64,000 bases of DNA from an uncultured Bacilli bacterium (GCA_934129945.1 CAKOXC010000001.1:236152-300151), one strand, 5' to 3'; shown: positions 1-64,000, counted from the first letter of the stretch. A program made the numbers and translations. Notes: generated from the sequence alone by a model not told the origin.

Positions 1-353
1 CAGTAAAAAAAGTTGTTGATTTTTATAAAATAAAACCAGAAGATATTTTAATTATTCAAGATGATCTTGATTTACCTTTTTCTAATTTTAAATTAAAAAA
101 GAATTCTTCTTCTGGAGGACATAATGGTATTAAATCAATAATTGAACTGTTAAATACGAATAGTTTTTGTAGATTAAAGATTGGAATAGCACATGATAGA
201 AGTATTGATACCAAAAATTATGTTTTAGCCAAATTTAGTTATCAAAATATTTTAGATATAAATAATAAAATGGCTTTATATCATGAGATAATTAATTATT
301 TTATTGATAATGGTGCCGATAAAACTATTAGTAAATATAACTCAATGAGGTAA
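1..353 (+). CDS. pth: peptidyl-tRNA hydrolase, 3' portion (starts upstream of window)
   Basis: Translation ...GGHNGIKSIIELLNTNSFCRLKIGIAHD... matches the Pth family; TAA at 351-353; sits immediately upstream of mfd as in Bacillus and Clostridium. Confidence 0.85.
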   Translation, partial: VKKVVDFYKIKPEDILIIQDDLDLPFSNFKLKKNSSSGGHNGIKSIIELLNTNSFCRLKIGIAHDRSIDTKNYVLAKFSYQNILDINNKMALYHEIINYFIDNGADKTISKYNSMR

Positions 354-356
354 AAA

Positions 357-3300
357 ATGGATATTTTTAATGATTTTAAATATGATAATAATATTATAAT
401 ACAAGGTTTAACAAAAGAGTTAAACACTTTTTACGTGCAAAATTTATATAATAATACACAAAAAAATATTTTGATTGTAACAAGTACCCTTTTTGAAGCT
501 AATCAGATTTTTAAAAATTTGAAAACATATTTAGATAATGTTTATTTATTTCCAATGGATGATTTTTTAACTAGTGTTGCACTTGCTGTTTCACCTGAAT
601 TTAAAGTAAAAAGACTTGAAACATTAGATAAAATAAAAGAAAAGAGAAGTATTGTAATAACAAATTTAACTGGATATTTAAGATATTTACCAGATATAAA
701 TATAAAAGATAAACTTAATTTAGAAATAACTAAATCAACTAAGATTAATAGAGAAAAGTTAGAAGAAATCTTAGATAAATATGGTTACAATAAAGAAACT
801 TTAGTAACTACTACTGGAGAGTATGCCGTAAGAGGATATGTTATAGATATATTTTTAATAAACGAAGAACATCCGATTAGAATTGAATTTTTTGGATCAA
901 ATATAGACTCAATACGATATTTTAATGAATCTACACAATTATCAATAAAACAATTAGATAGCATTAATATTACTCCAAATAAAGAAGTAACTACTACCAA
1001 AAATAGTAGTATTTATGATTATTTAAAAGAACCTATTACAATTTTTTATAATAGAAGTCAAATAGAAAATAGTTATAAAAAAATGTTAGAAGATATTATA
1101 AATTATAATAAAGAAATTGATTCAAATGAAAAATATATGTTTGATTTTGAAGAAATAAATCCTAATTATCAAATTTTTATAAATACTTTTGAAAATGAAA
1201 ATAGCAAAAATGCATTAACTTTTACAAGTAAAGAAATTGAAAATTTTAATTCTAATTATGACAAATTAAAAGATTTTGTTAATAGTAAGATTATTAAGAA
1301 AAAAACAGTTATTTTTTGCCTATCTAAAGATTCTCAAATAAAAATAATTAAAGAATTATTTCCAGATGCTATTGTAACTAAAAATATTATTAATAACAGT
1401 ATTAATATTATAAATAAACAAATTAATAATGGATTTGAATATAAAGATTATGTAGTAATTGGTGAATTTGATATAGAAAAAGTTCATAGCACTTCTATAA
1501 AATATAAAAATAATTATCATATTGGGAAAAAAATAAAAGATATTGATTCTTTATCATTAGGGGATTATGTGGTTCATAGACAACATGGAATAGGAATTTA
1601 TAATGGAATAATTACTTTAAATACTAGTGGTATAAAAAAAGATTATCTTCAAATTAATTATAAAGATACTGATAAAGTTTATATACCAGTAGAAAAAATA
1701 TCATCTATTTATAAATATAGTGATAAGGACGGGACAAAGCCTAAAATTAATAAACTAAATTCTACTCCATGGGCAAAAACAAAACAAACTTTACAGAAAA
1801 AAATTAAAGATATTTCCGAAGAGCTTATCAAATTATATTCTATTAGAAATAGTATAAAAGGAGAAGCTTATGTTCCAAATGAACTTGAAAGTCAATTTGA
1901 TAGTGAATTTGAATATGAATTAACTAGAGATCAAGAAAAAGTAATAAATGAAATTTATAGAGATTTAGATAGTGTTGTTCCTATGGATCGACTTTTATGT
2001 GGAGATGTAGGTTTTGGTAAAACAGAAGTAGCATTTAGAGCAATTTTTAGAACCGTTTTAAATAATAAACAAGTTTGTTATTTATGTCCTACAACAATAT
2101 TATCTAAGCAGCAGTATGAATCTGCTTTAAATAGATTTAAAAATTATCCTGTTGAAATAGCATTATTAAATAGATTTACTACTCCTAAAGAAGTAAAACG
2201 AATAAAAGAAGGATTAAAAACAGGTGTTATTGATATCGTATTTGGAACACATAGATTACTTAGTGATGATATTGAATACAAAAAATTGGGGCTTTTAATA
2301 GTTGACGAAGAACAACGCTTTGGTGTTACTCATAAAGAAAAAATTAAAAAATATAAAAATGATGTTAATGTATTAACATTATCTGCAACCCCAATACCAA
2401 GAACATTAAAAATGGCTATGTCTGGGTTAAGAGATTTATCCGTTATAGATACACCACCTGTTAATAGATATCCAGTTCAGACTTATGTTTTACAAGAAAA
2501 TGATGTGATAATAAGAGATGCTATTTACAAAGAATTAAGTCGAAATGGACAAGTATTTATTTTATATAATAAAGTTGAAACAATTGAAAATGAAGTTGAA
2601 AAAATTAAGAAATTAGTACCGGAAGCTCGTATAAAATATGCTCATGGGCAAATGAGTAAAACTGAGCTTGATGATATAATGACTGAATTTACCGAATATG
2701 AATTTGATATATTAGTTTGTACAACAATTATTGAAACTGGTATAGATATTCAAAATGCAAATACTTTAATCATTATTGATGCTGATTATTTTGGACTTGC
2801 TCAGTTATATCAAATAAGAGGAAGAGTTGGAAGAAGTGACAAAATAGCTTATGCATATTTGCTATATAATAAGTCAAAAGTTTTAAATGAAACTTCTGTA
2901 AAAAGATTACAAGCAATTAAAGAATTTACAGAATTAGGTAGTGGTTATCGTATTGCAATGAGAGATTTATCAATAAGAGGCGCCGGAGATATTATAGGTA
3001 GCGAACAAGCCGGGTTCGTTGATACAGTAGGAATTTCCTTATATATGAAAATGGTAGAAGAAGAAATAAAAAGATTAAACGGTGAAAAAGTTGAAGAAGA
3101 GGATGACAAACCAGCATTAGTTAACGTTGAAACAGCAATAGATGATAATTATGTTAAAGATGAAGAATTAAAAATAGAAATACATCAAAAAATTAATGAA
3201 ATTGATAGTTATGAAAAATTGCTTGATACAAAAAAAGAACTTGAAGATAGATTTGGTAAAGTAAGTAGTGAACTAGAAGTTTATATGTATGAAGAATGGT

Positions 3301-3563
3301 TTGAAAAAATATCAGAAGATTTAAAAATTACTAAAGTAATTCAAAATGAGAGATTTGTTGAAATAGAATTACCAGAAGAAATATCTTCTCAAACTAAAGG
3401 TGATAAATTATTTTTAGAATCTTATAATATAAATCCTAATTTCAAATTTAGATATTTTAATAAACGTATTATTATATCTTTACCACTTAAAGGTTTAGAA
3501 AAACACTTTTTATATTACTTTGTTCCTTTATTAAATATCATAAAAAATGATTTACAGTTATAG
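357..3563 (+). CDS. mfd: transcription-repair coupling factor Mfd (1068 aa)
   Basis: SF2 helicase motifs GDVGFGKTEVA and DEEQRFG; TRCF/CarD-like region; conserved pth-mfd-spoVT order. Confidence 0.95.
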   Translation: MDIFNDFKYDNNIIIQGLTKELNTFYVQNLYNNTQKNILIVTSTLFEANQIFKNLKTYLDNVYLFPMDDFLTSVALAVSPEFKVKRLETLDKIKEKRSIVITNLTGYLRYLPDINIKDKLNLEITKSTKINREKLEEILDKYGYNKETLVTTTGEYAVRGYVIDIFLINEEHPIRIEFFGSNIDSIRYFNESTQLSIKQLDSINITPNKEVTTTKNSSIYDYLKEPITIFYNRSQIENSYKKMLEDIINYNKEIDSNEKYMFDFEEINPNYQIFINTFENENSKNALTFTSKEIENFNSNYDKLKDFVNSKIIKKKTVIFCLSKDSQIKIIKELFPDAIVTKNIINNSINIINKQINNGFEYKDYVVIGEFDIEKVHSTSIKYKNNYHIGKKIKDIDSLSLGDYVVHRQHGIGIYNGIITLNTSGIKKDYLQINYKDTDKVYIPVEKISSIYKYSDKDGTKPKINKLNSTPWAKTKQTLQKKIKDISEELIKLYSIRNSIKGEAYVPNELESQFDSEFEYELTRDQEKVINEIYRDLDSVVPMDRLLCGDVGFGKTEVAFRAIFRTVLNNKQVCYLCPTTILSKQQYESALNRFKNYPVEIALLNRFTTPKEVKRIKEGLKTGVIDIVFGTHRLLSDDIEYKKLGLLIVDEEQRFGVTHKEKIKKYKNDVNVLTLSATPIPRTLKMAMSGLRDLSVIDTPPVNRYPVQTYVLQENDVIIRDAIYKELSRNGQVFILYNKVETIENEVEKIKKLVPEARIKYAHGQMSKTELDDIMTEFTEYEFDILVCTTIIETGIDIQNANTLIIIDADYFGLAQLYQIRGRVGRSDKIAYAYLLYNKSKVLNETSVKRLQAIKEFTELGSGYRIAMRDLSIRGAGDIIGSEQAGFVDTVGISLYMKMVEEEIKRLNGEKVEEEDDKPALVNVETAIDDNYVKDEELKIEIHQKINEIDSYEKLLDTKKELEDRFGKVSSELEVYMYEEWFEKISEDLKITKVIQNERFVEIELPEEISSQTKGDKLFLESYNINPNFKFRYFNKRIIISLPLKGLEKHFLYYFVPLLNIIKNDLQL

Positions 3564-3611
3564 AAAATAATATCCTGTGTACAATAATATTATGAATGGA
3601 GGAAACTCTAA

Positions 3612-4097
3612 ATGAAGTCCACAGGAGTAATAAGAAGAATTGATGAATTAGGAAGAATCGTTATACCTAAAGAAATAAGAAAAAATTTAGGTATTAGAGA
3701 AGGCGATAATTTAGAAATATTAATAGAAAATGATAAATTAACTCTTCAAAAATTTTCAAAAATAACTAATTATCAGGAGGATATTGAAAATATTATATAT
3801 AATATAGCGGGATCTTTTAATATAAAAATAAATTTTTATGATCGAGAAAAACTTATATTTGCTACTGATAACGATTTTAAAAATATAAATGCTCAAAAAA
3901 TTTTAAATGAGATAATTAATGATCGAAAAGAAGAAACTATTGAATTAGAAAACTATAAACTTTTTTGTAAACCTATTATTATACTTTCTGATGTAACTGG
4001 AATTTTAGTTTTTGAAGTTAATAATAACATGAATGAAATTAATAAAATTGCTAATTTTTTAACAAATGTAATAACAAATAAAATAGATATTTCTTGA
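3612..4097 (+). CDS. spoVT: AbrB-family stage V sporulation regulator SpoVT
   Basis: N-terminal AbrB swapped-hairpin motif GVIRRIDELGRIVIPKEIR; 161 aa with a C-terminal extension; directly downstream of mfd. Confidence 0.85.
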   Translation: MKSTGVIRRIDELGRIVIPKEIRKNLGIREGDNLEILIENDKLTLQKFSKITNYQEDIENIIYNIAGSFNIKINFYDREKLIFATDNDFKNINAQKILNEIINDRKEETIELENYKLFCKPIIILSDVTGILVFEVNNNMNEINKIANFLTNVITNKIDIS

Positions 4098-4109
4098 AAT
4101 AAATATTAA

Positions 4110-4335
4110 TACATGTTACAATACCTTTGAATTTAGCAATGAAGGAAAGAGTAAATAACATAGTTTTGTAGAGAGTTAATGGTTGGTGAAAATTAACAAA
4201 TGAAATTATTGAACATGGTTCTGGAGTTAAAACGTTTAATTCGCGTTAAGAATAAAGTGTATGAATAATTCATAAACTAAGGTGGTACCGCGGAAAATTT
4301 CCGTCCTTAGATTTATGAATTTTTTTATTAGAAAG
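4110..4335 (+). promoter_or_regulatory. T-box leader (tRNA-sensing riboswitch) with terminator/antiterminator preceding metG
   Basis: AGAGA-like box (tagagag), conserved T-box sequence aaGGTGGTACCGCGg at about 4281-4296, then a hairpin (cataaactaagg...ccttagatttatg) followed by a U-run just before the metG RBS. Confidence 0.8.
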
Positions 4336-4345
4336 AAGGAATATT

Positions 4346-5884
4346 ATGGAAAGTAAAGGAAAATATTATATAAGTACAGCTATAGCTTATACATCTGGTA
4401 AACCACATATTGGAAATACATATGAAATTGTATTAGCTGATGCTATTGCAAGATTTAAAAGATTACAAGGATATGATGTTTATTTTCAAACTGGTACTGA
4501 TGAGCATGGTGAAAAAATCGAATTAAAAGCTAAAGAAAAAGGTATAGAACCAAAACAATTTGTTGATGAAGTTTCTACAGAAATTAAAAGAATTTGGGAT
4601 ATAATGAATACTAGTTATGATAAATTTGTAAGAACTACAGATACAAATCATGAAAAAGTAGTCCAACATATTTTTAAAAGAATGTACGAACAAGGAGATA
4701 TTTATAAAAGTGAATATAAAGGATTATATTGTACTCCTTGTGAATCTTTTTGGACAGAATCTCAATTAGTAGATGGAAAATGTCCTGATTGTGGAAGAGA
4801 TGTAGAAACTAAAAGTGAAGAAGCTTATTTCTTTAAATTATCTAAATACCAAAAAAGATTAGAAGATTATATAGAATCTCATCCAGATTTTATCCAACCT
4901 GTAGCTAGAAAAAATGAAATGTTAAATAATTTTATTAAACCTGGTCTACAAGATTTATGCGTCTCAAGAACATCATTTAAATGGGGTATACCAGTAGATT
5001 TTGATTCAAAACATGTAGTATATGTATGGCTTGATGCTTTAACAAATTATATTACTAATATTGGTTATGATGTTGATAATGAATCAGATGAATTTAAAAC
5101 AAAATGGCCAGCTGATTTACATTTAATTGGAAAAGATATAATAAGATTTCATACTATTTATTGGCCATGTTTTCTAATGAGTTTAGGTCTAGAGATGCCT
5201 AAACAAGTTTTTGGTCATCCTTGGTTAATTATGGCTGATGGAAAAATGAGCAAATCTAAAGGTAATGTAGTATATGCTGATGATTTAGCAGAAGAATTTG
5301 GGGTTGATGCTGTAAGATATTATTTCTTACATGAAATTCCATTTGCATCTGATGGTGTATTTACTAAAGATCTATTAATTGAAAGAATTAATGGTGATTT
5401 AGTTAATATTTTAGGAAATTTAATAAATAGAACAGTAAGTATGAACTTTAAATATTTTGATGGTGTAATAGAAAATCCAAATATTGAAGAAGAATTAGAT
5501 AAAGACTTAAAAAATAATGTTCTTTCATTAAAATCTAAAGTAGAAAATAGAATGAATGAATTAAAAGTTGGTGAAGCAATTGAAGAAATCTTTGAAGTTC
5601 TAAGAAAATGTAATAAGTATATTGATGAAACAATGCCATGGAGTTTAGCAAAAGACGAAGATAAAAAGGATAGATTAAAAACAGTTTTATACAATTTATT
5701 AGAAAGTATTCGAATTTGTTCAGTTTTATTACAACCATTTATGCCTGAAACAAGTGAAAAAATATTTAAACAATTGAATACAACTATTTCAGATTATGAT
5801 TCAATAAATGAATTTGGTGCTTTAGAACAAGGAAAAACTTTAAATGAACCTACTCATTTATTTGATAGAATCGATACAAAATAA
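4346..5884 (+). CDS. metG: methionyl-tRNA synthetase, short form
   Basis: Class I aaRS motifs HIGN (KPHIGNTYE) and KMSKS; zinc knuckle CTPCE...CPDCG; T-box leader upstream. Confidence 0.95.
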   Translation: MESKGKYYISTAIAYTSGKPHIGNTYEIVLADAIARFKRLQGYDVYFQTGTDEHGEKIELKAKEKGIEPKQFVDEVSTEIKRIWDIMNTSYDKFVRTTDTNHEKVVQHIFKRMYEQGDIYKSEYKGLYCTPCESFWTESQLVDGKCPDCGRDVETKSEEAYFFKLSKYQKRLEDYIESHPDFIQPVARKNEMLNNFIKPGLQDLCVSRTSFKWGIPVDFDSKHVVYVWLDALTNYITNIGYDVDNESDEFKTKWPADLHLIGKDIIRFHTIYWPCFLMSLGLEMPKQVFGHPWLIMADGKMSKSKGNVVYADDLAEEFGVDAVRYYFLHEIPFASDGVFTKDLLIERINGDLVNILGNLINRTVSMNFKYFDGVIENPNIEEELDKDLKNNVLSLKSKVENRMNELKVGEAIEEIFEVLRKCNKYIDETMPWSLAKDEDKKDRLKTVLYNLLESIRICSVLLQPFMPETSEKIFKQLNTTISDYDSINEFGALEQGKTLNEPTHLFDRIDTK

Positions 5885-5932
5885 ATATTTCCCAGGAAAT
5901 ATTTTTTTGTTATAATTTAAGAGGTGAGAATA

Positions 5933-6679
5933 ATGTTTACAGATACACATTGTCATATTTATAAAGAATATTATGATAATATTCAAGACATAATTAATGA
6001 AAGTAAAACTAATGGTGTAAATAGATGGATTAATGCTGGATGTAATAAGAAGTCTAATGAAGAAGTAATAAAATTATTGGAAATTCCAGATATGTATGGA
6101 GTAATTGGAATTCATCCTGAAGATGTTTTAAATTATTGTAATAAAGACATGGAATTTATTGAAAAAAATATAAATCAAGTAAAAATTCTTGGTATTGGTG
6201 AAATTGGCCTTGATTATTACTACACTAAAGAAAATAAAAAAGAACAAATAGAATTATTTAATAAACAACTGGCTATTGCTGAAAAGTACAATAAGCCAGT
6301 AGTTATTCATAGTAGAGAAGCTACTTTTGATACTATAGATAATTTAAAAAAATACAAAGTAAAAGGAGTAATTCATTCCTTTAATGGAAGTTTAGAAACA
6401 GCTAAAATATATATTAAAATGGGATTTTTATTAGGGGTTAATGGTGTTATAACTTTTAAAAATTGTAATATTAAAGACGTTATTAAAGAAGTAGGACTAG
6501 AAAATATAATTTTAGAAACTGATAGTCCTTACTTAACTCCTCATCCATACCGGGGAAAACAAAATTCTCCTAAACATATTATCGATATTGCAAAATTTGT
6601 AGCAGATTTGTATAACGTGTCTTTAGAAGAATTAGAAAATATTACCAATAATAATATTAAGCGTATTTTTGACATTTAA
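5933..6679 (+). CDS. tatD: TatD-family metal-dependent DNase/hydrolase
   Basis: N-terminal FTDTHCHI motif and TatD-like length; ATG at 5933 is better spaced from RBS aagagg than the GTG at 5924. Confidence 0.9.
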   Translation: MFTDTHCHIYKEYYDNIQDIINESKTNGVNRWINAGCNKKSNEEVIKLLEIPDMYGVIGIHPEDVLNYCNKDMEFIEKNINQVKILGIGEIGLDYYYTKENKKEQIELFNKQLAIAEKYNKPVVIHSREATFDTIDNLKKYKVKGVIHSFNGSLETAKIYIKMGFLLGVNGVITFKNCNIKDVIKEVGLENIILETDSPYLTPHPYRGKQNSPKHIIDIAKFVADLYNVSLEELENITNNNIKRIFDI

Positions 6680-6724
6680 ATACACATGTGTTAAAATATT
6701 TTTACTATATAAAGAGGTGATAAG

Positions 6725-7264
6725 ATGAATAACAAATTGCTTAAAAAAGCTTTTAAAATAATTCGTCTTTCTATAATAGTTGTAGTTTTATTAATAGCTG
6801 AAACATCTTCAAAAAAGTATGAAAATAAAATAGAAAGTGTTAATGAAAATAGAACTATTAATTTGACAACAATGGCACTTAAATTAGAAGAAGAAATATC
6901 AAATGATTTGTATGCTACAAAAGATACATATACTGGTGATTTAACAGGATATACAGCTGATTGTCCATTATGTTCTGGAAGACTTGCTTGTACTCCAAAC
7001 TATAATGTATTAAATGGAACAGAAACATATCCAGATGCTTCTTATGGAAATGTTAGAATAGTTGCTTCAAGTAAAAATTTACCTTGTGGTACAGTAATTA
7101 GATTTAATAAAGCCAATGTTTCTAATAATCCAATTATAGCAATTGTACTTGACCGTGGTGTTATTGGTAATGATATAGATTTATTATCTAATAGTAATGA
7201 CTATGCAGTTAAAACAATTGGAAGATCTTCTATAAGTTATGATATACTAAGAACTGGGTGGTAA
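6725..7264 (+). CDS. 3D-domain (YabE/YuiC-like) membrane-anchored cell-wall protein
   Basis: N-terminal TM segment; C-terminal LPCGTVIRF...AIVLDRGVIGNDIDLL matches 3D domain consensus; position equivalent to B. subtilis yabE. Confidence 0.7.
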   Translation: MNNKLLKKAFKIIRLSIIVVVLLIAETSSKKYENKIESVNENRTINLTTMALKLEEEISNDLYATKDTYTGDLTGYTADCPLCSGRLACTPNYNVLNGTETYPDASYGNVRIVASSKNLPCGTVIRFNKANVSNNPIIAIVLDRGVIGNDIDLLSNSNDYAVKTIGRSSISYDILRTGW

Positions 7265-7292
7265 ACCTAGTTTTTTTAAGAGGTGAATATAT

Positions 7293-8075
7293 ATGAAAGA
7301 ATTACAAGCAAAAAAAAGTCTTGGTCAAAATTTTTTAAAAGATGAAAATGTCTTAAATAAAATAGCTAATTCTATTGATACTGATAATGATTTAATTATT
7401 GAAATTGGACCAGGAATGGGCGCTTTAACAAAAAAATTAAAAAATAAAAATTCATATTTGATTGCATATGAAATTGATGAAAGAACAAAAGAATATTTAC
7501 TTCCTTTAGAGGATGAAAAAACTAAAATAATTTATAAAGATTTTTTAAAAACTGAAATTAAAGAAGATATAAAAAATTTAGACTATAAATATAATAATAT
7601 TTATATAATTGCAAATATTCCATATTATATAACAACACCAATTATTGAACATATCATTGATGAAAAAATAGATGTAAAAGCTATGTCATTACTTGTACAA
7701 AATGAAGTAGCAAATAGATTTAGTGCTAAAAGCAAAACTAAAGATTATGGTGCTATTACAGTATATTTAAATAATTATTTTGATATTGAGAAACTATTTG
7801 TTGTTAAAAATACATGTTTTAATCCAGTGCCAAAAGTTGATAGTGCTGTTGTCAAATTTACAAGAAAAGATACAGTTTTAGAAGATAAAGAATTTTATAA
7901 TTTTTTAAATACGTGTTTTGCTCAAAAAAGAAAAACTTTAAAAAATAATTTAAAGAAATATGATTGGAATCAAGTTAAATCTATTTTAAATAAATACAAT
8001 ATTTTAGAAAATTGTCGTGCCGAAGAACTAGATTTAGAAGTATTTAAAGAATTATATAAAGAATTAGGTAAATAA
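7293..8075 (+). CDS. rsmA: 16S rRNA (adenine1518/1519-N6) dimethyltransferase
   Basis: LGQNFL motif, SAM-binding IEIGPGMGALT, KsgA length and context. Confidence 0.93.
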   Translation: MKELQAKKSLGQNFLKDENVLNKIANSIDTDNDLIIEIGPGMGALTKKLKNKNSYLIAYEIDERTKEYLLPLEDEKTKIIYKDFLKTEIKEDIKNLDYKYNNIYIIANIPYYITTPIIEHIIDEKIDVKAMSLLVQNEVANRFSAKSKTKDYGAITVYLNNYFDIEKLFVVKNTCFNPVPKVDSAVVKFTRKDTVLEDKEFYNFLNTCFAQKRKTLKNNLKKYDWNQVKSILNKYNILENCRAEELDLEVFKELYKELGK

Positions 8076-8111
8076 TTGACCTTTTAGGCATATAATATAG
8101 TGGTGATATAA

Positions 8112-8885
8112 GTGGATATCAAAAAAGGAGATTATGTTTCAAGAAAAAGTTATAATAATGACATAATTTTTAAAGTTATAAACATTAAGAATGACGTCTA
8201 TTATTTAAAAGGCGCCGATGTTAGATTATATGCTGATAGTTTTTTAGAAGATTTGATTAAAGAAGAGATTAAAGAAAAAAAAGAAGAAATTTCCACAGAA
8301 TTACAAGATAATAATTCAGATAGAGGAGATTTTTTTTATTTGCCAGCTAAAATATTACATATAGATGGAGATAGTGAGTATTTAGATAGATGTCTAAAAT
8401 ACTATAAAAATTTAAACGTCTATGCTATTGGAAAAAAAATAAGAGAAGATAAAATTTATGAAGAAATTTATGATTTATTAGAAGAATATAAGCCTGATAT
8501 TGTTATAATTACAGGACACGATGCATTTTATAAAAAGAAAAAGGATACTACTGATATAAGGAATTATAAAAATTCATTAAATTTTGTTAATGCAGTTAAA
8601 ATGGCAAGAAAATATGAAAAATCTCATGATAAATTAGTTATAATAGCAGGGGCTTGTCAAAGTGATTATGAAGAATTAATAAAAGCGGGAGCCAATTTTG
8701 CTTCAAGTCCTAAAAGAATAAATATTCATGCCTTAGATCCAGCAATAATTGCATCATCACTTGCTTTAACCGAGCGAAATAAAGAAATTGATCTTTTAGA
8801 ATTATTAGAAAAAACAAAATATGGAAAAGATGGTATTGGTGGCCTTAAAAGTAATGGATTAATGTTTGTTGGATATCCGAGATAA
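8112..8885 (+). CDS. yabG: sporulation-specific protease YabG (peptidase U57)
   Basis: Follows ksgA and precedes veg as in Bacillus; similarity to YabG family (ITGHDAFYKKK... region); GTG start. Confidence 0.75.
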   Translation: MDIKKGDYVSRKSYNNDIIFKVINIKNDVYYLKGADVRLYADSFLEDLIKEEIKEKKEEISTELQDNNSDRGDFFYLPAKILHIDGDSEYLDRCLKYYKNLNVYAIGKKIREDKIYEEIYDLLEEYKPDIVIITGHDAFYKKKKDTTDIRNYKNSLNFVNAVKMARKYEKSHDKLVIIAGACQSDYEELIKAGANFASSPKRINIHALDPAIIASSLALTERNKEIDLLELLEKTKYGKDGIGGLKSNGLMFVGYPR

Positions 8886-8897
8886 GAAAGGAAAATT

Positions 8898-9110
8898 ATG
8901 AATATTGATGATGTGAAAACTCAAATCAAAAATAATTTATATAGTAATATAGAAATAAAAGTATATGGTATGAGAAATAAAAACTCTACTTATGTTGGAT
9001 ATATTTCTAATGTTTATCCGGCAATATTTACAGTAAGAATTAATGGTGTTGATAAAAGTTTTAATTATGTTGACGTCTTAACCGGAGAAGTTAAAATAAA
9101 ATATTATTAA
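8898..9110 (+). CDS. veg: Veg protein
   Basis: About 70 aa, YPAIFTV...V motif resembling Veg; conserved position after yabG. Confidence 0.7.
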   Translation: MNIDDVKTQIKNNLYSNIEIKVYGMRNKNSTYVGYISNVYPAIFTVRINGVDKSFNYVDVLTGEVKIKYY

Positions 9111-9179
9111 TTACTTGCAAAAATTTACACATATGATAAAATAATATTAAGTTAGAATAACTTTAGGAGGAGTGGTGTT

Positions 9180-9446
9180 ATGGAAATTACATCAGTAAAT
9201 GTACACAAAATTGAAAAAGAAGGAAAAAGAATTAAAGGTTTAGCTACAGTTGTTATCGATAATTCATTTGCAATTCATGATATTAGAATAATTGAAGGTG
9301 ATAATGGCTTATTTATAGCAATGCCAAGTAGAAAAACTCCAACTGGAGATTATAGAGATATTGCTCATCCAATTAATCCAGACGTTAGAAAAATGTTTGA
9401 AGATGCAATTTTTGAAGAATATAACAAAGAAGATGCAGAAAATTAA
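9180..9446 (+). CDS. spoVG: septation/sporulation regulator SpoVG
   Basis: MEITSVNVHKI...HDIRIIEGDNGLFIAMPSRKTPTGDYRDIAHPIN is a near-canonical SpoVG sequence. Confidence 0.95.
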   Translation: MEITSVNVHKIEKEGKRIKGLATVVIDNSFAIHDIRIIEGDNGLFIAMPSRKTPTGDYRDIAHPINPDVRKMFEDAIFEEYNKEDAEN

Positions 9447-9492
9447 ACTCATATTTATGAGTTTTTTTAATACAATTTACTAGGGTGATAAA

Positions 9493-9777
9493 ATGCAAAA
9501 TGATAATGTATTAATTGGTAACCATGAAGTAAAAATGACTGATAGAAAAACTATTTATTTGACGGGTATAAAAAAAATAGTAAGTTTTGATAATGAAGAA
9601 TTTTTAATGGAAAGTAACATGGGAGTAATTCTACTTAAAGGTGAAAGTTTAGAACTAAATAAATTAGATACTTCCGATGGAAATGTTAAAATTAAAGGAA
9701 AAATAAATAGTTTATCTTATGTTGATGGAAAAACTAAAAATAAAGATGAAGGAATATTTACTAAGTTATTTAAATAA
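9493..9777 (+). CDS. yabP: sporulation protein YabP
   Basis: 94 aa; YabP-like LTGIKKIVSFD motif; followed by a YabQ-like membrane protein and divIC. Confidence 0.8.
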   Translation: MQNDNVLIGNHEVKMTDRKTIYLTGIKKIVSFDNEEFLMESNMGVILLKGESLELNKLDTSDGNVKIKGKINSLSYVDGKTKNKDEGIFTKLFK

Positions 9778-10079
9778 TGGATAATAAATTACAAATAATA
9801 ACTTTTATATTTTCTTTTATTTATGGCTTTTCTTTCTTTTACTTAGAAGAATTAAATTATCTAATAAATAAAAAAAATAAATGTTTTATTAAATATTTAA
9901 ATAATACATTATTTATTTTAAATATGGTACTTATTTATGTTATTATAAATTATAAAATTAATAACGGTTATTTTCATATTTATTTTTTAATAACAATAGT
10001 ACTAGGTTACTTTCTTGCAAATTATACACAAAATAATGTAAAGAATTTAATTAATAAGTACAAAAAGAAAAATAAGTGA
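9777..10079 (+). CDS. yabQ: spore cortex membrane protein YabQ
   Basis: 100-aa polytopic hydrophobic protein overlapping yabP stop (ATGA); conserved yabP-yabQ-divIC order. Confidence 0.7.
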   Translation: MDNKLQIITFIFSFIYGFSFFYLEELNYLINKKNKCFIKYLNNTLFILNMVLIYVIINYKINNGYFHIYFLITIVLGYFLANYTQNNVKNLINKYKKKNK

Positions 10080-10095
10080 TATAATTGTCTAAAGA

Positions 10096-10401
10096 ATGGA
10101 TGATTATATGAAAGGTAAAATAACAAAAAAAGTAAAAAGAAGATTATTTTTTCAAACAGTATTTTTATTTGTTTTAGTTTTTGCATTAATTTTCTCTGTA
10201 TTTAATGATTGGTCAAAAATATTACAAAATAAAAGAAAAATAAATTCACTAAATAGTGAATATACTTCACTTTTAGAAAAAGAAGAATCATTAAATTCAG
10301 AAGTAACAAAATTACAAGATCCAGATTATGTTGCAAGATATGCTAGAGAAAAGTATATGTATTCGTTACCTGATGAAGTAATTATTCGTATACCAGAATA
10401 A
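10096..10401 (+). CDS. divIC: septum formation initiator DivIC/FtsB family
   Basis: Single TM then coiled coil and conserved C-terminal DPDYVARYAREKYMYS motif. Confidence 0.85.
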   Translation: MDDYMKGKITKKVKRRLFFQTVFLFVLVFALIFSVFNDWSKILQNKRKINSLNSEYTSLLEKEESLNSEVTKLQDPDYVARYAREKYMYSLPDEVIIRIPE

Positions 10402-10468
10402 GATAAACACTTTGTGTTTGTCTTTTTTCAAAAAAATGGTATAATATCAAAGCATTTTGGAGGATAAT

Positions 10469-11152
10469 ATGGAAATAATTTTACAAAATTATAATAAGAA
10501 TATTAATGGTAAAGATATTTTAAAAAATATAAATTTTAATTTTAATTGTAATATTTCTTTAATTGGAACTTCTAGTAGTGGAAAAACAACATTATTAAAA
10601 GCTTTAGAAAATGATTATAATGTTCCTAGAATTTATAAAAATTTTATGTTTTTTCATTCAACAATTGAAGAAGAAATAAAATATATTTTATTAAATACAA
10701 AACAAAAAAAGATGGTAAATGATTTACTTAAAGATATTAATTTAAGTATAAATCCTAATATGTTAAAAAATAATGATAAAATTAAATTATGCATTTTAAA
10801 AGGTATTTTAAGTAACAATAATTATGTTTCATTTGATAATATATTAACTTATCTTCCATTAAAAGAAAAAGAATATATATTAAAATATTTAAACCAAGAA
10901 CATATTAACTACATAATTGTAAGCAATGATCTGAATGATTTGTTTAATACTGATATCACATACATTTTAAATGAAGGAACAATAATCGCTAGTGGTTCTT
11001 CACAAAAAATGCTTTTAGAAGAAAAACTTTTAAAAAGACTTGGATTTACTTTACCATTCATGATTGATTTATCACTAAAATTAAAAGATTATAACTTAAT
11101 AAAAGATATTTATTTAGATAAAGAATTGTTGGTGAATAAACTATGGAAATAA
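10469..11152 (+). CDS. degenerate ABC/ECF-type ATPase-like protein (Walker A retained, signature and Walker B decayed)
   Basis: GTSSSGKTTLLKAL Walker A; no LSGGQ or DEPT; sits where ecfA lies upstream of truA; ATG 10469 follows RBS GGAGGA (track start 10457 is TTG). Confidence 0.6.
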   Translation: MEIILQNYNKNINGKDILKNINFNFNCNISLIGTSSSGKTTLLKALENDYNVPRIYKNFMFFHSTIEEEIKYILLNTKQKKMVNDLLKDINLSINPNMLKNNDKIKLCILKGILSNNNYVSFDNILTYLPLKEKEYILKYLNQEHINYIIVSNDLNDLFNTDITYILNEGTIIASGSSQKMLLEEKLLKRLGFTLPFMIDLSLKLKDYNLIKDIYLDKELLVNKLWK

Positions 11153-11757
11153 AGAAAAATAAAATAACTGCAATACTAGGTATAGATACAAATTTAAATA
11201 TTGATGAAGAAAAATTAGAATTAGATTTTTTAAAAAGTATAAAAATGATAGATTATTTAAAAAATAAATTTAATAATTTAAATGATGAAAAGATTAATGA
11301 AGCTTTAAAAATATGTTTATTAAATGAAACTGATAAACAAAAACCTCTTAATGTATTATCTTCAAATGAAATAGAAAAGTTAGAATTAGCTATAAAATTA
11401 TTAGAAAATAGAGAAATGATAATATTAAGTGATTTTGAAATAAATTTTTTAAATAGAGAATTTAATTACTTTAAGAGTTTATTTAAAAAAATGGTTACTA
11501 AATATAACAAAACAGTAGTTTTTATAACTAATAACTTAACAAAAATTATGGACATAATTGATTTTATATTAGTTGTTGAAAATAAAACAGTAGTTTTAGA
11601 ACTTAACGCTAAAAATATTTATTATGATAAAATTTATGATTATGTAGATATGCCTGAAATAATTAATTTTGTTAAACTTGCAAAAAAGAATCATGCTAAA
11701 TTAGAGGATTACACAGATATAAATGAGCTTATTAAAGGTATTTTCAGGAGTGTATAA
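11143..11757 (+). CDS. second degenerate ABC/ECF ATPase-like protein (no Walker A; LSSNE/ILSDFE relics)
   Basis: LSSNEIEKLELA and IILSDFE resemble decayed LSGGQ and Walker B; overlaps upstream gene by 10 nt; ecfA' position. Confidence 0.55.
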   Translation: MEIKKNKITAILGIDTNLNIDEEKLELDFLKSIKMIDYLKNKFNNLNDEKINEALKICLLNETDKQKPLNVLSSNEIEKLELAIKLLENREMIILSDFEINFLNREFNYFKSLFKKMVTKYNKTVVFITNNLTKIMDIIDFILVVENKTVVLELNAKNIYYDKIYDYVDMPEIINFVKLAKKNHAKLEDYTDINELIKGIFRSV

Positions 11758-12479
11758 TGAGATATTTAATTAGTATAAGTTATGATGGTTCAAAGTTTCA
11801 AGGCTTTCAAAGATTAAAGGAAAATGCAAGTGTTCAAAAAGTTATAGAGGAAGCCTTAACTAAAATAAATAAAGATAAAGTTGTTATAAAAGGTGCAGGG
11901 AGAACCGATAGAGGTGTTCATGCTTTAGACCAAAAAGCTCATTTTGATTTAAATATTAATATAACTCCTGAAGGACTTAAAAAAGCTCTAAATAGTTTAG
12001 TAAAACCTTATATCTATATAAATGATTGCAAAATAGTTGATGAAAATTTTCATGCTAGGTTTTGTGTAAAAGAAAAAGTTTATGTTTATAAAATTAATTT
12101 AGGAGAATATAATCCAATTTTAAAAGATTATGTTAATCAAAATGTTAACAATCTTGATATCAAAGCAATGAAGAAAGCTAGCAAAGTATTTTTAGGTGTT
12201 CATAATTTTAAAAACTTTGTTAGTGGTGAAAGAGATAATTATGACTGTATAATTTATAAAATTAAATTTAAAGTAGTAAATAATATTTTAGAGATTGAAT
12301 TTACAGGAAAAAGTTTTTATAGATATATGGTTAGAAATTTAGTCGGGGCATTAATCGAAGTTGGAAAGCATAAAATTAATAGTGAATATTTAGAAAATAT
12401 GTTAGAAAATTATGATACGGCTATTAACTTACCAACCTCAGATGCTTGTGGTTTATATTTAAAACAGATAAAATATTAG
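11757..12479 (+). CDS. truA: tRNA pseudouridine(38-40) synthase TruA
   Basis: ISYDGSKFQGFQRQ-type N-terminus, catalytic GAGRTDRGVHA motif. Confidence 0.93.
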   Translation: MRYLISISYDGSKFQGFQRLKENASVQKVIEEALTKINKDKVVIKGAGRTDRGVHALDQKAHFDLNINITPEGLKKALNSLVKPYIYINDCKIVDENFHARFCVKEKVYVYKINLGEYNPILKDYVNQNVNNLDIKAMKKASKVFLGVHNFKNFVSGERDNYDCIIYKIKFKVVNNILEIEFTGKSFYRYMVRNLVGALIEVGKHKINSEYLENMLENYDTAINLPTSDACGLYLKQIKY

Positions 12480-12608
12480 TGTTTTATTAGATTTTGTTTG
12501 ACTTTTAAGTAATTATCTAATATAATTTTAAATGGTACATTTTATTTTCGAAGTCTTTTAGACCCTGGGAAAGTTGAAAAAGAAATCGATTATGGAAGGA
12601 AAAAAAAT

Positions 12609-13040
12609 ATGAGTACATTTATGCAAAAAAAAGAAAATATTGAACGTAAGTGGTATGTTATTGATGCAGCTGGTCTTAATTTAGGTCGTGTTGCAACAAA
12701 AGCTGCACACATTTTGAGAGGGAAACACAAACCTACATATACTCCTCATGTTGATTGTGGAGATTATGTAATCGTTATTAATGCAGATAAAGTTAATTTA
12801 ACTGGTAATAAGTTAAATGACAAAATGTATTATAACCATAGTGGATTTCCAGGAGGCTTAAGAGAAAGAAATGCTAAAACTATGATTGAAAGCTATCCAG
12901 AAGAAATGATGGAAAGAGCTATTAAAGGAATGCTTCCTCATAATAGACTTGGTAGACAAATGGGTAAGAAACTATTTGTTTATAGAGGCGCAGATCATAA
13001 ACATGCAGCTCAAAAGCCAATAGAAATGAAAGTTGATTAG
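12609..13040 (+). CDS. rplM: 50S ribosomal protein L13
   Basis: [43 protein letters not shown] is canonical L13. Confidence 0.97.
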
Positions 13041-13050
13041 GAGGGTATTC

Positions 13051-13470
13051 ATGAGTAAGAAACAAGTTTGGACAGCAACAGGACGTAGAAAACGTTCTCA
13101 AGCTCAAGTTAGATTAACTACAGGAACTGGTAAAATTACAGTTAATGGTGTTGATGTTAACGAATATATGCCATATGCTACATTAGTTATGGATTTAAAA
13201 CAACCATTAGTTTTAACTGGTAATGACAAAAATTTAGATATTGATGTTACAGTTAAAGGTGGAGGTTTTTCAGGTCAAACTGGAGCTATTAGATTAGGAA
13301 TCACAAGAGCTTTAATAGCTTATGATGCTAATACTGATCAATCTAGTGAAGATTCTTATAGAAAAGTATTAAAAATAGCTGGTTTTGTTACAAGAGATCC
13401 TAGAGTTAAAGAACGTAAAAAACCAGGTCTTAAAAAAGCTCGTAGAGCACCACAATTCTCAAAACGTTAA
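13051..13470 (+). CDS. rpsI: 30S ribosomal protein S9
   Basis: Canonical S9 ending ...[17 protein letters not shown]; ATG at 13051 after GGAGGG (track's 13033 start is a spurious extension). Confidence 0.97.
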
Positions 13471-13490
13471 AATATACTTATTTCAATTTT

Positions 13491-13520
13491 TTCAAAAAGT
13501 CCGTATTTGCGGACTTTTTT
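13491..13520 (+). terminator. rho-independent terminator after rpsI
   Basis: aaaaGTCCGtatttgCGGACttttttg hairpin plus T-run. Confidence 0.8.
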
Positions 13521-13680
13521 GCTTGGTATATAATTCGATTTACAAGCATATCTAATAATATAAACTAAAAAATTTTTAAAAATTGTTTCATTTATGTTAT
13601 GCTTATAATATTTTTGATTAAAATGCTTGTATTTATTGATTATTATGATATAATAACTGTCCAATAAAGGAGGGTTTAAT

Positions 13681-14151
13681 ATGGTAATTAAAACTGTTCA
13701 AGAAGATATTTTTAATACTGAGGCTAAACATATTGCATTTGCTGTTAATACAGAAGGGTATAATGATTCAGGATTTGCTGGTCAAGTATCTAGTAAGTAT
13801 TGGAAAGAATTAGCTAATTGTGGTGAACATGAATTAGGAACAGTATTATCAAAAACAGTTGGAGACAAAACATTTCATGCTTTAGTTTGCCATTCATTAA
13901 ATTGCGATTGGGGTGAAAATCAAGCAGAAATAATTAAAGAGTGTTTTGATAAAATACCATCTAATGGTGAACCAGTAGCAACAATAGCAATTGGTACAGG
14001 GCCTATAGGAGTGCTAAGTGGTGCTAATTTCAGACAAATTGTATGTGGTATGCATGATTCTAATCAAAAAATTATGTTACATGCAAATTATACTTTGAAT
14101 GCTGTAATAGAATGTTATGATGAAGAAAAGGGTAAATTAAGAAGAAGATAA
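13681..14151 (+). CDS. hypothetical protein (156 aa)
   Basis: ORF with RBS aaggagg; no recognised motif; followed by a terminator. Confidence 0.5.
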   Translation: MVIKTVQEDIFNTEAKHIAFAVNTEGYNDSGFAGQVSSKYWKELANCGEHELGTVLSKTVGDKTFHALVCHSLNCDWGENQAEIIKECFDKIPSNGEPVATIAIGTGPIGVLSGANFRQIVCGMHDSNQKIMLHANYTLNAVIECYDEEKGKLRRR

Positions 14152-14198
14152 AATATTAATTATAATATTAAAAATCAGAAAAATTTATAAATATTTTT

Positions 14199-14228
14199 TC
14201 CTCGTTTTATACGAGGTTTTTTCTTGCT
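14199..14228 (+). terminator. rho-independent terminator
   Basis: ttttttCCTCGttttataCGAGGttttttc. Confidence 0.75.
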
Positions 14229-14290
14229 TTTTTATAATTTTAAGATATAATATAAACACGTAAGAAATATATTTAAAGTGGGTGACTGTT

Positions 14291-14839
14291 ATGGATATTA
14301 TAAAAACTATATATAAATTATCTTTTTTTGTATTAGGGTGTGTAATGTTAGTTATAGCTCTATTAGTCATACCAGTAGGTTTTAACAGTTTTATATGGTT
14401 TTTTGGGTTCTCATTTTTGTTTTATTTACTTAGTTTTCAATATACTTTAGCAGTTATAAAATGGTTATTTCAAAAGATTATTAATATATCTAAACCTAGA
14501 AAAGCTAGTGGTTGGAAAAATTTAACAATAGAAAATATTAGTTATGATAAATCTTTAGGTTTAATTAAATTAAATTCTAAAACTTTAAATTTTGATCAAA
14601 TAGTGTCAGTTTATATAATCGCTAATTCAAAAAAAGTTAAAGCAAATGAATTAAGTAAAATTAGTGATGTAAAAAAATTAGAAATAAAAATAGGAACACA
14701 AGTAAAAAAAGTAGTTTATCGTCATTTTAAATACATAACAGGTAAAATATCTGAAAAAAATAAAAAAATAGCTGTCAAATCTTGTTTAAAAGATTATAAA
14801 AAATTAAAAAAAGTCTTAAAAAATGTCAAATTTGACTAA
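14291..14839 (+). CDS. hypothetical membrane protein
   Basis: Three N-terminal hydrophobic helices, K-rich C-terminus; ATG 14291 preferred over GTG 14282. Confidence 0.5.
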   Translation: MDIIKTIYKLSFFVLGCVMLVIALLVIPVGFNSFIWFFGFSFLFYLLSFQYTLAVIKWLFQKIINISKPRKASGWKNLTIENISYDKSLGLIKLNSKTLNFDQIVSVYIIANSKKVKANELSKISDVKKLEIKIGTQVKKVVYRHFKYITGKISEKNKKIAVKSCLKDYKKLKKVLKNVKFD

Positions 14840-14931
14840 TTTTAGTTGCTAAAAAAATTTGATATGATATAATACATAAGACGAGAGAAAATACTATACT
14901 ATGAATTTAGTATGGCGAAAGGAGAATATTA

Positions 14932-15150
14932 ATGAGAAAGAACATTCATCCAGAAATGAAGGAAGTTACAGTTAAATGTGCATGTGGTGCTACATTCAAA
15001 ACTAAATCAACAAAAGATCATATAGATGTTGAAGTTTGTAGTGAATGTCATCCATTCTATACAGGAGCTCAAGGTAGAGTTAAAAAAACTGGTAACATTG
15101 AAAAATTCAACAAAAGATATGGAATTAATAAAGACGAAAAAGCTGCTTAA
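14932..15150 (+). CDS. rpmE: 50S ribosomal protein L31
   Basis: MRKNIHPE...CxC...CSECHPFYTG zinc-ribbon L31. Confidence 0.93.
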   Translation: MRKNIHPEMKEVTVKCACGATFKTKSTKDHIDVEVCSECHPFYTGAQGRVKKTGNIEKFNKRYGINKDEKAA

Positions 15151-15211
15151 TAAAGTGGCTTTTATTTTTTGAAAATGTGTTATAATAGTTTATATAAAGG
15201 AGCTTTTGTAA

Positions 15212-16213
15212 ATGAAAAAAATTAAATATTTAATTAAAAGAATATGCAACATGAATTTTACTAATTTTTTTAATACATTAAATGATGTTCATAAAAAGAC
15301 TGGTAAAAATAAAGTATATATTTTTTTCGATATGATAATTTGTGGATTTAAGTATCAAGCTGGTTATATTGATTACAATTTATTTGAAATGTATAACATG
15401 AATAGATATGAAAGATCAACAGTTATTACTAGAGGAATAAATAACGAAATAATCAAAAAATATAATGATCCAGAATATATGAAAATATTTAATGATAAGA
15501 TTAAATTTAATGAAAGATTTAATAAATATTTAAAAAGAGATTGGTTAGAACTTACTGGAAATAATAAAAAAGAATTTGCTAAATTTTGTGAAAAACATCC
15601 TAAATTTGTTGCTAAACCAACAAAAGAATCTTGTGGCAAAGGTGTTGAAATAATAGATAGCGCAGATAAAAAAATCTATGACTTATATAATGATCTTTAT
15701 AATAATAAACAAATATTAGTTGAAGAAATAGCTGTACAATGTAAAAAATTAAGTGATTTACATCCTGATTCTATCAATACATTAAGAGTTGTAACATTAA
15801 AAGGTACGGTAGTAACAGCTCTTCTTAGAATAGGAAATAATCATAATAATGTTGATAATTTTAATCATGAAGGACTATGTGTTCCGATTGATATAGAAGA
15901 TGGAATTGTAAAATATCAAGCTATTGATAAAAAGGGTAATTTATATGAAAAACACCCTATTACAAAAAAAGAGATAGTTGGATTTAAAGTTCCAAAATGG
16001 AATGAAGTAAAAAAAATATGTGAACAAGCAGCACTTGAAATTCCTCAAGTTGGGTATATAGGATGGGATGTATGTGTAACAAAGGATGATATTTGTTTTA
16101 TTGAAGCAAATGAATTCCCAGGACACGATTTATATGGATTACCACCACATCGCACAAATAATATCGGTTTATTACCAAAATTTCAAGAAGCAATGAAAAA
16201 GGAGATTAAATAA
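15212..16213 (+). CDS. ATP-grasp fold protein (sugar-transfer-associated ATP-grasp-like)
   Basis: Length and motifs (FVAKPTKESCGKGV..., C-terminal EANEFPG) resemble an ATP-grasp ligase domain; specific function unknown. Confidence 0.5.
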   Translation: MKKIKYLIKRICNMNFTNFFNTLNDVHKKTGKNKVYIFFDMIICGFKYQAGYIDYNLFEMYNMNRYERSTVITRGINNEIIKKYNDPEYMKIFNDKIKFNERFNKYLKRDWLELTGNNKKEFAKFCEKHPKFVAKPTKESCGKGVEIIDSADKKIYDLYNDLYNNKQILVEEIAVQCKKLSDLHPDSINTLRVVTLKGTVVTALLRIGNNHNNVDNFNHEGLCVPIDIEDGIVKYQAIDKKGNLYEKHPITKKEIVGFKVPKWNEVKKICEQAALEIPQVGYIGWDVCVTKDDICFIEANEFPGHDLYGLPPHRTNNIGLLPKFQEAMKKEIK

Positions 16214-16662
16214 TGAGAATAATAATAGGTTGTGACCATAGAGGGGTAGAATTAAAAAATCAAATAATAGCTAATTTAAAAAATGATGGCTTTGAAGTAG
16301 TTGAATCTTCAGTTAAAAATAATGAAAATGATGACTATCCAGATTTTGCTTTTGATGTAGCTAATAAAGTTAAAAATGATGATTTGGGAATACTTATTTG
16401 TGGAAATGGAATAGGGATCAGTATAGCAGCTAATAAAGTAAAAGGAATAAGATGTGCAAGAGTTGTAGATGTTGATGATGTATTTAAAGCTAAAACACAT
16501 AATGGCGCAAATATTATTGCTTTTGGGGCTAATAATGATATTGATAAAGCAATGGAGATGGTAAATGTATTCATTGCAACAAAATATCCTACTGAAGAAA
16601 GACACTTAAAAAGAATAGAAAAAATAATAAAATACGAAAATGGAGAATATAATGAACTATAA
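16213..16662 (+). CDS. rpiB: ribose-5-phosphate isomerase B (RpiB/LacAB family)
   Basis: MRIIIGCDHRGVELK...ICGNGIGISIAANKVKGIRCA canonical. Confidence 0.9.
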   Translation: MRIIIGCDHRGVELKNQIIANLKNDGFEVVESSVKNNENDDYPDFAFDVANKVKNDDLGILICGNGIGISIAANKVKGIRCARVVDVDDVFKAKTHNGANIIAFGANNDIDKAMEMVNVFIATKYPTEERHLKRIEKIIKYENGEYNEL

Positions 16663-16849
16663 AGTATATTTATATGTTATATTTACTTTCTTATCAATAT
16701 ATTCATTTAGTGCCTTAGACTTTAGTAAAATTTTAAGACCAAATAAGAATATTGAGGCAAGAATTATTATTTTTATTTTAAGTTTTGCATTTAGTTATTT
16801 AGTTAGTAATTTTATTTATGATTTTATTGAATGTAGTAAATTATTTTAA
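16640..16849 (+). CDS. small hydrophobic protein (69 aa), uncertain
   Basis: ORF overlapping rpiB end; two predicted TM helices. Confidence 0.3.
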   Translation: MENIMNYKVYLYVIFTFLSIYSFSALDFSKILRPNKNIEARIIIFILSFAFSYLVSNFIYDFIECSKLF

Positions 16850-16858
16850 GGAGAAGAT

Positions 16859-17773
16859 ATGAAAAATAAACTATTATTGATTGTAGTAGTAGTTTTAACA
16901 ATGGTTTTACTTATAGAGATAAAAACACCAAAAAAAGAAATTCAAAATAATAAAAATAACAATAATCAAGAAGAAATTAAAGTTAAAAATATAGCAACTG
17001 GTGCTATAGAGACAAAAGATTTAGAAAATTATGTAATGGGAGTGGTAGCTGCAGAAATGCCTGCCTCTTTTTCTATTGAAGCATTAAAAGCTCAAGCAAT
17101 AGCATCAAGATCTTATGCATACTATAAAATGAAGCAAAATAATGGTAATTATGATATTATTGCAGATGTTTCAAATCAAGCTTATATAAATGATGATGAA
17201 ATGCATGAAAAGTGGCAAGAAGATTATGATATTTATTATAAAAAAATAAAAGAAGCTGTTGATGGTACTAAAAATGAAGTAATGACTTATGATGGTCAAG
17301 TTATTGAAGCATTTTATTTTGCTATGAGTAATGGGTATACAGAAGATGTAGTTTCAGTTTTTGGCGAAAGTTTACCATATTTAAAAAGTGTAGAATCAAA
17401 GTGGGATAACAACAGTTTAAGTAATTATGAGGTAAATACACAGTTATCAACAGAAGAATTTTTAAAAAAATTAAATTTAAACAATAATATCATAGTTATC
17501 AACAATCAAATTTATGATGAAACAGGTAGAACAAAGGAAATAACCATAAATTCCACAACTTTTAAAGGTACAGAATTTAGAAAATTGTTAAATTTAAGGT
17601 CAACTGATTTTAAAATTGAAGTAGATAATAATATAGTTAATATAACAACTAAAGGATATGGTCACGGAGTTGGTATGAGTCAATATGGAGCAAATGGAAT
17701 GGCAAAAGATGGCTTTGATTGTTATACCATTTTAAAATATTATTATAAAGATATTGAATTTCAAAAATTATAG
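16859..17773 (+). CDS. spoIID: stage II sporulation protein D (lytic transglycosylase/amidase enhancer)
   Basis: Signal-anchor; SpoIID family signature ...YGHGVGMSQYGANGMA... Confidence 0.9.
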   Translation: MKNKLLLIVVVVLTMVLLIEIKTPKKEIQNNKNNNNQEEIKVKNIATGAIETKDLENYVMGVVAAEMPASFSIEALKAQAIASRSYAYYKMKQNNGNYDIIADVSNQAYINDDEMHEKWQEDYDIYYKKIKEAVDGTKNEVMTYDGQVIEAFYFAMSNGYTEDVVSVFGESLPYLKSVESKWDNNSLSNYEVNTQLSTEEFLKKLNLNNNIIVINNQIYDETGRTKEITINSTTFKGTEFRKLLNLRSTDFKIEVDNNIVNITTKGYGHGVGMSQYGANGMAKDGFDCYTILKYYYKDIEFQKL

Positions 17774-17821
17774 TATATATTTCCAATAATTGGTCAAACT
17801 TATTAGTAGGAAGGTGAGACC

Positions 17822-18454
17822 ATGAAAAAGAGAAAATTAAAAGGATTTGTATTACCAACAGCATATGTTATCGGAGTAACATTTTTATTTTTAGGCATCA
17901 TGTATGTTGGAAGTAAAGGAGTAGATAGTACTTTAGGAAATTATAAATTTGTAACAGGGCTTTTTAATGAAAATTTAACTTCTGTTGTTAGCACTGAAGA
18001 ACCAAAAGTTTCGAAGCCGTTTAATAGTGATAAGGTAGAAATAAGTAAATATTTCTATAATAAAGATGCTGATGATACTAATAAAGAAGCTTCTATAATT
18101 TACTATGAAAATACTTACATGCAAAACACTGGAGTTTTATATTCTTCTGATGAACAATTTGATGTTTTAGCAACATTACCAGGAACAGTAACTAATATTA
18201 AAGATGATAATATACTTGGAAAAGTTGTGTATGTTGAATATAATACAAAATTAACAGTAGTTTATTACTCTTTACAAAGTACTGATTTAAAAATAGGTGA
18301 TCAAATAGATCAAAATACAGTTATTGGTAAAAGTGGTTCAAATAAATTAGAAAACCAAAAGAAATATAATTTATTAATTGAAGTATATAAAGATGGTAAC
18401 TTAATTAATCCTCTAGATTTTTATGAAATGAATGTAAATGAATTAAATAATTAA
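17822..18454 (+). CDS. SpoIIQ-like protein with degenerate LytM (M23) domain
   Basis: N-terminal TM; C-terminal M23-like fold lacking His/Asp zinc ligands; directly downstream of spoIID as in Clostridia. Confidence 0.55.
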   Translation: MKKRKLKGFVLPTAYVIGVTFLFLGIMYVGSKGVDSTLGNYKFVTGLFNENLTSVVSTEEPKVSKPFNSDKVEISKYFYNKDADDTNKEASIIYYENTYMQNTGVLYSSDEQFDVLATLPGTVTNIKDDNILGKVVYVEYNTKLTVVYYSLQSTDLKIGDQIDQNTVIGKSGSNKLENQKKYNLLIEVYKDGNLINPLDFYEMNVNELNN

Positions 18455-18456
18455 TA

Positions 18457-19023
18457 ATGAAAAAACAAGTTGATTGTATATTTTACTTAGTTGATAGTTA
18501 CTTATATTTATATAATTTAAAAAAAGAAGAAATAAAAAAGTATAAGTTCTCAAATTATATATATTATGGAAGAATAGTAAAAGTAAGTCAGTTTTTAAAA
18601 AAATTAAATGAAATAATTAAACAAGAAAAGATTTCAAAACTATTTACTGGTCTAAAAGCAATAGTTATTTATGAACCGTATTTACAATATAATGATAAAA
18701 AAATAATTATTGATGCTTTTGACCAGTGTGGTTTTAAAGATTTAAAATTAATAAGTACAAAACAAATTTTATCTAAAAATAAAACTTTTATAGAAATAAA
18801 TGAAAAATATTTAATTTTATACAATGAAAATAAGTACTTTCTATTTAATGTAAATAAATATTTTAGTATTGAAAATATTATTAATAAAATATTAAAAAGT
18901 ATTTCTAAAAATATATATTTAATTGGAATAAATGAAAGAATTGCAGAGTTAGTAGAGATGAACAAAAAACTATTTTACTTCGAAAATAGCAGTATATTTT
19001 ATTTAAAAAATGCAAAAAAATAA
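18457..19023 (+). CDS. hypothetical protein (188 aa)
   Basis: ORF with AT-rich codon usage consistent with neighbours; no motif recognised. Confidence 0.4.
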   Translation: MKKQVDCIFYLVDSYLYLYNLKKEEIKKYKFSNYIYYGRIVKVSQFLKKLNEIIKQEKISKLFTGLKAIVIYEPYLQYNDKKIIIDAFDQCGFKDLKLISTKQILSKNKTFIEINEKYLILYNENKYFLFNVNKYFSIENIINKILKSISKNIYLIGINERIAELVEMNKKLFYFENSSIFYLKNAKK

Positions 19024-19104
19024 TTGGCAAAAATTGTCAATTTTTTTATGGTGTGATATAATTATAGGTATGGTTAGCAAGCTGCAAATACAGGATGGTG
19101 AGTT

Positions 19105-19816
19105 TATGATTAAATTTGTTGTGGTTGAGGATGATAAATCTCAACAGGAGAAAGTTAAAGGAGTAATTGATAAAGTAAAATTTAAAACTAATGAAGAAAC
19201 GGAAACAGTATTCTTCTCTAAGTACACAAAAACATTACAAAATATTATAAAAGATGATAGTATTCATAAGATATTTATAATGGATATAGAACTTGAAAAT
19301 AATACAAGTGGTATTCAAATAGCAAAATATATTAGAGAAAATGATTGGGATAGTGAAATAATATTTACTACTAGTCATGATAAAATGTTTGAAACAGTTT
19401 ATAGGAATATTTACCAAGTATTTGATTTTATTGAAAAATATCATGATATGTCAAAAAGACTTGAAGAAGATATAAATATTATTTTAAGAAAAAACTTTGA
19501 TAACAAAATGTTAACTTATAGTAATAGATTATTTGATTTAAAAGTATACTACCGTTCTATTTTATATATTTATAGAGAAAAAGATGAAAGAAAATTAGTT
19601 ATTGTAACTGATACAAATATTTTCAAAATTGGTTTGACAATTCCAGAAATGCTAGAGTTGTTAGATGAACGTTTTAAACAATGTCATAGATCTTGTATTG
19701 TTAATGTTGATAGAGTTCAAAAATTCAATTGGAATAATAATTCTTTTTTATTAGATAACAAAGAAGAAATACCAATGCTATCTAAAAAATTTAAGAAAGA
19801 GGTGTTGGGTGAGTGA
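19105..19816 (+). CDS. AgrA-like response regulator (receiver + LytTR DNA-binding domain)
   Basis: Receiver Asp in FIMDIELEN; C-terminal LytTR region RSILYIYREKDERKLVIVTDTNIF...HRSCIVNVDRV; ATG 19105 after RBS and promoter ttgtca..tgtgatataat. Confidence 0.85.
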
Positions 19817-19818
19817 CT

Positions 19819-21099
19819 ATGGAAAGGGTAATAGAGTTTATTGCTATCTTTTTGACGTATTTTTCTTATTTAATAATGTATAAAGTACTAACGATGGAAA
19901 AAATGAAAATGAATTTAAAAAATATGATTATAATGATTGTATTCTCTTACATATCTCTTAAATTTAATGAAATAAATAATGTCTTTATAAACCTAGTTAT
20001 TTCATTAGTTATTATATTTCTTTCAATTAAATTATTTTATAAATCAGATCTTAAAAAAACGATTTTTTATACAATTTTATTAATTTTTATTACATTGATA
20101 AGTGATTCAATAACTTCTTCTTTTATTAAATATAATCATATCAGAAGTTTTGACTCATTTAGGTATAATGTTATTTTAAGATCTTTACTATCTTTTCCTG
20201 TTGTATGTATTTCTTTAATGATATGCTTAATTCCGTTTATTAAAAAAATTTCAAAGGTATTTTATAATAAATATTTTTTGAAATTAAAAGTTAATAAAGA
20301 AAGTTTATTGTGGATTACAATTTTAATAAGTACTATATTAATTATTTTTGGGTTAAATGGATATAATAGAACAAATAAAGCCAAATTTGTAATGTCTTCT
20401 TTATATATTTTTATATTTATTGTTTTATTAATTATAGCATTATATTTACTATATAAAGATTATCAAACTAAAATATTAAATAAAAACATAGTTAATGAAA
20501 ACAAATACATGAAAGATATAGCTAGACAAGAAAAGGAATTTAAACATAATTTAATTAATAATCTTTTAGGTATTAAAACAGTTGCAAGTAAAAAAGTAAA
20601 TCAATTAATTGATGAATTAATATCTGAGTATAAAACTGATTATAAAAATATTTTAAATATAAATGATTTACCAGACGGTGTTTTATCTATTATTTATCGA
20701 AAGGCATATGAAGAAAATATTGATAATTTAAATTTAGCTGTTGACAACAAAATTAAAAAAGATTTAATTGATATGTTATCACCTAAAAATTATAATAAGT
20801 TTTGTACATCAATCGGTATCTTATTTGATAATGCATTAGATGCAGTTAAGTCTTGTAAAGAAAAAATAATTGAAATTAATTTTTTAGAAGATGAAGAATA
20901 TATTTATTATATTCAAAAGAATTCTTTTAATAATGTTATTGATCTTGAACGAACTGGTACTAAAGAATATACGACTAAAAAAAGTGGTCATGGTATAGGT
21001 TTAAATTATGTAAAAAATTTAAAAAATATTGAAACTAAAAATGAAGTAATTAATAATATGTTTATTACAAAATTGAAAGTTAAAAAAATAAAAATGTAG
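19819..21099 (+). CDS. AgrC-like membrane sensor histidine kinase (HPK10 family)
   Basis: About 6-7 TM helices over first 200 aa, H-box EKEFKHNLINNLLGI, GHKL ATPase G-box KKSGHGIGLNYV; start overlaps regulator stop. Confidence 0.85.
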   Translation: MERVIEFIAIFLTYFSYLIMYKVLTMEKMKMNLKNMIIMIVFSYISLKFNEINNVFINLVISLVIIFLSIKLFYKSDLKKTIFYTILLIFITLISDSITSSFIKYNHIRSFDSFRYNVILRSLLSFPVVCISLMICLIPFIKKISKVFYNKYFLKLKVNKESLLWITILISTILIIFGLNGYNRTNKAKFVMSSLYIFIFIVLLIIALYLLYKDYQTKILNKNIVNENKYMKDIARQEKEFKHNLINNLLGIKTVASKKVNQLIDELISEYKTDYKNILNINDLPDGVLSIIYRKAYEENIDNLNLAVDNKIKKDLIDMLSPKNYNKFCTSIGILFDNALDAVKSCKEKIIEINFLEDEEYIYYIQKNSFNNVIDLERTGTKEYTTKKSGHGIGLNYVKNLKNIETKNEVINNMFITKLKVKKIKM

Positions 21100-21118
21100 G
21101 GATTTCCTACATTTTTAT
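21096..21118. terminator. bidirectional hairpin terminator between the convergent kinase gene and agrD
   Basis: TGTAGGgatttCCTACA flanked by T-runs on + and A-runs on the opposite sense. Confidence 0.6.
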
Positions 21119-21234
21119 TTTAACAATTCTCCTGGACAATCAGGTTCATCAAAAACAAGAACTATGCACCCAGTTGAAGCAGAAGCAGCAAGTATTGAAC
21201 CAATTGAAGCCATCAGACCGAAAAATAATTTCAT
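21115..21234 (-). CDS. AgrD-like autoinducing peptide precursor (39 aa; not in ORF track)
   Basis: Minus-strand ORF MKLFFGLMASIGSILAASASTGCIVLVFDEPDCPGELLK with RBS aaatggagg; amphipathic leader, central Cys, acidic tail DEP..P.EL as in staphylococcal AgrD (DEVEVPKEL); immediately downstream of agrB. Confidence 0.75.
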   Translation of the reverse strand: MKLFFGLMASIGSILAASASTGCIVLVFDEPDCPGELLK

Positions 21235-21265
21235 TTGTACCTCCATTTCTAGTCTGTTTTATTAA

Positions 21266-21871
21266 CTAATTCAAACCTTTTTTATAATTCTTATAATTAT
21301 TGAATGGTATACCAAACAATTTATAAGTTAATGGGTTTATAGAAATAATACTCATAATATAAGAAAAGAATATACAATTATTAATTAGAGAATTATTGGA
21401 TAAGAAAGGAATAAACATAAGCACTGTAGAAATAGCTACAGTTAATAATTTATCTAATACTCTTTTCTTCTTATTTATAAGTGGCTTCTTTGGAGTATCA
21501 GCTGGAGCCCATATAATGAAACAGACTAGAGCAATAATACTCATTATTAATATATAAAATTTATTAATAACATAATATTTTATTAATAAAGGAAAAGCTC
21601 CGTAGGTCAAGATTGAAGCAACCCAACAGTGTGAGCTTTTCTTTGCATGAATACCATGTGAAAATAGTCGTAAAAGTAAATAGAAAAGCATTAAAATTAT
21701 TGTTTCTTTAAATGTTTTTAGAAAAAGTGATATAAACAATATACCTAATGTTTTTGTAATTATCGTGTACAGTACTTCTAAACCATATTTGATTTTGATT
21801 TTTTCAGTATCAGTTAACTGATAATACTTAGAAACATAATTTAAATTCTTTTCAGCGAATACTTCTCTCAT
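21266..21871 (-). CDS. AgrB-family membrane peptidase/cyclase
   Basis: 201 aa polytopic; conserved catalytic His/Cys region SHGIHAKKSSHCWVASI typical of AgrB. Confidence 0.85.
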   Translation of the reverse strand: MREVFAEKNLNYVSKYYQLTDTEKIKIKYGLEVLYTIITKTLGILFISLFLKTFKETIILMLFYLLLRLFSHGIHAKKSSHCWVASILTYGAFPLLIKYYVINKFYILIMSIIALVCFIIWAPADTPKKPLINKKKRVLDKLLTVAISTVLMFIPFLSNNSLINNCIFFSYIMSIISINPLTYKLFGIPFNNYKNYKKGLN

Positions 21872-22179
21872 TAATCATACCTCTTTATTAACAAGGTTAT
21901 TATAACTTTTTGAAGTTAAAAAAATTCATAAATTGTCTTAAAAATATTTATAGTTCCTTAATATAGAATTTAGTGATTTAAATCGTTAGTAAAAAAGTCT
22001 TTTAAACATATTTAAGTACTTTTAAGACAAATTTCGACAAAAAATGCAAAACACATGGTATTATCTTTTCATGCTTTGGCAAAGGAAAGCTATAATGTTG
22101 CAAAATTTGTCGAATGCATTTTGTTGAAACATCCTCGAGGCAGTGTTAAATTTAAGTTGAAGGAAGAAGAGGTGAGATT

Positions 22180-22395
22180 GTGAGAAGTAGAGTAAAATGG
22201 TTCAATAACGAAAAAGGTTATGGATTCTTAGAATATAATGATAAAGAAGATATCTTTGTACATTATAGTGCTATTATAAAAGATGGTTATAAATCCTTAA
22301 CTGAAGGAACTATCGTTGAATTCAGATTAGTTGAAACTTCAAAAGGACTCCAAGCTACTGATGTAGTTGAAGTGGAATTAGCTACAATTAAGTAG
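22180..22395 (+). CDS. cold-shock protein (CspA family)
   Basis: VKWFNNEKGYGFL (RNP1) and VFVHYSAI (RNP2); GTG start; long 5' UTR typical of csp mRNAs. Confidence 0.9.
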   Translation: MRSRVKWFNNEKGYGFLEYNDKEDIFVHYSAIIKDGYKSLTEGTIVEFRLVETSKGLQATDVVEVELATIK

Positions 22396-22442
22396 TTTTT
22401 TTTCTGGAATAATGTTATAATTATTCTAAGGAAGGTGATTAA

Positions 22443-22976
22443 ATGAAAATTAGTATACGTGGTGATAAACTAGTCGTTACTAAGGCCATTAAAGAAACTA
22501 TTGAAAGTAAATTAGAAAGGTTAGAAAAATATTTTGAAGAAAATGCTGATATTACAGCTCATGTTGTAGTAAAAGTTAAAAATTTAGATCAAACTATTGA
22601 AGTAACAATTCCAACTAATAGATTTACTTTAAGAGCAGAAGAAACTCATGAAGATTTGTATACTGCTATTGATAAAGTTATTGATAAGTTAGAAAGACAA
22701 ATTAGAAAAAATAAGACAAAATTAAATAATAAATATAAAAATGTAGATAAAATGGATATGATATTAGATTTTGATGTTGAAAAAGATGAAGAAGAAAACA
22801 TTAAAATTGTTAAGAGAAAAAATATTGAAATGAAACCAATGGATGAAGAAGAAGCAGTTTTACAGTCTAGTTTATTGGGACATGATTTCTTCGTATTCAA
22901 GAATATTGATGAGGAATGTGTATCTGTTTTATATCTTAGAAAAGATGGAAGCTACGGAATTATCAACGTTAAATAA
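22443..22976 (+). CDS. hpf: ribosome hibernation promoting factor (long HPF/YvyD)
   Basis: MKISIRGDKLVVTKAIKE...; C-terminal dimerisation extension; upstream of secA as in Bacillus. Confidence 0.9.
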   Translation: MKISIRGDKLVVTKAIKETIESKLERLEKYFEENADITAHVVVKVKNLDQTIEVTIPTNRFTLRAEETHEDLYTAIDKVIDKLERQIRKNKTKLNNKYKNVDKMDMILDFDVEKDEEENIKIVKRKNIEMKPMDEEEAVLQSSLLGHDFFVFKNIDEECVSVLYLRKDGSYGIINVK

Positions 22977-23037
22977 CGAAAAGAGTTTAAAACTCTTTTT
23001 TTTTATGTTACAATAATTACTATGGAGATGATTATAA

Positions 23038-25518
23038 ATGGGCATATTTAGAAAATTAATAGACTCAGAGTATAAAGAATTAAAAAGGTTTGAAAAAATA
23101 GCAGAAGAAGTATTTGCTTTAGATGAAGAGATGCAAGCTTTAACAGATGATGAATTAAAAGCAAAAACTGCTGAATTTAAAGATATATTAGAAAAAAATG
23201 GTGGAGACTTAGAAGAAATAGTTGTTCCTGCTTTTGCTGTTGTAAGAGAAGCTGCTTATCGTGTAATAGGTGAAAAACCATACTTTGTACAAGTTGTTGG
23301 TGGTCTTGCTATTCATTATGGAAATATAGCTGAAATGAAAACTGGTGAAGGAAAGACTTTAACTGAAACAATGCCAACATATTTAAATGCTTTAACAGGA
23401 AAAGGTGTACATATTATCACTGTTAATGAATTCTTAGCTGACCGTGATTCAAAATGGATGGGAAATATTTTCAGATTCCTTGGATTAACAGTTGGACTTA
23501 ACTTAAGAGATATGAGTTCAAAAGCAAAACAAGAAGCATATAATTGTGATGTTTTATATTCAACTAACAGTGAAATAGGTTTTGACTATTTAAGAGATAA
23601 CATGGTAGTTACAAAAGAAGATCGTGTACAAAGACCTCTTAATTTCTGTATTGTTGATGAAGTTGACTCAATTTTAATAGATGAAGCGCGTACGCCATTA
23701 ATTATTTCAGGTGGCCAAGTTAAATCTGTTAATTTATATACAGATGCTAATAGTGCTGTAAAAAAATTGACAAATGAAGAAGATTATACTATTGATGAAA
23801 AAACTAAAAATGTTTCACTTACTGAAGAAGGAAGTAAAAAAATAGAAAAAATTATGCATATTGCTAATTTATATGATATTAATAATCAACCATTAGTTCA
23901 TAATATTAATAATGCATTAAAGGCAAACTATGGATTTCATAAAGATGTTGATTATGTTGTAGAAAATGGCGAAGTAATTATTGTTGATCAATTTACTGGA
24001 CGTTTAATGCCTGGTAGACAATATAGTGAAGGATTACACCAAGCATTGGAGGCAAAAGAGGGCGTTAAGATTAATGCTGAAACTAAAACAACAGCTACTA
24101 TTACATTCCAAAATTTGTTTAGAATGTATAATAAATTATCTGGTATGACAGGTACTGCTAAAACAGAAGAAGAAGAATTTAGAAATATTTATAATATGTA
24201 TGTTATTTGTATTCCTACAAATAAACCAATTGCAAGAATTGATTATCCAGATTTAGTTTATTCAAATGAAAATGGAAAATATAAAGCAATTGTTAAATTT
24301 ATTAAAGAAATTCATTCTAAGGGTCAACCTATCTTAGTTGGTACTATCTCTGTTGAGAATAATGAAAAACTATCTAAATTATTAGATAAAGCAGGATTAA
24401 AACATGAAGTATTAAATGCTAAAAACCATCAAAGAGAAGCTGAAATAATAGCTAAAGCTGGTCAAAAAGGTGCTATAACAATTGCAACTAATATGGCTGG
24501 TCGTGGAACAGATATCAAACTTGGTGATGGTGTCGTAGAACTTGGTGGTTTATGTGTAATTGGAACTGAAAGACATGAATCTCGTCGTATTGATAACCAA
24601 TTACGTGGTCGTTCTGGTCGTCAAGGTGATGTTGGTATGAGTCAATTCTTCGTATCATTTGAAGATGACTTAATGAGAAGATTTGGTACTGATAAAATTA
24701 AAAATATGATTGAATCTCTTGGTATTACAGATGATCAATGTATACGTTCTAAAGCCTTAACTAGAAGTATTGAAACTGCACAAAAGAAGGTTGAAGGAAA
24801 TAACTTCGATATGCGTAAAAATTTACTTGATTATGATAATGTTATGAATCAACAAAGAGATATTATTTATTCAAGAAGAAATGAAATTTTAGATGAAGAA
24901 AATATTCATGATAGAGTTTTAGAAACATTTAGAGATGCAGTAATTGGCCTTGTTAATGCTCATATTGAACCAGAAGGTTATATTACAGAAAATGATAAAG
25001 CTGAAATAGTTGAATATGTTAATACAAATTACTTAAAGAAAAATAATTTGAAAATTGAAGATGTTATTGAACTTGATGATAATGCTTTAGTAGAACATAT
25101 TTATGAATTATTAATTAAAGATTATAATGAAAAAATTAAAAATGCTCCTAAATTTGATGAATTTGAAAAAGCTATTTCATTAAGAATTATTGATAATTTA
25201 TGGGTAGATCATATAACTGCTATGGAACAATTAAAAGAAGCTATTATGTTAAGAGGATATGGACAAGTTAATCCATTACAAGCTTATACTATTGAAGGTT
25301 ATGAATTATTTGATGAATTAGAAAATAAAATTAATGGAAGTATTGCTCAATTCTTATTAAAAGCTAGTATTGAAGCAACTGGTGAAAGAAAACAAGTTAA
25401 TAAAGAAGGAAAAACTAATAGAGATAAAGGAATAACTATTCAATCTAAGAAAATTGGTAGAAATGAATTATGCCCATGTGGCTCAGGACGCAAGTATAAA
25501 CAATGTTGTGGTAAATAA
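23038..25518 (+). CDS. secA: preprotein translocase ATPase SecA
   Basis: DEAD-like motor motifs, 826 aa, C-terminal zinc SEC-C motif CPCGSGRKYKQCCGK. Confidence 0.97.
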   Translation: MGIFRKLIDSEYKELKRFEKIAEEVFALDEEMQALTDDELKAKTAEFKDILEKNGGDLEEIVVPAFAVVREAAYRVIGEKPYFVQVVGGLAIHYGNIAEMKTGEGKTLTETMPTYLNALTGKGVHIITVNEFLADRDSKWMGNIFRFLGLTVGLNLRDMSSKAKQEAYNCDVLYSTNSEIGFDYLRDNMVVTKEDRVQRPLNFCIVDEVDSILIDEARTPLIISGGQVKSVNLYTDANSAVKKLTNEEDYTIDEKTKNVSLTEEGSKKIEKIMHIANLYDINNQPLVHNINNALKANYGFHKDVDYVVENGEVIIVDQFTGRLMPGRQYSEGLHQALEAKEGVKINAETKTTATITFQNLFRMYNKLSGMTGTAKTEEEEFRNIYNMYVICIPTNKPIARIDYPDLVYSNENGKYKAIVKFIKEIHSKGQPILVGTISVENNEKLSKLLDKAGLKHEVLNAKNHQREAEIIAKAGQKGAITIATNMAGRGTDIKLGDGVVELGGLCVIGTERHESRRIDNQLRGRSGRQGDVGMSQFFVSFEDDLMRRFGTDKIKNMIESLGITDDQCIRSKALTRSIETAQKKVEGNNFDMRKNLLDYDNVMNQQRDIIYSRRNEILDEENIHDRVLETFRDAVIGLVNAHIEPEGYITENDKAEIVEYVNTNYLKKNNLKIEDVIELDDNALVEHIYELLIKDYNEKIKNAPKFDEFEKAISLRIIDNLWVDHITAMEQLKEAIMLRGYGQVNPLQAYTIEGYELFDELENKINGSIAQFLLKASIEATGERKQVNKEGKTNRDKGITIQSKKIGRNELCPCGSGRKYKQCCGK

Positions 25519-25776
25519 ATTATATGTATAAAATACCAATTGATGTTATACGTGCTTCAAAAAATGAAAATGCTCTTGACGTACTAGGATTAAAATTAGA
25601 AGATAATAAAATTGTAAAAAAAGAAAAAAACAAAGTTAAGAGTATGAGTTTAAAATCTGAATATGCTGTATAAAATAGTATAAAATTTTAAGAATAAACA
25701 GTATTGTTATCCTAATAACAAATGTTTATACTTCAGAAACGAATATTATGTAACATATAAATAATAATTATTAAAA

Positions 25777-25941
25777 GCAGAAATTAAACGAAACCTAGAA
25801 AGAAAAGAAGTTACTAAAATAACAGGAACAAATGATAGTAAAGATAAAGTAAAATCAACAAGAAAAGTAGAAAAGATAGATGAAAATGAATTATGTTCTT
25901 GTGGCTCAGGTAAAAAATATGAGCAATGTTGTAGTAAATAG
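25777..25941 (+). pseudogene. start-less remnant of a divergent secA 3' end (SEC-C tail)
   Basis: Open frame LLKAEIKRNLERKEV...IDENELCSCGSGKKYEQCCSK* with no start codon; homologous to the SecA C-terminus but not identical to resident secA. Confidence 0.7.
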
Positions 25942-25953
25942 TTTGTTTTATAA
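25924..25953. repeat. 30-bp exact direct repeat copy 1 (caatgttgtagtaaatagtttgttttataa), spanning the SEC-C stop codon
   Basis: Identical sequence recurs at 26115-26144. Confidence 0.9.
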
Positions 25954-26114
25954 GGGTTTGTGAGTTTCTCAATAGTCAAAAAAAGGCAAAAAATTGTGCA
26001 CATAACGCCATTTGTGCACTTTTTGTGTTCATAAGCGAAAAATATATAATACTATGCTTCATAATATTATATATATTAAAAAAAGTAATCTTTGAGTTTG
26101 GTAAGAATCCTAAT

Positions 26115-26144
26115 CAATGTTGTAGTAAATAGTTTGTTTTATAA
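26115..26144. repeat. 30-bp exact direct repeat copy 2
   Basis: Identical to 25924-25953; encodes ...QCCSK* fragment. Confidence 0.9.
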
Positions 26145-26164
26145 AAAAATAGGATGGTGAAAAT

Positions 26165-26749
26165 ATGAAAATAGTTTTAGGCTCTACGAATGTTTCTAAA
26201 AAAAGGTCAATTTTAATTGCAATGAATGAATTAGGATTGGATGACATTTCTATTATCCCTGTTAATGTTAATTCTTTAGTAAGTTCTAAACCTATAAATG
26301 ATGAAACTTTAATAGGTGCAAAAAATAGAAATCATGGTTTATATAATTATTGTATGGAAAATGATATTTCATTTGATTTACTAATTAGTATTGAGGGTGG
26401 ATATGAACAGATAGATAATACATATTTTATTGTTACTTATGCATCAATATTAGACCAAAATGGTAAAGAATTTATAGGAAAATCAAGTGGCCTTCAAATT
26501 ACTGAAAGAATGTTTAACTATGTTAAAGATGGGAAGTCTTTGAATAAAGTTATTGAAAGTATTCTTGGTAATAGTAGTAATAAAAAAGATAATGGAATAA
26601 CTGGATACCTAACAACTGGGTATTATAGGAGAGATATATTTGAATCCTCAGCAGTTATAAGTGCAATGGAAACTTTACTAAATTTTAAATCAAATTACAA
26701 AAAATTAGATAAAAAAATAGATAAAACACATAACATTGGAAAAATTTGA
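26165..26749 (+). CDS. YjjX-family non-canonical purine NTP phosphatase (ITPase/XTPase)-like
   Basis: GSTN..K, GAKNR, ISIEGG, GITGYLTTG motifs parallel E. coli YjjX. Confidence 0.6.
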   Translation: MKIVLGSTNVSKKRSILIAMNELGLDDISIIPVNVNSLVSSKPINDETLIGAKNRNHGLYNYCMENDISFDLLISIEGGYEQIDNTYFIVTYASILDQNGKEFIGKSSGLQITERMFNYVKDGKSLNKVIESILGNSSNKKDNGITGYLTTGYYRRDIFESSAVISAMETLLNFKSNYKKLDKKIDKTHNIGKI

Positions 26750-26949
26750 AATAATTAGTAATATCATATATGATGTTATACATTTTTGAATATGTGATGG
26801 GAACAATGTGCACATTTTGTGATCACAGACTAAAAAATGTATAGTTCTATATATACTATATGTATGGCATAATACCAATACCGTTCAGACCCATTTTTCC
26901 TTGAAATATATATAGTACTATATATATTTCATAGTATCATATATACTGA

Positions 26950-27003
26950 AAAAGGACGAACATGTGGATCTGGACGTAAATATAAGCAATGCTGTGGAAA
27001 GTA
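26950..27003 (+). pseudogene. third SEC-C tail remnant (…GRTCGSGRKYKQCCGK*)
   Basis: 18-codon fragment nearly identical to native secA terminus; no start. Confidence 0.65.
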
Positions 27004-27070
27004 GCGTAAAATAAGGTGTGAACGAAAAATAATGTGTTGACACCTTTTAAATTTAAAAAAGATGTTTTTA

Positions 27071-27684
27071 ATGTAAGAAAATAATATAGTAATATATCAA
27101 CTTGAAGATGAAACAGTATGGTTATCACAACAACAAATGGCTGACTTATATGATACGACTAAAAAAATATAAGTTTGTATATTAAAAATATTTTTGATGA
27201 AGAAGAATTAGATGAAAATAGCACGTGTGCAAAAATTGTACATATGGGTAATGATGGTAACCAAACTTACAATACAAAATATTATAATCTTGATATGATC
27301 ATTTCAATAGGTTTTAGAGTTAACTCTAAAAAAGCAATTAAATTTAGAACTTGGGCAAATAAAATAATTAAAGATTATATGGTTCAAGGTTTTGCATTAA
27401 ATGATGAAAGATTTTTAAAAGCAAAAAAATCTGATCAAGAGTATTTTAAAAGATTACTTGAAAGAAGTATAACTATGTACATGGATGATTGGAAAAATGA
27501 AGTAGAAAATGCCCTAAAAGTTTTCCATTATGAAGTTTTAGAAGGAAAAGGAAAAATCTCACATAAACAAGCAACCCGAAAAGCGGAAAATGAATATGAA
27601 AAATATAAAATTATACAGGATAAGAATTATGTGTCAGATTTTGATAGATTATTAAGTGAAACGAAGCAAATTGAAAATAAATAA
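27071..27684 (+). pseudogene. RhuM-family virulence protein, disrupted (nonsense at codon 2 plus homopolymer frameshift)
   Basis: ATG-TAA then in-frame RhuM N-terminus IVIYQLEDETVWLSQQQMADLY; frame changes inside a 7-A run at 27161-27167; remaining body is in the 27175 frame and matches RhuM (YNLDMIISIGFRVNSKKAIKFRTWA). Confidence 0.7.
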
Positions 27685-27947
27685 ATTGCACATTTGTGAG
27701 GACAAAAAAATCTTGAAATTTGTCATTCAAGAATAAAAAAGATAACAAAGATGACTTATGGGAGTTAGTTAATCATAGATTGTTCTATGATTTTTTTAAT
27801 ATAGAACAATAACTCAAAGTCATCTACTAAATTATCTATGTATTTTGTTATATATTCATTATCCATTCTAATAATATTTTCATAAATTAGAATAGAAGAA
27901 TTTAAATATGAAAATTAATTCTAAAAAAAATTAAAGGAGGATGAATA

Positions 27948-29126
27948 ATGAATAATTGTAATGATTATGAACGAATAAAAAAAAGAATTGAACAAGAGGG
28001 AAAAAAATATCAATATTGCTATGTGCAAGGACCAACAGGACCTCAAGGAGTTCAGGGTATTCAAGGTGTAACTGGCCCAACTGGAGCTATTGGCCCTAAA
28101 GGTGATAAAGGAGATAGAGGAACACCAGGACCAGTTAGTATCGATGTTGGTGATACAGAAACAGTGGAATCTTTTGAAGAAGCTAAAGTAGAAAATGTTG
28201 GGACAAAAGAAGATGTTATTTTGAATTTTAAAATTCCAAGAGGTAAACAAGGTATAGATGGAAATACAGGCCCACAAGGAATTCCAGGACCAAAGGGAGA
28301 AAAAGGTGAGCAAGGACCACAAGGAATAAAAGGTGAAAAAGGTGACCCGGGACCATCTACTATTCAAATTGGAAATATAGAAACAATAGGTGCTACTGAA
28401 GAAGCTGAAGTTATAAATGTTGGAACACCTGTGGATGTAGTTTTAGATTTTAAAATTCCAAAAGGTGATAAAGGAGATAAAGGAGATAAAGGAGATATTG
28501 GCCCAAGAGGCTTACCAGGAGAAATAGGAAGAACAGAACATATTGCTGTAGATGAGACTACAACTTTAGAGCCTGGAGAACCAGCAGCTGTTATGGATAC
28601 ATTTGAAAATTGGGTACATCATCTAGCCTTTTTAATTCCAAAAGGTGAAAAAGGAGAAATTGGAGAAAGAGGACCCCAAGGTCCAGCAGGTCCTCCAGGA
28701 ACAGAATTTGTGTCATCTTATGGAATTAGATATTCAATGACTGATACACAACTTAATTTACCACAAGCAACTGATACGATTATTCCATTACCTGAAAAAG
28801 GAATATCATTTTTAACAGAATATCCAGATGATAATTCTATTAAAATAAAAGAAAAAGGAATATATCTTGTATCGTATTTAATATGTGGAGCGACGAACGA
28901 AGAATGTTCTATAACGTTGTCTGTTAGAGCAAATGACATATTACAACCAGCTACAAATGTGACTAGTGAGTTTAGTGCTCAAATAATTAATAGTATAAGT
29001 GGAACTACTATTGTATCATTACAACCAAATGATCTAATAACATTAAATGTTAAACCATCTAAAACTGTTGATATAAAGTTTAATGGAAATACTAATGCAA
29101 TGTTAAATGTTACTAAAATACATTAA
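27948..29126 (+). CDS. collagen-like triple-helix repeat protein with C-terminal BclA/C1q-like globular domain
   Basis: Three G-X-Y blocks (GPQGVQGIQGVTGPTGAIGPKGDKGDRGTPGP etc.) separated by a repeated non-collagen module ending ..NFKIPRG / ..DFKIPKG / ..FLIPKG; about 130-aa C-terminal beta-rich domain. Confidence 0.75.
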   Translation: MNNCNDYERIKKRIEQEGKKYQYCYVQGPTGPQGVQGIQGVTGPTGAIGPKGDKGDRGTPGPVSIDVGDTETVESFEEAKVENVGTKEDVILNFKIPRGKQGIDGNTGPQGIPGPKGEKGEQGPQGIKGEKGDPGPSTIQIGNIETIGATEEAEVINVGTPVDVVLDFKIPKGDKGDKGDKGDIGPRGLPGEIGRTEHIAVDETTTLEPGEPAAVMDTFENWVHHLAFLIPKGEKGEIGERGPQGPAGPPGTEFVSSYGIRYSMTDTQLNLPQATDTIIPLPEKGISFLTEYPDDNSIKIKEKGIYLVSYLICGATNEECSITLSVRANDILQPATNVTSEFSAQIINSISGTTIVSLQPNDLITLNVKPSKTVDIKFNGNTNAMLNVTKIH

Positions 29127-29189
29127 AAAAATTCTATTCTTTTTAATTAGTTATCATTTAAATTTCAACATAAATTATTGTAAAGGAAG

Positions 29190-31055
29190 GTGATAATTAT
29201 TCAAATAATTGATAAGAGTACTATCGTAGTTACAACTAGTGATGAATTAAAACAGGCACTAAGTGAAGATAATGGTTATGAATATGTATATTTAGGAAAC
29301 AATATTACTGCTACAAGTGGAATTATTATAAATAGTAACAAGGGTAAAATTATTATTGATGGAACATATAATAATACAAAATATACTTATACAAATAATT
29401 TAAGTTCAGAAGAAACAGTTATAAAAGTAAGTACAACTAATAAAAAAATTATATTAAAAAATATGAATATAGTATCTTCGCATGGTTATGGTGTCATTTA
29501 TGTACCATCTCATCCAAACTACTCTAATGTAGTTGTAGAATATAATAATATAAATTTTAGTGGAATCGAACTTTCACAAAACTATTATGGAACCACTAAA
29601 ATTATAGATTCTATTTTAGAAATAAAAGATACTAACAATGTTTCTGCACAAAGAGCCTGTAATTCCAATAGAATCATAATAGATGGAAATACAACAATTA
29701 CAAGTGATTCAGAAACAAATACAATTTTCTTTTTTAATGATGTTATACCATCGTTAGTTAAAATTATGCCAAATAGCAGGGTAAATATAACCACTAATAG
29801 AGAATTTATGAATGGAACTAATAGGATGGATTTAATAGTAGGCCATGGTGCAGAATTTCTTTTAACAACAGGAAATGGATTTGCAATTACTACTACTCAT
29901 GGAGCTAGAAATGTTTTAATAGAAGAAATGGCTGAATTTACATTTATTGAAAAAGACCATAAAAGAGTCCCAATGTGGAATGTATTTGGTGATTTTAAAG
30001 TTTCAGAAGGGGCGAGCTTATCAGTAATAAATACATATATGACAACACCGACTGATAACTATAATATTTATTTTAAAGGAACTAATCAAAAGTTTATACT
30101 AGATAATCCAAAAAATGTTAATATTTATACTAAAAATGCTAATGTGGTTTATACAAATAATCCTGTTGATTTTGAATTTAATTTTAGTAGAATTAATATG
30201 TGGGTATATGCACTTGACTATAGTTCTGCTTGCAATATTGATGACACACCAGCTTTTTATTGGTATAAAGAAAATACACCAGCTAAAATAACAGGAGTGT
30301 TAAATAAAGATAATACTACAGTTACATCACATAATTTTACAGACGCTGAGTTAAGTTCAATATCAGATATAAATAATTTTTCGTTCCAAGATAAAAAAAT
30401 ATTATCTATTGGAATGCACAAGATAAATATTCACCCAATTACAAATTCTCAAACGGCCATTTCAGGTCATACTACACCATATGCAAATGTTAAAATAGAA
30501 TATAATAATAAAAGCTTATCAACAGTCGCAGATGAAACTGGCTTGTTTGAAGTAAGTATTGATTCTACTATTTTAGATAATACAAGAGTTAAAATAACCT
30601 CTTGTTTAAATAGTTGTTTTAGTGAAAGAAAAGTAACAACTCCTTTTATGGGCGAGTTGACACTTTTAAAAGTAACAGTAAATATTCCGTTTAGTATGAT
30701 ACCTTCCTCAACTAATCCAGTTATATTATCTAAAAAAAATGAAACAGTGGTAACTGTAATTGATAGTAGGGTAAATAGTACTAAATGGAAACTATATTTA
30801 AATTATATAAATCCAATGATAGAGGCAACTGGTAAAGTGTTAATAGATTCATTATTTTTTAAAAAATTTAATAATGATGAAATTCTTTTAAAAACAAATA
30901 AAAAAATAATATATGAATCAAATGATAATGGTGGAAATGTAACTGTTAGCAATGTTACGTTTTCAGTCGATAAAGGATTGTTATTAAAGCCTAGCAGAGA
31001 TTTGCTTGAAAATGAAGATTATTCTACATTAATAGTTTGGAGTGTTGAGGCATAA
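29190..31055 (+). CDS. large Asn/Thr-rich hypothetical protein (621 aa); start codon uncertain
   Basis: Long ORF immediately after the collagen-like gene; no in-frame ATG near the RBS aaggaagg (candidates GTG 29190, ATA 29193, ATT 29196). Confidence 0.5.
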   Translation: MIIIQIIDKSTIVVTTSDELKQALSEDNGYEYVYLGNNITATSGIIINSNKGKIIIDGTYNNTKYTYTNNLSSEETVIKVSTTNKKIILKNMNIVSSHGYGVIYVPSHPNYSNVVVEYNNINFSGIELSQNYYGTTKIIDSILEIKDTNNVSAQRACNSNRIIIDGNTTITSDSETNTIFFFNDVIPSLVKIMPNSRVNITTNREFMNGTNRMDLIVGHGAEFLLTTGNGFAITTTHGARNVLIEEMAEFTFIEKDHKRVPMWNVFGDFKVSEGASLSVINTYMTTPTDNYNIYFKGTNQKFILDNPKNVNIYTKNANVVYTNNPVDFEFNFSRINMWVYALDYSSACNIDDTPAFYWYKENTPAKITGVLNKDNTTVTSHNFTDAELSSISDINNFSFQDKKILSIGMHKINIHPITNSQTAISGHTTPYANVKIEYNNKSLSTVADETGLFEVSIDSTILDNTRVKITSCLNSCFSERKVTTPFMGELTLLKVTVNIPFSMIPSSTNPVILSKKNETVVTVIDSRVNSTKWKLYLNYINPMIEATGKVLIDSLFFKKFNNDEILLKTNKKIIYESNDNGGNVTVSNVTFSVDKGLLLKPSRDLLENEDYSTLIVWSVEA

Positions 31056-31108
31056 TTCCTTTACAAAAGAAATTTCGATTCATAAAATATATTGTAATGA
31101 GGTGAATT

Positions 31109-31468
31109 ATGACAAGCGATTATATTTATATTAAACTTTGTAGTAGTGAAAGTATGTGTCTTAGTAATTTAAAAATAAAACTAGAAGATAAATGTAATGA
31201 GATTGTTTTTGATGGAATAACAGATAATTTTGGAAAAGTAAAAATACCAGTATGTAGTAATGAGGTATATAAATTATTCGTATATTCTAATTTATCGATT
31301 TTAAAAGTACCTTTAATTGCAAGAAAAAATGAGATTTATTGTATAAATATTAGCAGTAATAAAAGAAAAAAACATCTTGTTACAGTTTTGTTAAAAGATA
31401 AATATTATCCAAATATAAAAATAGAAAGAGGTAAGATGATACTATGGCAAGACATACAATTTCAATAA
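31109..31468 (+). CDS. hypothetical protein (119 aa)
   Basis: ORF with RBS; Cys-containing; no motif recognised. Confidence 0.4.
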   Translation: MTSDYIYIKLCSSESMCLSNLKIKLEDKCNEIVFDGITDNFGKVKIPVCSNEVYKLFVYSNLSILKVPLIARKNEIYCINISSNKRKKHLVTVLLKDKYYPNIKIERGKMILWQDIQFQ

Positions 31469-31989
31469 CAAATGGTAAAGGAAGTATTGAACTTGTTACA
31501 GGTACATATAGTGCCCAAGCTGTTGCTGGTGGATATGATGCATCAACACTAGATCCAAAAAGTGTAACAATTGTAGACGGAACACCAACGTATGCTTTTA
31601 CTATAAGTGCAAATGGAACTTTAACTTTGCATGTTACAGATACAGGTGATCCTAATACTGGAGTACAAATTGTTGGGGCTAAATTTATAAGAACAGATAG
31701 TACAGGAACGATAGTTGGAAATGAAATAACAACTAATGAAGATGGTAATGCGGTCTTTAATAATGTCCCATTTGCTGAAACAGGAAGTACAGCAATATAT
31801 TATAAACAAATATCAAGTGATGGTGGACACACATTTGATGATACTGTTAAATCAATTGTTATGACTGAATCTTCTGAAACAGTACAAATAACAAATCCAA
31901 CAGCACCAGAAAGAAACTTCACGTTGATGGATGCAAGTTACCCTAATATACCGGTTATAGATGGCCAAATAATACTTGAAGATAATTAA
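31444..31989 (+). CDS. hypothetical Thr/Gly-rich beta-strand protein (181 aa)
   Basis: ORF overlapping upstream gene; composition suggests an Ig-like or surface domain. Confidence 0.45.
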   Translation: MARHTISITNGKGSIELVTGTYSAQAVAGGYDASTLDPKSVTIVDGTPTYAFTISANGTLTLHVTDTGDPNTGVQIVGAKFIRTDSTGTIVGNEITTNEDGNAVFNNVPFAETGSTAIYYKQISSDGGHTFDDTVKSIVMTESSETVQITNPTAPERNFTLMDASYPNIPVIDGQIILEDN

Positions 31990-32069
31990 TAAAGAAGCAA
32001 TAAATTATAAATTTGCTTCTTTTTATATTTATTATAAAAAAATATTGATAGTAAAAGCGAAAAATTATA

Positions 32070-32318
32070 ATGGAAAGGGAAAAAATAAACAAAACGGAAA
32101 GTAATTCAAATCTTATTATTAAATTAATTAAAATTTTAGGAATCACTTTGGGAACACTTATTTTTATATTAGGTTGTATAATAGGCATATATTTTTACAC
32201 TACTAATTACTATGAAAGTGAACTTGTTTCCACTGGAGAAGAAAGAATTTGTTATTACAAAGGTAAAATCAGTAATTATATTGAAGATAATGGTGGAGTA
32301 TGTTTAGATGAAAAGTAA
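32070..32318 (+). CDS. small membrane protein (82 aa)
   Basis: One strong TM helix; weak evidence. Confidence 0.3.
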   Translation: MEREKINKTESNSNLIIKLIKILGITLGTLIFILGCIIGIYFYTTNYYESELVSTGEERICYYKGKISNYIEDNGGVCLDEK

Positions 32319-32440
32319 TAGTAAATGCTGTAATATTTAGTTATTTAAATTTTAAATTTGAAATTAATGAAAGTCGTAAATCTTCAATAATTATTGTATA
32401 TTCTTTTCCATTTTAGTATAATTATTTCAGGAGGATTAAT

Positions 32441-33016
32441 ATGAAAAAGAGAGTTTTATTTATTGTTTTATGTGGTATGTTTTTAGTTACTCTATCTGGA
32501 TGTTCTAAGACTGAAACAAAAAAAGAAGATAGTAGCAAAACTAAGGAAACTACAAAAAAAGAAGACAATAAAAAGTCTACAAAAGTTATCGAGTATATAA
32601 GCAAACTTGATAACAATAGTACACTTGAAGACGTTAACAAACTAATTGGTTTTGATGGAGTTGTTGATAGTGACAATGACAAAAAATATGTTTGGGATGT
32701 AACAGAAACTTCTAGCTTAACAGCAACATTTTCAAATAAAGGTTATACAAGTATTGAAATTGATATTGAAGATGAACTATTAAAAAATGATAAAGTTGAT
32801 TTTTCAAAATATGAAGAAATAAGTTCAGCTTTAAAAAATGGTGATACTGTAACTTATGATGATTTTAAAGAAAAAGTTGGTGGAGTAGATGGTACTCCTG
32901 TTACAAAAAGCTATATAAGTACATCTTATAAGTGGGTAAATAAAAAAGGTGGATATTTAAAAGCATCATTCAACAATAAAACTAAAAAATGTACTTTTGT
33001 ATCTGGAAGAATTTAA
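32441..33016 (+). CDS. lipoprotein (paralog of 56534-57136)
   Basis: Signal peptide with lipobox LSGC; C-terminal region alignable with ICE-borne ORF 56534 (KNDKVDFSK...GGV.GT...W...G...A.FN...KCT). Confidence 0.7.
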   Translation: MKKRVLFIVLCGMFLVTLSGCSKTETKKEDSSKTKETTKKEDNKKSTKVIEYISKLDNNSTLEDVNKLIGFDGVVDSDNDKKYVWDVTETSSLTATFSNKGYTSIEIDIEDELLKNDKVDFSKYEEISSALKNGDTVTYDDFKEKVGGVDGTPVTKSYISTSYKWVNKKGGYLKASFNNKTKKCTFVSGRI

Positions 33017-33110
33017 ATAATAATAATGAAAAAAACTTATTAAAATTATAAGTTTTTTTTCATTATCATATAATTTAATGGTATAATTAATTTAGAAAGA
33101 GGTGTAAAAG

Positions 33111-34331
33111 GTGTTTTGTGAGAAATGCGGAACTAAAAATGATAGTTCAAACAAATTTTGCGAAAAGTGTGGAAATAAACTTGAACCAGAAGTAAAAGAA
33201 ACTAAAAAAACAGTAAAAAAAGAAAATACTTCTAGTGTTAAAGATAAATTAAATACTTTAAGCAAGAAACAAAAAATTATTGGAGGAGTAGTAGGACTTG
33301 TAGTAATCATTTTAATTGTATTGTATGCAATTGGTTCTAAAATGACAAGTTTAGAAACTATTGGATCAAAAGCTTTTGAAGAATTAGCAAGTAAATCAAA
33401 AATAAGCAATAAATACTTATCTGTTCCATTAGATAGTAAAGATTATTTTATATCACTTGCTGATACAATGAAAAACGAAATCAAAGATGAAGATATAGCA
33501 TTTGATTATAGTAATTATACAGTTACAACAACAAATAAAAAAATTACAATTAAATATAAAGATAATGATGCTGATGAAAAATACAAAGTTGTATTTAAGA
33601 TTAAAAAATCTGGTAAATCATTATTAGTATTTGATAAATATGTAATTACTAAAGTTTCTGTTTTAGCTGAAGACGATTATGATGAAGTTACATTATATGA
33701 TCCTGAAAATGCTGAAAAATTAACTTTATCAACAATTAAAAATTCTAAAATAACTGTTGATGGAAAAGAACTTGATAAAACATATTTAGATTCAAAGAAA
33801 TCTGATAAAGATAATGATGTATATGTTATCAATGGTATTGTTAAAGGTGATTACAAAGTTAACTTTACTATTGGAAAATTAAACTTTGAGAAAAAAGTTT
33901 ATGTTTATTCAAAAGAAGATAATGAATATGATTTAACTAATTATATTTCATCATCATATTTAACAGATGATAAAGAATTTGCTAAAAATTTCAAAACTTA
34001 TATTTCAACATATTATGAATATGTAAATGATAGTTCTAAAACTGTTGATGATTTTGATAAAAAATACAAATCTTCTGATGATGTAAAAGATTTATTTGCT
34101 GATTCAAAAGAGTCTGCTGCAAACGTTGCATCATTTAAAATTGATGAAGTAGAATTACGTTCATTATATTACTATTCATCTGATGAAGAAATTTCAGTAT
34201 CTTATAAGGTTAATTATACTTATAAATTAACTGATAGTGATAGTGAAAAATCAAATTATAGTTTAGTTAGAGTTACATATGACTTAAGTAATTTAGAAGT
34301 TCCTAAAGATTTAAGTTATATGCCATATTAA
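33111..34331 (+). CDS. zinc-ribbon membrane-anchored protein
   Basis: N-terminal CEKCGT...CEKCGN zinc ribbon, one TM, large extracytoplasmic domain. Confidence 0.6.
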   Translation: MFCEKCGTKNDSSNKFCEKCGNKLEPEVKETKKTVKKENTSSVKDKLNTLSKKQKIIGGVVGLVVIILIVLYAIGSKMTSLETIGSKAFEELASKSKISNKYLSVPLDSKDYFISLADTMKNEIKDEDIAFDYSNYTVTTTNKKITIKYKDNDADEKYKVVFKIKKSGKSLLVFDKYVITKVSVLAEDDYDEVTLYDPENAEKLTLSTIKNSKITVDGKELDKTYLDSKKSDKDNDVYVINGIVKGDYKVNFTIGKLNFEKKVYVYSKEDNEYDLTNYISSSYLTDDKEFAKNFKTYISTYYEYVNDSSKTVDDFDKKYKSSDDVKDLFADSKESAANVASFKIDEVELRSLYYYSSDEEISVSYKVNYTYKLTDSDSEKSNYSLVRVTYDLSNLEVPKDLSYMPY

Positions 34332-34349
34332 TAATTAGGAGGAAAGAAA

Positions 34350-35219
34350 ATGGCTTTTTGTAAAAAGTGTGGAAAAGAATTAAAAAAAGGTGAAAAATGT
34401 TCTTGTGAAACTGAAGTTAGATTTTGTAAGAACTGTGGAAAAAAATTAGTTGGAGATGAAGTTTGTGATTGTGAAAAAGAAACAGCAACTTCTACTCATA
34501 CAACTGGATTTGATTTCGTAGAAACTATGAAAAATATCAAAGATGATATGTTATCATCAATTAAAAATCCAGTTAGCGTTGTAAAAGAAAATACTGATAA
34601 AGTAAATATGCCAAAAACTTATATTGTATTAGTTTTAATAGCTTTAACTTTTGGCTTATTTATAGCTAGTTTATGCAAAACTCTATTTGCAACATTAGTA
34701 TCTACAATGATGGGTAGTATGTCATCATTAGTAAAAACTTCAGATATAATGGATGCTATTAAAATTCCATATGTTAAAATTATAGCTTATGGTGCTATTA
34801 TATTTGCAATTATGTTATTTGCTTATGCATTAGTTATGCTAATTGTACCAGCAATATTTAAAAATAAAAAAATAGATTTCAAAAAATCTTTAACATTAAC
34901 AACTACTGCATATGCTCCACTTGCAATAGTAAACTTAATTTGTGCTATTTTAGGTTTCTTAGGATTAAATGCTGGATTTGTATTAATATTATTCTTAATT
35001 GCTAACATGATAGTTACATACAACTTTGTTTACTCTTATGCAGATTATACAAAAGTAGATAGTAATAAATTTGGTTATGCAATTACATTATTAGTAATAC
35101 TTGCATCTATAGCTGTTGGTATTTGTACATATGCTTTATCAAATAGTATGGTTAAATCTATTTCTCAAGATATAGTAGATGTTGATACTGATGATCTTAA
35201 AGATTTATTAGATTACTAA
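34350..35219 (+). CDS. double zinc-ribbon polytopic membrane protein
   Basis: CKKCG..C.CE and CKNCG..CDCE ribbons followed by about 5 TM helices. Confidence 0.6.
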   Translation: MAFCKKCGKELKKGEKCSCETEVRFCKNCGKKLVGDEVCDCEKETATSTHTTGFDFVETMKNIKDDMLSSIKNPVSVVKENTDKVNMPKTYIVLVLIALTFGLFIASLCKTLFATLVSTMMGSMSSLVKTSDIMDAIKIPYVKIIAYGAIIFAIMLFAYALVMLIVPAIFKNKKIDFKKSLTLTTTAYAPLAIVNLICAILGFLGLNAGFVLILFLIANMIVTYNFVYSYADYTKVDSNKFGYAITLLVILASIAVGICTYALSNSMVKSISQDIVDVDTDDLKDLLDY

Positions 35220-35252
35220 AAAAATTACTGTTAACAAATGTTAACAGTTTTT

Positions 35253-35840
35253 TTATTGCATTAATATTTTTTTAATAGCATCATATAAGTATGGTTTATA
35301 TTCTTTAATAGATAATGGTTCATGTTTCATAATACAAGAAAAACAAGTTGAACTTGTAAGTTCTATTATCATAAATAAAGTTACTTCAGGATTTTCAAGC
35401 TTTATATTGTTTTCTTCCATTCCTTTTAAAAATATTTCTTTTACTCCAATACTATTTTCTCCAATTAATTTATTTATTTTTTCACTATAAAGTCCAAATG
35501 ACAAATTTTTGGATATAAATTTTAATAAAAGCTTATTTTTAGTTAATTCATCAATTACGTAATCAATAACAAATATTATTTGATCATAAAATGAATCAAA
35601 TTTTTTCTTATTTAATTTTTTTATTGCATCATGAAATAATTTATAAGACTTTCTTGCAATTAATTGCTCTTGTAGATCGTATTTGTCTTTAAAGTATAAA
35701 TAAAATGTTCCTTTACCAACACCAGCTTTATCAGCAATTTCCTGAATTGAAGTGTCTTTAATACCTTTTTCAGTAAATAATTTAAATGCTGTTTCAAATA
35801 AACTATTTTCCTTTTCTTTTTTATTTTCTATAGCTTTCAT
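35253..35840 (-). CDS. TetR/AcrR-family transcriptional regulator
   Basis: HTH region SIQEIADKAGVGKGTFYLYFKDKYDL; divergent from MMPL transporter. Confidence 0.85.
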   Translation of the reverse strand: MKAIENKKEKENSLFETAFKLFTEKGIKDTSIQEIADKAGVGKGTFYLYFKDKYDLQEQLIARKSYKLFHDAIKKLNKKKFDSFYDQIIFVIDYVIDELTKNKLLLKFISKNLSFGLYSEKINKLIGENSIGVKEIFLKGMEENNIKLENPEVTLFMIIELTSSTCFSCIMKHEPLSIKEYKPYLYDAIKKILMQ

Positions 35841-35918
35841 ATAACCACCTTATTTTAATATATTATAGCAAATCCGAATAGATTTGTAATCTTTTTTCAA
35901 TAATATCATACAATATTA

Positions 35919-35967
35919 TTGACTAATGGTCAAGAATATGATAATATGTTAACTGACTGGTGGTCAG
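35919..35967. promoter_or_regulatory. two related palindromes (TTGACtaatgGTCAA and CTGACtggtgGTCAG) in the TetR/MMPL divergent intergenic region; candidate TetR operators
   Basis: Perfect 5-N5-5 inverted repeats 20 bp apart, between divergent genes. Confidence 0.5.
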
Positions 35968-35982
35968 AAAAGAGGAGAAGAT

Positions 35983-38900
35983 ATGAATAAATTAGGAGAA
36001 AAAATTTGTAAACATAAAAACCTCATAATTATTTTGACTGTAATTTTATTAATTCCAGCACTAATAGGAATGTATAAAACAAAAATTAATTATGATATTT
36101 TGGTTTACTTACCTGAAGATATTGAAACAATAAAAGGTGAGAACATTTTAACAGATGATTTTAACATGGGGGCATTTGCAATCACTATTGTTGACAATAT
36201 GGCAGACAAAGACGTATTAACTTTGGAAAGTAAAATAAGAGATATAGATGGAGTAAATAAAGTCGTAAGTATCGACGATATTACGGGAACAACTATTCCA
36301 CTAGAATTTATACCTTCTGATATTACTGAAAAAGTAGCAAAAGGTAATTCTAAATTAGTACTTGTAACATTTAATGAGTCAACGAGTGATGATGTAACAT
36401 TAGATGCCGTTCAAGACTTACGTAATCTTGTAAAAAATACTGCTAAAGTTGGTGGTATGAGTGCTATGGTACTTGATACAAAAGAATTATTTAATAGTGA
36501 AATGGCATTATATGTTGCTATTGCTGTAGTTTTATGTATCATGGTTTTAATGATTTCACTAGATTCTTATCTAGTACCTATATTACTTATTGCTAATATT
36601 GGAGTTGCTATTTTATTCAATATGGGAAGTAACATTTTCCTTGGAGATATTTGTTATATTACTAAAGCAATTAGTGCTGTATTACAACTTGGGGTAACAA
36701 CAGACTTTTCTATATTCTTGTATCATAAATACGAAAAAGCTAAAAAAGAAAATAAAGACATAAATAAAGCAATGTCAATTGCAATACATGAAACTTTAGT
36801 ATCAGTGTTTGGTAGTTCAATAACAACTATTGCAGGTTTCTTAGCATTGTGTACAATGAACTTAAAATTGGGTACTGATATAGGTATTGTTATGGCAAAA
36901 GGTGTAGTATTTGGATTATTATGTGTAATTACATTATTCCCAGCATTACTTTTAATTTTTGATAAACAAATAGAAAAAACTAAACATAAAGAAATACTTC
37001 CAAAATTTACAAGAGTTAAGAATTTTGTAATGAAAAATTATAAAATTATATTCGTAGTATTCTTATTATTACTATTCCCAGCATATAAAGCTCAATCAAA
37101 AACTAGTGTATATTATAAACTTGATGAATCTATTCCAGATGATTATGGTTATACAATAGCTACAAAGGCTTTAAAAGAAGATTATGATATTGTTTCACAA
37201 GAATTAATATTAGTATCTAAAGATATGTCAAATTCAGATATGAATATGATGGTTAATGAGATAAAGGATATTGATGGCATTAATTTAGTTCTAAGTCCAT
37301 CTTCATTAAGTGAATATGGATTAAGTGAAGAAATGTTATCAGATGATATTAAAGATATTTATCAAACAGATAAGTATAAAATGGTATTAGTAAATTCTAC
37401 ATATGATATAGCTACTGAAGAATTAAATGATCAAATTACAAAAGTAAATAATATAGTAAAAAAATATGATGAAAATTCAATAGTAGCTGGTGAAGGTCCT
37501 TTAATGAAAGATCTTGTAGAGATTACTGATCAGGACTTTAAAAATGTTAATACAACGAGTATAGCTGTAATATTTGTATTGATGTTAATAGTATTGAAAT
37601 CAATTTCTTTGCCAGTATTATTAGTTACAGCAATTGAGTTTGCAATATTTATAAACATGGGTGTTCCATATTTTACAGGAACAGAAATTCCATTTATTGC
37701 TTCAGTTGTAATTGGTACTATCCAATTAGGGGCTACTATTGACTACGCAATATTAATGACAACTAAATACTTAGAAGAAAGACAAAAAGGAACGAGTAAA
37801 GAAGATTCTATAAAAATAGCATTAGATAACTCAGTTACTTCAATTGTTGTTAGTGGGTTATGTTTCTTTGCAGCAACTATTGGAGTTGGAGTAGTTTCTA
37901 AAATTGATATGATTGGATCACTTTGTACACTTATTTCAAGAGGAGCTATTATAAGTATGATAGTAGTAATTACAGTAGTTCCATCACTTCTAATGATTTT
38001 TGATAAATTAATTTGTAAAACAACACTTGGATTTAATAAAAAAGAAAGGAAAATAAATATGAAAAAGAATATAAAAAAAATGGATTCATGGGCTTTGATA
38101 GCTATGTTAATGACACCAGCATTACCAGTTAGTGCGTTAACTAAAGATGAAACTGTATATTCAAAATTAGAAACAAATGGTGATACAAAATACACCATTG
38201 TTACTGAACATTTAATAAATGATAAAGAAGAAAACAATTTAATAGATTCTACAGATTTAAAAGATATAATTAATACCAATGGTAGTGAAAAATATACTAT
38301 TGATGGTGATAATATTGTATGGAGTTCAAATAAAAAAGATATTTACTATAAAGGAAGCACAGAAAAAGAATTACCTGTTACATTAAAAGCAACTTATAAA
38401 TTTGATGGAAAAGAATCAGATGTAAAAGATATGCTTGGTAAAAAGGGTAATGTTGAAATAACTTTAACTTATAAAAATTCAGATAAACATGTTGTTAATG
38501 GTTCAACAATGTATACTCCATTTGTAGTAACAACTGCTACAACTTTTGATTCAACTACTACATCTAATTTAAAAGTAACTAATGGTAAAGTAGTTTCAAA
38601 TGGTAAAACTTATGCAGTAGCAGCAATAGCAACTCCAGGATTATATGAAAGTTTAAATATTAGTGAATTAAAAGATATGGACACTATTAAAATTACATTT
38701 GATACAACTGATTTTGAATTAAGTAGCATATATTCAATGGTTAATGCCAAATTAATTGATAGTAGTGATTTAAAAGTATTTAATGAATTAGATTCATTAT
38801 ATTCTAAAGTAGATACTTTAAAATCTAGTAGTGCTAAACTTGTAAATGGTTCAAAAGAATTAACTAATGGTGTTAAACAAATTAGAAGTGCTGTAATTGC

Positions 38901-39747
38901 ATCAGTTAATGAATTAAAAAATAATAAAGAAACTATTAATGAAAAGACTTTAAGTGCTATTGGTTCTAGCGCTAAAGAACAAGCTATTAAAAAAGTTGAA
39001 AGCAATAAAGAAAATATTATGAAACAAGCAATGCAACAAGTTGTTGAGACTGAAAATCAAACACATACTATTAAAACAGCATCAGATGCTTCAGTTGATG
39101 GTAATGCAGAACTTATTGGAGCTTTAAAATTAGCTTCTCATGAAAGCTTAAAACAAGAAATTGGAGAGTCAAATTATAATGATTGCGTACAAGCAAGTTG
39201 CCCTTATTTAGCTGCAGCAGAAAATAAAGCTGTAAAAGAAGCAAAAGAAAAATTTTATAACAATGCCTTAGAACTTGCTAAACAAACTGCAGCTCAAACA
39301 GCTTATCAAACAGCTCTTAAAACTGCATCAGAAACTGCTTCTGAAACATCAACACAAGTAGCAACACAAGTTGCAGCTGTAGTTAAAAATACTGTAATTA
39401 ATAAAATGGTTACTTCTTTAAACACTTTAGTTGGAGGATTAGATTCTTTACTTGATGGCGCACAAACTTTATCAAATGGAATAGAACAATTTGATAATGA
39501 AGGTATTAATAAAATAGCTACATTAGTAAATGATAAAGTTAAACCTACAAGTAATAAATTACAAAGTTTAACTAAGTTAGCTAATGATTATAATACATTT
39601 ACTAAAACATCAAATAATGTTGATTCTAACACAAAATTTGTTTTAGTAATTGATAGTCAAAAGAAAGTTGAAGAAAAAAAAGAAACTAAGACAACTAAAA
39701 AAACTAACGAAACTTTTATGGATAGAGTAAAAAATCTATTTAAGTAA
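35983..39747 (+). CDS. MMPL/RND-superfamily membrane transporter with long C-terminal extracytoplasmic coiled-coil extension (YhgE/Pip-like)
   Basis: Two 6-TM bundles each followed by soluble loops; C-terminal about 550 aa rich in Q/A/T repeats resembling the phage-infection-protein YhgE/Pip family. Confidence 0.7.
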   Translation: MNKLGEKICKHKNLIIILTVILLIPALIGMYKTKINYDILVYLPEDIETIKGENILTDDFNMGAFAITIVDNMADKDVLTLESKIRDIDGVNKVVSIDDITGTTIPLEFIPSDITEKVAKGNSKLVLVTFNESTSDDVTLDAVQDLRNLVKNTAKVGGMSAMVLDTKELFNSEMALYVAIAVVLCIMVLMISLDSYLVPILLIANIGVAILFNMGSNIFLGDICYITKAISAVLQLGVTTDFSIFLYHKYEKAKKENKDINKAMSIAIHETLVSVFGSSITTIAGFLALCTMNLKLGTDIGIVMAKGVVFGLLCVITLFPALLLIFDKQIEKTKHKEILPKFTRVKNFVMKNYKIIFVVFLLLLFPAYKAQSKTSVYYKLDESIPDDYGYTIATKALKEDYDIVSQELILVSKDMSNSDMNMMVNEIKDIDGINLVLSPSSLSEYGLSEEMLSDDIKDIYQTDKYKMVLVNSTYDIATEELNDQITKVNNIVKKYDENSIVAGEGPLMKDLVEITDQDFKNVNTTSIAVIFVLMLIVLKSISLPVLLVTAIEFAIFINMGVPYFTGTEIPFIASVVIGTIQLGATIDYAILMTTKYLEERQKGTSKEDSIKIALDNSVTSIVVSGLCFFAATIGVGVVSKIDMIGSLCTLISRGAIISMIVVITVVPSLLMIFDKLICKTTLGFNKKERKINMKKNIKKMDSWALIAMLMTPALPVSALTKDETVYSKLETNGDTKYTIVTEHLINDKEENNLIDSTDLKDIINTNGSEKYTIDGDNIVWSSNKKDIYYKGSTEKELPVTLKATYKFDGKESDVKDMLGKKGNVEITLTYKNSDKHVVNGSTMYTPFVVTTATTFDSTTTSNLKVTNGKVVSNGKTYAVAAIATPGLYESLNISELKDMDTIKITFDTTDFELSSIYSMVNAKLIDSSDLKVFNELDSLYSKVDTLKSSSAKLVNGSKELTNGVKQIRSAVIASVNELKNNKETINEKTLSAIGSSAKEQAIKKVESNKENIMKQAMQQVVETENQTHTIKTASDASVDGNAELIGALKLASHESLKQEIGESNYNDCVQASCPYLAAAENKAVKEAKEKFYNNALELAKQTAAQTAYQTALKTASETASETSTQVATQVAAVVKNTVINKMVTSLNTLVGGLDSLLDGAQTLSNGIEQFDNEGINKIATLVNDKVKPTSNKLQSLTKLANDYNTFTKTSNNVDSNTKFVLVIDSQKKVEEKKETKTTKKTNETFMDRVKNLFK

Positions 39748-39811
39748 TCTACTGTTGATAAATATCAACAGTTTTTTTAAAAAAATATGATAAAATTAAT
39801 ATGGTGATAGT

Positions 39812-40507
39812 ATGACAATAGAAAAATTATGTTTATTATTTTTACTTTTTATAACTTATTCGTTCATTGGATGGTGTATGGAAGTAGGATGTAAACTTGT
39901 TGAATTAAAAAAATTTATAAATAGAGGTTTTTTAATAGGACCTTACTGTCCGATATATGGATGGGGATGTATATTAATAATTATTTTACTTAATAAATAT
40001 ACAAATGATCCACTGGTATTATTTATAATGGCTATAGTAATATGTTCAATACTTGAATATTTTACCAGTTATTTTATGGAAAAACTATTTAAAGCTAGAT
40101 GGTGGGATTATAGTAGAAGAAAATTTAATATAAATGGTAGAATTTGTTTAGAAACAATGATACCATTCGGTTTACTTGGCTGTCTTATAATGTACTTTGT
40201 AAATCCATTCTTTGTATCAATCTATTCTAAAATACCTTCAAATATATTAATAATTATATCTTCTGTTTTATTTACTATATTTTTAACAGATAATATAATT
40301 TCATATACTATAATGTTTAAAATGAAAATACCTAAGATTAAAATATCTAAGGATAATACTGAAGAGATTACAGAATACGTTAGAAGTATACTTGCTAAAA
40401 GATCTTTTCTATATAAACGTTTAATGAAAGCTTATCCTAATATGAAAATATTAAGAAATAAAGTTATGTCAATAAACAATGATATTGATAATATAAATCA
40501 ATATTAA
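39812..40507 (+). CDS. polytopic membrane protein (CmpB/DUF1113-like)
   Basis: IGWCMEV...GPYCPIYGWG motif pair characteristic of that family. Confidence 0.5.
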   Translation: MTIEKLCLLFLLFITYSFIGWCMEVGCKLVELKKFINRGFLIGPYCPIYGWGCILIIILLNKYTNDPLVLFIMAIVICSILEYFTSYFMEKLFKARWWDYSRRKFNINGRICLETMIPFGLLGCLIMYFVNPFFVSIYSKIPSNILIIISSVLFTIFLTDNIISYTIMFKMKIPKIKISKDNTEEITEYVRSILAKRSFLYKRLMKAYPNMKILRNKVMSINNDIDNINQY

Positions 40508-40516
40508 TGTGTTATA

Positions 40517-40837
40517 ATGAAAAAGAGGGATGATAATATGCAAAAATTTAGTAATTACTTATTAAATAATAATGTTGGCTTAAAAGAAGAAATTAATTCA
40601 AAATTAATTAATTTAATGATGTGCTTAAATAATAAAGAATTAAAAGAAAGTATTACTGATGAAGAATATGTTTATTTCACATATACTAGTAATAATTTAT
40701 TAACTAAGTATAGAGATATAATAACTCAAGAAATAATTAATGAAAATAAATTAGACATGTTGAATACTGAATTAGCAAAATTAAATAATGAAGTTTTAGA
40801 ATGCTATGAAAAAATAAATAAAGGTATTGGAAGATAA
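40517..40837 (+). CDS. hypothetical protein (106 aa)
   Basis: ORF 10 nt after upstream stop; helical, no motif. Confidence 0.4.
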   Translation: MKKRDDNMQKFSNYLLNNNVGLKEEINSKLINLMMCLNNKELKESITDEEYVYFTYTSNNLLTKYRDIITQEIINENKLDMLNTELAKLNNEVLECYEKINKGIGR

Positions 40838-40954
40838 AAGTTACACCATTTTGTGTGATTTTTTTAAAAAATAAGCATTAATTGAAATTGTTAATAAAAT
40901 TTAGTTAAAAAATATCAATATATGTTATAATAAAAAACAAATTGGAGGTATAAA

Positions 40955-42664
40955 GTGAAAATATTAGTTGGTTTATCTAATAATCTATTTGAAAATAATT
41001 CATTGCATAAGATGCACATAATTGATTCTGATATGATATCAGAGCCATATTTTTTATCTAATGATTGGAAAGAATTAGATTTGAATGAATTAAGTCAATG
41101 TGTTAATATTCAAGTTGATAAAACAAAATTTCAATCAACAATTCAAAATCCATTAGAATATATTTCTTCAAATTTTGATCTTGAAAAAATAGTTGACTGC
41201 GAAAAAAATGAGACTAATTTTCAAATAACAAATGTTTATTATGATGAGATAGAACAACCACAACTTTACAAAGCAGTTTATTCTGATGGTCGTATAATAA
41301 TTCATGATATTTCTGAATTATTTTATAGAAAAGAGAGCAGTTTATTAGGTAAAACAGTAGAAGAATTACCATCTTTTGTAAAAAAGGAACCATTATCAGG
41401 AGCATATGAGTGGTGGAAAGCAAAGGATGAAAATACCAAAAATATTAATAGTAGATATTTTTCTGGCCAATTTGAAGTTTATGAAAATATGCCAGTTAAA
41501 CTTTTATATCATTATCTAACTGGCGTTAAAGGTTTTAAAGTTGGTTATCATACTCAAACAGAAGTTAATGAAAATAATTCATCAGAAGTACAACATGAAT
41601 ATTTGTTATACAAAGATACTGCTAATATAAAATTAAAGGAAAGTGTGCTTTCAAAAGAAGAACAAAATTTGCTATTTGCTAATGATTATAACGATTATGG
41701 AATACATGGTGAAAGTGATCCATATCCTAATAAAAGAAAATTAAGCTATTATGGTGCAACTATGTCAATTATTTGCTCCAAAGAAAATTATCCATCATTT
41801 GATATTCATAGTGCTCCATCTTCCCAAAGAACATATAATAAAAATGAAATAGCAATTGAAATAGATTATAGAAAAAGATTAATGTATATATATAATAAAC
41901 TTGAGGAAAATGGATGTATTTCAAAAGATTGGAAATTAAGTGAACATAATATCTTTTTTGGAATGACAAAATATGCATTAATACCTGATGAATTATCGTT
42001 ATTAAGTGCTAAATTACAAAGTGAAAAAGAAAACAAGTTGTATGGTCATGTAATGTCTGCAACAAATGGACATTGGTCTACTTTTAATACAGATGATTGG
42101 ATAAAAGCATCTGGATTATTACTCAGTACACAATTTTATAGTACAGAGTTTAAAGAAAAATTAAATTCTATTTTTCAAAAATATAAATCTTTGTATATAA
42201 ATGGATTAAAAGAATTAATAGAGAAAATGGGAGCGAAAGATGCTCTTGAGACAATGAAATGGACAAAAGAAGCATCAAGAGAAGTATTAAAAAATATTTC
42301 AATAGTAAAAAATGATTATACTTTAAAAAAAGCAAATTCAGATATTGTTGATCAAATGAGTAATTTGTATACATATAAACGTAATAATTATCCTCTTCCA
42401 GAATGGTTACAAATATATTCTTTGGAAACAATCAAAATGTTAGGTGGAATTGATTCATTACAAGAACTTATTGATAAGCGTGGCGAACAATATGCAAAAG
42501 AATTTGTAATAATTTTAGCTGAAGAAATAGAACAAGAAATAAAAAATAAACTTCATAGTCAGAACAAATGCTTTATTAGTACAGAAGAAATAATAACAGA
42601 ATATGATTCAATTAATGCTTTAGAAAGTATTCCAAAAGATACATTAGGAAAAAGCAGAAAATGA
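40955..42664 (+). CDS. hypothetical soluble protein (569 aa), unknown family
   Basis: Long ORF with RBS ggaggt; GTG start; translationally coupled (ATGA) to downstream transporter. Confidence 0.6.
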   Translation: MKILVGLSNNLFENNSLHKMHIIDSDMISEPYFLSNDWKELDLNELSQCVNIQVDKTKFQSTIQNPLEYISSNFDLEKIVDCEKNETNFQITNVYYDEIEQPQLYKAVYSDGRIIIHDISELFYRKESSLLGKTVEELPSFVKKEPLSGAYEWWKAKDENTKNINSRYFSGQFEVYENMPVKLLYHYLTGVKGFKVGYHTQTEVNENNSSEVQHEYLLYKDTANIKLKESVLSKEEQNLLFANDYNDYGIHGESDPYPNKRKLSYYGATMSIICSKENYPSFDIHSAPSSQRTYNKNEIAIEIDYRKRLMYIYNKLEENGCISKDWKLSEHNIFFGMTKYALIPDELSLLSAKLQSEKENKLYGHVMSATNGHWSTFNTDDWIKASGLLLSTQFYSTEFKEKLNSIFQKYKSLYINGLKELIEKMGAKDALETMKWTKEASREVLKNISIVKNDYTLKKANSDIVDQMSNLYTYKRNNYPLPEWLQIYSLETIKMLGGIDSLQELIDKRGEQYAKEFVIILAEEIEQEIKNKLHSQNKCFISTEEIITEYDSINALESIPKDTLGKSRK

Positions 42665-43821
42665 AAAAATTAATATTTACACATTCAATAAATAGCATTG
42701 TTAGTAAATTTACTTCATTATTTTTGGCAATATATTTTTTAAAAATAACTGATGGAAATGTAGTAAGTGTAGTGTCATATTATTTATTTAAATATTCTCT
42801 AAATGGTATTTTTTCTTTTTTTTCTTTAAAATTAATTAACAAAGATAATGCTTTGAATGTTTATAGATTAGGTCTATTATCTAATGGATTATGTTTATTT
42901 ATATTATTAATTCTTGGAAATAAAGTAGCGAATTATATTTATTTATATGCAATAATAGATGGTTTGACTAGTTTATTATATTGGTCAGCATATAAAATGA
43001 TTTTAAATAATTTTAAAAACGATCATGAATTTAAAAAAATATTTTCTTATAATAGTGTTGTTACAAGTATAATTTCAATTATTTCGACAATTGGAATGGG
43101 ATATATAATAGTTAATGCTTCTTATAATATTGTAATAACTATTATTATTGTTCTTATTATTTTAGCTGTTATGACAACATTTAATTTTGATAAATATGAA
43201 TTTGAAATTAATAAGATTAAAGTTTCAAATATTAAATATATCTTAAAAGATAACCAAGCTAAGCAAATTTGTAAAATTGTTTTTTTTGAAGGAATGGGAT
43301 TTAGAGGCGGACTAGATACAACAATTACTTTAATAATATTTTTAACCCTTGCTTCAGAATCTAGTTTAGGTAATTTAAATGCTTTATTTGCTATGTTAGG
43401 TTTAATAACTTCTTTAATTGTTAAAAATCATTTAAAAGAAGAAAATAATAAAAAAGCATTTGCTATTTCAGCATTAAGTATTTTAATTGTAACAATACCT
43501 ATTATTTTTATAAATTCATTTTCAGTATTTATAATTTATAATATAGTATTTAACATAGCTTATAAAGTTACCCAAATTTTAGTTGATACTGCAGTTTTTA
43601 ATATTCATTCGAACGAAACTATAAAAAAATATTATTTAGAATATACTTTTATCAGCGAGACAATTCATGGGTTTGGAAAAGCATTAAGTGAATTAATTTT
43701 GTTGATTTCAGTTGTTTATTCTTTTAGCTTGATAAACTTAAGAATTGTAGCGGCAATATTATCTTTTAGTATAATTTTACAAACCATTGTTTACTGTAAA
43801 TTTAATAAAAATAGGGAATAG
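42661..43821 (+). CDS. MFS-like polytopic membrane transporter (about 10-12 TM)
   Basis: Hydrophobicity pattern with two halves and a central loop; overlaps upstream stop. Confidence 0.55.
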   Translation: MKKLIFTHSINSIVSKFTSLFLAIYFLKITDGNVVSVVSYYLFKYSLNGIFSFFSLKLINKDNALNVYRLGLLSNGLCLFILLILGNKVANYIYLYAIIDGLTSLLYWSAYKMILNNFKNDHEFKKIFSYNSVVTSIISIISTIGMGYIIVNASYNIVITIIIVLIILAVMTTFNFDKYEFEINKIKVSNIKYILKDNQAKQICKIVFFEGMGFRGGLDTTITLIIFLTLASESSLGNLNALFAMLGLITSLIVKNHLKEENNKKAFAISALSILIVTIPIIFINSFSVFIIYNIVFNIAYKVTQILVDTAVFNIHSNETIKKYYLEYTFISETIHGFGKALSELILLISVVYSFSLINLRIVAAILSFSIILQTIVYCKFNKNRE

Positions 43822-43955
43822 TTTAAATTTTGTATTCTCTAGTACTAAAAACAACAAAATATTATTTGATGTAAAAAGTTTAAAAGTCATAAAAATAAAA
43901 TGCTATTTACGTTATAATATATAAGTAAATAGCATTTTATTAAGTAGGTGTAATA

Positions 43956-44699
43956 ATGAAAAAATTAAATTCTAATCACTTAAAGTTAATTGCAATTATA
44001 GCAATGACAATTGATCATGTTGCAGATTTGATGTATCCAGGAATGCCTAATAATATGATTTCAAATATCTTACATATTATTGGTAGATTGACTGCTCCTA
44101 TTATGTTTTTCTTTATTTGTGAGGGATTTTATTATACTAAAAATTTAAAAAAATATATTTTAAGATTGTTTATTTTTGCTATTATATCTCACTTTGCTTA
44201 TTGCTTTTCATTTGGTATAAATTATATTCCATTTAGTTCGGGAAACATATTTAATCAAACAAGCATTATGTGGTCACTAGCTTGGTCAGTAGTTGCACTT
44301 TATATTGTAAATTGTAAAAATAATTTAAAAGAATGGCAAAAATGGTTATTAATTATTTTAATAAATCTTATAACTTTTTCTTCTGATTATAGTTGCATTT
44401 CTGTAATGGCAATTCTATCTATGTATTCAAATAAAGGTAATCTAAAAAAACAATTTATAAGTATGAGTTTTTGGATTTTAATTTATGCAGTTATTTCATA
44501 TTTATTTGTTAGTAAAGTTTATGGCTTAATCACAATTGGAGTTATATTAGTATATCCATTACTCAATGCTTATAATGAAAAAAAAGGCAAATTAAAATGG
44601 ATGAAATGGTTTTTCTATTTGTATTATCCCTTACATTTAATTTTAATAGGAATATTAAGAAGGATAATATATGGAAATGTACCATTATTATTTAATTAA
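43956..44699 (+). CDS. TraX-family membrane protein
   Basis: N-terminus LKLIAIIAMTIDHVA typical of TraX family. Confidence 0.7.
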   Translation: MKKLNSNHLKLIAIIAMTIDHVADLMYPGMPNNMISNILHIIGRLTAPIMFFFICEGFYYTKNLKKYILRLFIFAIISHFAYCFSFGINYIPFSSGNIFNQTSIMWSLAWSVVALYIVNCKNNLKEWQKWLLIILINLITFSSDYSCISVMAILSMYSNKGNLKKQFISMSFWILIYAVISYLFVSKVYGLITIGVILVYPLLNAYNEKKGKLKWMKWFFYLYYPLHLILIGILRRIIYGNVPLLFN

Positions 44700-44810
44700 A
44701 TGAATTATAATTTAATAATTAACAAAATAATTACTTTGATAATTTTTTTAAAATGTTATTTATCGATAACATTTTTTTTCTATATTCATAAACTAATATA
44801 GGTGATTATA

Positions 44811-46007
44811 ATGAGCAAGAAAATAGTCATAGATCCTGGTCATGGTGGAAGTGATCCAGGTACTTCAGCTAATGGAATAACTGAAAAAGACTACACTTTA
44901 AAAATAAGTCAATATATGAAAAAAAGATTGGATGATTTAGGAATTGAGAATTCTATTACTAGAACTGGTGATGAAACACTAGAGCCAAGTGTGAGACCAA
45001 AAAGAGTGCAAGATTTTTATGGTACTGGTAGTGATATTATAGTTGTTTCTAATCACATAAATGCAGGAGGTGCCGATGGTGCTGAAATAATTTATGCATT
45101 AAGAAACAATGATACATTACCAAGTAAAATAGCTAAAGAATTAGAAGCTGCAGGTCAAAATGTAAGAAAGTATTATCAAAGAAGGTTACCTAGTAATCCA
45201 GCAAAAGATTATTATTATATATTAAGAGATACACCTAATAATCAATCAATAATAGTCGAATATGGATTTGTAGATTCACCAGAAGATGACGTTAATCAAA
45301 TAAAAAATAACTATGAAGAATTAACTGAAGCAGTCGTAAAAGCATTAGCTGACTATGTTGGTGTTACTTACAGTCCTCCAGTTGGATCTAATACTTATGT
45401 AGTAAAAAAAGGTGATACTTTGTGGAGCATTGCTAGAAAAAATAATATTTCTGTAGACGAGTTAAAAAAATTAAATAATTTAACATCTAATTCGTTAAGT
45501 TTAAATCAAGTATTAAAGTTACCAACAAGTAATAATGACTTATCAACAACTTATACAGTAAAATCAGGAGATACATTATATAAAATAGCAAATCAATTTG
45601 GTCTTAGTGTAAATGAATTGAAAAGTATTAACAATTTATCAACAAATAATTTGTCAATCGGACAAGTTTTAAAAGTAAAAAAAGATACTAGTAATGATAA
45701 TACTACAAATGATAAATCATCGACATATACGGTTAAAAGTGGAGATACATTGTACTCAATTAGTAGAAAATTAAATGTGTCAGTCGATGAAATAAAAAGA
45801 GCAAATAATCTTACAAACAATTTATTAACAGTTGGACAAACATTACAAATACCAACAGATACAACTAAAGTTTATACAGTGAAATCAGGAGATACTCTAT
45901 ATACAATTGCAAGAAATAATAATACGACTGTTTCTGATATAATAGAATTAAACAACTTATCAACAAGTAATTTAACTATAGGTCAAAAACTGTTATTACC
46001 AAGTTAA
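44811..46007 (+). CDS. N-acetylmuramoyl-L-alanine amidase (Amidase_3) with four C-terminal LysM repeats
   Basis: IVIDPGHGGSDPG catalytic N-terminus; four YTVKSGDTLY.IA...NLS.N.L.IGQ.L LysM units. Confidence 0.9.
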   Translation: MSKKIVIDPGHGGSDPGTSANGITEKDYTLKISQYMKKRLDDLGIENSITRTGDETLEPSVRPKRVQDFYGTGSDIIVVSNHINAGGADGAEIIYALRNNDTLPSKIAKELEAAGQNVRKYYQRRLPSNPAKDYYYILRDTPNNQSIIVEYGFVDSPEDDVNQIKNNYEELTEAVVKALADYVGVTYSPPVGSNTYVVKKGDTLWSIARKNNISVDELKKLNNLTSNSLSLNQVLKLPTSNNDLSTTYTVKSGDTLYKIANQFGLSVNELKSINNLSTNNLSIGQVLKVKKDTSNDNTTNDKSSTYTVKSGDTLYSISRKLNVSVDEIKRANNLTNNLLTVGQTLQIPTDTTKVYTVKSGDTLYTIARNNNTTVSDIIELNNLSTSNLTIGQKLLLPS

Positions 46008-46060
46008 AAATTAGAGAGTTTCTGCTCTCTTTTTTAAAATAAAAAAGATGTATAAACATC

Positions 46061-46483
46061 TTAATGAAGTTCTTTGCATATTCCTGGATCTGGTATATAA
46101 AAACAATGATTTTTGTATCTTCCAGCTAAATCTTGGTTATACCATTTTTGCTTACAAGTTGAACCTCTACCTGGGGCATAAAACCATAACGAGTTAGTAG
46201 CTGGATGATAATATTCACCATTAAGTACTCTCTTAGCTAATGACTTTTCTAATGAAGTTGCTCTGCCTTCAAATAAAGAACTTTGAGTTCCAGTAAATTG
46301 ATTTTTCTGATAAATTGCATCATGAATAGATCTAACATTTTTAAATGTTAAACAATCTACTAAGGCACGATTAACAACAACATTACCAACCATTAACATT
46401 CCAAGATTTCCTTCGCCAAGTGCTTCAGCACGCATAAGTCTAGCTAAATGATCTAATTCTGTAGTAGAATAATTAATAAACAT
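46061..46483 (-). CDS. cwlJ: spore cortex-lytic hydrolase CwlJ/SleB catalytic-domain protein
   Basis: 140 aa; Hydrolase_2 motifs ARLMRAEA.GEG and GNVVVNR. Confidence 0.85.
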   Translation of the reverse strand: MFINYSTTELDHLARLMRAEALGEGNLGMLMVGNVVVNRALVDCLTFKNVRSIHDAIYQKNQFTGTQSSLFEGRATSLEKSLAKRVLNGEYYHPATNSLWFYAPGRGSTCKQKWYNQDLAGRYKNHCFYIPDPGICKELH

Positions 46484-46559
46484 ATAATCACCTATTAATA
46501 TAATATGTTTTTACTAGATTTATGAGAATAATTGTGATATACTAATTTCGTATTAACAC

Positions 46560-46600
46560 AGGGGTGTGGTATAATGGTAGCATAGGAGTCTCCAAAACCT
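46560..46600 (+). pseudogene. degenerate 5' half of a tRNA-Trp-like gene
   Basis: AGGGGTGTGGTATAATGGTAGCATAGGAGTCTCCAAAACC resembles the 5' half (through the CCA anticodon loop) of the intact tRNA-Trp 235 bp downstream; no T-arm or matching 3' acceptor strand. Confidence 0.5.
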
Positions 46601-46794
46601 TTGTTATAAAAGTTAAAAAGACTGATTTTACCTTATAACTACTGGGTTTATCAAATGTTATGTTTTGAACTGGTGGCACTTTTGGTGGCATAAGTATAAA
46701 TTTGAAACATATCATTTCGAATTAAATTAGTTTATAAATGATAATAATATATCATTTTATAATATAAATTGTTTGCTCTTAATTGAGCATTTAT

Positions 46795-46868
46795 AGGGGT
46801 ATAATATAGTGGTAGTATGATGGTCTCCAAAACCATTCGCGAGGGTTCAAATCCTTCTACCCCTGCCA
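46795..46868 (+). tRNA. trnW: tRNA-Trp (anticodon CCA)
   Basis: Cloverleaf: acceptor AGGGGTA/TACCCCT, anticodon stem ATGGT/ACCAT with loop CTCCAAA, T-arm AGGGT TCAAATC, 3' GCCA. Confidence 0.9.
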
Positions 46869-46904
46869 GAAAATCAATCGTTTTTAAACGATTTATATAT
46901 ATAT

Positions 46905-46945
46905 ACTAGTAAGAAATCTTACTAGTATTTTTATTTTCTATTGAG
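46905..46945 (+). terminator. terminator after tRNA-Trp
   Basis: TACTAGTAAGaaatCTTACTAGTA perfect hairpin plus T-run; preceded by a second small hairpin aatcgtttttaaacgatt. Confidence 0.75.
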
Positions 46946-47032
46946 ACCATTATACACATAATTAATTTTTTTTGCAAACTGACTTGATTAATTTTTTCAT
47001 GAGAGTTAACATCTCAAACGAGGTGATTTTAG

Positions 47033-47296
47033 TTGAGTAAATATGTTTATGAGAATCATGAAGTTGAAGAAGGATTATTTGTAACATTACAATTAATTGA
47101 TGCTATCGACATGAAATATAGTTGTTGTTTTCCAGCTGATATTGAAAAGGATATTGAAAAATTGTCTAGGCACTTAGTTAAATATGTTGAAGGTGAAGAC
47201 AAACATCCTAATGTAGATATTGAAAATACAAAACTTATACAGCAGTTTATATATAATAAGGATGATATTGATAAAATAGAAAAAAATCACAAATAG
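47033..47296 (+). CDS. hypothetical protein (87 aa), TTG start
   Basis: RBS gaggtga 9 nt upstream of TTG; first gene after tRNA-Trp. Confidence 0.4.
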   Translation: MSKYVYENHEVEEGLFVTLQLIDAIDMKYSCCFPADIEKDIEKLSRHLVKYVEGEDKHPNVDIENTKLIQQFIYNKDDIDKIEKNHK

Positions 47297-47340
47297 TATT
47301 ATATAATGTATGTTATGTGTTATAATGTTTTTGCAGGTGG

Positions 47341-47748
47341 TTGTTTATGGATAAATTTGAAAGATTAAAAGATATAATTAGAAATAAAAAAAATGATTTT
47401 AATATAAATAATTTTGTATTGGATACTAAAGGTTCTAAATCAAATATAAGTGATTATGCTATTGATTATAAACAAATAGAAAAACATCCTTATATTATAA
47501 ATCTATTAACTTACGAAAAATCCATTCCTGAAAAGAAAAAAAATTATGGAAATAAACTTGATTATGAAATGAATAAGTATTATTTTCTTAAATTATATAT
47601 AAATAAAGAAGAAGAATTATTAGAAATAACATTAAATAAATCATCTACAAAAAAAGATATACATTTATTATTTTTGAAATATCTTGATAAAATAAACTTC
47701 TTGAATATAAATGACTTCTTAGAATATTTATTTAAAGTTCTTCAGTAG
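47341..47748 (+). CDS. hypothetical protein (135 aa)
   Basis: ORF with RBS ggtgg; no motif. Confidence 0.4.
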   Translation: MFMDKFERLKDIIRNKKNDFNINNFVLDTKGSKSNISDYAIDYKQIEKHPYIINLLTYEKSIPEKKKNYGNKLDYEMNKYYFLKLYINKEEELLEITLNKSSTKKDIHLLFLKYLDKINFLNINDFLEYLFKVLQ

Positions 47749-47845
47749 AACTATATAATAACTACTTTTAAATGAGTAGTTATTTTTGATAATTTAAATG
47801 TCGATTTTTGTGTTATAATTATATAGTAGTAAAAATTATTTTGGG

Positions 47846-47890
47846 AGTAGTATTATCCTTGGCTTTGGTGATACTACTCTTTTTTTGTTC
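47846..47890 (+). terminator. hairpin terminator
   Basis: GAGTAGTAT...ATACTACTC 9-bp stem then T7. Confidence 0.65.
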
Positions 47891-47898
47891 AAGAAAGG

Positions 47899-48171
47899 AT
47901 GGCTATTGTGAATATTAAGGAGATTGATTATGAAACTGATTTTGGAAATGTAAAAATTAAATTAAATGTTTTAATGGATAAGAAACATATATCAATAAGT
48001 ACTATGAGTAAATTAGCAAATGTTAAATATGAAATAGTGAAAAAATATTATTATGGTGACAATTATGCTTTTACTTCAGAAATACTTGCAAAATTTTGTT
48101 ATATTTTAGATTGCAAAATAGATGATATATTAGTATATGAAACCTCGAAAGACTATGTAAATCAAGGCTAA
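47899..48171 (+). CDS. XRE-family helix-turn-helix transcriptional regulator
   Basis: HTH_3 pattern ...LMDKKHISISTMSKLANVKYEIVKKYY... Confidence 0.7.
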   Translation: MAIVNIKEIDYETDFGNVKIKLNVLMDKKHISISTMSKLANVKYEIVKKYYYGDNYAFTSEILAKFCYILDCKIDDILVYETSKDYVNQG

Positions 48172-48501
48172 ACAAAGTAAAAGGAGTTTATAAAGAGTTT
48201 ATAATTTATCATATAAAGTGTTTGATTTTTATAAAGTCAAGGGATAAAATGATTATAATAAGTCATAATTATGAAGAAGGATGAAAAAAATCCTTTTTTC
48301 ATTTATTCCACAAATTGGGAATTGACTTAAAAAATACCGAATGCTATTATAGTCAACAAGTATTTAAAAACGGTCTTATATCGTAATACTTTGGGGGATT
48401 GAATAATATGGGTTGGATTAATTATCATAGAGATTATTATACTGATGAAAATCAACAAAGAACCTTCTCCCCTTTTTTTAATAATAGCAGTAATAATTAC
48501 A

Positions 48502-48545
48502 AGAGAGCAAACTGACTTGTTAATAGTCTTTGCTCTCTTTTTGTT
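48502..48545 (+). terminator. hairpin terminator (AGAGAGCAAA...TTTGCTCTCT) with the gcaaactgacttg motif in its loop
   Basis: 10-bp perfect stem, T-run. Confidence 0.6.
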
Positions 48546-48559
48546 TGGAGGAAGAAATT

Positions 48560-49024
48560 ATGAGAAAAAGAAGAACTGACTTTTTAAACGATTATGTTGC
48601 TAATCAGTATCCCATTGAAAAATTTAAAGAATTAATTTTTATAACACTTGATATTGTAGAAAATTTTTTACTTACATTAGAGTGTGGGTATAATTATAAT
48701 TCATCGTCAATTGCATCTTATGGGGAAAAATATGGTTCTTCTCAAAGAAATACTAATTCTAAAATTGAGAGCATTATAATTAAAAATATGAAAGATGAAG
48801 AAAAAATGAGTAATTTTTTAAACTGCTATTTCTCTGCTTACTCTACTTTAAATAAAGATGAAAAAGATATTTTTGATGCAACATTTGTTGATAGATTAAC
48901 GGATCAAGAAATAATTGGAAAATATAAAACATATTCAAAACATATTACACAAGTTAGGAAAAGTGCAATTATTAAATTTTGTTTAAAAAGTGGTTTAGAT
49001 AAATTTGTTGATTTAATTAAATAA
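48560..49024 (+). CDS. ArpU-family / sigma-70 region-4-like transcriptional regulator
   Basis: C-terminal LTDQEIIGKYKTYSKHITQVRKSAIIKF resembles region 4 HTH; ATG 48560 after ggaggaag (track 48530 start lies inside the terminator). Confidence 0.55.
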   Translation: MRKRRTDFLNDYVANQYPIEKFKELIFITLDIVENFLLTLECGYNYNSSSIASYGEKYGSSQRNTNSKIESIIIKNMKDEEKMSNFLNCYFSAYSTLNKDEKDIFDATFVDRLTDQEIIGKYKTYSKHITQVRKSAIIKFCLKSGLDKFVDLIK

Positions 49025-49159
49025 ATAATAACGAGTTTATAGGGATCTCGTTATAAAAAAACTAAATTTATAAGATAAGGAGGTGAAAATTTAGAAACTT
49101 GTAATCCATACTACTCTACAAGATTAGGTAAATTATATAAGGGTGATTGTTTAAAAGTT

Positions 49160-49903
49160 ATGGATTATCTTATTGAACAAGGAATTAAAGTTGATGCAAT
49201 TATAACGGATCCGCCATATGCTGTAACATCATATTCATGGGATCAAATTATTCCATTTGATCAAATGTGGGATAAGCTTTCCAAATTGATTAAAGATGAT
49301 GGTGCTATTGTCCTTTTTGGCAATGAGCCATTTAGTAGTAGTTTGAGGATGAGTAATCCTAAATTCTATCGTTATGATTGGAAATGGATAAAAACACAAG
49401 TAACAGGATTTCAAAATGCTAAATATCAACCATTAAGATGTTATGAAGATATTATGATATTTTCGAAATGTGGTGCTGTTGCATCTGCTAAACCACCAAT
49501 GAGATATTTTCCACAAGGTATTATTCCAGTTAATCTTAAAGTCACAACAAAACCTATAAATTATTTAGGTGATAAAAAAAGTGATGAAAAAGTTAGTTAT
49601 ACCCAAGAGGAAGCTAATTTTCCAAGAAATGTTATTCAATTTGCAAGAGAAACTGATTTATATCATCCCACACAAAAGCCAATTGTTTTGATGGAATATA
49701 TTGTATCTACCTATTCTAAACGAGGTGACCTAGTTTTGGATTTCACAAGTGGAAGTGGGTCTACCCTTTTAGCATGTGAAGTTCTAAATCGAAGATGGAT
49801 CGGAATTGAACTTACTGACAAATATTGTGAAGTTATAAAAAAAAGAATTCAAAAAGGAATTCAACTAAAATTACAATTTGAATACGATAATGAGAACACA
49901 TAA
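49160..49903 (+). CDS. DNA methyltransferase (N6-adenine/N4-cytosine, beta class); true N-terminus probably upstream
   Basis: DPPY catalytic motif then FxGxG (DFTSGSGST) at C-terminus; in-frame upstream codons 49079-49159 encode the family-typical KLYKGDCLKVM motif but contain no canonical start. Confidence 0.8.
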   Translation: MDYLIEQGIKVDAIITDPPYAVTSYSWDQIIPFDQMWDKLSKLIKDDGAIVLFGNEPFSSSLRMSNPKFYRYDWKWIKTQVTGFQNAKYQPLRCYEDIMIFSKCGAVASAKPPMRYFPQGIIPVNLKVTTKPINYLGDKKSDEKVSYTQEEANFPRNVIQFARETDLYHPTQKPIVLMEYIVSTYSKRGDLVLDFTSGSGSTLLACEVLNRRWIGIELTDKYCEVIKKRIQKGIQLKLQFEYDNENT

Positions 49904-50026
49904 TGGGAGGGATTTTTTTATAAACAAATTATTGTATAAAAAAAGTCGAAAAAACAAAGCACTCATTTTATTCGACTACTCATATTATAACAAAAATGCA
50001 AAACTATTGCTAGGAGCTATATACTA

Positions 50027-50266
50027 ATGGAAAGCATATTACAGGATGTTTTAAAATTAATAAATGACGCTATGGGATATTTAAGGTTGTTCGTGATTGG
50101 TGGAACAGCTTTTTTTGTCGCCAAAGACTACGCTCTTAAAATGGCATCAAGTGATGATAATCAAAAAGCAAGTTATGATCGAAAAATAAAAACTACAATA
50201 ATTGCAGGTGTATCTGCACTTGTCACAACTCAATTCGTATCATGGATTTTAGGATATTTTAAATAA
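50027..50266 (+). CDS. small two-TM membrane protein (79 aa)
   Basis: Hairpin of two hydrophobic helices; T4SS-associated small proteins are often of this type. Confidence 0.45.
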   Translation: MESILQDVLKLINDAMGYLRLFVIGGTAFFVAKDYALKMASSDDNQKASYDRKIKTTIIAGVSALVTTQFVSWILGYFK

Positions 50267-50682
50267 TGAATCAAAAAGATTTTAAAAAAACAATAAATGA
50301 AATTTTAACAGAGGGTAAAATTGAAGGTAAAGATATTAAAAATATTGATACATTAAAGTATTTACTTGATGATAGAAAAATTAACAAAAGTTTATATGAT
50401 GGTTTCACTAAAAATTATGAGATGGAATATGGTTCAAATCGTGATTATATTTTAATGAAAATACAGGATATGCTTTATAGATTACATTTATTAGTTAATT
50501 ATAATTTTGTTGAAAGATATGGAATAATTGATAAGAACAATATTAGAAATGCAATTAGTATTTTAATTGATAATGATGATATTGATTTTTATGATGCTGT
50601 ATCTTTTGATGATTCAGATTTTGAAATTGTTGACTTACAAGATTTTGATGTAAGAAACGTGCTATGTATAAAAAATATATGA
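50266..50682 (+). CDS. hypothetical protein (138 aa)
   Basis: ATGA overlap with upstream gene. Confidence 0.4.
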   Translation: MNQKDFKKTINEILTEGKIEGKDIKNIDTLKYLLDDRKINKSLYDGFTKNYEMEYGSNRDYILMKIQDMLYRLHLLVNYNFVERYGIIDKNNIRNAISILIDNDDIDFYDAVSFDDSDFEIVDLQDFDVRNVLCIKNI

Positions 50683-50957
50683 AAAAGAAAACTTGGCATT
50701 CATTCGTAAAAAGTCATAATTTAGTTAATCGAATTTATGATATGCTAGATTACTTCCACTGCTTTGATGAAGTAAAAAATGTGGAGTTAGCAAAAAATCA
50801 AATAAAAAATAAGATTCGAAGTATTTATTATGTTGAAACTCTAGCAAAATACTTTGATGATAAAAAAAATAAACATATAAAAAACATAGAGTTAAGATGT
50901 AATCTAATTGATTTAATAAATGATTTAGATTATTTAAAACAATATCTTTATAAATAA
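50664..50957 (+). CDS. hypothetical protein (97 aa)
   Basis: Overlapping ORF in operon. Confidence 0.35.
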   Translation: MYKKYMKKKTWHSFVKSHNLVNRIYDMLDYFHCFDEVKNVELAKNQIKNKIRSIYYVETLAKYFDDKKNKHIKNIELRCNLIDLINDLDYLKQYLYK

Positions 50958-51036
50958 AAATTTGACATATATTAAAATAAGAGTTAATATCTCCTAAAAA
51001 GAAGGTGATCTTATCAAAAAGAAAATTATTGGATTA

Positions 51037-51630
51037 TTGATTGGTTTATTAATCATTAGTATTATTTTTATAATAGGTTTATTTTTGTATAATTTCCATA
51101 ATAAATATGATTCAAAAAATAAAAATAATCCATCTGTTGTAGAAAAAAAGAATTCTGAGAATAAAAAAGCTGTTAAAGATGAAGTAAAAATCAAAGATGA
51201 AAATGTTGATAAAAAAGATGATGTGAATAATGACGATACTACTTCAAAAAACAATGAATCAAAAGAGACCAAAACTAATAATTCAAACAAATCAAATATT
51301 CAGTCAAACGAAAACAAAAATAACCAGAAAACAACAACTTCCGAAATAACTCAACCACCTGTTCAACAAGAAGAACAAAAGGAAGAATCGAATAATAATG
51401 TTAAAGCAAATAATCCGTGGGATATTCTTGGAATCACAGAAGATCAATATTATAATAAACCATTATATAGTTGGGAACGTGTAGATTTTTCAACATATGA
51501 AGAGTGTGCTAATTATGGAGAATCTTATAAACCATATTTAAATGGTGAAGAATTGTATCATTGCTCTACGGTTTCAAGTGCATCAGGCAAAAATCTAGGA
51601 TGGATGTTTCATACTGAGAAACTTAATTAA
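51037..51630 (+). CDS. membrane-anchored K/N/E-rich low-complexity protein with Cys-containing C-terminal domain; start uncertain
   Basis: TTG start in track; frame is open from 50998 after RBS aaggtga. Confidence 0.45.
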   Translation: MIGLLIISIIFIIGLFLYNFHNKYDSKNKNNPSVVEKKNSENKKAVKDEVKIKDENVDKKDDVNNDDTTSKNNESKETKTNNSNKSNIQSNENKNNQKTTTSEITQPPVQQEEQKEESNNNVKANNPWDILGITEDQYYNKPLYSWERVDFSTYEECANYGESYKPYLNGEELYHCSTVSSASGKNLGWMFHTEKLN

Positions 51631-51678
51631 TACTAAAAGACTTTTTAGAAGTCTTTTTTTGATGGGAGGAATGTATAA

Positions 51679-54177
51679 ATGAATAAATTAAGTAAAATAT
51701 TATTATTTGTTATAACAATTGTGGGAGCATTTTTAGGGATAAATAAAGTAGATGCTCGTACTTATGAAGGACAAATAAAAGCAGGACCTTATGTTGGAGG
51801 TCCATTTTATGTTATGCATACACGAGGAGAAAGCAAAATGTGGTTTAAAGGACAATTTATTGTTAGAACTAGCGATGGACATTTTGTTTATTGTGTGCAA
51901 CCGATGACGAAAATTAATTCAGATGCAACTTATGAGGTAACCACAGAGGATATACAAGCCGTAGCTAATATACCTTTAGATACATGGAATAAGATTTCAA
52001 AAATTGCCTATTATGGATATGGGTATAAAGATGCAACACATGATCATACTGATGATACATATTATTTAGCAGCACAAATGCTAATATGGAAATTAGCAGA
52101 TCCAAATGTTGATAGTTTTTTTACTGATACACTAAAAGGAAATAGAAATGATAGTATTTTAGCAGGACAAATGAATTCTATAATGGATTTAGTTAATAAT
52201 CATAATACAACGCCAAATTTTACTAATTTTCCAGATACAATGGTAGTTGGACAAAATATTAATATAAATGATTCAAATGGTGTATTAAATAATTATCAAA
52301 TATCTAATGTAGATAATGGTAGTGCAACGATTAATGGTAATAACCTATCTTTAACAGCAACTAATGTTGGACAATTAACAATTACACTTACAAAATCAGG
52401 TAATAGATATGGAAGCCCAATAGAACTTTATTATGCTACTAGTTCACAAAATGTAATTAAAAGAGGAGACATTGATCCTATTAGAATTGTAAAAAAAGTA
52501 ACTGTATTTGGTGGAGATGTAAAAATTCACAAAACAGACTCTGAAACTAAAAATAATAAAGCTCAAGGTGAAGCTACATTAAAAGGAGCAATATATGGTA
52601 TTTATAAAGAAGATGGTACAAAAGTAGGAACTATTACAACAAATGATGATGGTACTACTAAAAGTGATTATCTACCATCATTGGGAAGATATTATTTATT
52701 AGAAGAAAAAGCTTCAAATGGGTATAAATTAGATCCAAATAAATATTACTTTGATGTAACTCTTGATCAATTACATCCTGAAGTTCAAGTTTTTGAAGAT
52801 GTAATAAAAAGAACATTTCAATTTATAAAAGTATATGCAGATAATAAGACAGGGATTATGACTCCTGAAATTGGTGTAAAATTTGGAATATACAACAATA
52901 AAAATGAATTAGTTAAAACATTAATAACTGATGCACAAGGCAGTTTTGATATAACATTACCTTATGGTAAATATGTTGTAAAACAATTGACTTCAACTAA
53001 GGGTTATGAAAAAGCAAAAGATTTTACCATTGAAGTAAAAGAAGATGGTGGAATTGTAAAAAAAGTAATTGCAAATGCAGAAATAACTGCAAGACTTAAA
53101 GTTATAAAAATAGATAAAGATACTGGTGATGTTATAAAAAGATCAGGTATTAAATTCAAAATTATTAATGCAAAAACTAAAAAATATGTTAAACAAACAA
53201 TAACATACCCTAGTGCAAAAACAATTGATGTTTTTGAAACTGATGAAAATGGGATATTAATTACTCCATATCCACTGGAAAGTGGAACTTATTTCTTAGA
53301 AGAAGTAGATCAAAAAATAGATGGATATTTATGGAATAAAAATTCAGTTGAATTTACAATCGATGAAAATTCTAAATTAGTAAATGATGACGAATTTGGA
53401 ATTTTATATGAAGTTAAATTTGAAAACAAAGCAGTTAAAGGTAGCCTAGAACTAACTAAAACTGGAGAAAAAGTAGAATTAACTAATAAAGGTTATGTTT
53501 ATACTGAAATTAATCTTAAGGATGTAAAAATAGGATTATATGCTAATGAGGATATTTATGATTCTTTAGGTAATTTAAAATATAAGAAAGATACTTTAAT
53601 AAAAATCTTAATTACAGATGAAAATGGATATGCTAAAGTTGAAAATTTGTTTTTAGGTAAGTATTATTTACAAGAGATAGAAACAATAAATAATCATATA
53701 TTGGACAAGACTAAATATACTTTTGAATTAAAGTATAAAGATCAGTATACAAAAATTATAAACTATACAACTTTATTAAAAAATCATCTTCCAAAAGGGA
53801 CTCTAGAATTTACTAAATCAGATTTTTCAAATGATAAAACATTACCAAATACTTTGATTGAAATTTATACTGAAAATGATGAATTAGTATATGTTGGTAG
53901 AACTGATTCAAATGGTAAAATTATTATTAATGAACTACCACTTGGTAAATATTACATCATAGAAAAACAAGCACCTGAAGGTTATAAAATAAATCCTGAT
54001 AAGATGTGGTTTGAAATATCAGAAGATGGTAAAATTGTTAAAGCAATAATGAAAGATGAAGTTATAGAAGTTCCTAACACAGGAGTTAATGATTCTCATA
54101 TAATTGATATTATTGGTTTAGTATTTATTACTGGTGGTGTTGGATTTATTATTTATGATAAAAAAAGAAAAAAATAA
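51679..54177 (+). CDS. sortase-anchored surface adhesin/pilin-like protein with Cna-B/SpaA-type isopeptide domains
   Basis: Signal peptide; repeated prealbumin-like modules (G.Y.L.E...P.GY); C-terminal sorting signal VPNTG + hydrophobic stretch + KKRKK. Confidence 0.8.
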   Translation: MNKLSKILLFVITIVGAFLGINKVDARTYEGQIKAGPYVGGPFYVMHTRGESKMWFKGQFIVRTSDGHFVYCVQPMTKINSDATYEVTTEDIQAVANIPLDTWNKISKIAYYGYGYKDATHDHTDDTYYLAAQMLIWKLADPNVDSFFTDTLKGNRNDSILAGQMNSIMDLVNNHNTTPNFTNFPDTMVVGQNININDSNGVLNNYQISNVDNGSATINGNNLSLTATNVGQLTITLTKSGNRYGSPIELYYATSSQNVIKRGDIDPIRIVKKVTVFGGDVKIHKTDSETKNNKAQGEATLKGAIYGIYKEDGTKVGTITTNDDGTTKSDYLPSLGRYYLLEEKASNGYKLDPNKYYFDVTLDQLHPEVQVFEDVIKRTFQFIKVYADNKTGIMTPEIGVKFGIYNNKNELVKTLITDAQGSFDITLPYGKYVVKQLTSTKGYEKAKDFTIEVKEDGGIVKKVIANAEITARLKVIKIDKDTGDVIKRSGIKFKIINAKTKKYVKQTITYPSAKTIDVFETDENGILITPYPLESGTYFLEEVDQKIDGYLWNKNSVEFTIDENSKLVNDDEFGILYEVKFENKAVKGSLELTKTGEKVELTNKGYVYTEINLKDVKIGLYANEDIYDSLGNLKYKKDTLIKILITDENGYAKVENLFLGKYYLQEIETINNHILDKTKYTFELKYKDQYTKIINYTTLLKNHLPKGTLEFTKSDFSNDKTLPNTLIEIYTENDELVYVGRTDSNGKIIINELPLGKYYIIEKQAPEGYKINPDKMWFEISEDGKIVKAIMKDEVIEVPNTGVNDSHIIDIIGLVFITGGVGFIIYDKKRKK

Positions 54178-54799
54178 GAATAAAGATTTCAAGAGTCAAA
54201 TTTTAGTAATTGGCTCTTTTCTTATTTTAATTGGATTATTTATAATTGGATACCACATCTATTCAGATTATAATTTAAAAAGAATTGAAAAAGATAATGT
54301 ACAAGAATTTTTTGAAGAAGAACAAGTTGTTGAAGATATTCCACAGGAAAATAAATTTGTTGAAGTTGAAAACAAAAACATAAGTAAAACTAATTATAAT
54401 TATATTGCAGTATTAGAAATTCCTAAGATAAATATTAAAAGAGGTTTATCACAGGAAAAATATTATAACAATGTTAATCGTAATGTTGAAATATTAAAAG
54501 GATCTGATATGCCTAATATTTCTAAAGGAAACTTCATTCTTGCAGGTCATTCGGGATCAGGCAGAGTTTCATATTTTAAAAATTTAGATAAATTAGTAAT
54601 TGGAGATATTTCATATATATACTATGGTGGAATTAAATATACATATAAAGTGACTAATATTTATGATATAGAAAAAAATGGTACAGCACTTATTACAAGA
54701 GATTTAGACAAAACTACTCTTACTATGATTACTTGTAGGCATAACACTAATAAACAAATTATTGTTATCTCTGAGTTAATTAATCAAGAAAACTATTAA
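54155..54799 (+). CDS. class B-like sortase
   Basis: N-terminal TM; catalytic His in LAGHSG, TLTMITCRH cysteine motif; overlaps the adhesin's 3' end. Confidence 0.8.
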   Translation: MIKKEKNKNKDFKSQILVIGSFLILIGLFIIGYHIYSDYNLKRIEKDNVQEFFEEEQVVEDIPQENKFVEVENKNISKTNYNYIAVLEIPKINIKRGLSQEKYYNNVNRNVEILKGSDMPNISKGNFILAGHSGSGRVSYFKNLDKLVIGDISYIYYGGIKYTYKVTNIYDIEKNGTALITRDLDKTTLTMITCRHNTNKQIIVISELINQENY

Positions 54800-54859
54800 G
54801 GAGGAATTTTAATACAAATATTAGCAGTTAGTCAAGTAGAACAAAAATGGTATTTAGAC

Positions 54860-56164
54860 GTGTTTAGAAATGCACTTTGGAGTATTGCCAAAGGTATTCT
54901 TTGGTTTCTAGATGGATTTTTTGATATAATCAATAAAATTTGGCGTTATAAATTTTTTGATAATGATTATGTAAATAAAATATTTGGTGGTGCATTAATT
55001 GTTGCCTGTTCATGGTTAATTCTTAAAGTAGTTATAGAACTCGTTATGAATTATATCGTAAAAAATGATGGTAGAGGTAGCCCACTTACAATTTATCGTG
55101 GGGTCATATTAGCGATAGTTATGATGTTTTTAATTAATCCTTTATTTCAATTTGGTTATGATTTTTCTACAAAAGCAACTAATGCAGTAATAACCGTATC
55201 AGGTATGGATAAATCCAATGGAGCTGAAGGAACCATATCTAAAGCTTTAATTAGAGCTACATCATATGATGATGAAATGAAACAAACGGATAAAGAATAT
55301 TTGATTAATAATTGGAAAAAAATAAAAATCAATTCTACTGAAGGTGGTTTTGCAGGTATTGGTGATTGTTATAAATATTCACTTAATTTTATTATGTTAA
55401 TAATTCTTTCCGTTGTGACAGTCTTTTTACTCTTCTTTGTTGCAATTCAAATGGCAAAACGAGTGATGGAAATTGCACTGATGAAAATAGTTGGACCTTT
55501 TTGTTGTACCAGTTTAACAAATAATCAATCTAAAGCATTTGAAACATGGACTAAAAGTACAATGGGATATTTTTTAATTACAATTGTTCAATTTATATGT
55601 ATTGGGTTATTGCTTAACATGTTTGGTTCTGCAATAAAGGATAATGGAACTCTTACAGGTATCTTTTTAATTATAGGTGCTTTATTGTTTATAATAAGCA
55701 CACCGACGCTGATTAGTTCATTACTTGGGCAACAATCAGGTATGATGTCAGCATTTGGTGATATTCAATCTCTTATGGCAGTAGGTACTGGTATAAATGC
55801 AGGATTAGGAATTGCTAAGGCAGGAACTATGTCTGCTCTCGGTATGGGTGCAAATGTCATTAGATCTGGTGGTAGTAAAATCGCAGGAGGTATTTCAAAT
55901 ATGTTTAATGGTCGTAGTGGTAATTTAACAAAGGAACAGATGGCTAATGTTAAAGAAAAAATGGCTCAACATAATAATTATGGTGCCAATCAATTAATAA
56001 AAAAATATACAAATGAAAACATGAAAAAGAAACCTAGCACATCATTTAATAATTCAAATCCTTATATGAATCCTTTTAGTATGAAATATAATCCTATTAG
56101 AAATCAGTATATGAGTAATTCAGGTCTTGAGGCAAATAGTAATTTTGATAGGAAGTGGTATTGA
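54860..56164 (+). CDS. VirB6/TrbL/TcpH-like polytopic conjugation channel protein
   Basis: About 7 TM helices then Gly/Ala-rich and Asn-rich C-terminal tail; located in T4SS gene block. Confidence 0.55.
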   Translation: MFRNALWSIAKGILWFLDGFFDIINKIWRYKFFDNDYVNKIFGGALIVACSWLILKVVIELVMNYIVKNDGRGSPLTIYRGVILAIVMMFLINPLFQFGYDFSTKATNAVITVSGMDKSNGAEGTISKALIRATSYDDEMKQTDKEYLINNWKKIKINSTEGGFAGIGDCYKYSLNFIMLIILSVVTVFLLFFVAIQMAKRVMEIALMKIVGPFCCTSLTNNQSKAFETWTKSTMGYFLITIVQFICIGLLLNMFGSAIKDNGTLTGIFLIIGALLFIISTPTLISSLLGQQSGMMSAFGDIQSLMAVGTGINAGLGIAKAGTMSALGMGANVIRSGGSKIAGGISNMFNGRSGNLTKEQMANVKEKMAQHNNYGANQLIKKYTNENMKKKPSTSFNNSNPYMNPFSMKYNPIRNQYMSNSGLEANSNFDRKWY

Positions 56165-56436
56165 TGTATCTAATTCCTAAAAATATAAAAACTAAAAAAG
56201 AAATATTTAAAGGATTTGGAATACTTGAATGTATTGCGATTGCGATTTCATTTGGTATTGGTTATCTTTTTTCTTTCTTTATTACACAATATAAATTAAA
56301 AGTAATCTTTTTTTGTATTCCACCACTATTAATGTTTTTATTATTACTTCCTTTACCAAATGGGAGTACAGCATTATCTATTTTAAAAAAATTTTTAATA
56401 TTTAAAAAAAGACAAAGGTGTTATAAAGTAAAATAA
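56155..56436 (+). CDS. small two-TM membrane protein (VirB3-like position)
   Basis: 93 aa, overlaps upstream stop. Confidence 0.4.
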   Translation: MVLMYLIPKNIKTKKEIFKGFGILECIAIAISFGIGYLFSFFITQYKLKVIFFCIPPLLMFLLLLPLPNGSTALSILKKFLIFKKRQRCYKVK

Positions 56437-56533
56437 ATTATTAATTTCAATTTAATTTAATATAAATTGCATACATTGACATTAATAATTTCATAAGGTA
56501 TAATAAACGTGTATTTTATGAAGGAGTGAAAAA

Positions 56534-57136
56534 ATGAGAAAGAGAATATTAAGTGTAATTTTAGCAGGTATTTTAATTGTTGGATTAACTGGGTGTGGAA
56601 ATCAAAAAACAACTGATAGTAAAACAAATGATAAAACTAAAAATGAAACAGTTCAGAAATCCAAAGGGAATTGTGATGTATTTGAATGCATTAAAAAATT
56701 AAGTTCTGATACTACATATGAAAAAGTTAATGAAATAATTGGCTTTGAAGGTAAATTGGTTGATCAAAGCAAAGAGGGAGCAGTATCAACTTATAAGAAA
56801 TATGAATGGGAATTAACAGATGATACTTCTATAACTGTAAGATTAGATGAATTTAAAGGAAAGGTTACTGCTCAAATTTCATCAGAGTTTCCAAATGAAA
56901 TGATAAAAAATGATAAGGTTGATTTTTCTAAAGTAGATAAATTGAAAGAAAAAATAAATTCTAGTGATGGTTTAACTTATGAAGAGTTTGTAGAAATTGT
57001 AGGTGGTGTTGAAGGTACATTATATAACGTCACTACATTCTCAAATAAATATACTTGGGTTAACTCTGAAGGTAAATCTTTAAATGCAACTTTTAATAGT
57101 AATGGTAAGTGTACAATATTTAATGGAATAGTATAA
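56534..57136 (+). CDS. lipoprotein (paralog of 32441-33016)
   Basis: Lipobox LTGC; shared C-terminal domain. Confidence 0.7.
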   Translation: MRKRILSVILAGILIVGLTGCGNQKTTDSKTNDKTKNETVQKSKGNCDVFECIKKLSSDTTYEKVNEIIGFEGKLVDQSKEGAVSTYKKYEWELTDDTSITVRLDEFKGKVTAQISSEFPNEMIKNDKVDFSKVDKLKEKINSSDGLTYEEFVEIVGGVEGTLYNVTTFSNKYTWVNSEGKSLNATFNSNGKCTIFNGIV

Positions 57137-57312
57137 AAGAAATTTATATAATATGATAATTAACGACTAATATGTCGTTTTTTTGTTGGAGGTAAAATGT
57201 TAGAAAAGATTTTAGGAATAGTATTTTTACTATTCTTTTTTTTATTTGCAGTATGCTCGTGTATAGTATCAGGTGAATGTTCACGAGAAGAAGAAAAATG
57301 GAGGGATAAAAA

Positions 57313-57843
57313 ATGAGTATTTTGCAAGAATATGAGGAAATCAGAAAAGATATGGGAGCAACTCGTTATGATGCAATTGGTGATTATCTTAATGAAGTAA
57401 ATAAAAATCTAGATTCAGAATTATTTTTGTCTGATGTATTATATAAGGAAAAAGAATATAAGAAATTTGAATCTTGGTTTAATAAACAAATAAGTCCTTT
57501 TAAAATAATCAGTTTTAAAGATGAGAATTTTTCAGTTTTATTAGATCAAAGTGATTATTGTTATGACTGGGTTAATGAAATTAAGAGTAATATACCTTAT
57601 GGAGATGGTCATTGCTATAACGATGCCTTTTTTGAGTATTTAGAAAAATCATCAAGTTCACTAAATAATAAGTTAAATTATGATTCAGAAAATGGTATGT
57701 TTTGTGTTTATACCAATGATATAAGAATTGCAGATGAGGTTGCTTATAAGTTATCAAATTTATATAAAGATGAAAATAAAATGATTGAGTTAATTAAAGA
57801 AACTAAAGAAAAATATGGATATATATTTGATGTTCATATATAA
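57313..57843 (+). CDS. hypothetical protein (176 aa)
   Basis: ORF with RBS ggaggg. Confidence 0.4.
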   Translation: MSILQEYEEIRKDMGATRYDAIGDYLNEVNKNLDSELFLSDVLYKEKEYKKFESWFNKQISPFKIISFKDENFSVLLDQSDYCYDWVNEIKSNIPYGDGHCYNDAFFEYLEKSSSSLNNKLNYDSENGMFCVYTNDIRIADEVAYKLSNLYKDENKMIELIKETKEKYGYIFDVHI

Positions 57844-57930
57844 GGAGGATAAATTATAGATAAAAGAAAAAAATTAAAATATAATAATACACTATGGTTT
57901 GTTAATGTTTCGACTTATGAAAGTAAAAGG

Positions 57931-58212
57931 ATGAAATTAACAATCTCAAATAAAAATCAAGAGATTGAAGTGACGGCAGATTTAAGTGATGCTTATTTAG
58001 ATAAAGGTCATGTTTTTTTAGATCCTGATGTAAAAGATAACGGAATTTTAAAAGCCTTGAAAAAATCAAGAATATTAAAACAAATTGATGGAACTCTATG
58101 TTATGATTATAAATTAATTCCTGTTGCTTTACTTAATAATGGTATACTTCGTTCTTATGATTATTCAGGTGTATTAGAGCATTTAGAAACTATTTCTTAT
58201 AAGGAGGATTGA
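57931..58212 (+). CDS. hypothetical protein (93 aa)
   Basis: ORF with RBS aaggatg. Confidence 0.35.
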   Translation: MKLTISNKNQEIEVTADLSDAYLDKGHVFLDPDVKDNGILKALKKSRILKQIDGTLCYDYKLIPVALLNNGILRSYDYSGVLEHLETISYKED

Positions 58213-58227
58213 AATATAAATAATAGA

Positions 58228-58455
58228 TTGAAACTATATAACACTCATTTAACGTTAAGACTAAATAAAAAAGAAAAACAAGTTTTAAAAAGAAATGCTT
58301 ATAAAAATAAAATGACAATGTCTAATTATATCAGATTATTAATTAATATGGATAATAGATTAAATGAGATAAGAAAGAATAATATTAAAAATAATATATA
58401 TTCAGAGGAAATAACAAAAATAATGTTAAATATAGGGAGGGATTTAACTGATTAA
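58228..58455 (+). CDS. small basic protein, possible ribbon-helix-helix
   Basis: LTLRLNKKEKQVLKRNAYKNKMTMSNYIRLLI resembles an RHH strand-helix. Confidence 0.4.
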   Translation: MKLYNTHLTLRLNKKEKQVLKRNAYKNKMTMSNYIRLLINMDNRLNEIRKNNIKNNIYSEEITKIMLNIGRDLTD

Positions 58456-60808
58456 TAAGAAAAGTAAACTTCCCAAAAATATATCAGATTTTATTCCATT
58501 TCAAGATGTTTGGAATAACCTAGTTTATTTGGATAATAATAGAATTGTTGGTGGAATCAAAATCGGATCTATCAATTTACATTTATTATTTGATGAAGAA
58601 CAAAAAATCAAAGTTGCAGAACTTAAAAAGGTTTTAAATTCAATTGACTACCCTGTTAAAATTTTTAGTGTAGATAAACCTATTAATCTTGATGATAATT
58701 TAAACTTACTAGGTTCTAAAATTAAATCTGAAACTAATAAAAGCAAAATAAAATTACTAGAGGAAGATTATAATTTTGTCCAAGATTTAAATAATAAAAA
58801 ATGGGTTGTAAATCGAGAATTTTATTTAATTATGGAAGAAGATGCAACAAATGAGCAATTAATTAACCAGAAGCTAAATGATTTAATTCAGGAATTTATT
58901 TCTATTGGATTATATAGTGAAAGAGTTTCTAGTGAAGAGTGGCGAGATTTATTATATATTATTTTAAATCCTGTTACATCGCTCGACATTTTCAAAAAAG
59001 ATGCTACAGGTATAACTCGCTCATTTAAAGAGAAAATCGCCCCAAACGGCTTAAAAATCAATGAAAAGGATATAATTCTAGGTGATGCTTATGTAAGTGT
59101 TGTTACACTTCGAACATACCCATCTATTGTTGGTGTTGCATGGTTAGGTGCAGTTGCTAACGTTAACCATACTCGTATGGTTATGACAATCTCTCCTATG
59201 GATGCATTTGATATAAGCAATACTTTGAAAAAAAGTATGTCAGAAGTAAAATCAAAATTAATGAACACAAATAATTATAATGATGAGGTTGTATTAAATA
59301 ACCAGTTAGACGATTATGTTCAATTAGTGAATAGAATTGATCGTGAACATGAAAAGTTTTCATTGTTGACGGTCAATTTTTTATGCTATGGTGATTCGAA
59401 GGAAAATATGGAAAGAGCAAAAAAAGAATTAAAAACTACTCTTTCTGCTTATGGTATGGGTGGCACTGATTTAATGTTTGAGCAAGAACGATCATTAAAA
59501 ATGTGTTTACCTACATTGTATAGAGATTTAGAAAAAGAATTCGGACTTCCAATTCCTATGATGACTACTGCCTCATCTTTCCCTTTTATCTTTCAAACGT
59601 TGCAAGATGATGGCGATGCTATGATGATTGGAACTGATTCTCTTGGCAGTCTTTTATTCTTTGACTTATGGAAAAGAACTAGTAAAAGAAATAATTCAAA
59701 TGCAGTAATTATTGGTAAATCAGGTTCTGGTAAGTCTACTTTAATAAAAAAACTTATTCGAGGTAATTGGTGTCGTGGATCTAAAGTAATTGTTATAGAT
59801 CCTGAACGAGAGTATAAGGATTTATGTGAAAATATTAATGGTACATGGATTGATTGTGGAACAGGTTCACATGGAATAATTAATCCACTTGAAGTTAGAA
59901 AAGGTGCTGATGACTCTGATGAAGATAAAAAGAATTTTAATAATGATTTATCAAGACATTTTCAAACGTTTAGAACTTTTATAAAGTATTATCTACAGGA
60001 TCTAACTGCTTATGAGTTAACCAAAATTGAAGAAATACTTATAGAAGTATATAAAGATAAAAATATTGATTTTGATACTGACTTATCAAAATTATCAAGT
60101 GATGACTACCCTATAATGCAAGATTTATATAATAAGGTAGTTGAGACATTAAAACAAGCGAAAGCAAATAAAGAGGCACGAAATGTTATTGAGTCGTTAG
60201 AAAAAATTTCTTCAATGTTAAAAAAATCTACAATTGGAGCAGATGCAAGGATCTTTAATGGTCATTCAAGTATTAATGTGGATAATTCATCCGACTTTAT
60301 TGTTTTGGATATTCATAGCCTTGTTGATTCCGATGAAACAATATTAAGAACTCAGTTCTTCAATATATTATCTTGGTGTTGGAACGAAATAAGTCGTGAT
60401 AGAAATGAACAAGTAATTCTTGTATGCGATGAAGCACATTTACTTATTGATCCTAACAATAAAGATGGTATAGATTTTTTAAAAAGGACAGCAAAAAGAA
60501 TAAGAAAATATAACGGTTCATTATGGATTATTAGTCAAAACTTAATAGATTTTACTTCACAAGGCATTGAAAGATTTGGACAAGTTATTATAGATAATAG
60601 TTCTTATATTTTGGTCATGGCACAAGGACAAAAAGAAATTGAAGCAGTTCAAAAAATGATGAATTTATCAGAATCTGAAATACAATTCCTTACAACTGCT
60701 TCTCGTGGTCAGGGATTATTTGTTATAAGTCAAGATACTCGTTTACCAATTCAAATTCATTTACGAGAAGAAGAAAAGGAGTTGTTTGGTAATGCTGGTG
60801 GTCGTTAA
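58451..60808 (+). CDS. VirB4/TraE-family conjugation ATPase; probable non-ATG (ATT/CTG) start
   Basis: Walker A IIGKSGSGKST, Walker B LVCDEAHLL; frame is open from 58448 and encodes conserved VirB4 N-terminus KLPKNISDFIPFQDVW upstream of the first canonical start (TTG 58529); strong RBS AGGGAGGG at 58432-58440. Confidence 0.8.
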   Translation: MNKKSKLPKNISDFIPFQDVWNNLVYLDNNRIVGGIKIGSINLHLLFDEEQKIKVAELKKVLNSIDYPVKIFSVDKPINLDDNLNLLGSKIKSETNKSKIKLLEEDYNFVQDLNNKKWVVNREFYLIMEEDATNEQLINQKLNDLIQEFISIGLYSERVSSEEWRDLLYIILNPVTSLDIFKKDATGITRSFKEKIAPNGLKINEKDIILGDAYVSVVTLRTYPSIVGVAWLGAVANVNHTRMVMTISPMDAFDISNTLKKSMSEVKSKLMNTNNYNDEVVLNNQLDDYVQLVNRIDREHEKFSLLTVNFLCYGDSKENMERAKKELKTTLSAYGMGGTDLMFEQERSLKMCLPTLYRDLEKEFGLPIPMMTTASSFPFIFQTLQDDGDAMMIGTDSLGSLLFFDLWKRTSKRNNSNAVIIGKSGSGKSTLIKKLIRGNWCRGSKVIVIDPEREYKDLCENINGTWIDCGTGSHGIINPLEVRKGADDSDEDKKNFNNDLSRHFQTFRTFIKYYLQDLTAYELTKIEEILIEVYKDKNIDFDTDLSKLSSDDYPIMQDLYNKVVETLKQAKANKEARNVIESLEKISSMLKKSTIGADARIFNGHSSINVDNSSDFIVLDIHSLVDSDETILRTQFFNILSWCWNEISRDRNEQVILVCDEAHLLIDPNNKDGIDFLKRTAKRIRKYNGSLWIISQNLIDFTSQGIERFGQVIIDNSSYILVMAQGQKEIEAVQKMMNLSESEIQFLTTASRGQGLFVISQDTRLPIQIHLREEEKELFGNAGGR

Positions 60809-61473
60809 TGGATGATATTAAAAAGATATATGCATTCATAATTTCGGCACCTGTAATTATTATAATTTTTATTATTGCATTAGTAATTATGATTGCAGAT
60901 GGTTCTAATGGTGACCCATCAGCAGTTGCAGTTGGTAATCTATCAGAGTTTAATGCTCCATTTAAAATAGATGTCACTTACTCCATTACTTCCCTTTTTG
61001 GAACTCGAAATGATCCATTTACAAATGAAGAAATATTTCATAGTGGTATTGACTTATCAGCTCCCGAGGGTACTGAAATTGTGGCATCAGCAGGTGGAAA
61101 AATATATAAAACAGGATATGAACCTAATGGTTTAGGAAACTATGTAAAAATACAACATGATGTTAACGGAGAAACTTACTATACTGCTTATGGTCATATG
61201 TTGGATAATTCAATAGTTGTATCTGAAGGACAAATTGTTAAGTCAGGAGAAAAAATTGGAATAATTGGTTCAACAGGTCGTTCGACAGGTATTCATGTAC
61301 ACTTTATGCTTATGAGTCCCAACTGCTCTTATAATAAATCGGATCTTAAAGATCCTAAAAGTATTATTGATAGTGATTTAATAAGGAGGAATGAATATAA
61401 AAACAATAAATCAAAATACCCAAGCTTACAACCAATACAAGGACAGCAACCAAGTCAATCATTCGGAAGATAA
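60808..61473 (+). CDS. membrane-anchored M23 (LytM) peptidoglycan endopeptidase
   Basis: HSGIDL...GNYVKIQH...GSTGRSTGIHVHF zinc-site motifs. Confidence 0.8.
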   Translation: MDDIKKIYAFIISAPVIIIIFIIALVIMIADGSNGDPSAVAVGNLSEFNAPFKIDVTYSITSLFGTRNDPFTNEEIFHSGIDLSAPEGTEIVASAGGKIYKTGYEPNGLGNYVKIQHDVNGETYYTAYGHMLDNSIVVSEGQIVKSGEKIGIIGSTGRSTGIHVHFMLMSPNCSYNKSDLKDPKSIIDSDLIRRNEYKNNKSKYPSLQPIQGQQPSQSFGR

Positions 61474-61687
61474 TTTAATAGAAACCTATGCACTTCAGGT
61501 TGCAAGTGTACTTCATAAAACTGGTAAAGGTTCTTTTACAATTGATGAAATAATTGATAAAGTTAAACAAATTGTTAAGGAAGAAGAACTTATAGATCCA
61601 GTTATAATCGAAGTAAATCAAATACTTATAAATAAATATAATTATGAAATAATAAATACTAATATTAAGTTTAATATAGAAATATAG
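61391..61687 (+). CDS. hypothetical ORF (98 aa), overlaps M23 gene 3' end
   Basis: ORF only; 83-nt overlap makes start uncertain. Confidence 0.25.
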   Translation: MNIKTINQNTQAYNQYKDSNQVNHSEDNLIETYALQVASVLHKTGKGSFTIDEIIDKVKQIVKEEELIDPVIIEVNQILINKYNYEIINTNIKFNIEI

Positions 61688-62037
61688 ATAATGGTAAAGG
61701 TTCCTTGATCTAGTATTTATGCTTCAAATATTTTAAAGAAAAGGTTCTTTAATCTCCATTATAGATACTATATTTGTTATAACATCTGTTAGACAGTTAA
61801 CCCTATTTTTAAAGATTCGGTAAAGAATAGTGTTAGACAAAAGTATGACATTTAAGAATATGTATGACAAAGCGAAACTTTGGAAATCCTTTAAATTAGG
61901 GCTAAACTACCCACTGGGTAGTTGTTTGTCAGCCACACTTATCCTGATAAACAAAAGGATTAAAGTTGTGTCCTATTTTCAAATATTTTATTAAAATTAA
62001 TGACTCTAATTTGTGTCCACAATAAAACTATGGAGGT

Positions 62038-62219
62038 GATATTATTAATAACAATGGATGTACTTTTATTAAGTTTAGAATAGATGATAATCTAAACAAT
62101 GCATTTAAAAATATTCTTGAAAAAGAAAAAATAACTCAACAAGAATTATTAGAAAAATTGGTTAAAGAGTATGTTTTAAAGAATTTAAATTTATTAATAA
62201 GTAAGGATACTAAATAATG
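62038..62219 (+). CDS. unannotated ribbon-helix-helix (CopG/MobC-accessory-like) small protein; start codon unclear
   Basis: Open frame ...GCTFIKFRIDDNLNNAFKNILEKEKITQQELLEKLVKEYVLKNL... ending TAA 62217-62219; RBS ggaggtg upstream; no in-frame ATG (ATT candidates, or a 1-nt indel). Confidence 0.45.
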
Positions 62220-62639
62220 AAAGAAGATAGAATTACAATTAGAGTCACACCTGAAGATAAAAAAGAAATTGAATTACTTGCTGATAAGCATAAAATGAAT
62301 ATATCTAGATTTATTTATAGTACCATTAAAGAAAAAATGGAAATTGATAAACTAAATGATAGTCAAGAACAATTTATGCAACTATTTGATATTGCCTTTA
62401 AAAAAAGTTTTGATGCATTTTTTAAGCAATTAATGGTAGTAATAAATCGTATAGAGTTTAATAGCAGATGGTCTATTAAACAAACTGATATATTTATGAA
62501 TCAACTAAAAATTCCACAAACTGAAGATGAATTAAGTTTATCAATAATAGATCATCCTGTAACTGAAGTTGCACATCGTGAGGTACTTAAAGATATAAGG
62601 AAAATGTCAAGTAAGAAACATGAGTTAGATAATGAGTAG
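62217..62639 (+). CDS. MobC-like relaxosome accessory protein
   Basis: RITIRVTPEDKKEIELLADKHKMNISRFI RHH-like N-terminus; precedes relaxase, overlapping stop/start. Confidence 0.65.
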   Translation: MKEDRITIRVTPEDKKEIELLADKHKMNISRFIYSTIKEKMEIDKLNDSQEQFMQLFDIAFKKSFDAFFKQLMVVINRIEFNSRWSIKQTDIFMNQLKIPQTEDELSLSIIDHPVTEVAHREVLKDIRKMSSKKHELDNE

Positions 62640-64000
62640 TTCAAATATTGTGGTTCGTGTTAAGTACCAAAAATGTAATAATTTAAGAGAAAGTGTTAAC
62701 AAGACAATAAGCTATATTAGTGATAAGAAAAAGGCAGATGCTACATCAATTGATGAATATAATATTTTAAAAGACTATATGCAGTTTGCAAGTAATGATT
62801 CATATCTTTATGAAGATAAGGAGTCATTTTCGTGGTCTACCAATGGTGATATAGATGCAAGAAAAGATTTATCTGATATAAAAAAAATGGACTCTAAAGG
62901 AATTCTTTGGAGTCTTGTAATTTCTTTTCCACCAGATTTTGCAATTAACAAAGGACTTATTACTAAGGTAGATTATTATAACCTTACTAAGAATATAATG
63001 CCACAATTATTAACTGGTATGGGATTTAAAATGAATAATGTAACATGGTATTGCAGTTTACATCGTAATACTGACAATCCTCATTTACACATAAATTTTT
63101 TTGAACATCATAAAACTATTTCTAATCCTAAAGTTCCATATGATGTTATTTATAAATTGAAAAGTAATATTGCTAATTATTTAATTGATAATGAAAAATT
63201 TTATAAATTACGAGATGAAGAATTTAGATCTATAACGGGAAATATTTCCCTATCAGAGCTTACTAAAATTAAAAATCAAAAATTATTTGGAGACAAATAT
63301 CGAAGAGATTTGAATAAAATGTTGCTTGATTTATATAATGTACTTCCATCCAAAGGAAGATTACAATATAATTCAAAAAATATAGTTTCATATAAGGATC
63401 AACTTAATAATATAATTCAATACATATTGTTGCATGATTCTACAAAATATCAATATGCTAAATATATAAAGCTATTGGAGGAACATCAAAAGGAATTAAA
63501 TTCAATTTATGGAACATCATTATCTAATAAAAATAAATATTACTACAATAATCAACTTAATAAATTGTATTCAAAAATTGGAAATGAAATATTATCTAAT
63601 TATAAAATATATCGATCTATGGAAACTATGGAAAGAGAGAAAGAATTTTTAAAGAAACACATAAAAGATCTTAAATTTAAAAGTTCTCCATATAAAAAAC
63701 AGGAAAACATTGATAAGATAGCACAAGATTTAAATCATATATGCAATTTTGCAGGTCTTAATCATTTAGAAAAAAAATATGTTTTCAAAAACTGGGTTTT
63801 AAATTCTAAATATGATATTAATATTGATGCATTATTAAGTAGCATGGATAATTTTAATAAGGATATGAGTTCGACCGAGTATTATAACATTTTAAAAAAA
63901 TTGAATTATGATTATGACAGGTACTCTAAATATAAAAATAAAATGTTTTATCAGGAATTAAATTATAAAAAATTTATTAATCAAGCTATGAATTATTTAG
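62636..64000 (+). CDS. HUH relaxase (MOBP/MOBQ-type), 5' portion (continues beyond window)
   Basis: Histidine triad LHRNTDNPHLHINFF (HxDxxHxH motif III) about 150 aa from N-terminus; no stop before window end. Confidence 0.75.

Follow-up and report, generated by a model that had tools for sequence, protein, structure and literature searches.

An integrative conjugative element that probably splits a host tRNA-Trp gene and brings its own: the left 17.4 kb in an uncultured Bacilli bacterium

Positions 46599-64000 of the window (the whole 64-kb stretch of DNA analysed) very probably form the left-hand ~17.4 kb of an integrative conjugative element (ICE) ~30-30.5 kb long, inserted in a split host tRNA-Trp gene and carrying a proposed replacement tRNA together with a type IV secretion system (T4SS). 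The ICE per se is of an ordinary kind. Its integration strategy matches the "tRNA-dependent lysogeny" described for phages in 2024, here on a conjugative element; we did not find this strategy reported for conjugative elements in the literature. The features of the left end are the following:

46560-46598, + strand: 5' half of the host tRNA-Trp(CCA) gene (positions 1-39), left orphaned at the attL junction; identical to the 5' half of the intact tRNA-Trp of ICE-free conspecifics
46590-46598, + strand: common core CTCCAAAAC, anticodon loop plus 2 nt, attL crossover region; the sole sequence common to attL, attR, and intact attB
46599-46794, + strand: left end of the ICE, corresponding to the attP P' arm; paired arm-type repeats
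46795-46868, + strand: ICE-borne intact tRNA-Trp(CCA), proposed replacement; ARAGORN; Rfam tRNA, 64.2 bits
46903-46938, + strand: intrinsic-terminator-like hairpin 3' of the ICE tRNA; 11-bp stem followed by a T run

By sequence comparison, the element starts at 46599, in the host tRNA-Trp anticodon loop, and the tRNA at 46795-46868 is part of it. The left edge at 46870 proposed in the first-pass annotation had to be abandoned, the true junction lying 271 bp further left, inside the split host gene. The segment 46560-46598, in which neither ARAGORN nor Rfam called a tRNA, is identical to the 5' half of the intact tRNA-Trp found at this locus in conspecific contigs that lack the ICE (L008, L009, L010, and L014), whose flanks are 98.5-99% identical and whose homology to the window stops at 46603. 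The CTCCAAAAC core recurs at attR (L097, 14158-14166, plus other copies), no tRNA was detected at any of the attR sites in the copies, and neither the attL nor the attR junction regenerates a tRNA. Arm-type repeats (TGGTGGCAC-TTT-TGGTGGCA) were located at 46671-46690 in the ICE left end, and the 24-nt arm motif of this end is repeated ~128 bp across the core, in the right arm (L097, 14029-14056); GGTGGCA occurs only three times in the 64-kb window. In diverged lineages, two TTGTGCCA repeats take the place of the left-arm repeats at the same position. The ICE left end was found joined to four different host 5' halves in at least six flanking contexts, and the right end to seven different host 3' halves in at least nine contexts.

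These junction sequences show that ICE and chromosome recombined within the 9-bp core CTCCAAAAC, located in the host tRNA-Trp anticodon loop; the putative catalyst is a 530-aa tyrosine integrase whose gene lies at the opposite end of the element. The attP site has lambda-like arms, each with a direct-repeat pair ~80-130 bp from the core, and insertion has left the tRNA 5' half at attL (46560-46598) and the 3' half ~30 kb off, at attR. Precise excision would be expected to restore the host tRNA gene; intact empty sites are present in conspecific strains.

It is scarcely credible that the tRNA-Trp at 46795-46868 belongs to the host, with an element that begins past the terminator after a canonical integration beside or in the tRNA 3' end. 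This gene is indeed the sole tRNA called by ARAGORN in the window and has a terminator at its 3' side, but as a host gene it was ruled out by the ICE-free contigs, which carry a tRNA-Trp of different sequence 235 bp upstream and lose homology at 46603 as above, by its co-travel with the ICE, as the segment 46599-46868 accompanies the element in at least six unrelated flanks, and by the attR 3' halves, which are host-specific and correspond to the orphaned 5' halves rather than to this tRNA.

We infer that the ICE tRNA-Trp takes over from the lost host tRNA. It would be expressed from a promoter-tRNA-terminator unit ~200 bp inside attL, just after the P' arm; a terminator scan observed 2 such sites against 0.5 expected. 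The ICE tRNA-Trp is identical in 10 out of 10 other copies, and a split tRNA accompanied by a replacement tRNA is retained in three diverged lineages. Two of these (L061 and L138) carry a differing yet intact tRNA-Trp at the same place, with compensatory changes in 9 of 22 stem pairs. Alternatively, the host could retain another functional tRNA-Trp and the ICE copy serve as extra decoding capacity or as an anticodon-nuclease decoy, or be a fragment picked up passively from an earlier host. In line with such a purpose, a role against tRNA-cleaving defences has been suggested for phage tRNAs (PMC10865867, discussion). However, we consider this improbable, as the isotype and anticodon of the ICE tRNA are those of the destroyed gene, it adjoins attP, it has stayed intact in the three diverged lineages with the compensatory changes described, and in L017 it shows 0 changes in 74 positions, against 25 in 196 in the adjacent arm. 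In addition, small Bacillota genomes usually have a single tRNA-Trp(CCA) gene, which also argues for replacement. With a replacement tRNA, any host with a conserved tRNA-Trp anticodon loop would be enterable, because the remaining host tRNA sequence needs no match to the ICE.

Tyrosine integrases, cores flanked by arm-type sites, and an attB at the anticodon loop within a tRNA gene are shared with the phages showing tRNA-dependent lysogeny (PMC10865867), namely the temperate actinobacteriophages Fionnbharth, cluster L, and Gaia (Guerrero-Bustamante & Hatfull 2024, PMC10865867), to which prophage Lj965 of Lactobacillus johnsonii was added in the same work (PMC10865867). In both cases, no tRNA is rebuilt at either junction because the common core is so short, only ~8-10 bp in the phages (PMC10865867) and 9 bp in the ICE. 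In contrast to the phages, the present element is conjugative, targets tRNA-Trp in low-GC Bacilli, has its tRNA gene directly adjoining attP, and occurs as the same ICE in many host species with differing tRNA-Trp, and the requirement for the tRNA is here a putative one. With canonical tRNA-targeting islands and ICEs of the Islander type, in which attP carries the 3' part of the tRNA and the gene is regenerated (PMC4383910), it has in common a tyrosine integrase, integration in a tRNA gene, and a displaced tRNA fragment marking one end (PMC4383910). However, it carries only 9 bp of the tRNA and brings a whole separate tRNA gene, and its integrase adjoins the displaced 3' half and not an intact tRNA.

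No integrase, coupling protein, or replication gene lies within the 64-kb window. The prediction that the element continues past it was correct, as the remainder of the ICE was found in copies sharing 98-99.6% identity with the window; it runs from the last 22 relaxase codons to attR and includes the VirD4 protein, integrase, and right attachment site whose search had been proposed. After the relaxase, these copies encode an HTH repressor, a 357-aa protein, a VirD4 coupling protein, and variable cargo, followed distally by DUF4314, an ArdC-like protein, a Xis-like protein, the 530-aa tyrosine integrase, and attR. A single contig, L097 (99.6% identical to L002, which is in turn 99.4% identical to the window), joins relaxase, T4CP, ArdC-like, Xis-like, integrase, and attR. 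The integrase matched Pfam Phage_integrase and SAM_3 (searched with the L063 protein, 98.1% identical to that of L097). As the window stops within the relaxase gene, attR and the integrase are known from these near-identical copies only.

The same ICE, at 98-99.99% identity, was found in at least six host contexts differing in tRNA-Trp sequence. Copies in unrelated flanks reach 99.99% identity over 10.4 kb, and others are 99.1-99.6% identical where the syntenic host flanks are only 64% identical, figures that point to a recent horizontal spread of the element. A decayed, immobile remnant of a conjugative element or integrated plasmid, the outcome that the first-pass annotation had named as contrary to its reading, is hard to reconcile with these identities and with the empty sites in the same species, and we regard it as very improbable: every ORF is intact, many different tRNA-Trp genes have been hit by precise insertion, and ICE marker proteins are indexed in 3330-5434 assembly blocks. 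In its favour, no circular form (attP junction) was found in the one collection scanned, no VirB8-like component was recognised among the ICE genes, and one relative, L068, is clearly degraded, with truncated integrase and T4CP.

The genes between the terminator and the window end had been described as those of an ICE with a Gram-positive T4SS, and all the genes then listed were recovered at their positions. Those of the secretion apparatus and its surroundings are:

50027-50266, + strand: 79-aa two-TM protein, candidate VirB2/pilin-like subunit; weak match to the Mbov_0395 pilin-like family, E 0.0024
54860-56164, + strand: VirB6-like polytopic channel protein; Pfam TrbL_4, 84.4 bits
56155-56436, + strand: PrgI/VirB3-like two-TM protein; Pfam PrgI, 26.7 bits, cutoff 27
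56534-58455, + strand: lipoprotein of 200 aa, Imm51-family protein of 176 aa, 93-aa protein, and possible 75-aa RHH protein
58529-60808, + strand: VirB4-type T4SS ATPase; Pfam P-loop_TraG, AAA_10, and DUF87
60808-61473, + strand: M23 peptidoglycan hydrolase with an N-terminal TM segment, VirB1-like role; Pfam Peptidase_M23, 90.7 bits

By homology, a minimal Gram-positive T4SS would be formed by the 79-aa pilin-like protein, the VirB6-like and PrgI/VirB3-like proteins, VirB4, and the M23 wall hydrolase, to which the VirD4 coupling protein, encoded just past the window, would deliver the DNA. The 79-aa gene holds its position in all the relatives examined, and in all of them the PrgI-like gene lies directly 3' of the VirB6-like gene, whose product has 246 homologue clusters at E<=1e-20 and sub-threshold NCBIfam matches to pLS20_p028, MMCAP2_0566, and Mbov_0396. 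Within the block at 56534-58455, the lipoprotein (56534-57136) shows an LTGC lipobox, the 176-aa protein matches Pfam Imm51 with 50.5 bits, and the possible RHH protein scores 26.8 bits as NikA-like, just below the cutoff of 27.

The VirB4 and VirB6-like proteins appear closest to those of Mycoplasma ICEs (M. bovis and M. agalactiae), whose hosts and those of the present ICE are related low-GC lineages. The best NCBIfam match of VirB4 is the Mycoplasma-ICE VirB4 family (Mbov_0397), with 523 bits against a cutoff of 590, and all the scores, including those of the VirB6-like and pilin-like matches (Mbov_0396 and Mbov_0395), are below the family cutoffs. Mycoplasma ICEs use a DDE transposase and show little insertion-site preference, in contrast to the tyrosine integrase and strict tRNA-Trp target of the present ICE, which also differs in its MobL relaxase and sortase-anchored adhesin.

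The left part of the element, in addition, encodes:

47033-47748, + strand: two conserved ICE genes, of 87 and 135 aa; no Pfam match for either
47899-48171, + strand: XRE/Cro-type HTH regulator; Pfam HTH_26, E 1.3e-13; position conserved in relatives
48530-49024, + strand: possible ArpU/sigma-like regulator, weak; NCBIfam phage_arpU (TIGR01637), 18.7 bits against a cutoff of 43.1
49160-49903, + strand: orphan beta-class N6/N4 DNA methyltransferase; Pfam N6_N4_Mtase, 99.7 bits
50266-51630, + strand: three small proteins, of 138, 97, and 197 aa; only low-complexity Pfam matches

The 87-aa protein was found in 5434 indexed assembly blocks, always at the ICE left end, and the 197-aa protein has an N-terminal TM segment and a low-complexity linker. 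The "ArpU-like" label of the first annotation was not sustained, its TIGR01637 match being sub-threshold and the product at 48530-49024 giving no Pfam match. That of orphan beta-class methyltransferase was confirmed by the Pfam match, by the motif order (DPPY near the N-terminus and FTSGSG near the C-terminus), and by the lack of an adjacent restriction enzyme gene. This methyltransferase belongs to the ICE core and not to the cargo, as its position is kept in relatives with 59-86% identical VirB6-like protein, and, together with the ArdC-like protein, it may shield incoming DNA from restriction, as their homologies suggest.

Two overlapping genes for a surface protein and a sortase lie among the T4SS genes:

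51679-54177, + strand: 832-aa surface adhesin with signal peptide, class II TED, five SpaA/Cna-B domains, and VPNTG; Pfam TED, SpaA x5
54134-54799, + strand: dedicated sortase, overlapping the 3' end of the adhesin gene; Pfam Sortase, 67.9 bits

The 832-aa SpaA/Cna-B protein with VPNTG and the overlapping sortase gene were as originally noticed, whereas the class II TED had been overlooked. This N-terminal domain scores 34.3 bits in Pfam (cutoff 22) and its profile matches SaTIE-TED (6FX6) over its full length (E 4.7e-16), the best PDB match of the whole adhesin being BaTIE (6FWV). Cys72, the sole cysteine of the protein, and Gln257 are invariant in the adhesin alignment, and at the C-terminus VPNTG is followed by a hydrophobic stretch and KKRKK. 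The sortase exceeds the general model TIGR01076 (57.3, cutoff 39.35), and its His and TLxTC Cys align with those of SrtA, whose conserved Arg found no aligned counterpart. The class models all scored below cutoff, with classes C and D highest, so the proposed class-B-like assignment does not hold.

Such an adhesin is not new to conjugation, as the conjugation operon of pLS20 has a class II TED/Cna-type adhesin (PMC8092201), which is required for efficient conjugation (PMC8092201). Only the sorting signal and the dedicated sortase, both absent from TIEpLS20, set the ICE adhesin apart; the Cys-Gln spacing is similar (72/257 in the ICE, 68/256 in pLS20). The suggested likeness to PrgB of the Enterococcus plasmid pCF10 stands as a functional analogy, both being sortase-anchored adhesins within Gram-positive conjugation operons, but the domain architectures are unrelated, with TED plus SpaA domains here, and no homology is claimed. 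By homology, the TED adhesin, wall-anchored at VPNTG by the ICE sortase, would hold the mating pair by covalent attachment through Cys72-Gln257. The pair could instead be cargo for host colonisation, binding ligands of the gut mucosa or the diet: pathogen TEDs attach to host proteins, fibrinogen among them (reviewed in PMC8092201), and a ~31% identical TED-adhesin and sortase pair lies beside rplM-rpsI, in a chromosomal setting outside any ICE. Since that homologous pair sits in a plain chromosomal context, the module is not intrinsically a mating device. Nevertheless, we hold colonisation to be the less likely role, at perhaps a minor but real chance, because the pair lies among T4SS genes and is kept across the ICE family, with the methyltransferase, adhesin, and sortase genes still in the same order in relatives of as little as 59% VirB6 identity, whereas true cargo differs between copies, and because the pLS20 adhesin, in the same kind of position, serves conjugation (PMC8092201).

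The features preceding and including the relaxase gene are:

61905-61923, + strand: perfect 9-bp hairpin AACTACCCA-c-TGGGTAGTT, candidate oriT element; repeat search
62041-62217, + strand: small RHH protein, ~58 aa, Aux1-like; open frame, peptide conserved in relatives
62217-62639, + strand: Aux2-like RHH accessory protein of the relaxosome, 140 aa; Pfam NikA-like, 30.3 bits, cutoff 27
62632-64000, + strand: MobL-family relaxase, first 456 of 478 codons, cut at the window end; Pfam MobL, 88.4 bits, cutoff 28.5

By homology, the relaxosome is pLS20-like, with two RHH proteins and a MobL relaxase. Plasmid pLS20 of Bacillus subtilis encodes the MOBL relaxase RelLS20, the RHH proteins Aux1 and Aux2, and the TIEpLS20 adhesin (PMC5675868, PMC8092201), and it shares with the ICE two RHH genes and a non-coding oriT-type region before a MobL-family relaxase, a class II TED adhesin with Cna/SpaA domains in the conjugation operon, and a p028-type VirB6-like protein. 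However, the ICE is integrative, with a tyrosine integrase and att sites, whereas pLS20 is a plasmid, and sequence identities are low (relaxase, 25-29% to plasmid relaxases; VirB4, <=33%). The relaxase gene, present in full (478 aa) in L001-L006, contains HRNTDNPHLHINFF, as had been reported for it, and its family is MobL; the protein formerly labelled "MobC-like" is instead a NikA-like RHH protein. The frame of the small RHH protein is open but lacks an ATG, GTG, or TTG start, and translation probably begins at an ATT after a GGAGGTG ribosome-binding site. Its peptide shows 44-100% identity in at least 20 related loci, in some of which it starts with Met, and it is called as a gene in relatives. 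As a guess, the hairpin at 61905-61923, in a 350-bp non-coding gap upstream of the relaxosome genes, might be an oriT element, since its position fits the oriT-aux1-aux2-relaxase order of pLS20 (PMC5675868); the two RHH proteins and the relaxase would then nick this upstream oriT in the pLS20 fashion.

The hosts of the ICE are uncultured, low-GC gut Bacilli, and exact-sequence matches to ICE proteins are deposited under the name "Mycoplasma sp. CAG:472".

ICE-free contigs of the same species, with flanks 98.5–99% identical to those of the window, carry an intact tRNA-Trp gene at the insertion locus. Of that gene, only the initial 39 nt are left in the window, which loses its homology to the empty sites at position 46603. 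From 46599 onward the sequence moves together with the ICE, including a distinct and complete tRNA-Trp; the left edge proposed in the first-pass annotation, at the terminator of this tRNA, was therefore misplaced. The elements of the left junction are the following:

46560–46598, orphaned 5′ half of the host tRNA-Trp gene
46590–46598, attL copy of the common core, 9-bp CTCCAAAAC
46599–64000, left part of the ICE, up to the end of the window
46795–46868, intact tRNA-Trp(CCA) of the ICE

The same ICE left stretch was present in ten other copies, where four versions of the host tRNA-Trp 5′ half precede it and at least six contexts flank it. At the right end, a single ICE terminus was found fused via CTCCAAAAC to host 3′ halves of seven kinds. 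Since both ICE ends are shared and the host halves differ, attB, attL, and attR have in common only the 9-bp core, which corresponds to the anticodon loop plus two bases. Neither attL nor attR was called as a tRNA. As read from these junctions, the host tRNA-Trp gene is split and not rebuilt at either side. Interruption by a group I intron or a split tRNA in the style of Nanoarchaeum was rejected, as the two halves lie 30 kb apart with the whole ICE between them and integrase arm sites flanking.

In-silico joining of the ICE ends produced a lambda-like attP, whose predicted junction reads ...AGGAGTTTTAATATC-CTCCAAAAC-CTTTGTTATAAAAG... A 24-nt arm motif, TGGTGGCACTTTTGGTGGCA(A/T)AAGTAT, is present about 128 bp to the left and about 81 bp to the right of the core, and the 64-kb window contains just three copies of the heptamer GGTGGCA. 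The placement of the arm motif on either side of the core identifies the 196-bp stretch that separates the core from the ICE tRNA as the P′ arm. The reconstructed attP junction was not found among IMG/VR viral contigs. About 165 bp to the left of the core, the P arm of L097, a metagenomic copy that includes the right end, contains at 13993–14016 the sequence TCCAAAAGACCTTTGTT, an imperfect copy of the core together with the beginning of the P′ arm (TCCAAAACCTTTGTT), which might represent a pseudo-core, a remnant, or an additional site for the integrase.

Regarding the surroundings of the target, a stretch of about 5 kb without genes was observed within a few kb of the targeted tRNA-Trp in several of the fetched loci (around 280–5540 in L017, L020, L021, L023, and L024, and around 2125–7648 in L018), and the hosts with this stretch are the most common hosts of the ICE. 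From its size and absence of ORFs, we take it to be, probably, an rRNA operon.

The tRNA-Trp(CCA) carried by the ICE scored 64.2 bits with Rfam, has all its stems paired, and is followed by a terminator. The L017 variant of the ICE presented no changes in the 74 positions of this tRNA vs 25 changes in the 196 positions of the adjacent arm. The same layout was detected in two diverged lineages, represented by L061 (T4CP, the VirD4 coupling protein, 72% identical) and L138 (VirB6 86% identical). In both, the host 5′ half and the core are followed, after about 85 bp, by two arm repeats (TTGTGCCA); then come a promoter-like sequence and an intact tRNA-Trp with its terminator. The tRNA-Trp sequences of both lineages differ from that of the window, and when the ICE tRNAs and two host tRNAs were compared, 9 of the 22 stem pairs were altered on both sides yet still paired. 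A scan for sigma-70 promoters around the ICE tRNA, with 34 sites vs 31 expected, told little in DNA so rich in AT. The ICE tRNA looks functional and under selection. The VirB6 relatives L131–L137 and L141 did not enter the comparison of attL layouts, as their 10-kb flanks stop before attL.

The splitting of tRNA-Trp, together with the carriage of what would be its own replacement, is the most interesting feature of the ICE, and it was overlooked in the first-pass annotation. We give slightly better than even credence to a broader reading, according to which the ICE-borne gene is the sole working tRNA-Trp of the gut Bacilli that carry the element, with the trait being obligatory and conserved throughout a large ICE family and representing the first case of this kind in a conjugative element. 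The family considered in this reading comprises at least 246 VirB6 clusters, with three lineages checked for the trait. If true, these Bacilli would have entrusted an essential component of translation to a conjugative element, and attP would be freed from matching the host tRNA, resulting in a wider host range.

A strategy of this type, tRNA-dependent lysogeny, was described in 2024 for mycobacteriophages, in a paper in which conjugative elements are not mentioned (PMC10865867). [quoted passage not shown] In contrast to those phages, the element is conjugative and not a temperate phage. Its integration strategy thus appears to be a variant of this recently recognised phage strategy, here in a conjugative element. 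No report of an ICE that splits a tRNA gene and carries its own copy was found in the literature searched, an absence that is no proof, and none of the 20 papers listed, out of 23 using the term “tRNA-dependent lysogeny”, deals with ICEs, as judged by title. Splitting a tRNA gene and bringing a spare one is, then, not confined to mycobacteriophages and is used by a widespread ICE family of the human and animal gut. At least seven host tRNA-Trp variants are targeted, and a suggested reason for the strategy is that only the universally conserved anticodon loop is needed, so that one ICE fits hosts with differing tRNA-Trp genes. Programs that detect islands by a regenerated tRNA and a displaced 3′ fragment will place such elements wrongly or overlook them, as happened in the first-pass annotation. 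In addition, the module formed by integrase, attP, and tRNA might become a genetic tool for low-GC Bacilli that are uncultured or hard to manipulate.

A degraded relative was observed in L068 (9232–17756, minus strand), in which the integrase is reduced to a truncated C-terminal fragment and the T4CP lacks part of its N-terminus. It is bordered by an intact tRNA-Trp and a direct repeat of the entire 3′ half of that tRNA (core plus 35 nt). This arrangement looks like the canonical tRNA-regenerating form and may be relevant to the relation between tRNA-splitting and tRNA-regenerating strategies.

The part of the element located beyond the window was recovered from near-identical copies. Looking up the exact RHH (ribbon-helix-helix) protein in public assemblies gave long chromosomal contigs 98–99.4% identical to the window over 52.2–64 kb. 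In these copies, the complete 478-aa relaxase is followed by an HTH repressor, a 357-aa protein, the VirD4 coupling protein, and then variable cargo. VirD4 lies about 3.6 kb past the window end in L001–L006 and matches T4SS-DNA_transf, TrwB_AAD_bind, and TraG-D_C. A metagenome search with the conserved right-end protein DUF4314 recovered L097, which is 99.6% identical to L002 over the relaxase-to-T4CP stretch and continues with DUF4314, an ArdC-like protein, a 90-aa Xis-like protein, a 530-aa tyrosine integrase, and attR, resulting in an ICE length of about 30.5 kb in the L097 configuration. The integrase family was tested on the L063 protein, 98.1% identical to that of L097, which matched Pfam Phage_integrase (PF00589) and SAM_3 (PF14659). 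With its 530 aa, the integrase (L097 12334–13926; L063 15862–17454) is unusually long, about 125 residues after the catalytic Tyr motif LRIYTHS being without any family match. Serine recombinases were rejected as the integrating enzyme, as those present in L022, L026, and L128 belong to other elements. Extension of the sequence to VirD4, the integrase, and the right att site, as proposed in the first-pass annotation, thus located all three in copies of the element, along with the end of the relaxase and the Xis-like gene, and bore out its statement that the element continues downstream.

A recombinase, att sites, and a precise empty site are therefore present, with attL in the window, the integrase, the Xis-like protein, and attR in near-identical copies, and the intact attB in contigs of the same species. 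They are accompanied by a MobL relaxase, VirD4, VirB4, VirB6-like and PrgI-like proteins, and an M23 hydrolase. No VirB8-like protein was recognised among the ICE genes. Capsid, terminase, and tail genes were likewise absent among them, and a temperate phage was rejected on these grounds and on the presence of a T4SS, a relaxase, and a T4CP. A search of IMG/VR with the DUF4314 protein gave only two distant matches. When the whole region was compared with PLSDB by megablast, no nucleotide match emerged, so this is not a known plasmid.

The GC content is about 25% over the whole window, and from 46.9 kb to its end every sizeable ORF lies on the plus strand. Nearly all the genes named in the first-pass annotation were recovered by Pfam searches, specifically an HTH_26 regulator, an N6_N4 methyltransferase, an 832-aa protein with five SpaA domains, a sortase gene overlapping the 3′ end of this adhesin gene, TrbL_4/VirB6-like and PrgI-like proteins, VirB4, an M23 peptidase, an RHH protein, and the relaxase, cut by the window end. 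The His motif proposed for the latter, HRNTDNPHLHINFF, was found in the protein, which matched PF18555 (MobL) with 88.4 bits (cutoff 28.5) and NCBIfam MobP3 and MobP2 only below threshold. Other names had to be changed: the “ArpU-like” regulator has a sub-threshold match behind it, the “MobC-like” protein belongs to the NikA-like RHH proteins, and no class B model appeared among the matches of the supposed class B sortase, the best ones being class C (69.7 bits, cutoff 160) and class D (SrtD, 65.7 bits, cutoff 140), both sub-threshold, with a generic sortase model passed.

Among the transfer proteins, VirB4 found its best family in the VirB4 of Mycoplasma ICEs (523 bits, cutoff 590), the VirB6-like protein showed sub-threshold matches to the pLS20_p028, MMCAP2_0566, and Mbov_0396 families, and a 79-aa protein with two TM segments matched weakly the pilin-like family Mbov_0395. 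Identity to plasmid proteins is just 25–29% for the relaxase and at most 33% for VirB4. Upstream of the relaxase lie the 140-aa NikA-like RHH protein (30.3 bits, cutoff 27) and a short ORF, about 58 aa and also of the RHH type, that has no canonical start codon and is conserved at 44–100% identity in at least 20 loci; the RHH genes are preceded by a 350-bp gap with a perfect GC-containing hairpin. The order oriT-aux1-aux2-relaxase of pLS20 (PMC5675868) would be matched by this gap, as a candidate oriT, the two RHH genes, and the MobL relaxase. Membership in the Mycoplasma ICEs was rejected: VirB4 scored below its family cutoff and the other ICE proteins far below theirs, and the recombinase is a tyrosine integrase instead of the DDE transposase that characterises them. 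The conjugation machinery is a new member of the pLS20/Mycoplasma-ICE kind. No report on conjugative elements of “Mycoplasma sp. CAG” was found in the literature searched.

The VirB6 family comprises 246 clusters at E ≤ 1e-20, and relatives with 59–86% VirB6 identity share the order HTH_26, methyltransferase, 79-aa protein, TED (thioester domain)/SpaA adhesin, sortase, VirB6-like, PrgI-like, VirB4, M23, RHH proteins, and MobL, with the coupling protein downstream of MobL in those whose fetched loci extend so far. As this order is kept, the methyltransferase, the adhesin, and the sortase are core genes of the family and not cargo. An Imm51-family gene (57313–57843) located within the T4SS operon is kept in relatives too, and the conserved 357-aa protein between repressor and T4CP (L001–L006, 12450–13523) presented only a faint WapI-like immunity match.

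The adhesin includes an N-terminal thioester domain that the first-pass annotation had overlooked (Pfam TED, 34.3 bits, cutoff 22). Its single cysteine, Cys72 (motif VYCVQP), and Gln257 (motif SSQNVI) are invariant in an alignment of 11 sequences, line up with the motifs that hold the Cys and Gln of SaTIE-TED, and constitute the predicted thioester pair of the TED fold. The profile of the N-terminal domain aligned with the class II SaTIE-TED 6FX6 (positions 16–266 on residues 14–252 of 253, E 4.7e-16), and the best PDB match for the whole adhesin was BaTIE, 6FWV. The conjugation operon of pLS20 encodes a class II TED adhesin that is required for efficient mating, lacks a sorting signal, and has no accompanying sortase on the plasmid (PMC8092201); the ICE, in contrast, adds a VPNTG signal and a dedicated sortase. 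The His and Cys of this sortase (54134–54799) align with those of S. aureus SrtA, but the Arg does not. The alignment ends at the TLxTC cysteine, and the usual catalytic Arg, some 13 residues further on, has no obvious counterpart in the sequence found there, CRHNTNKQIIV, in which an Arg immediately follows the Cys.

A pair composed of a 496-aa TED/SpaA adhesin and an overlapping 167-aa sortase was also found directly after rplM-rpsI, outside any ICE, in L126 (10001–11967) and L127, with a TED 31% identical to that of the ICE adhesin, and the loci reached by looking up TED homologues were non-ICE contexts rather than further attL sites. This chromosomal setting indicates a portable two-gene cassette. 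It would also fit a role of the pair in colonisation instead of mating, a reading that we regard as rather unlikely; in the ICE family, the pair is kept inside the conjugation module, as is the mating adhesin of pLS20. The adhesin of the ICE appears to be a known type of mating adhesin in a version anchored by a sortase, which by analogy would widen the pLS20 finding of covalent thioester adhesins in the service of conjugation.

The ICE is 99.1–99.6% identical between the window and L025/L026, where the syntenic flanks are only 64% identical, and 99.99% identical between the window and L019, where the flanks are unrelated. Marker proteins of the ICE were present in 3330–5434 assembly blocks vs about 21 for an adjacent host gene. 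Hosts of the wider family are labelled as uncultured Bacilli, “Tenericutes”, or Erysipelotrichaceae, with sources in humans, ruminants, rabbits, mice, and chickens, and sequences identical to the adhesin and VirB4 are deposited under “Mycoplasma sp. CAG:472”. Near-identity across unrelated flanks and this wide occurrence rule out, with very little residual probability, the decayed, non-mobile remnant that the first-pass annotation had considered. The ICE is real, very widespread, and, judging from its sequence, active-looking.

The cargo varies among copies (L001 17614–20423; L006 16998–18920; L138 11507–14480; L139 9130–11293; L003–L005 around 16000–20423). It includes a HamA-like gene with a helicase (Hachiman-like) in one copy, a GTPase of the ribosomal-protection tetracycline-resistance type with PadR and glyoxalase genes in one copy, and PLD and ABC/FtsX transporter genes in others. 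Tetracycline-resistance and anti-phage functions are part of what copies of this ICE carry. In relatives, either a type I R-M methylase with its specificity subunit or an EcoRI-type methylase with GmrSD was found within the T4SS operon, after the PrgI-like gene.

Outside the element, a T-box leader (4130–4311, plus strand; Rfam RF00230, 117 bits) located upstream of a 512-aa ORF (4346–5884) is ordinary host regulation, unrelated to the ICE. Finally, a gene with a Bro-N domain was observed between a SleB-like hydrolase and a LysM amidase in four loci (L009 5013–5846; L010 10683–11516; L014 3295–4128; L026 3386–7759), joined in L026 by genes for HTH_36 and a large serine recombinase (530 aa). 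This insertion resembles another, unrelated integrative element of small size, located at the neighbouring locus.
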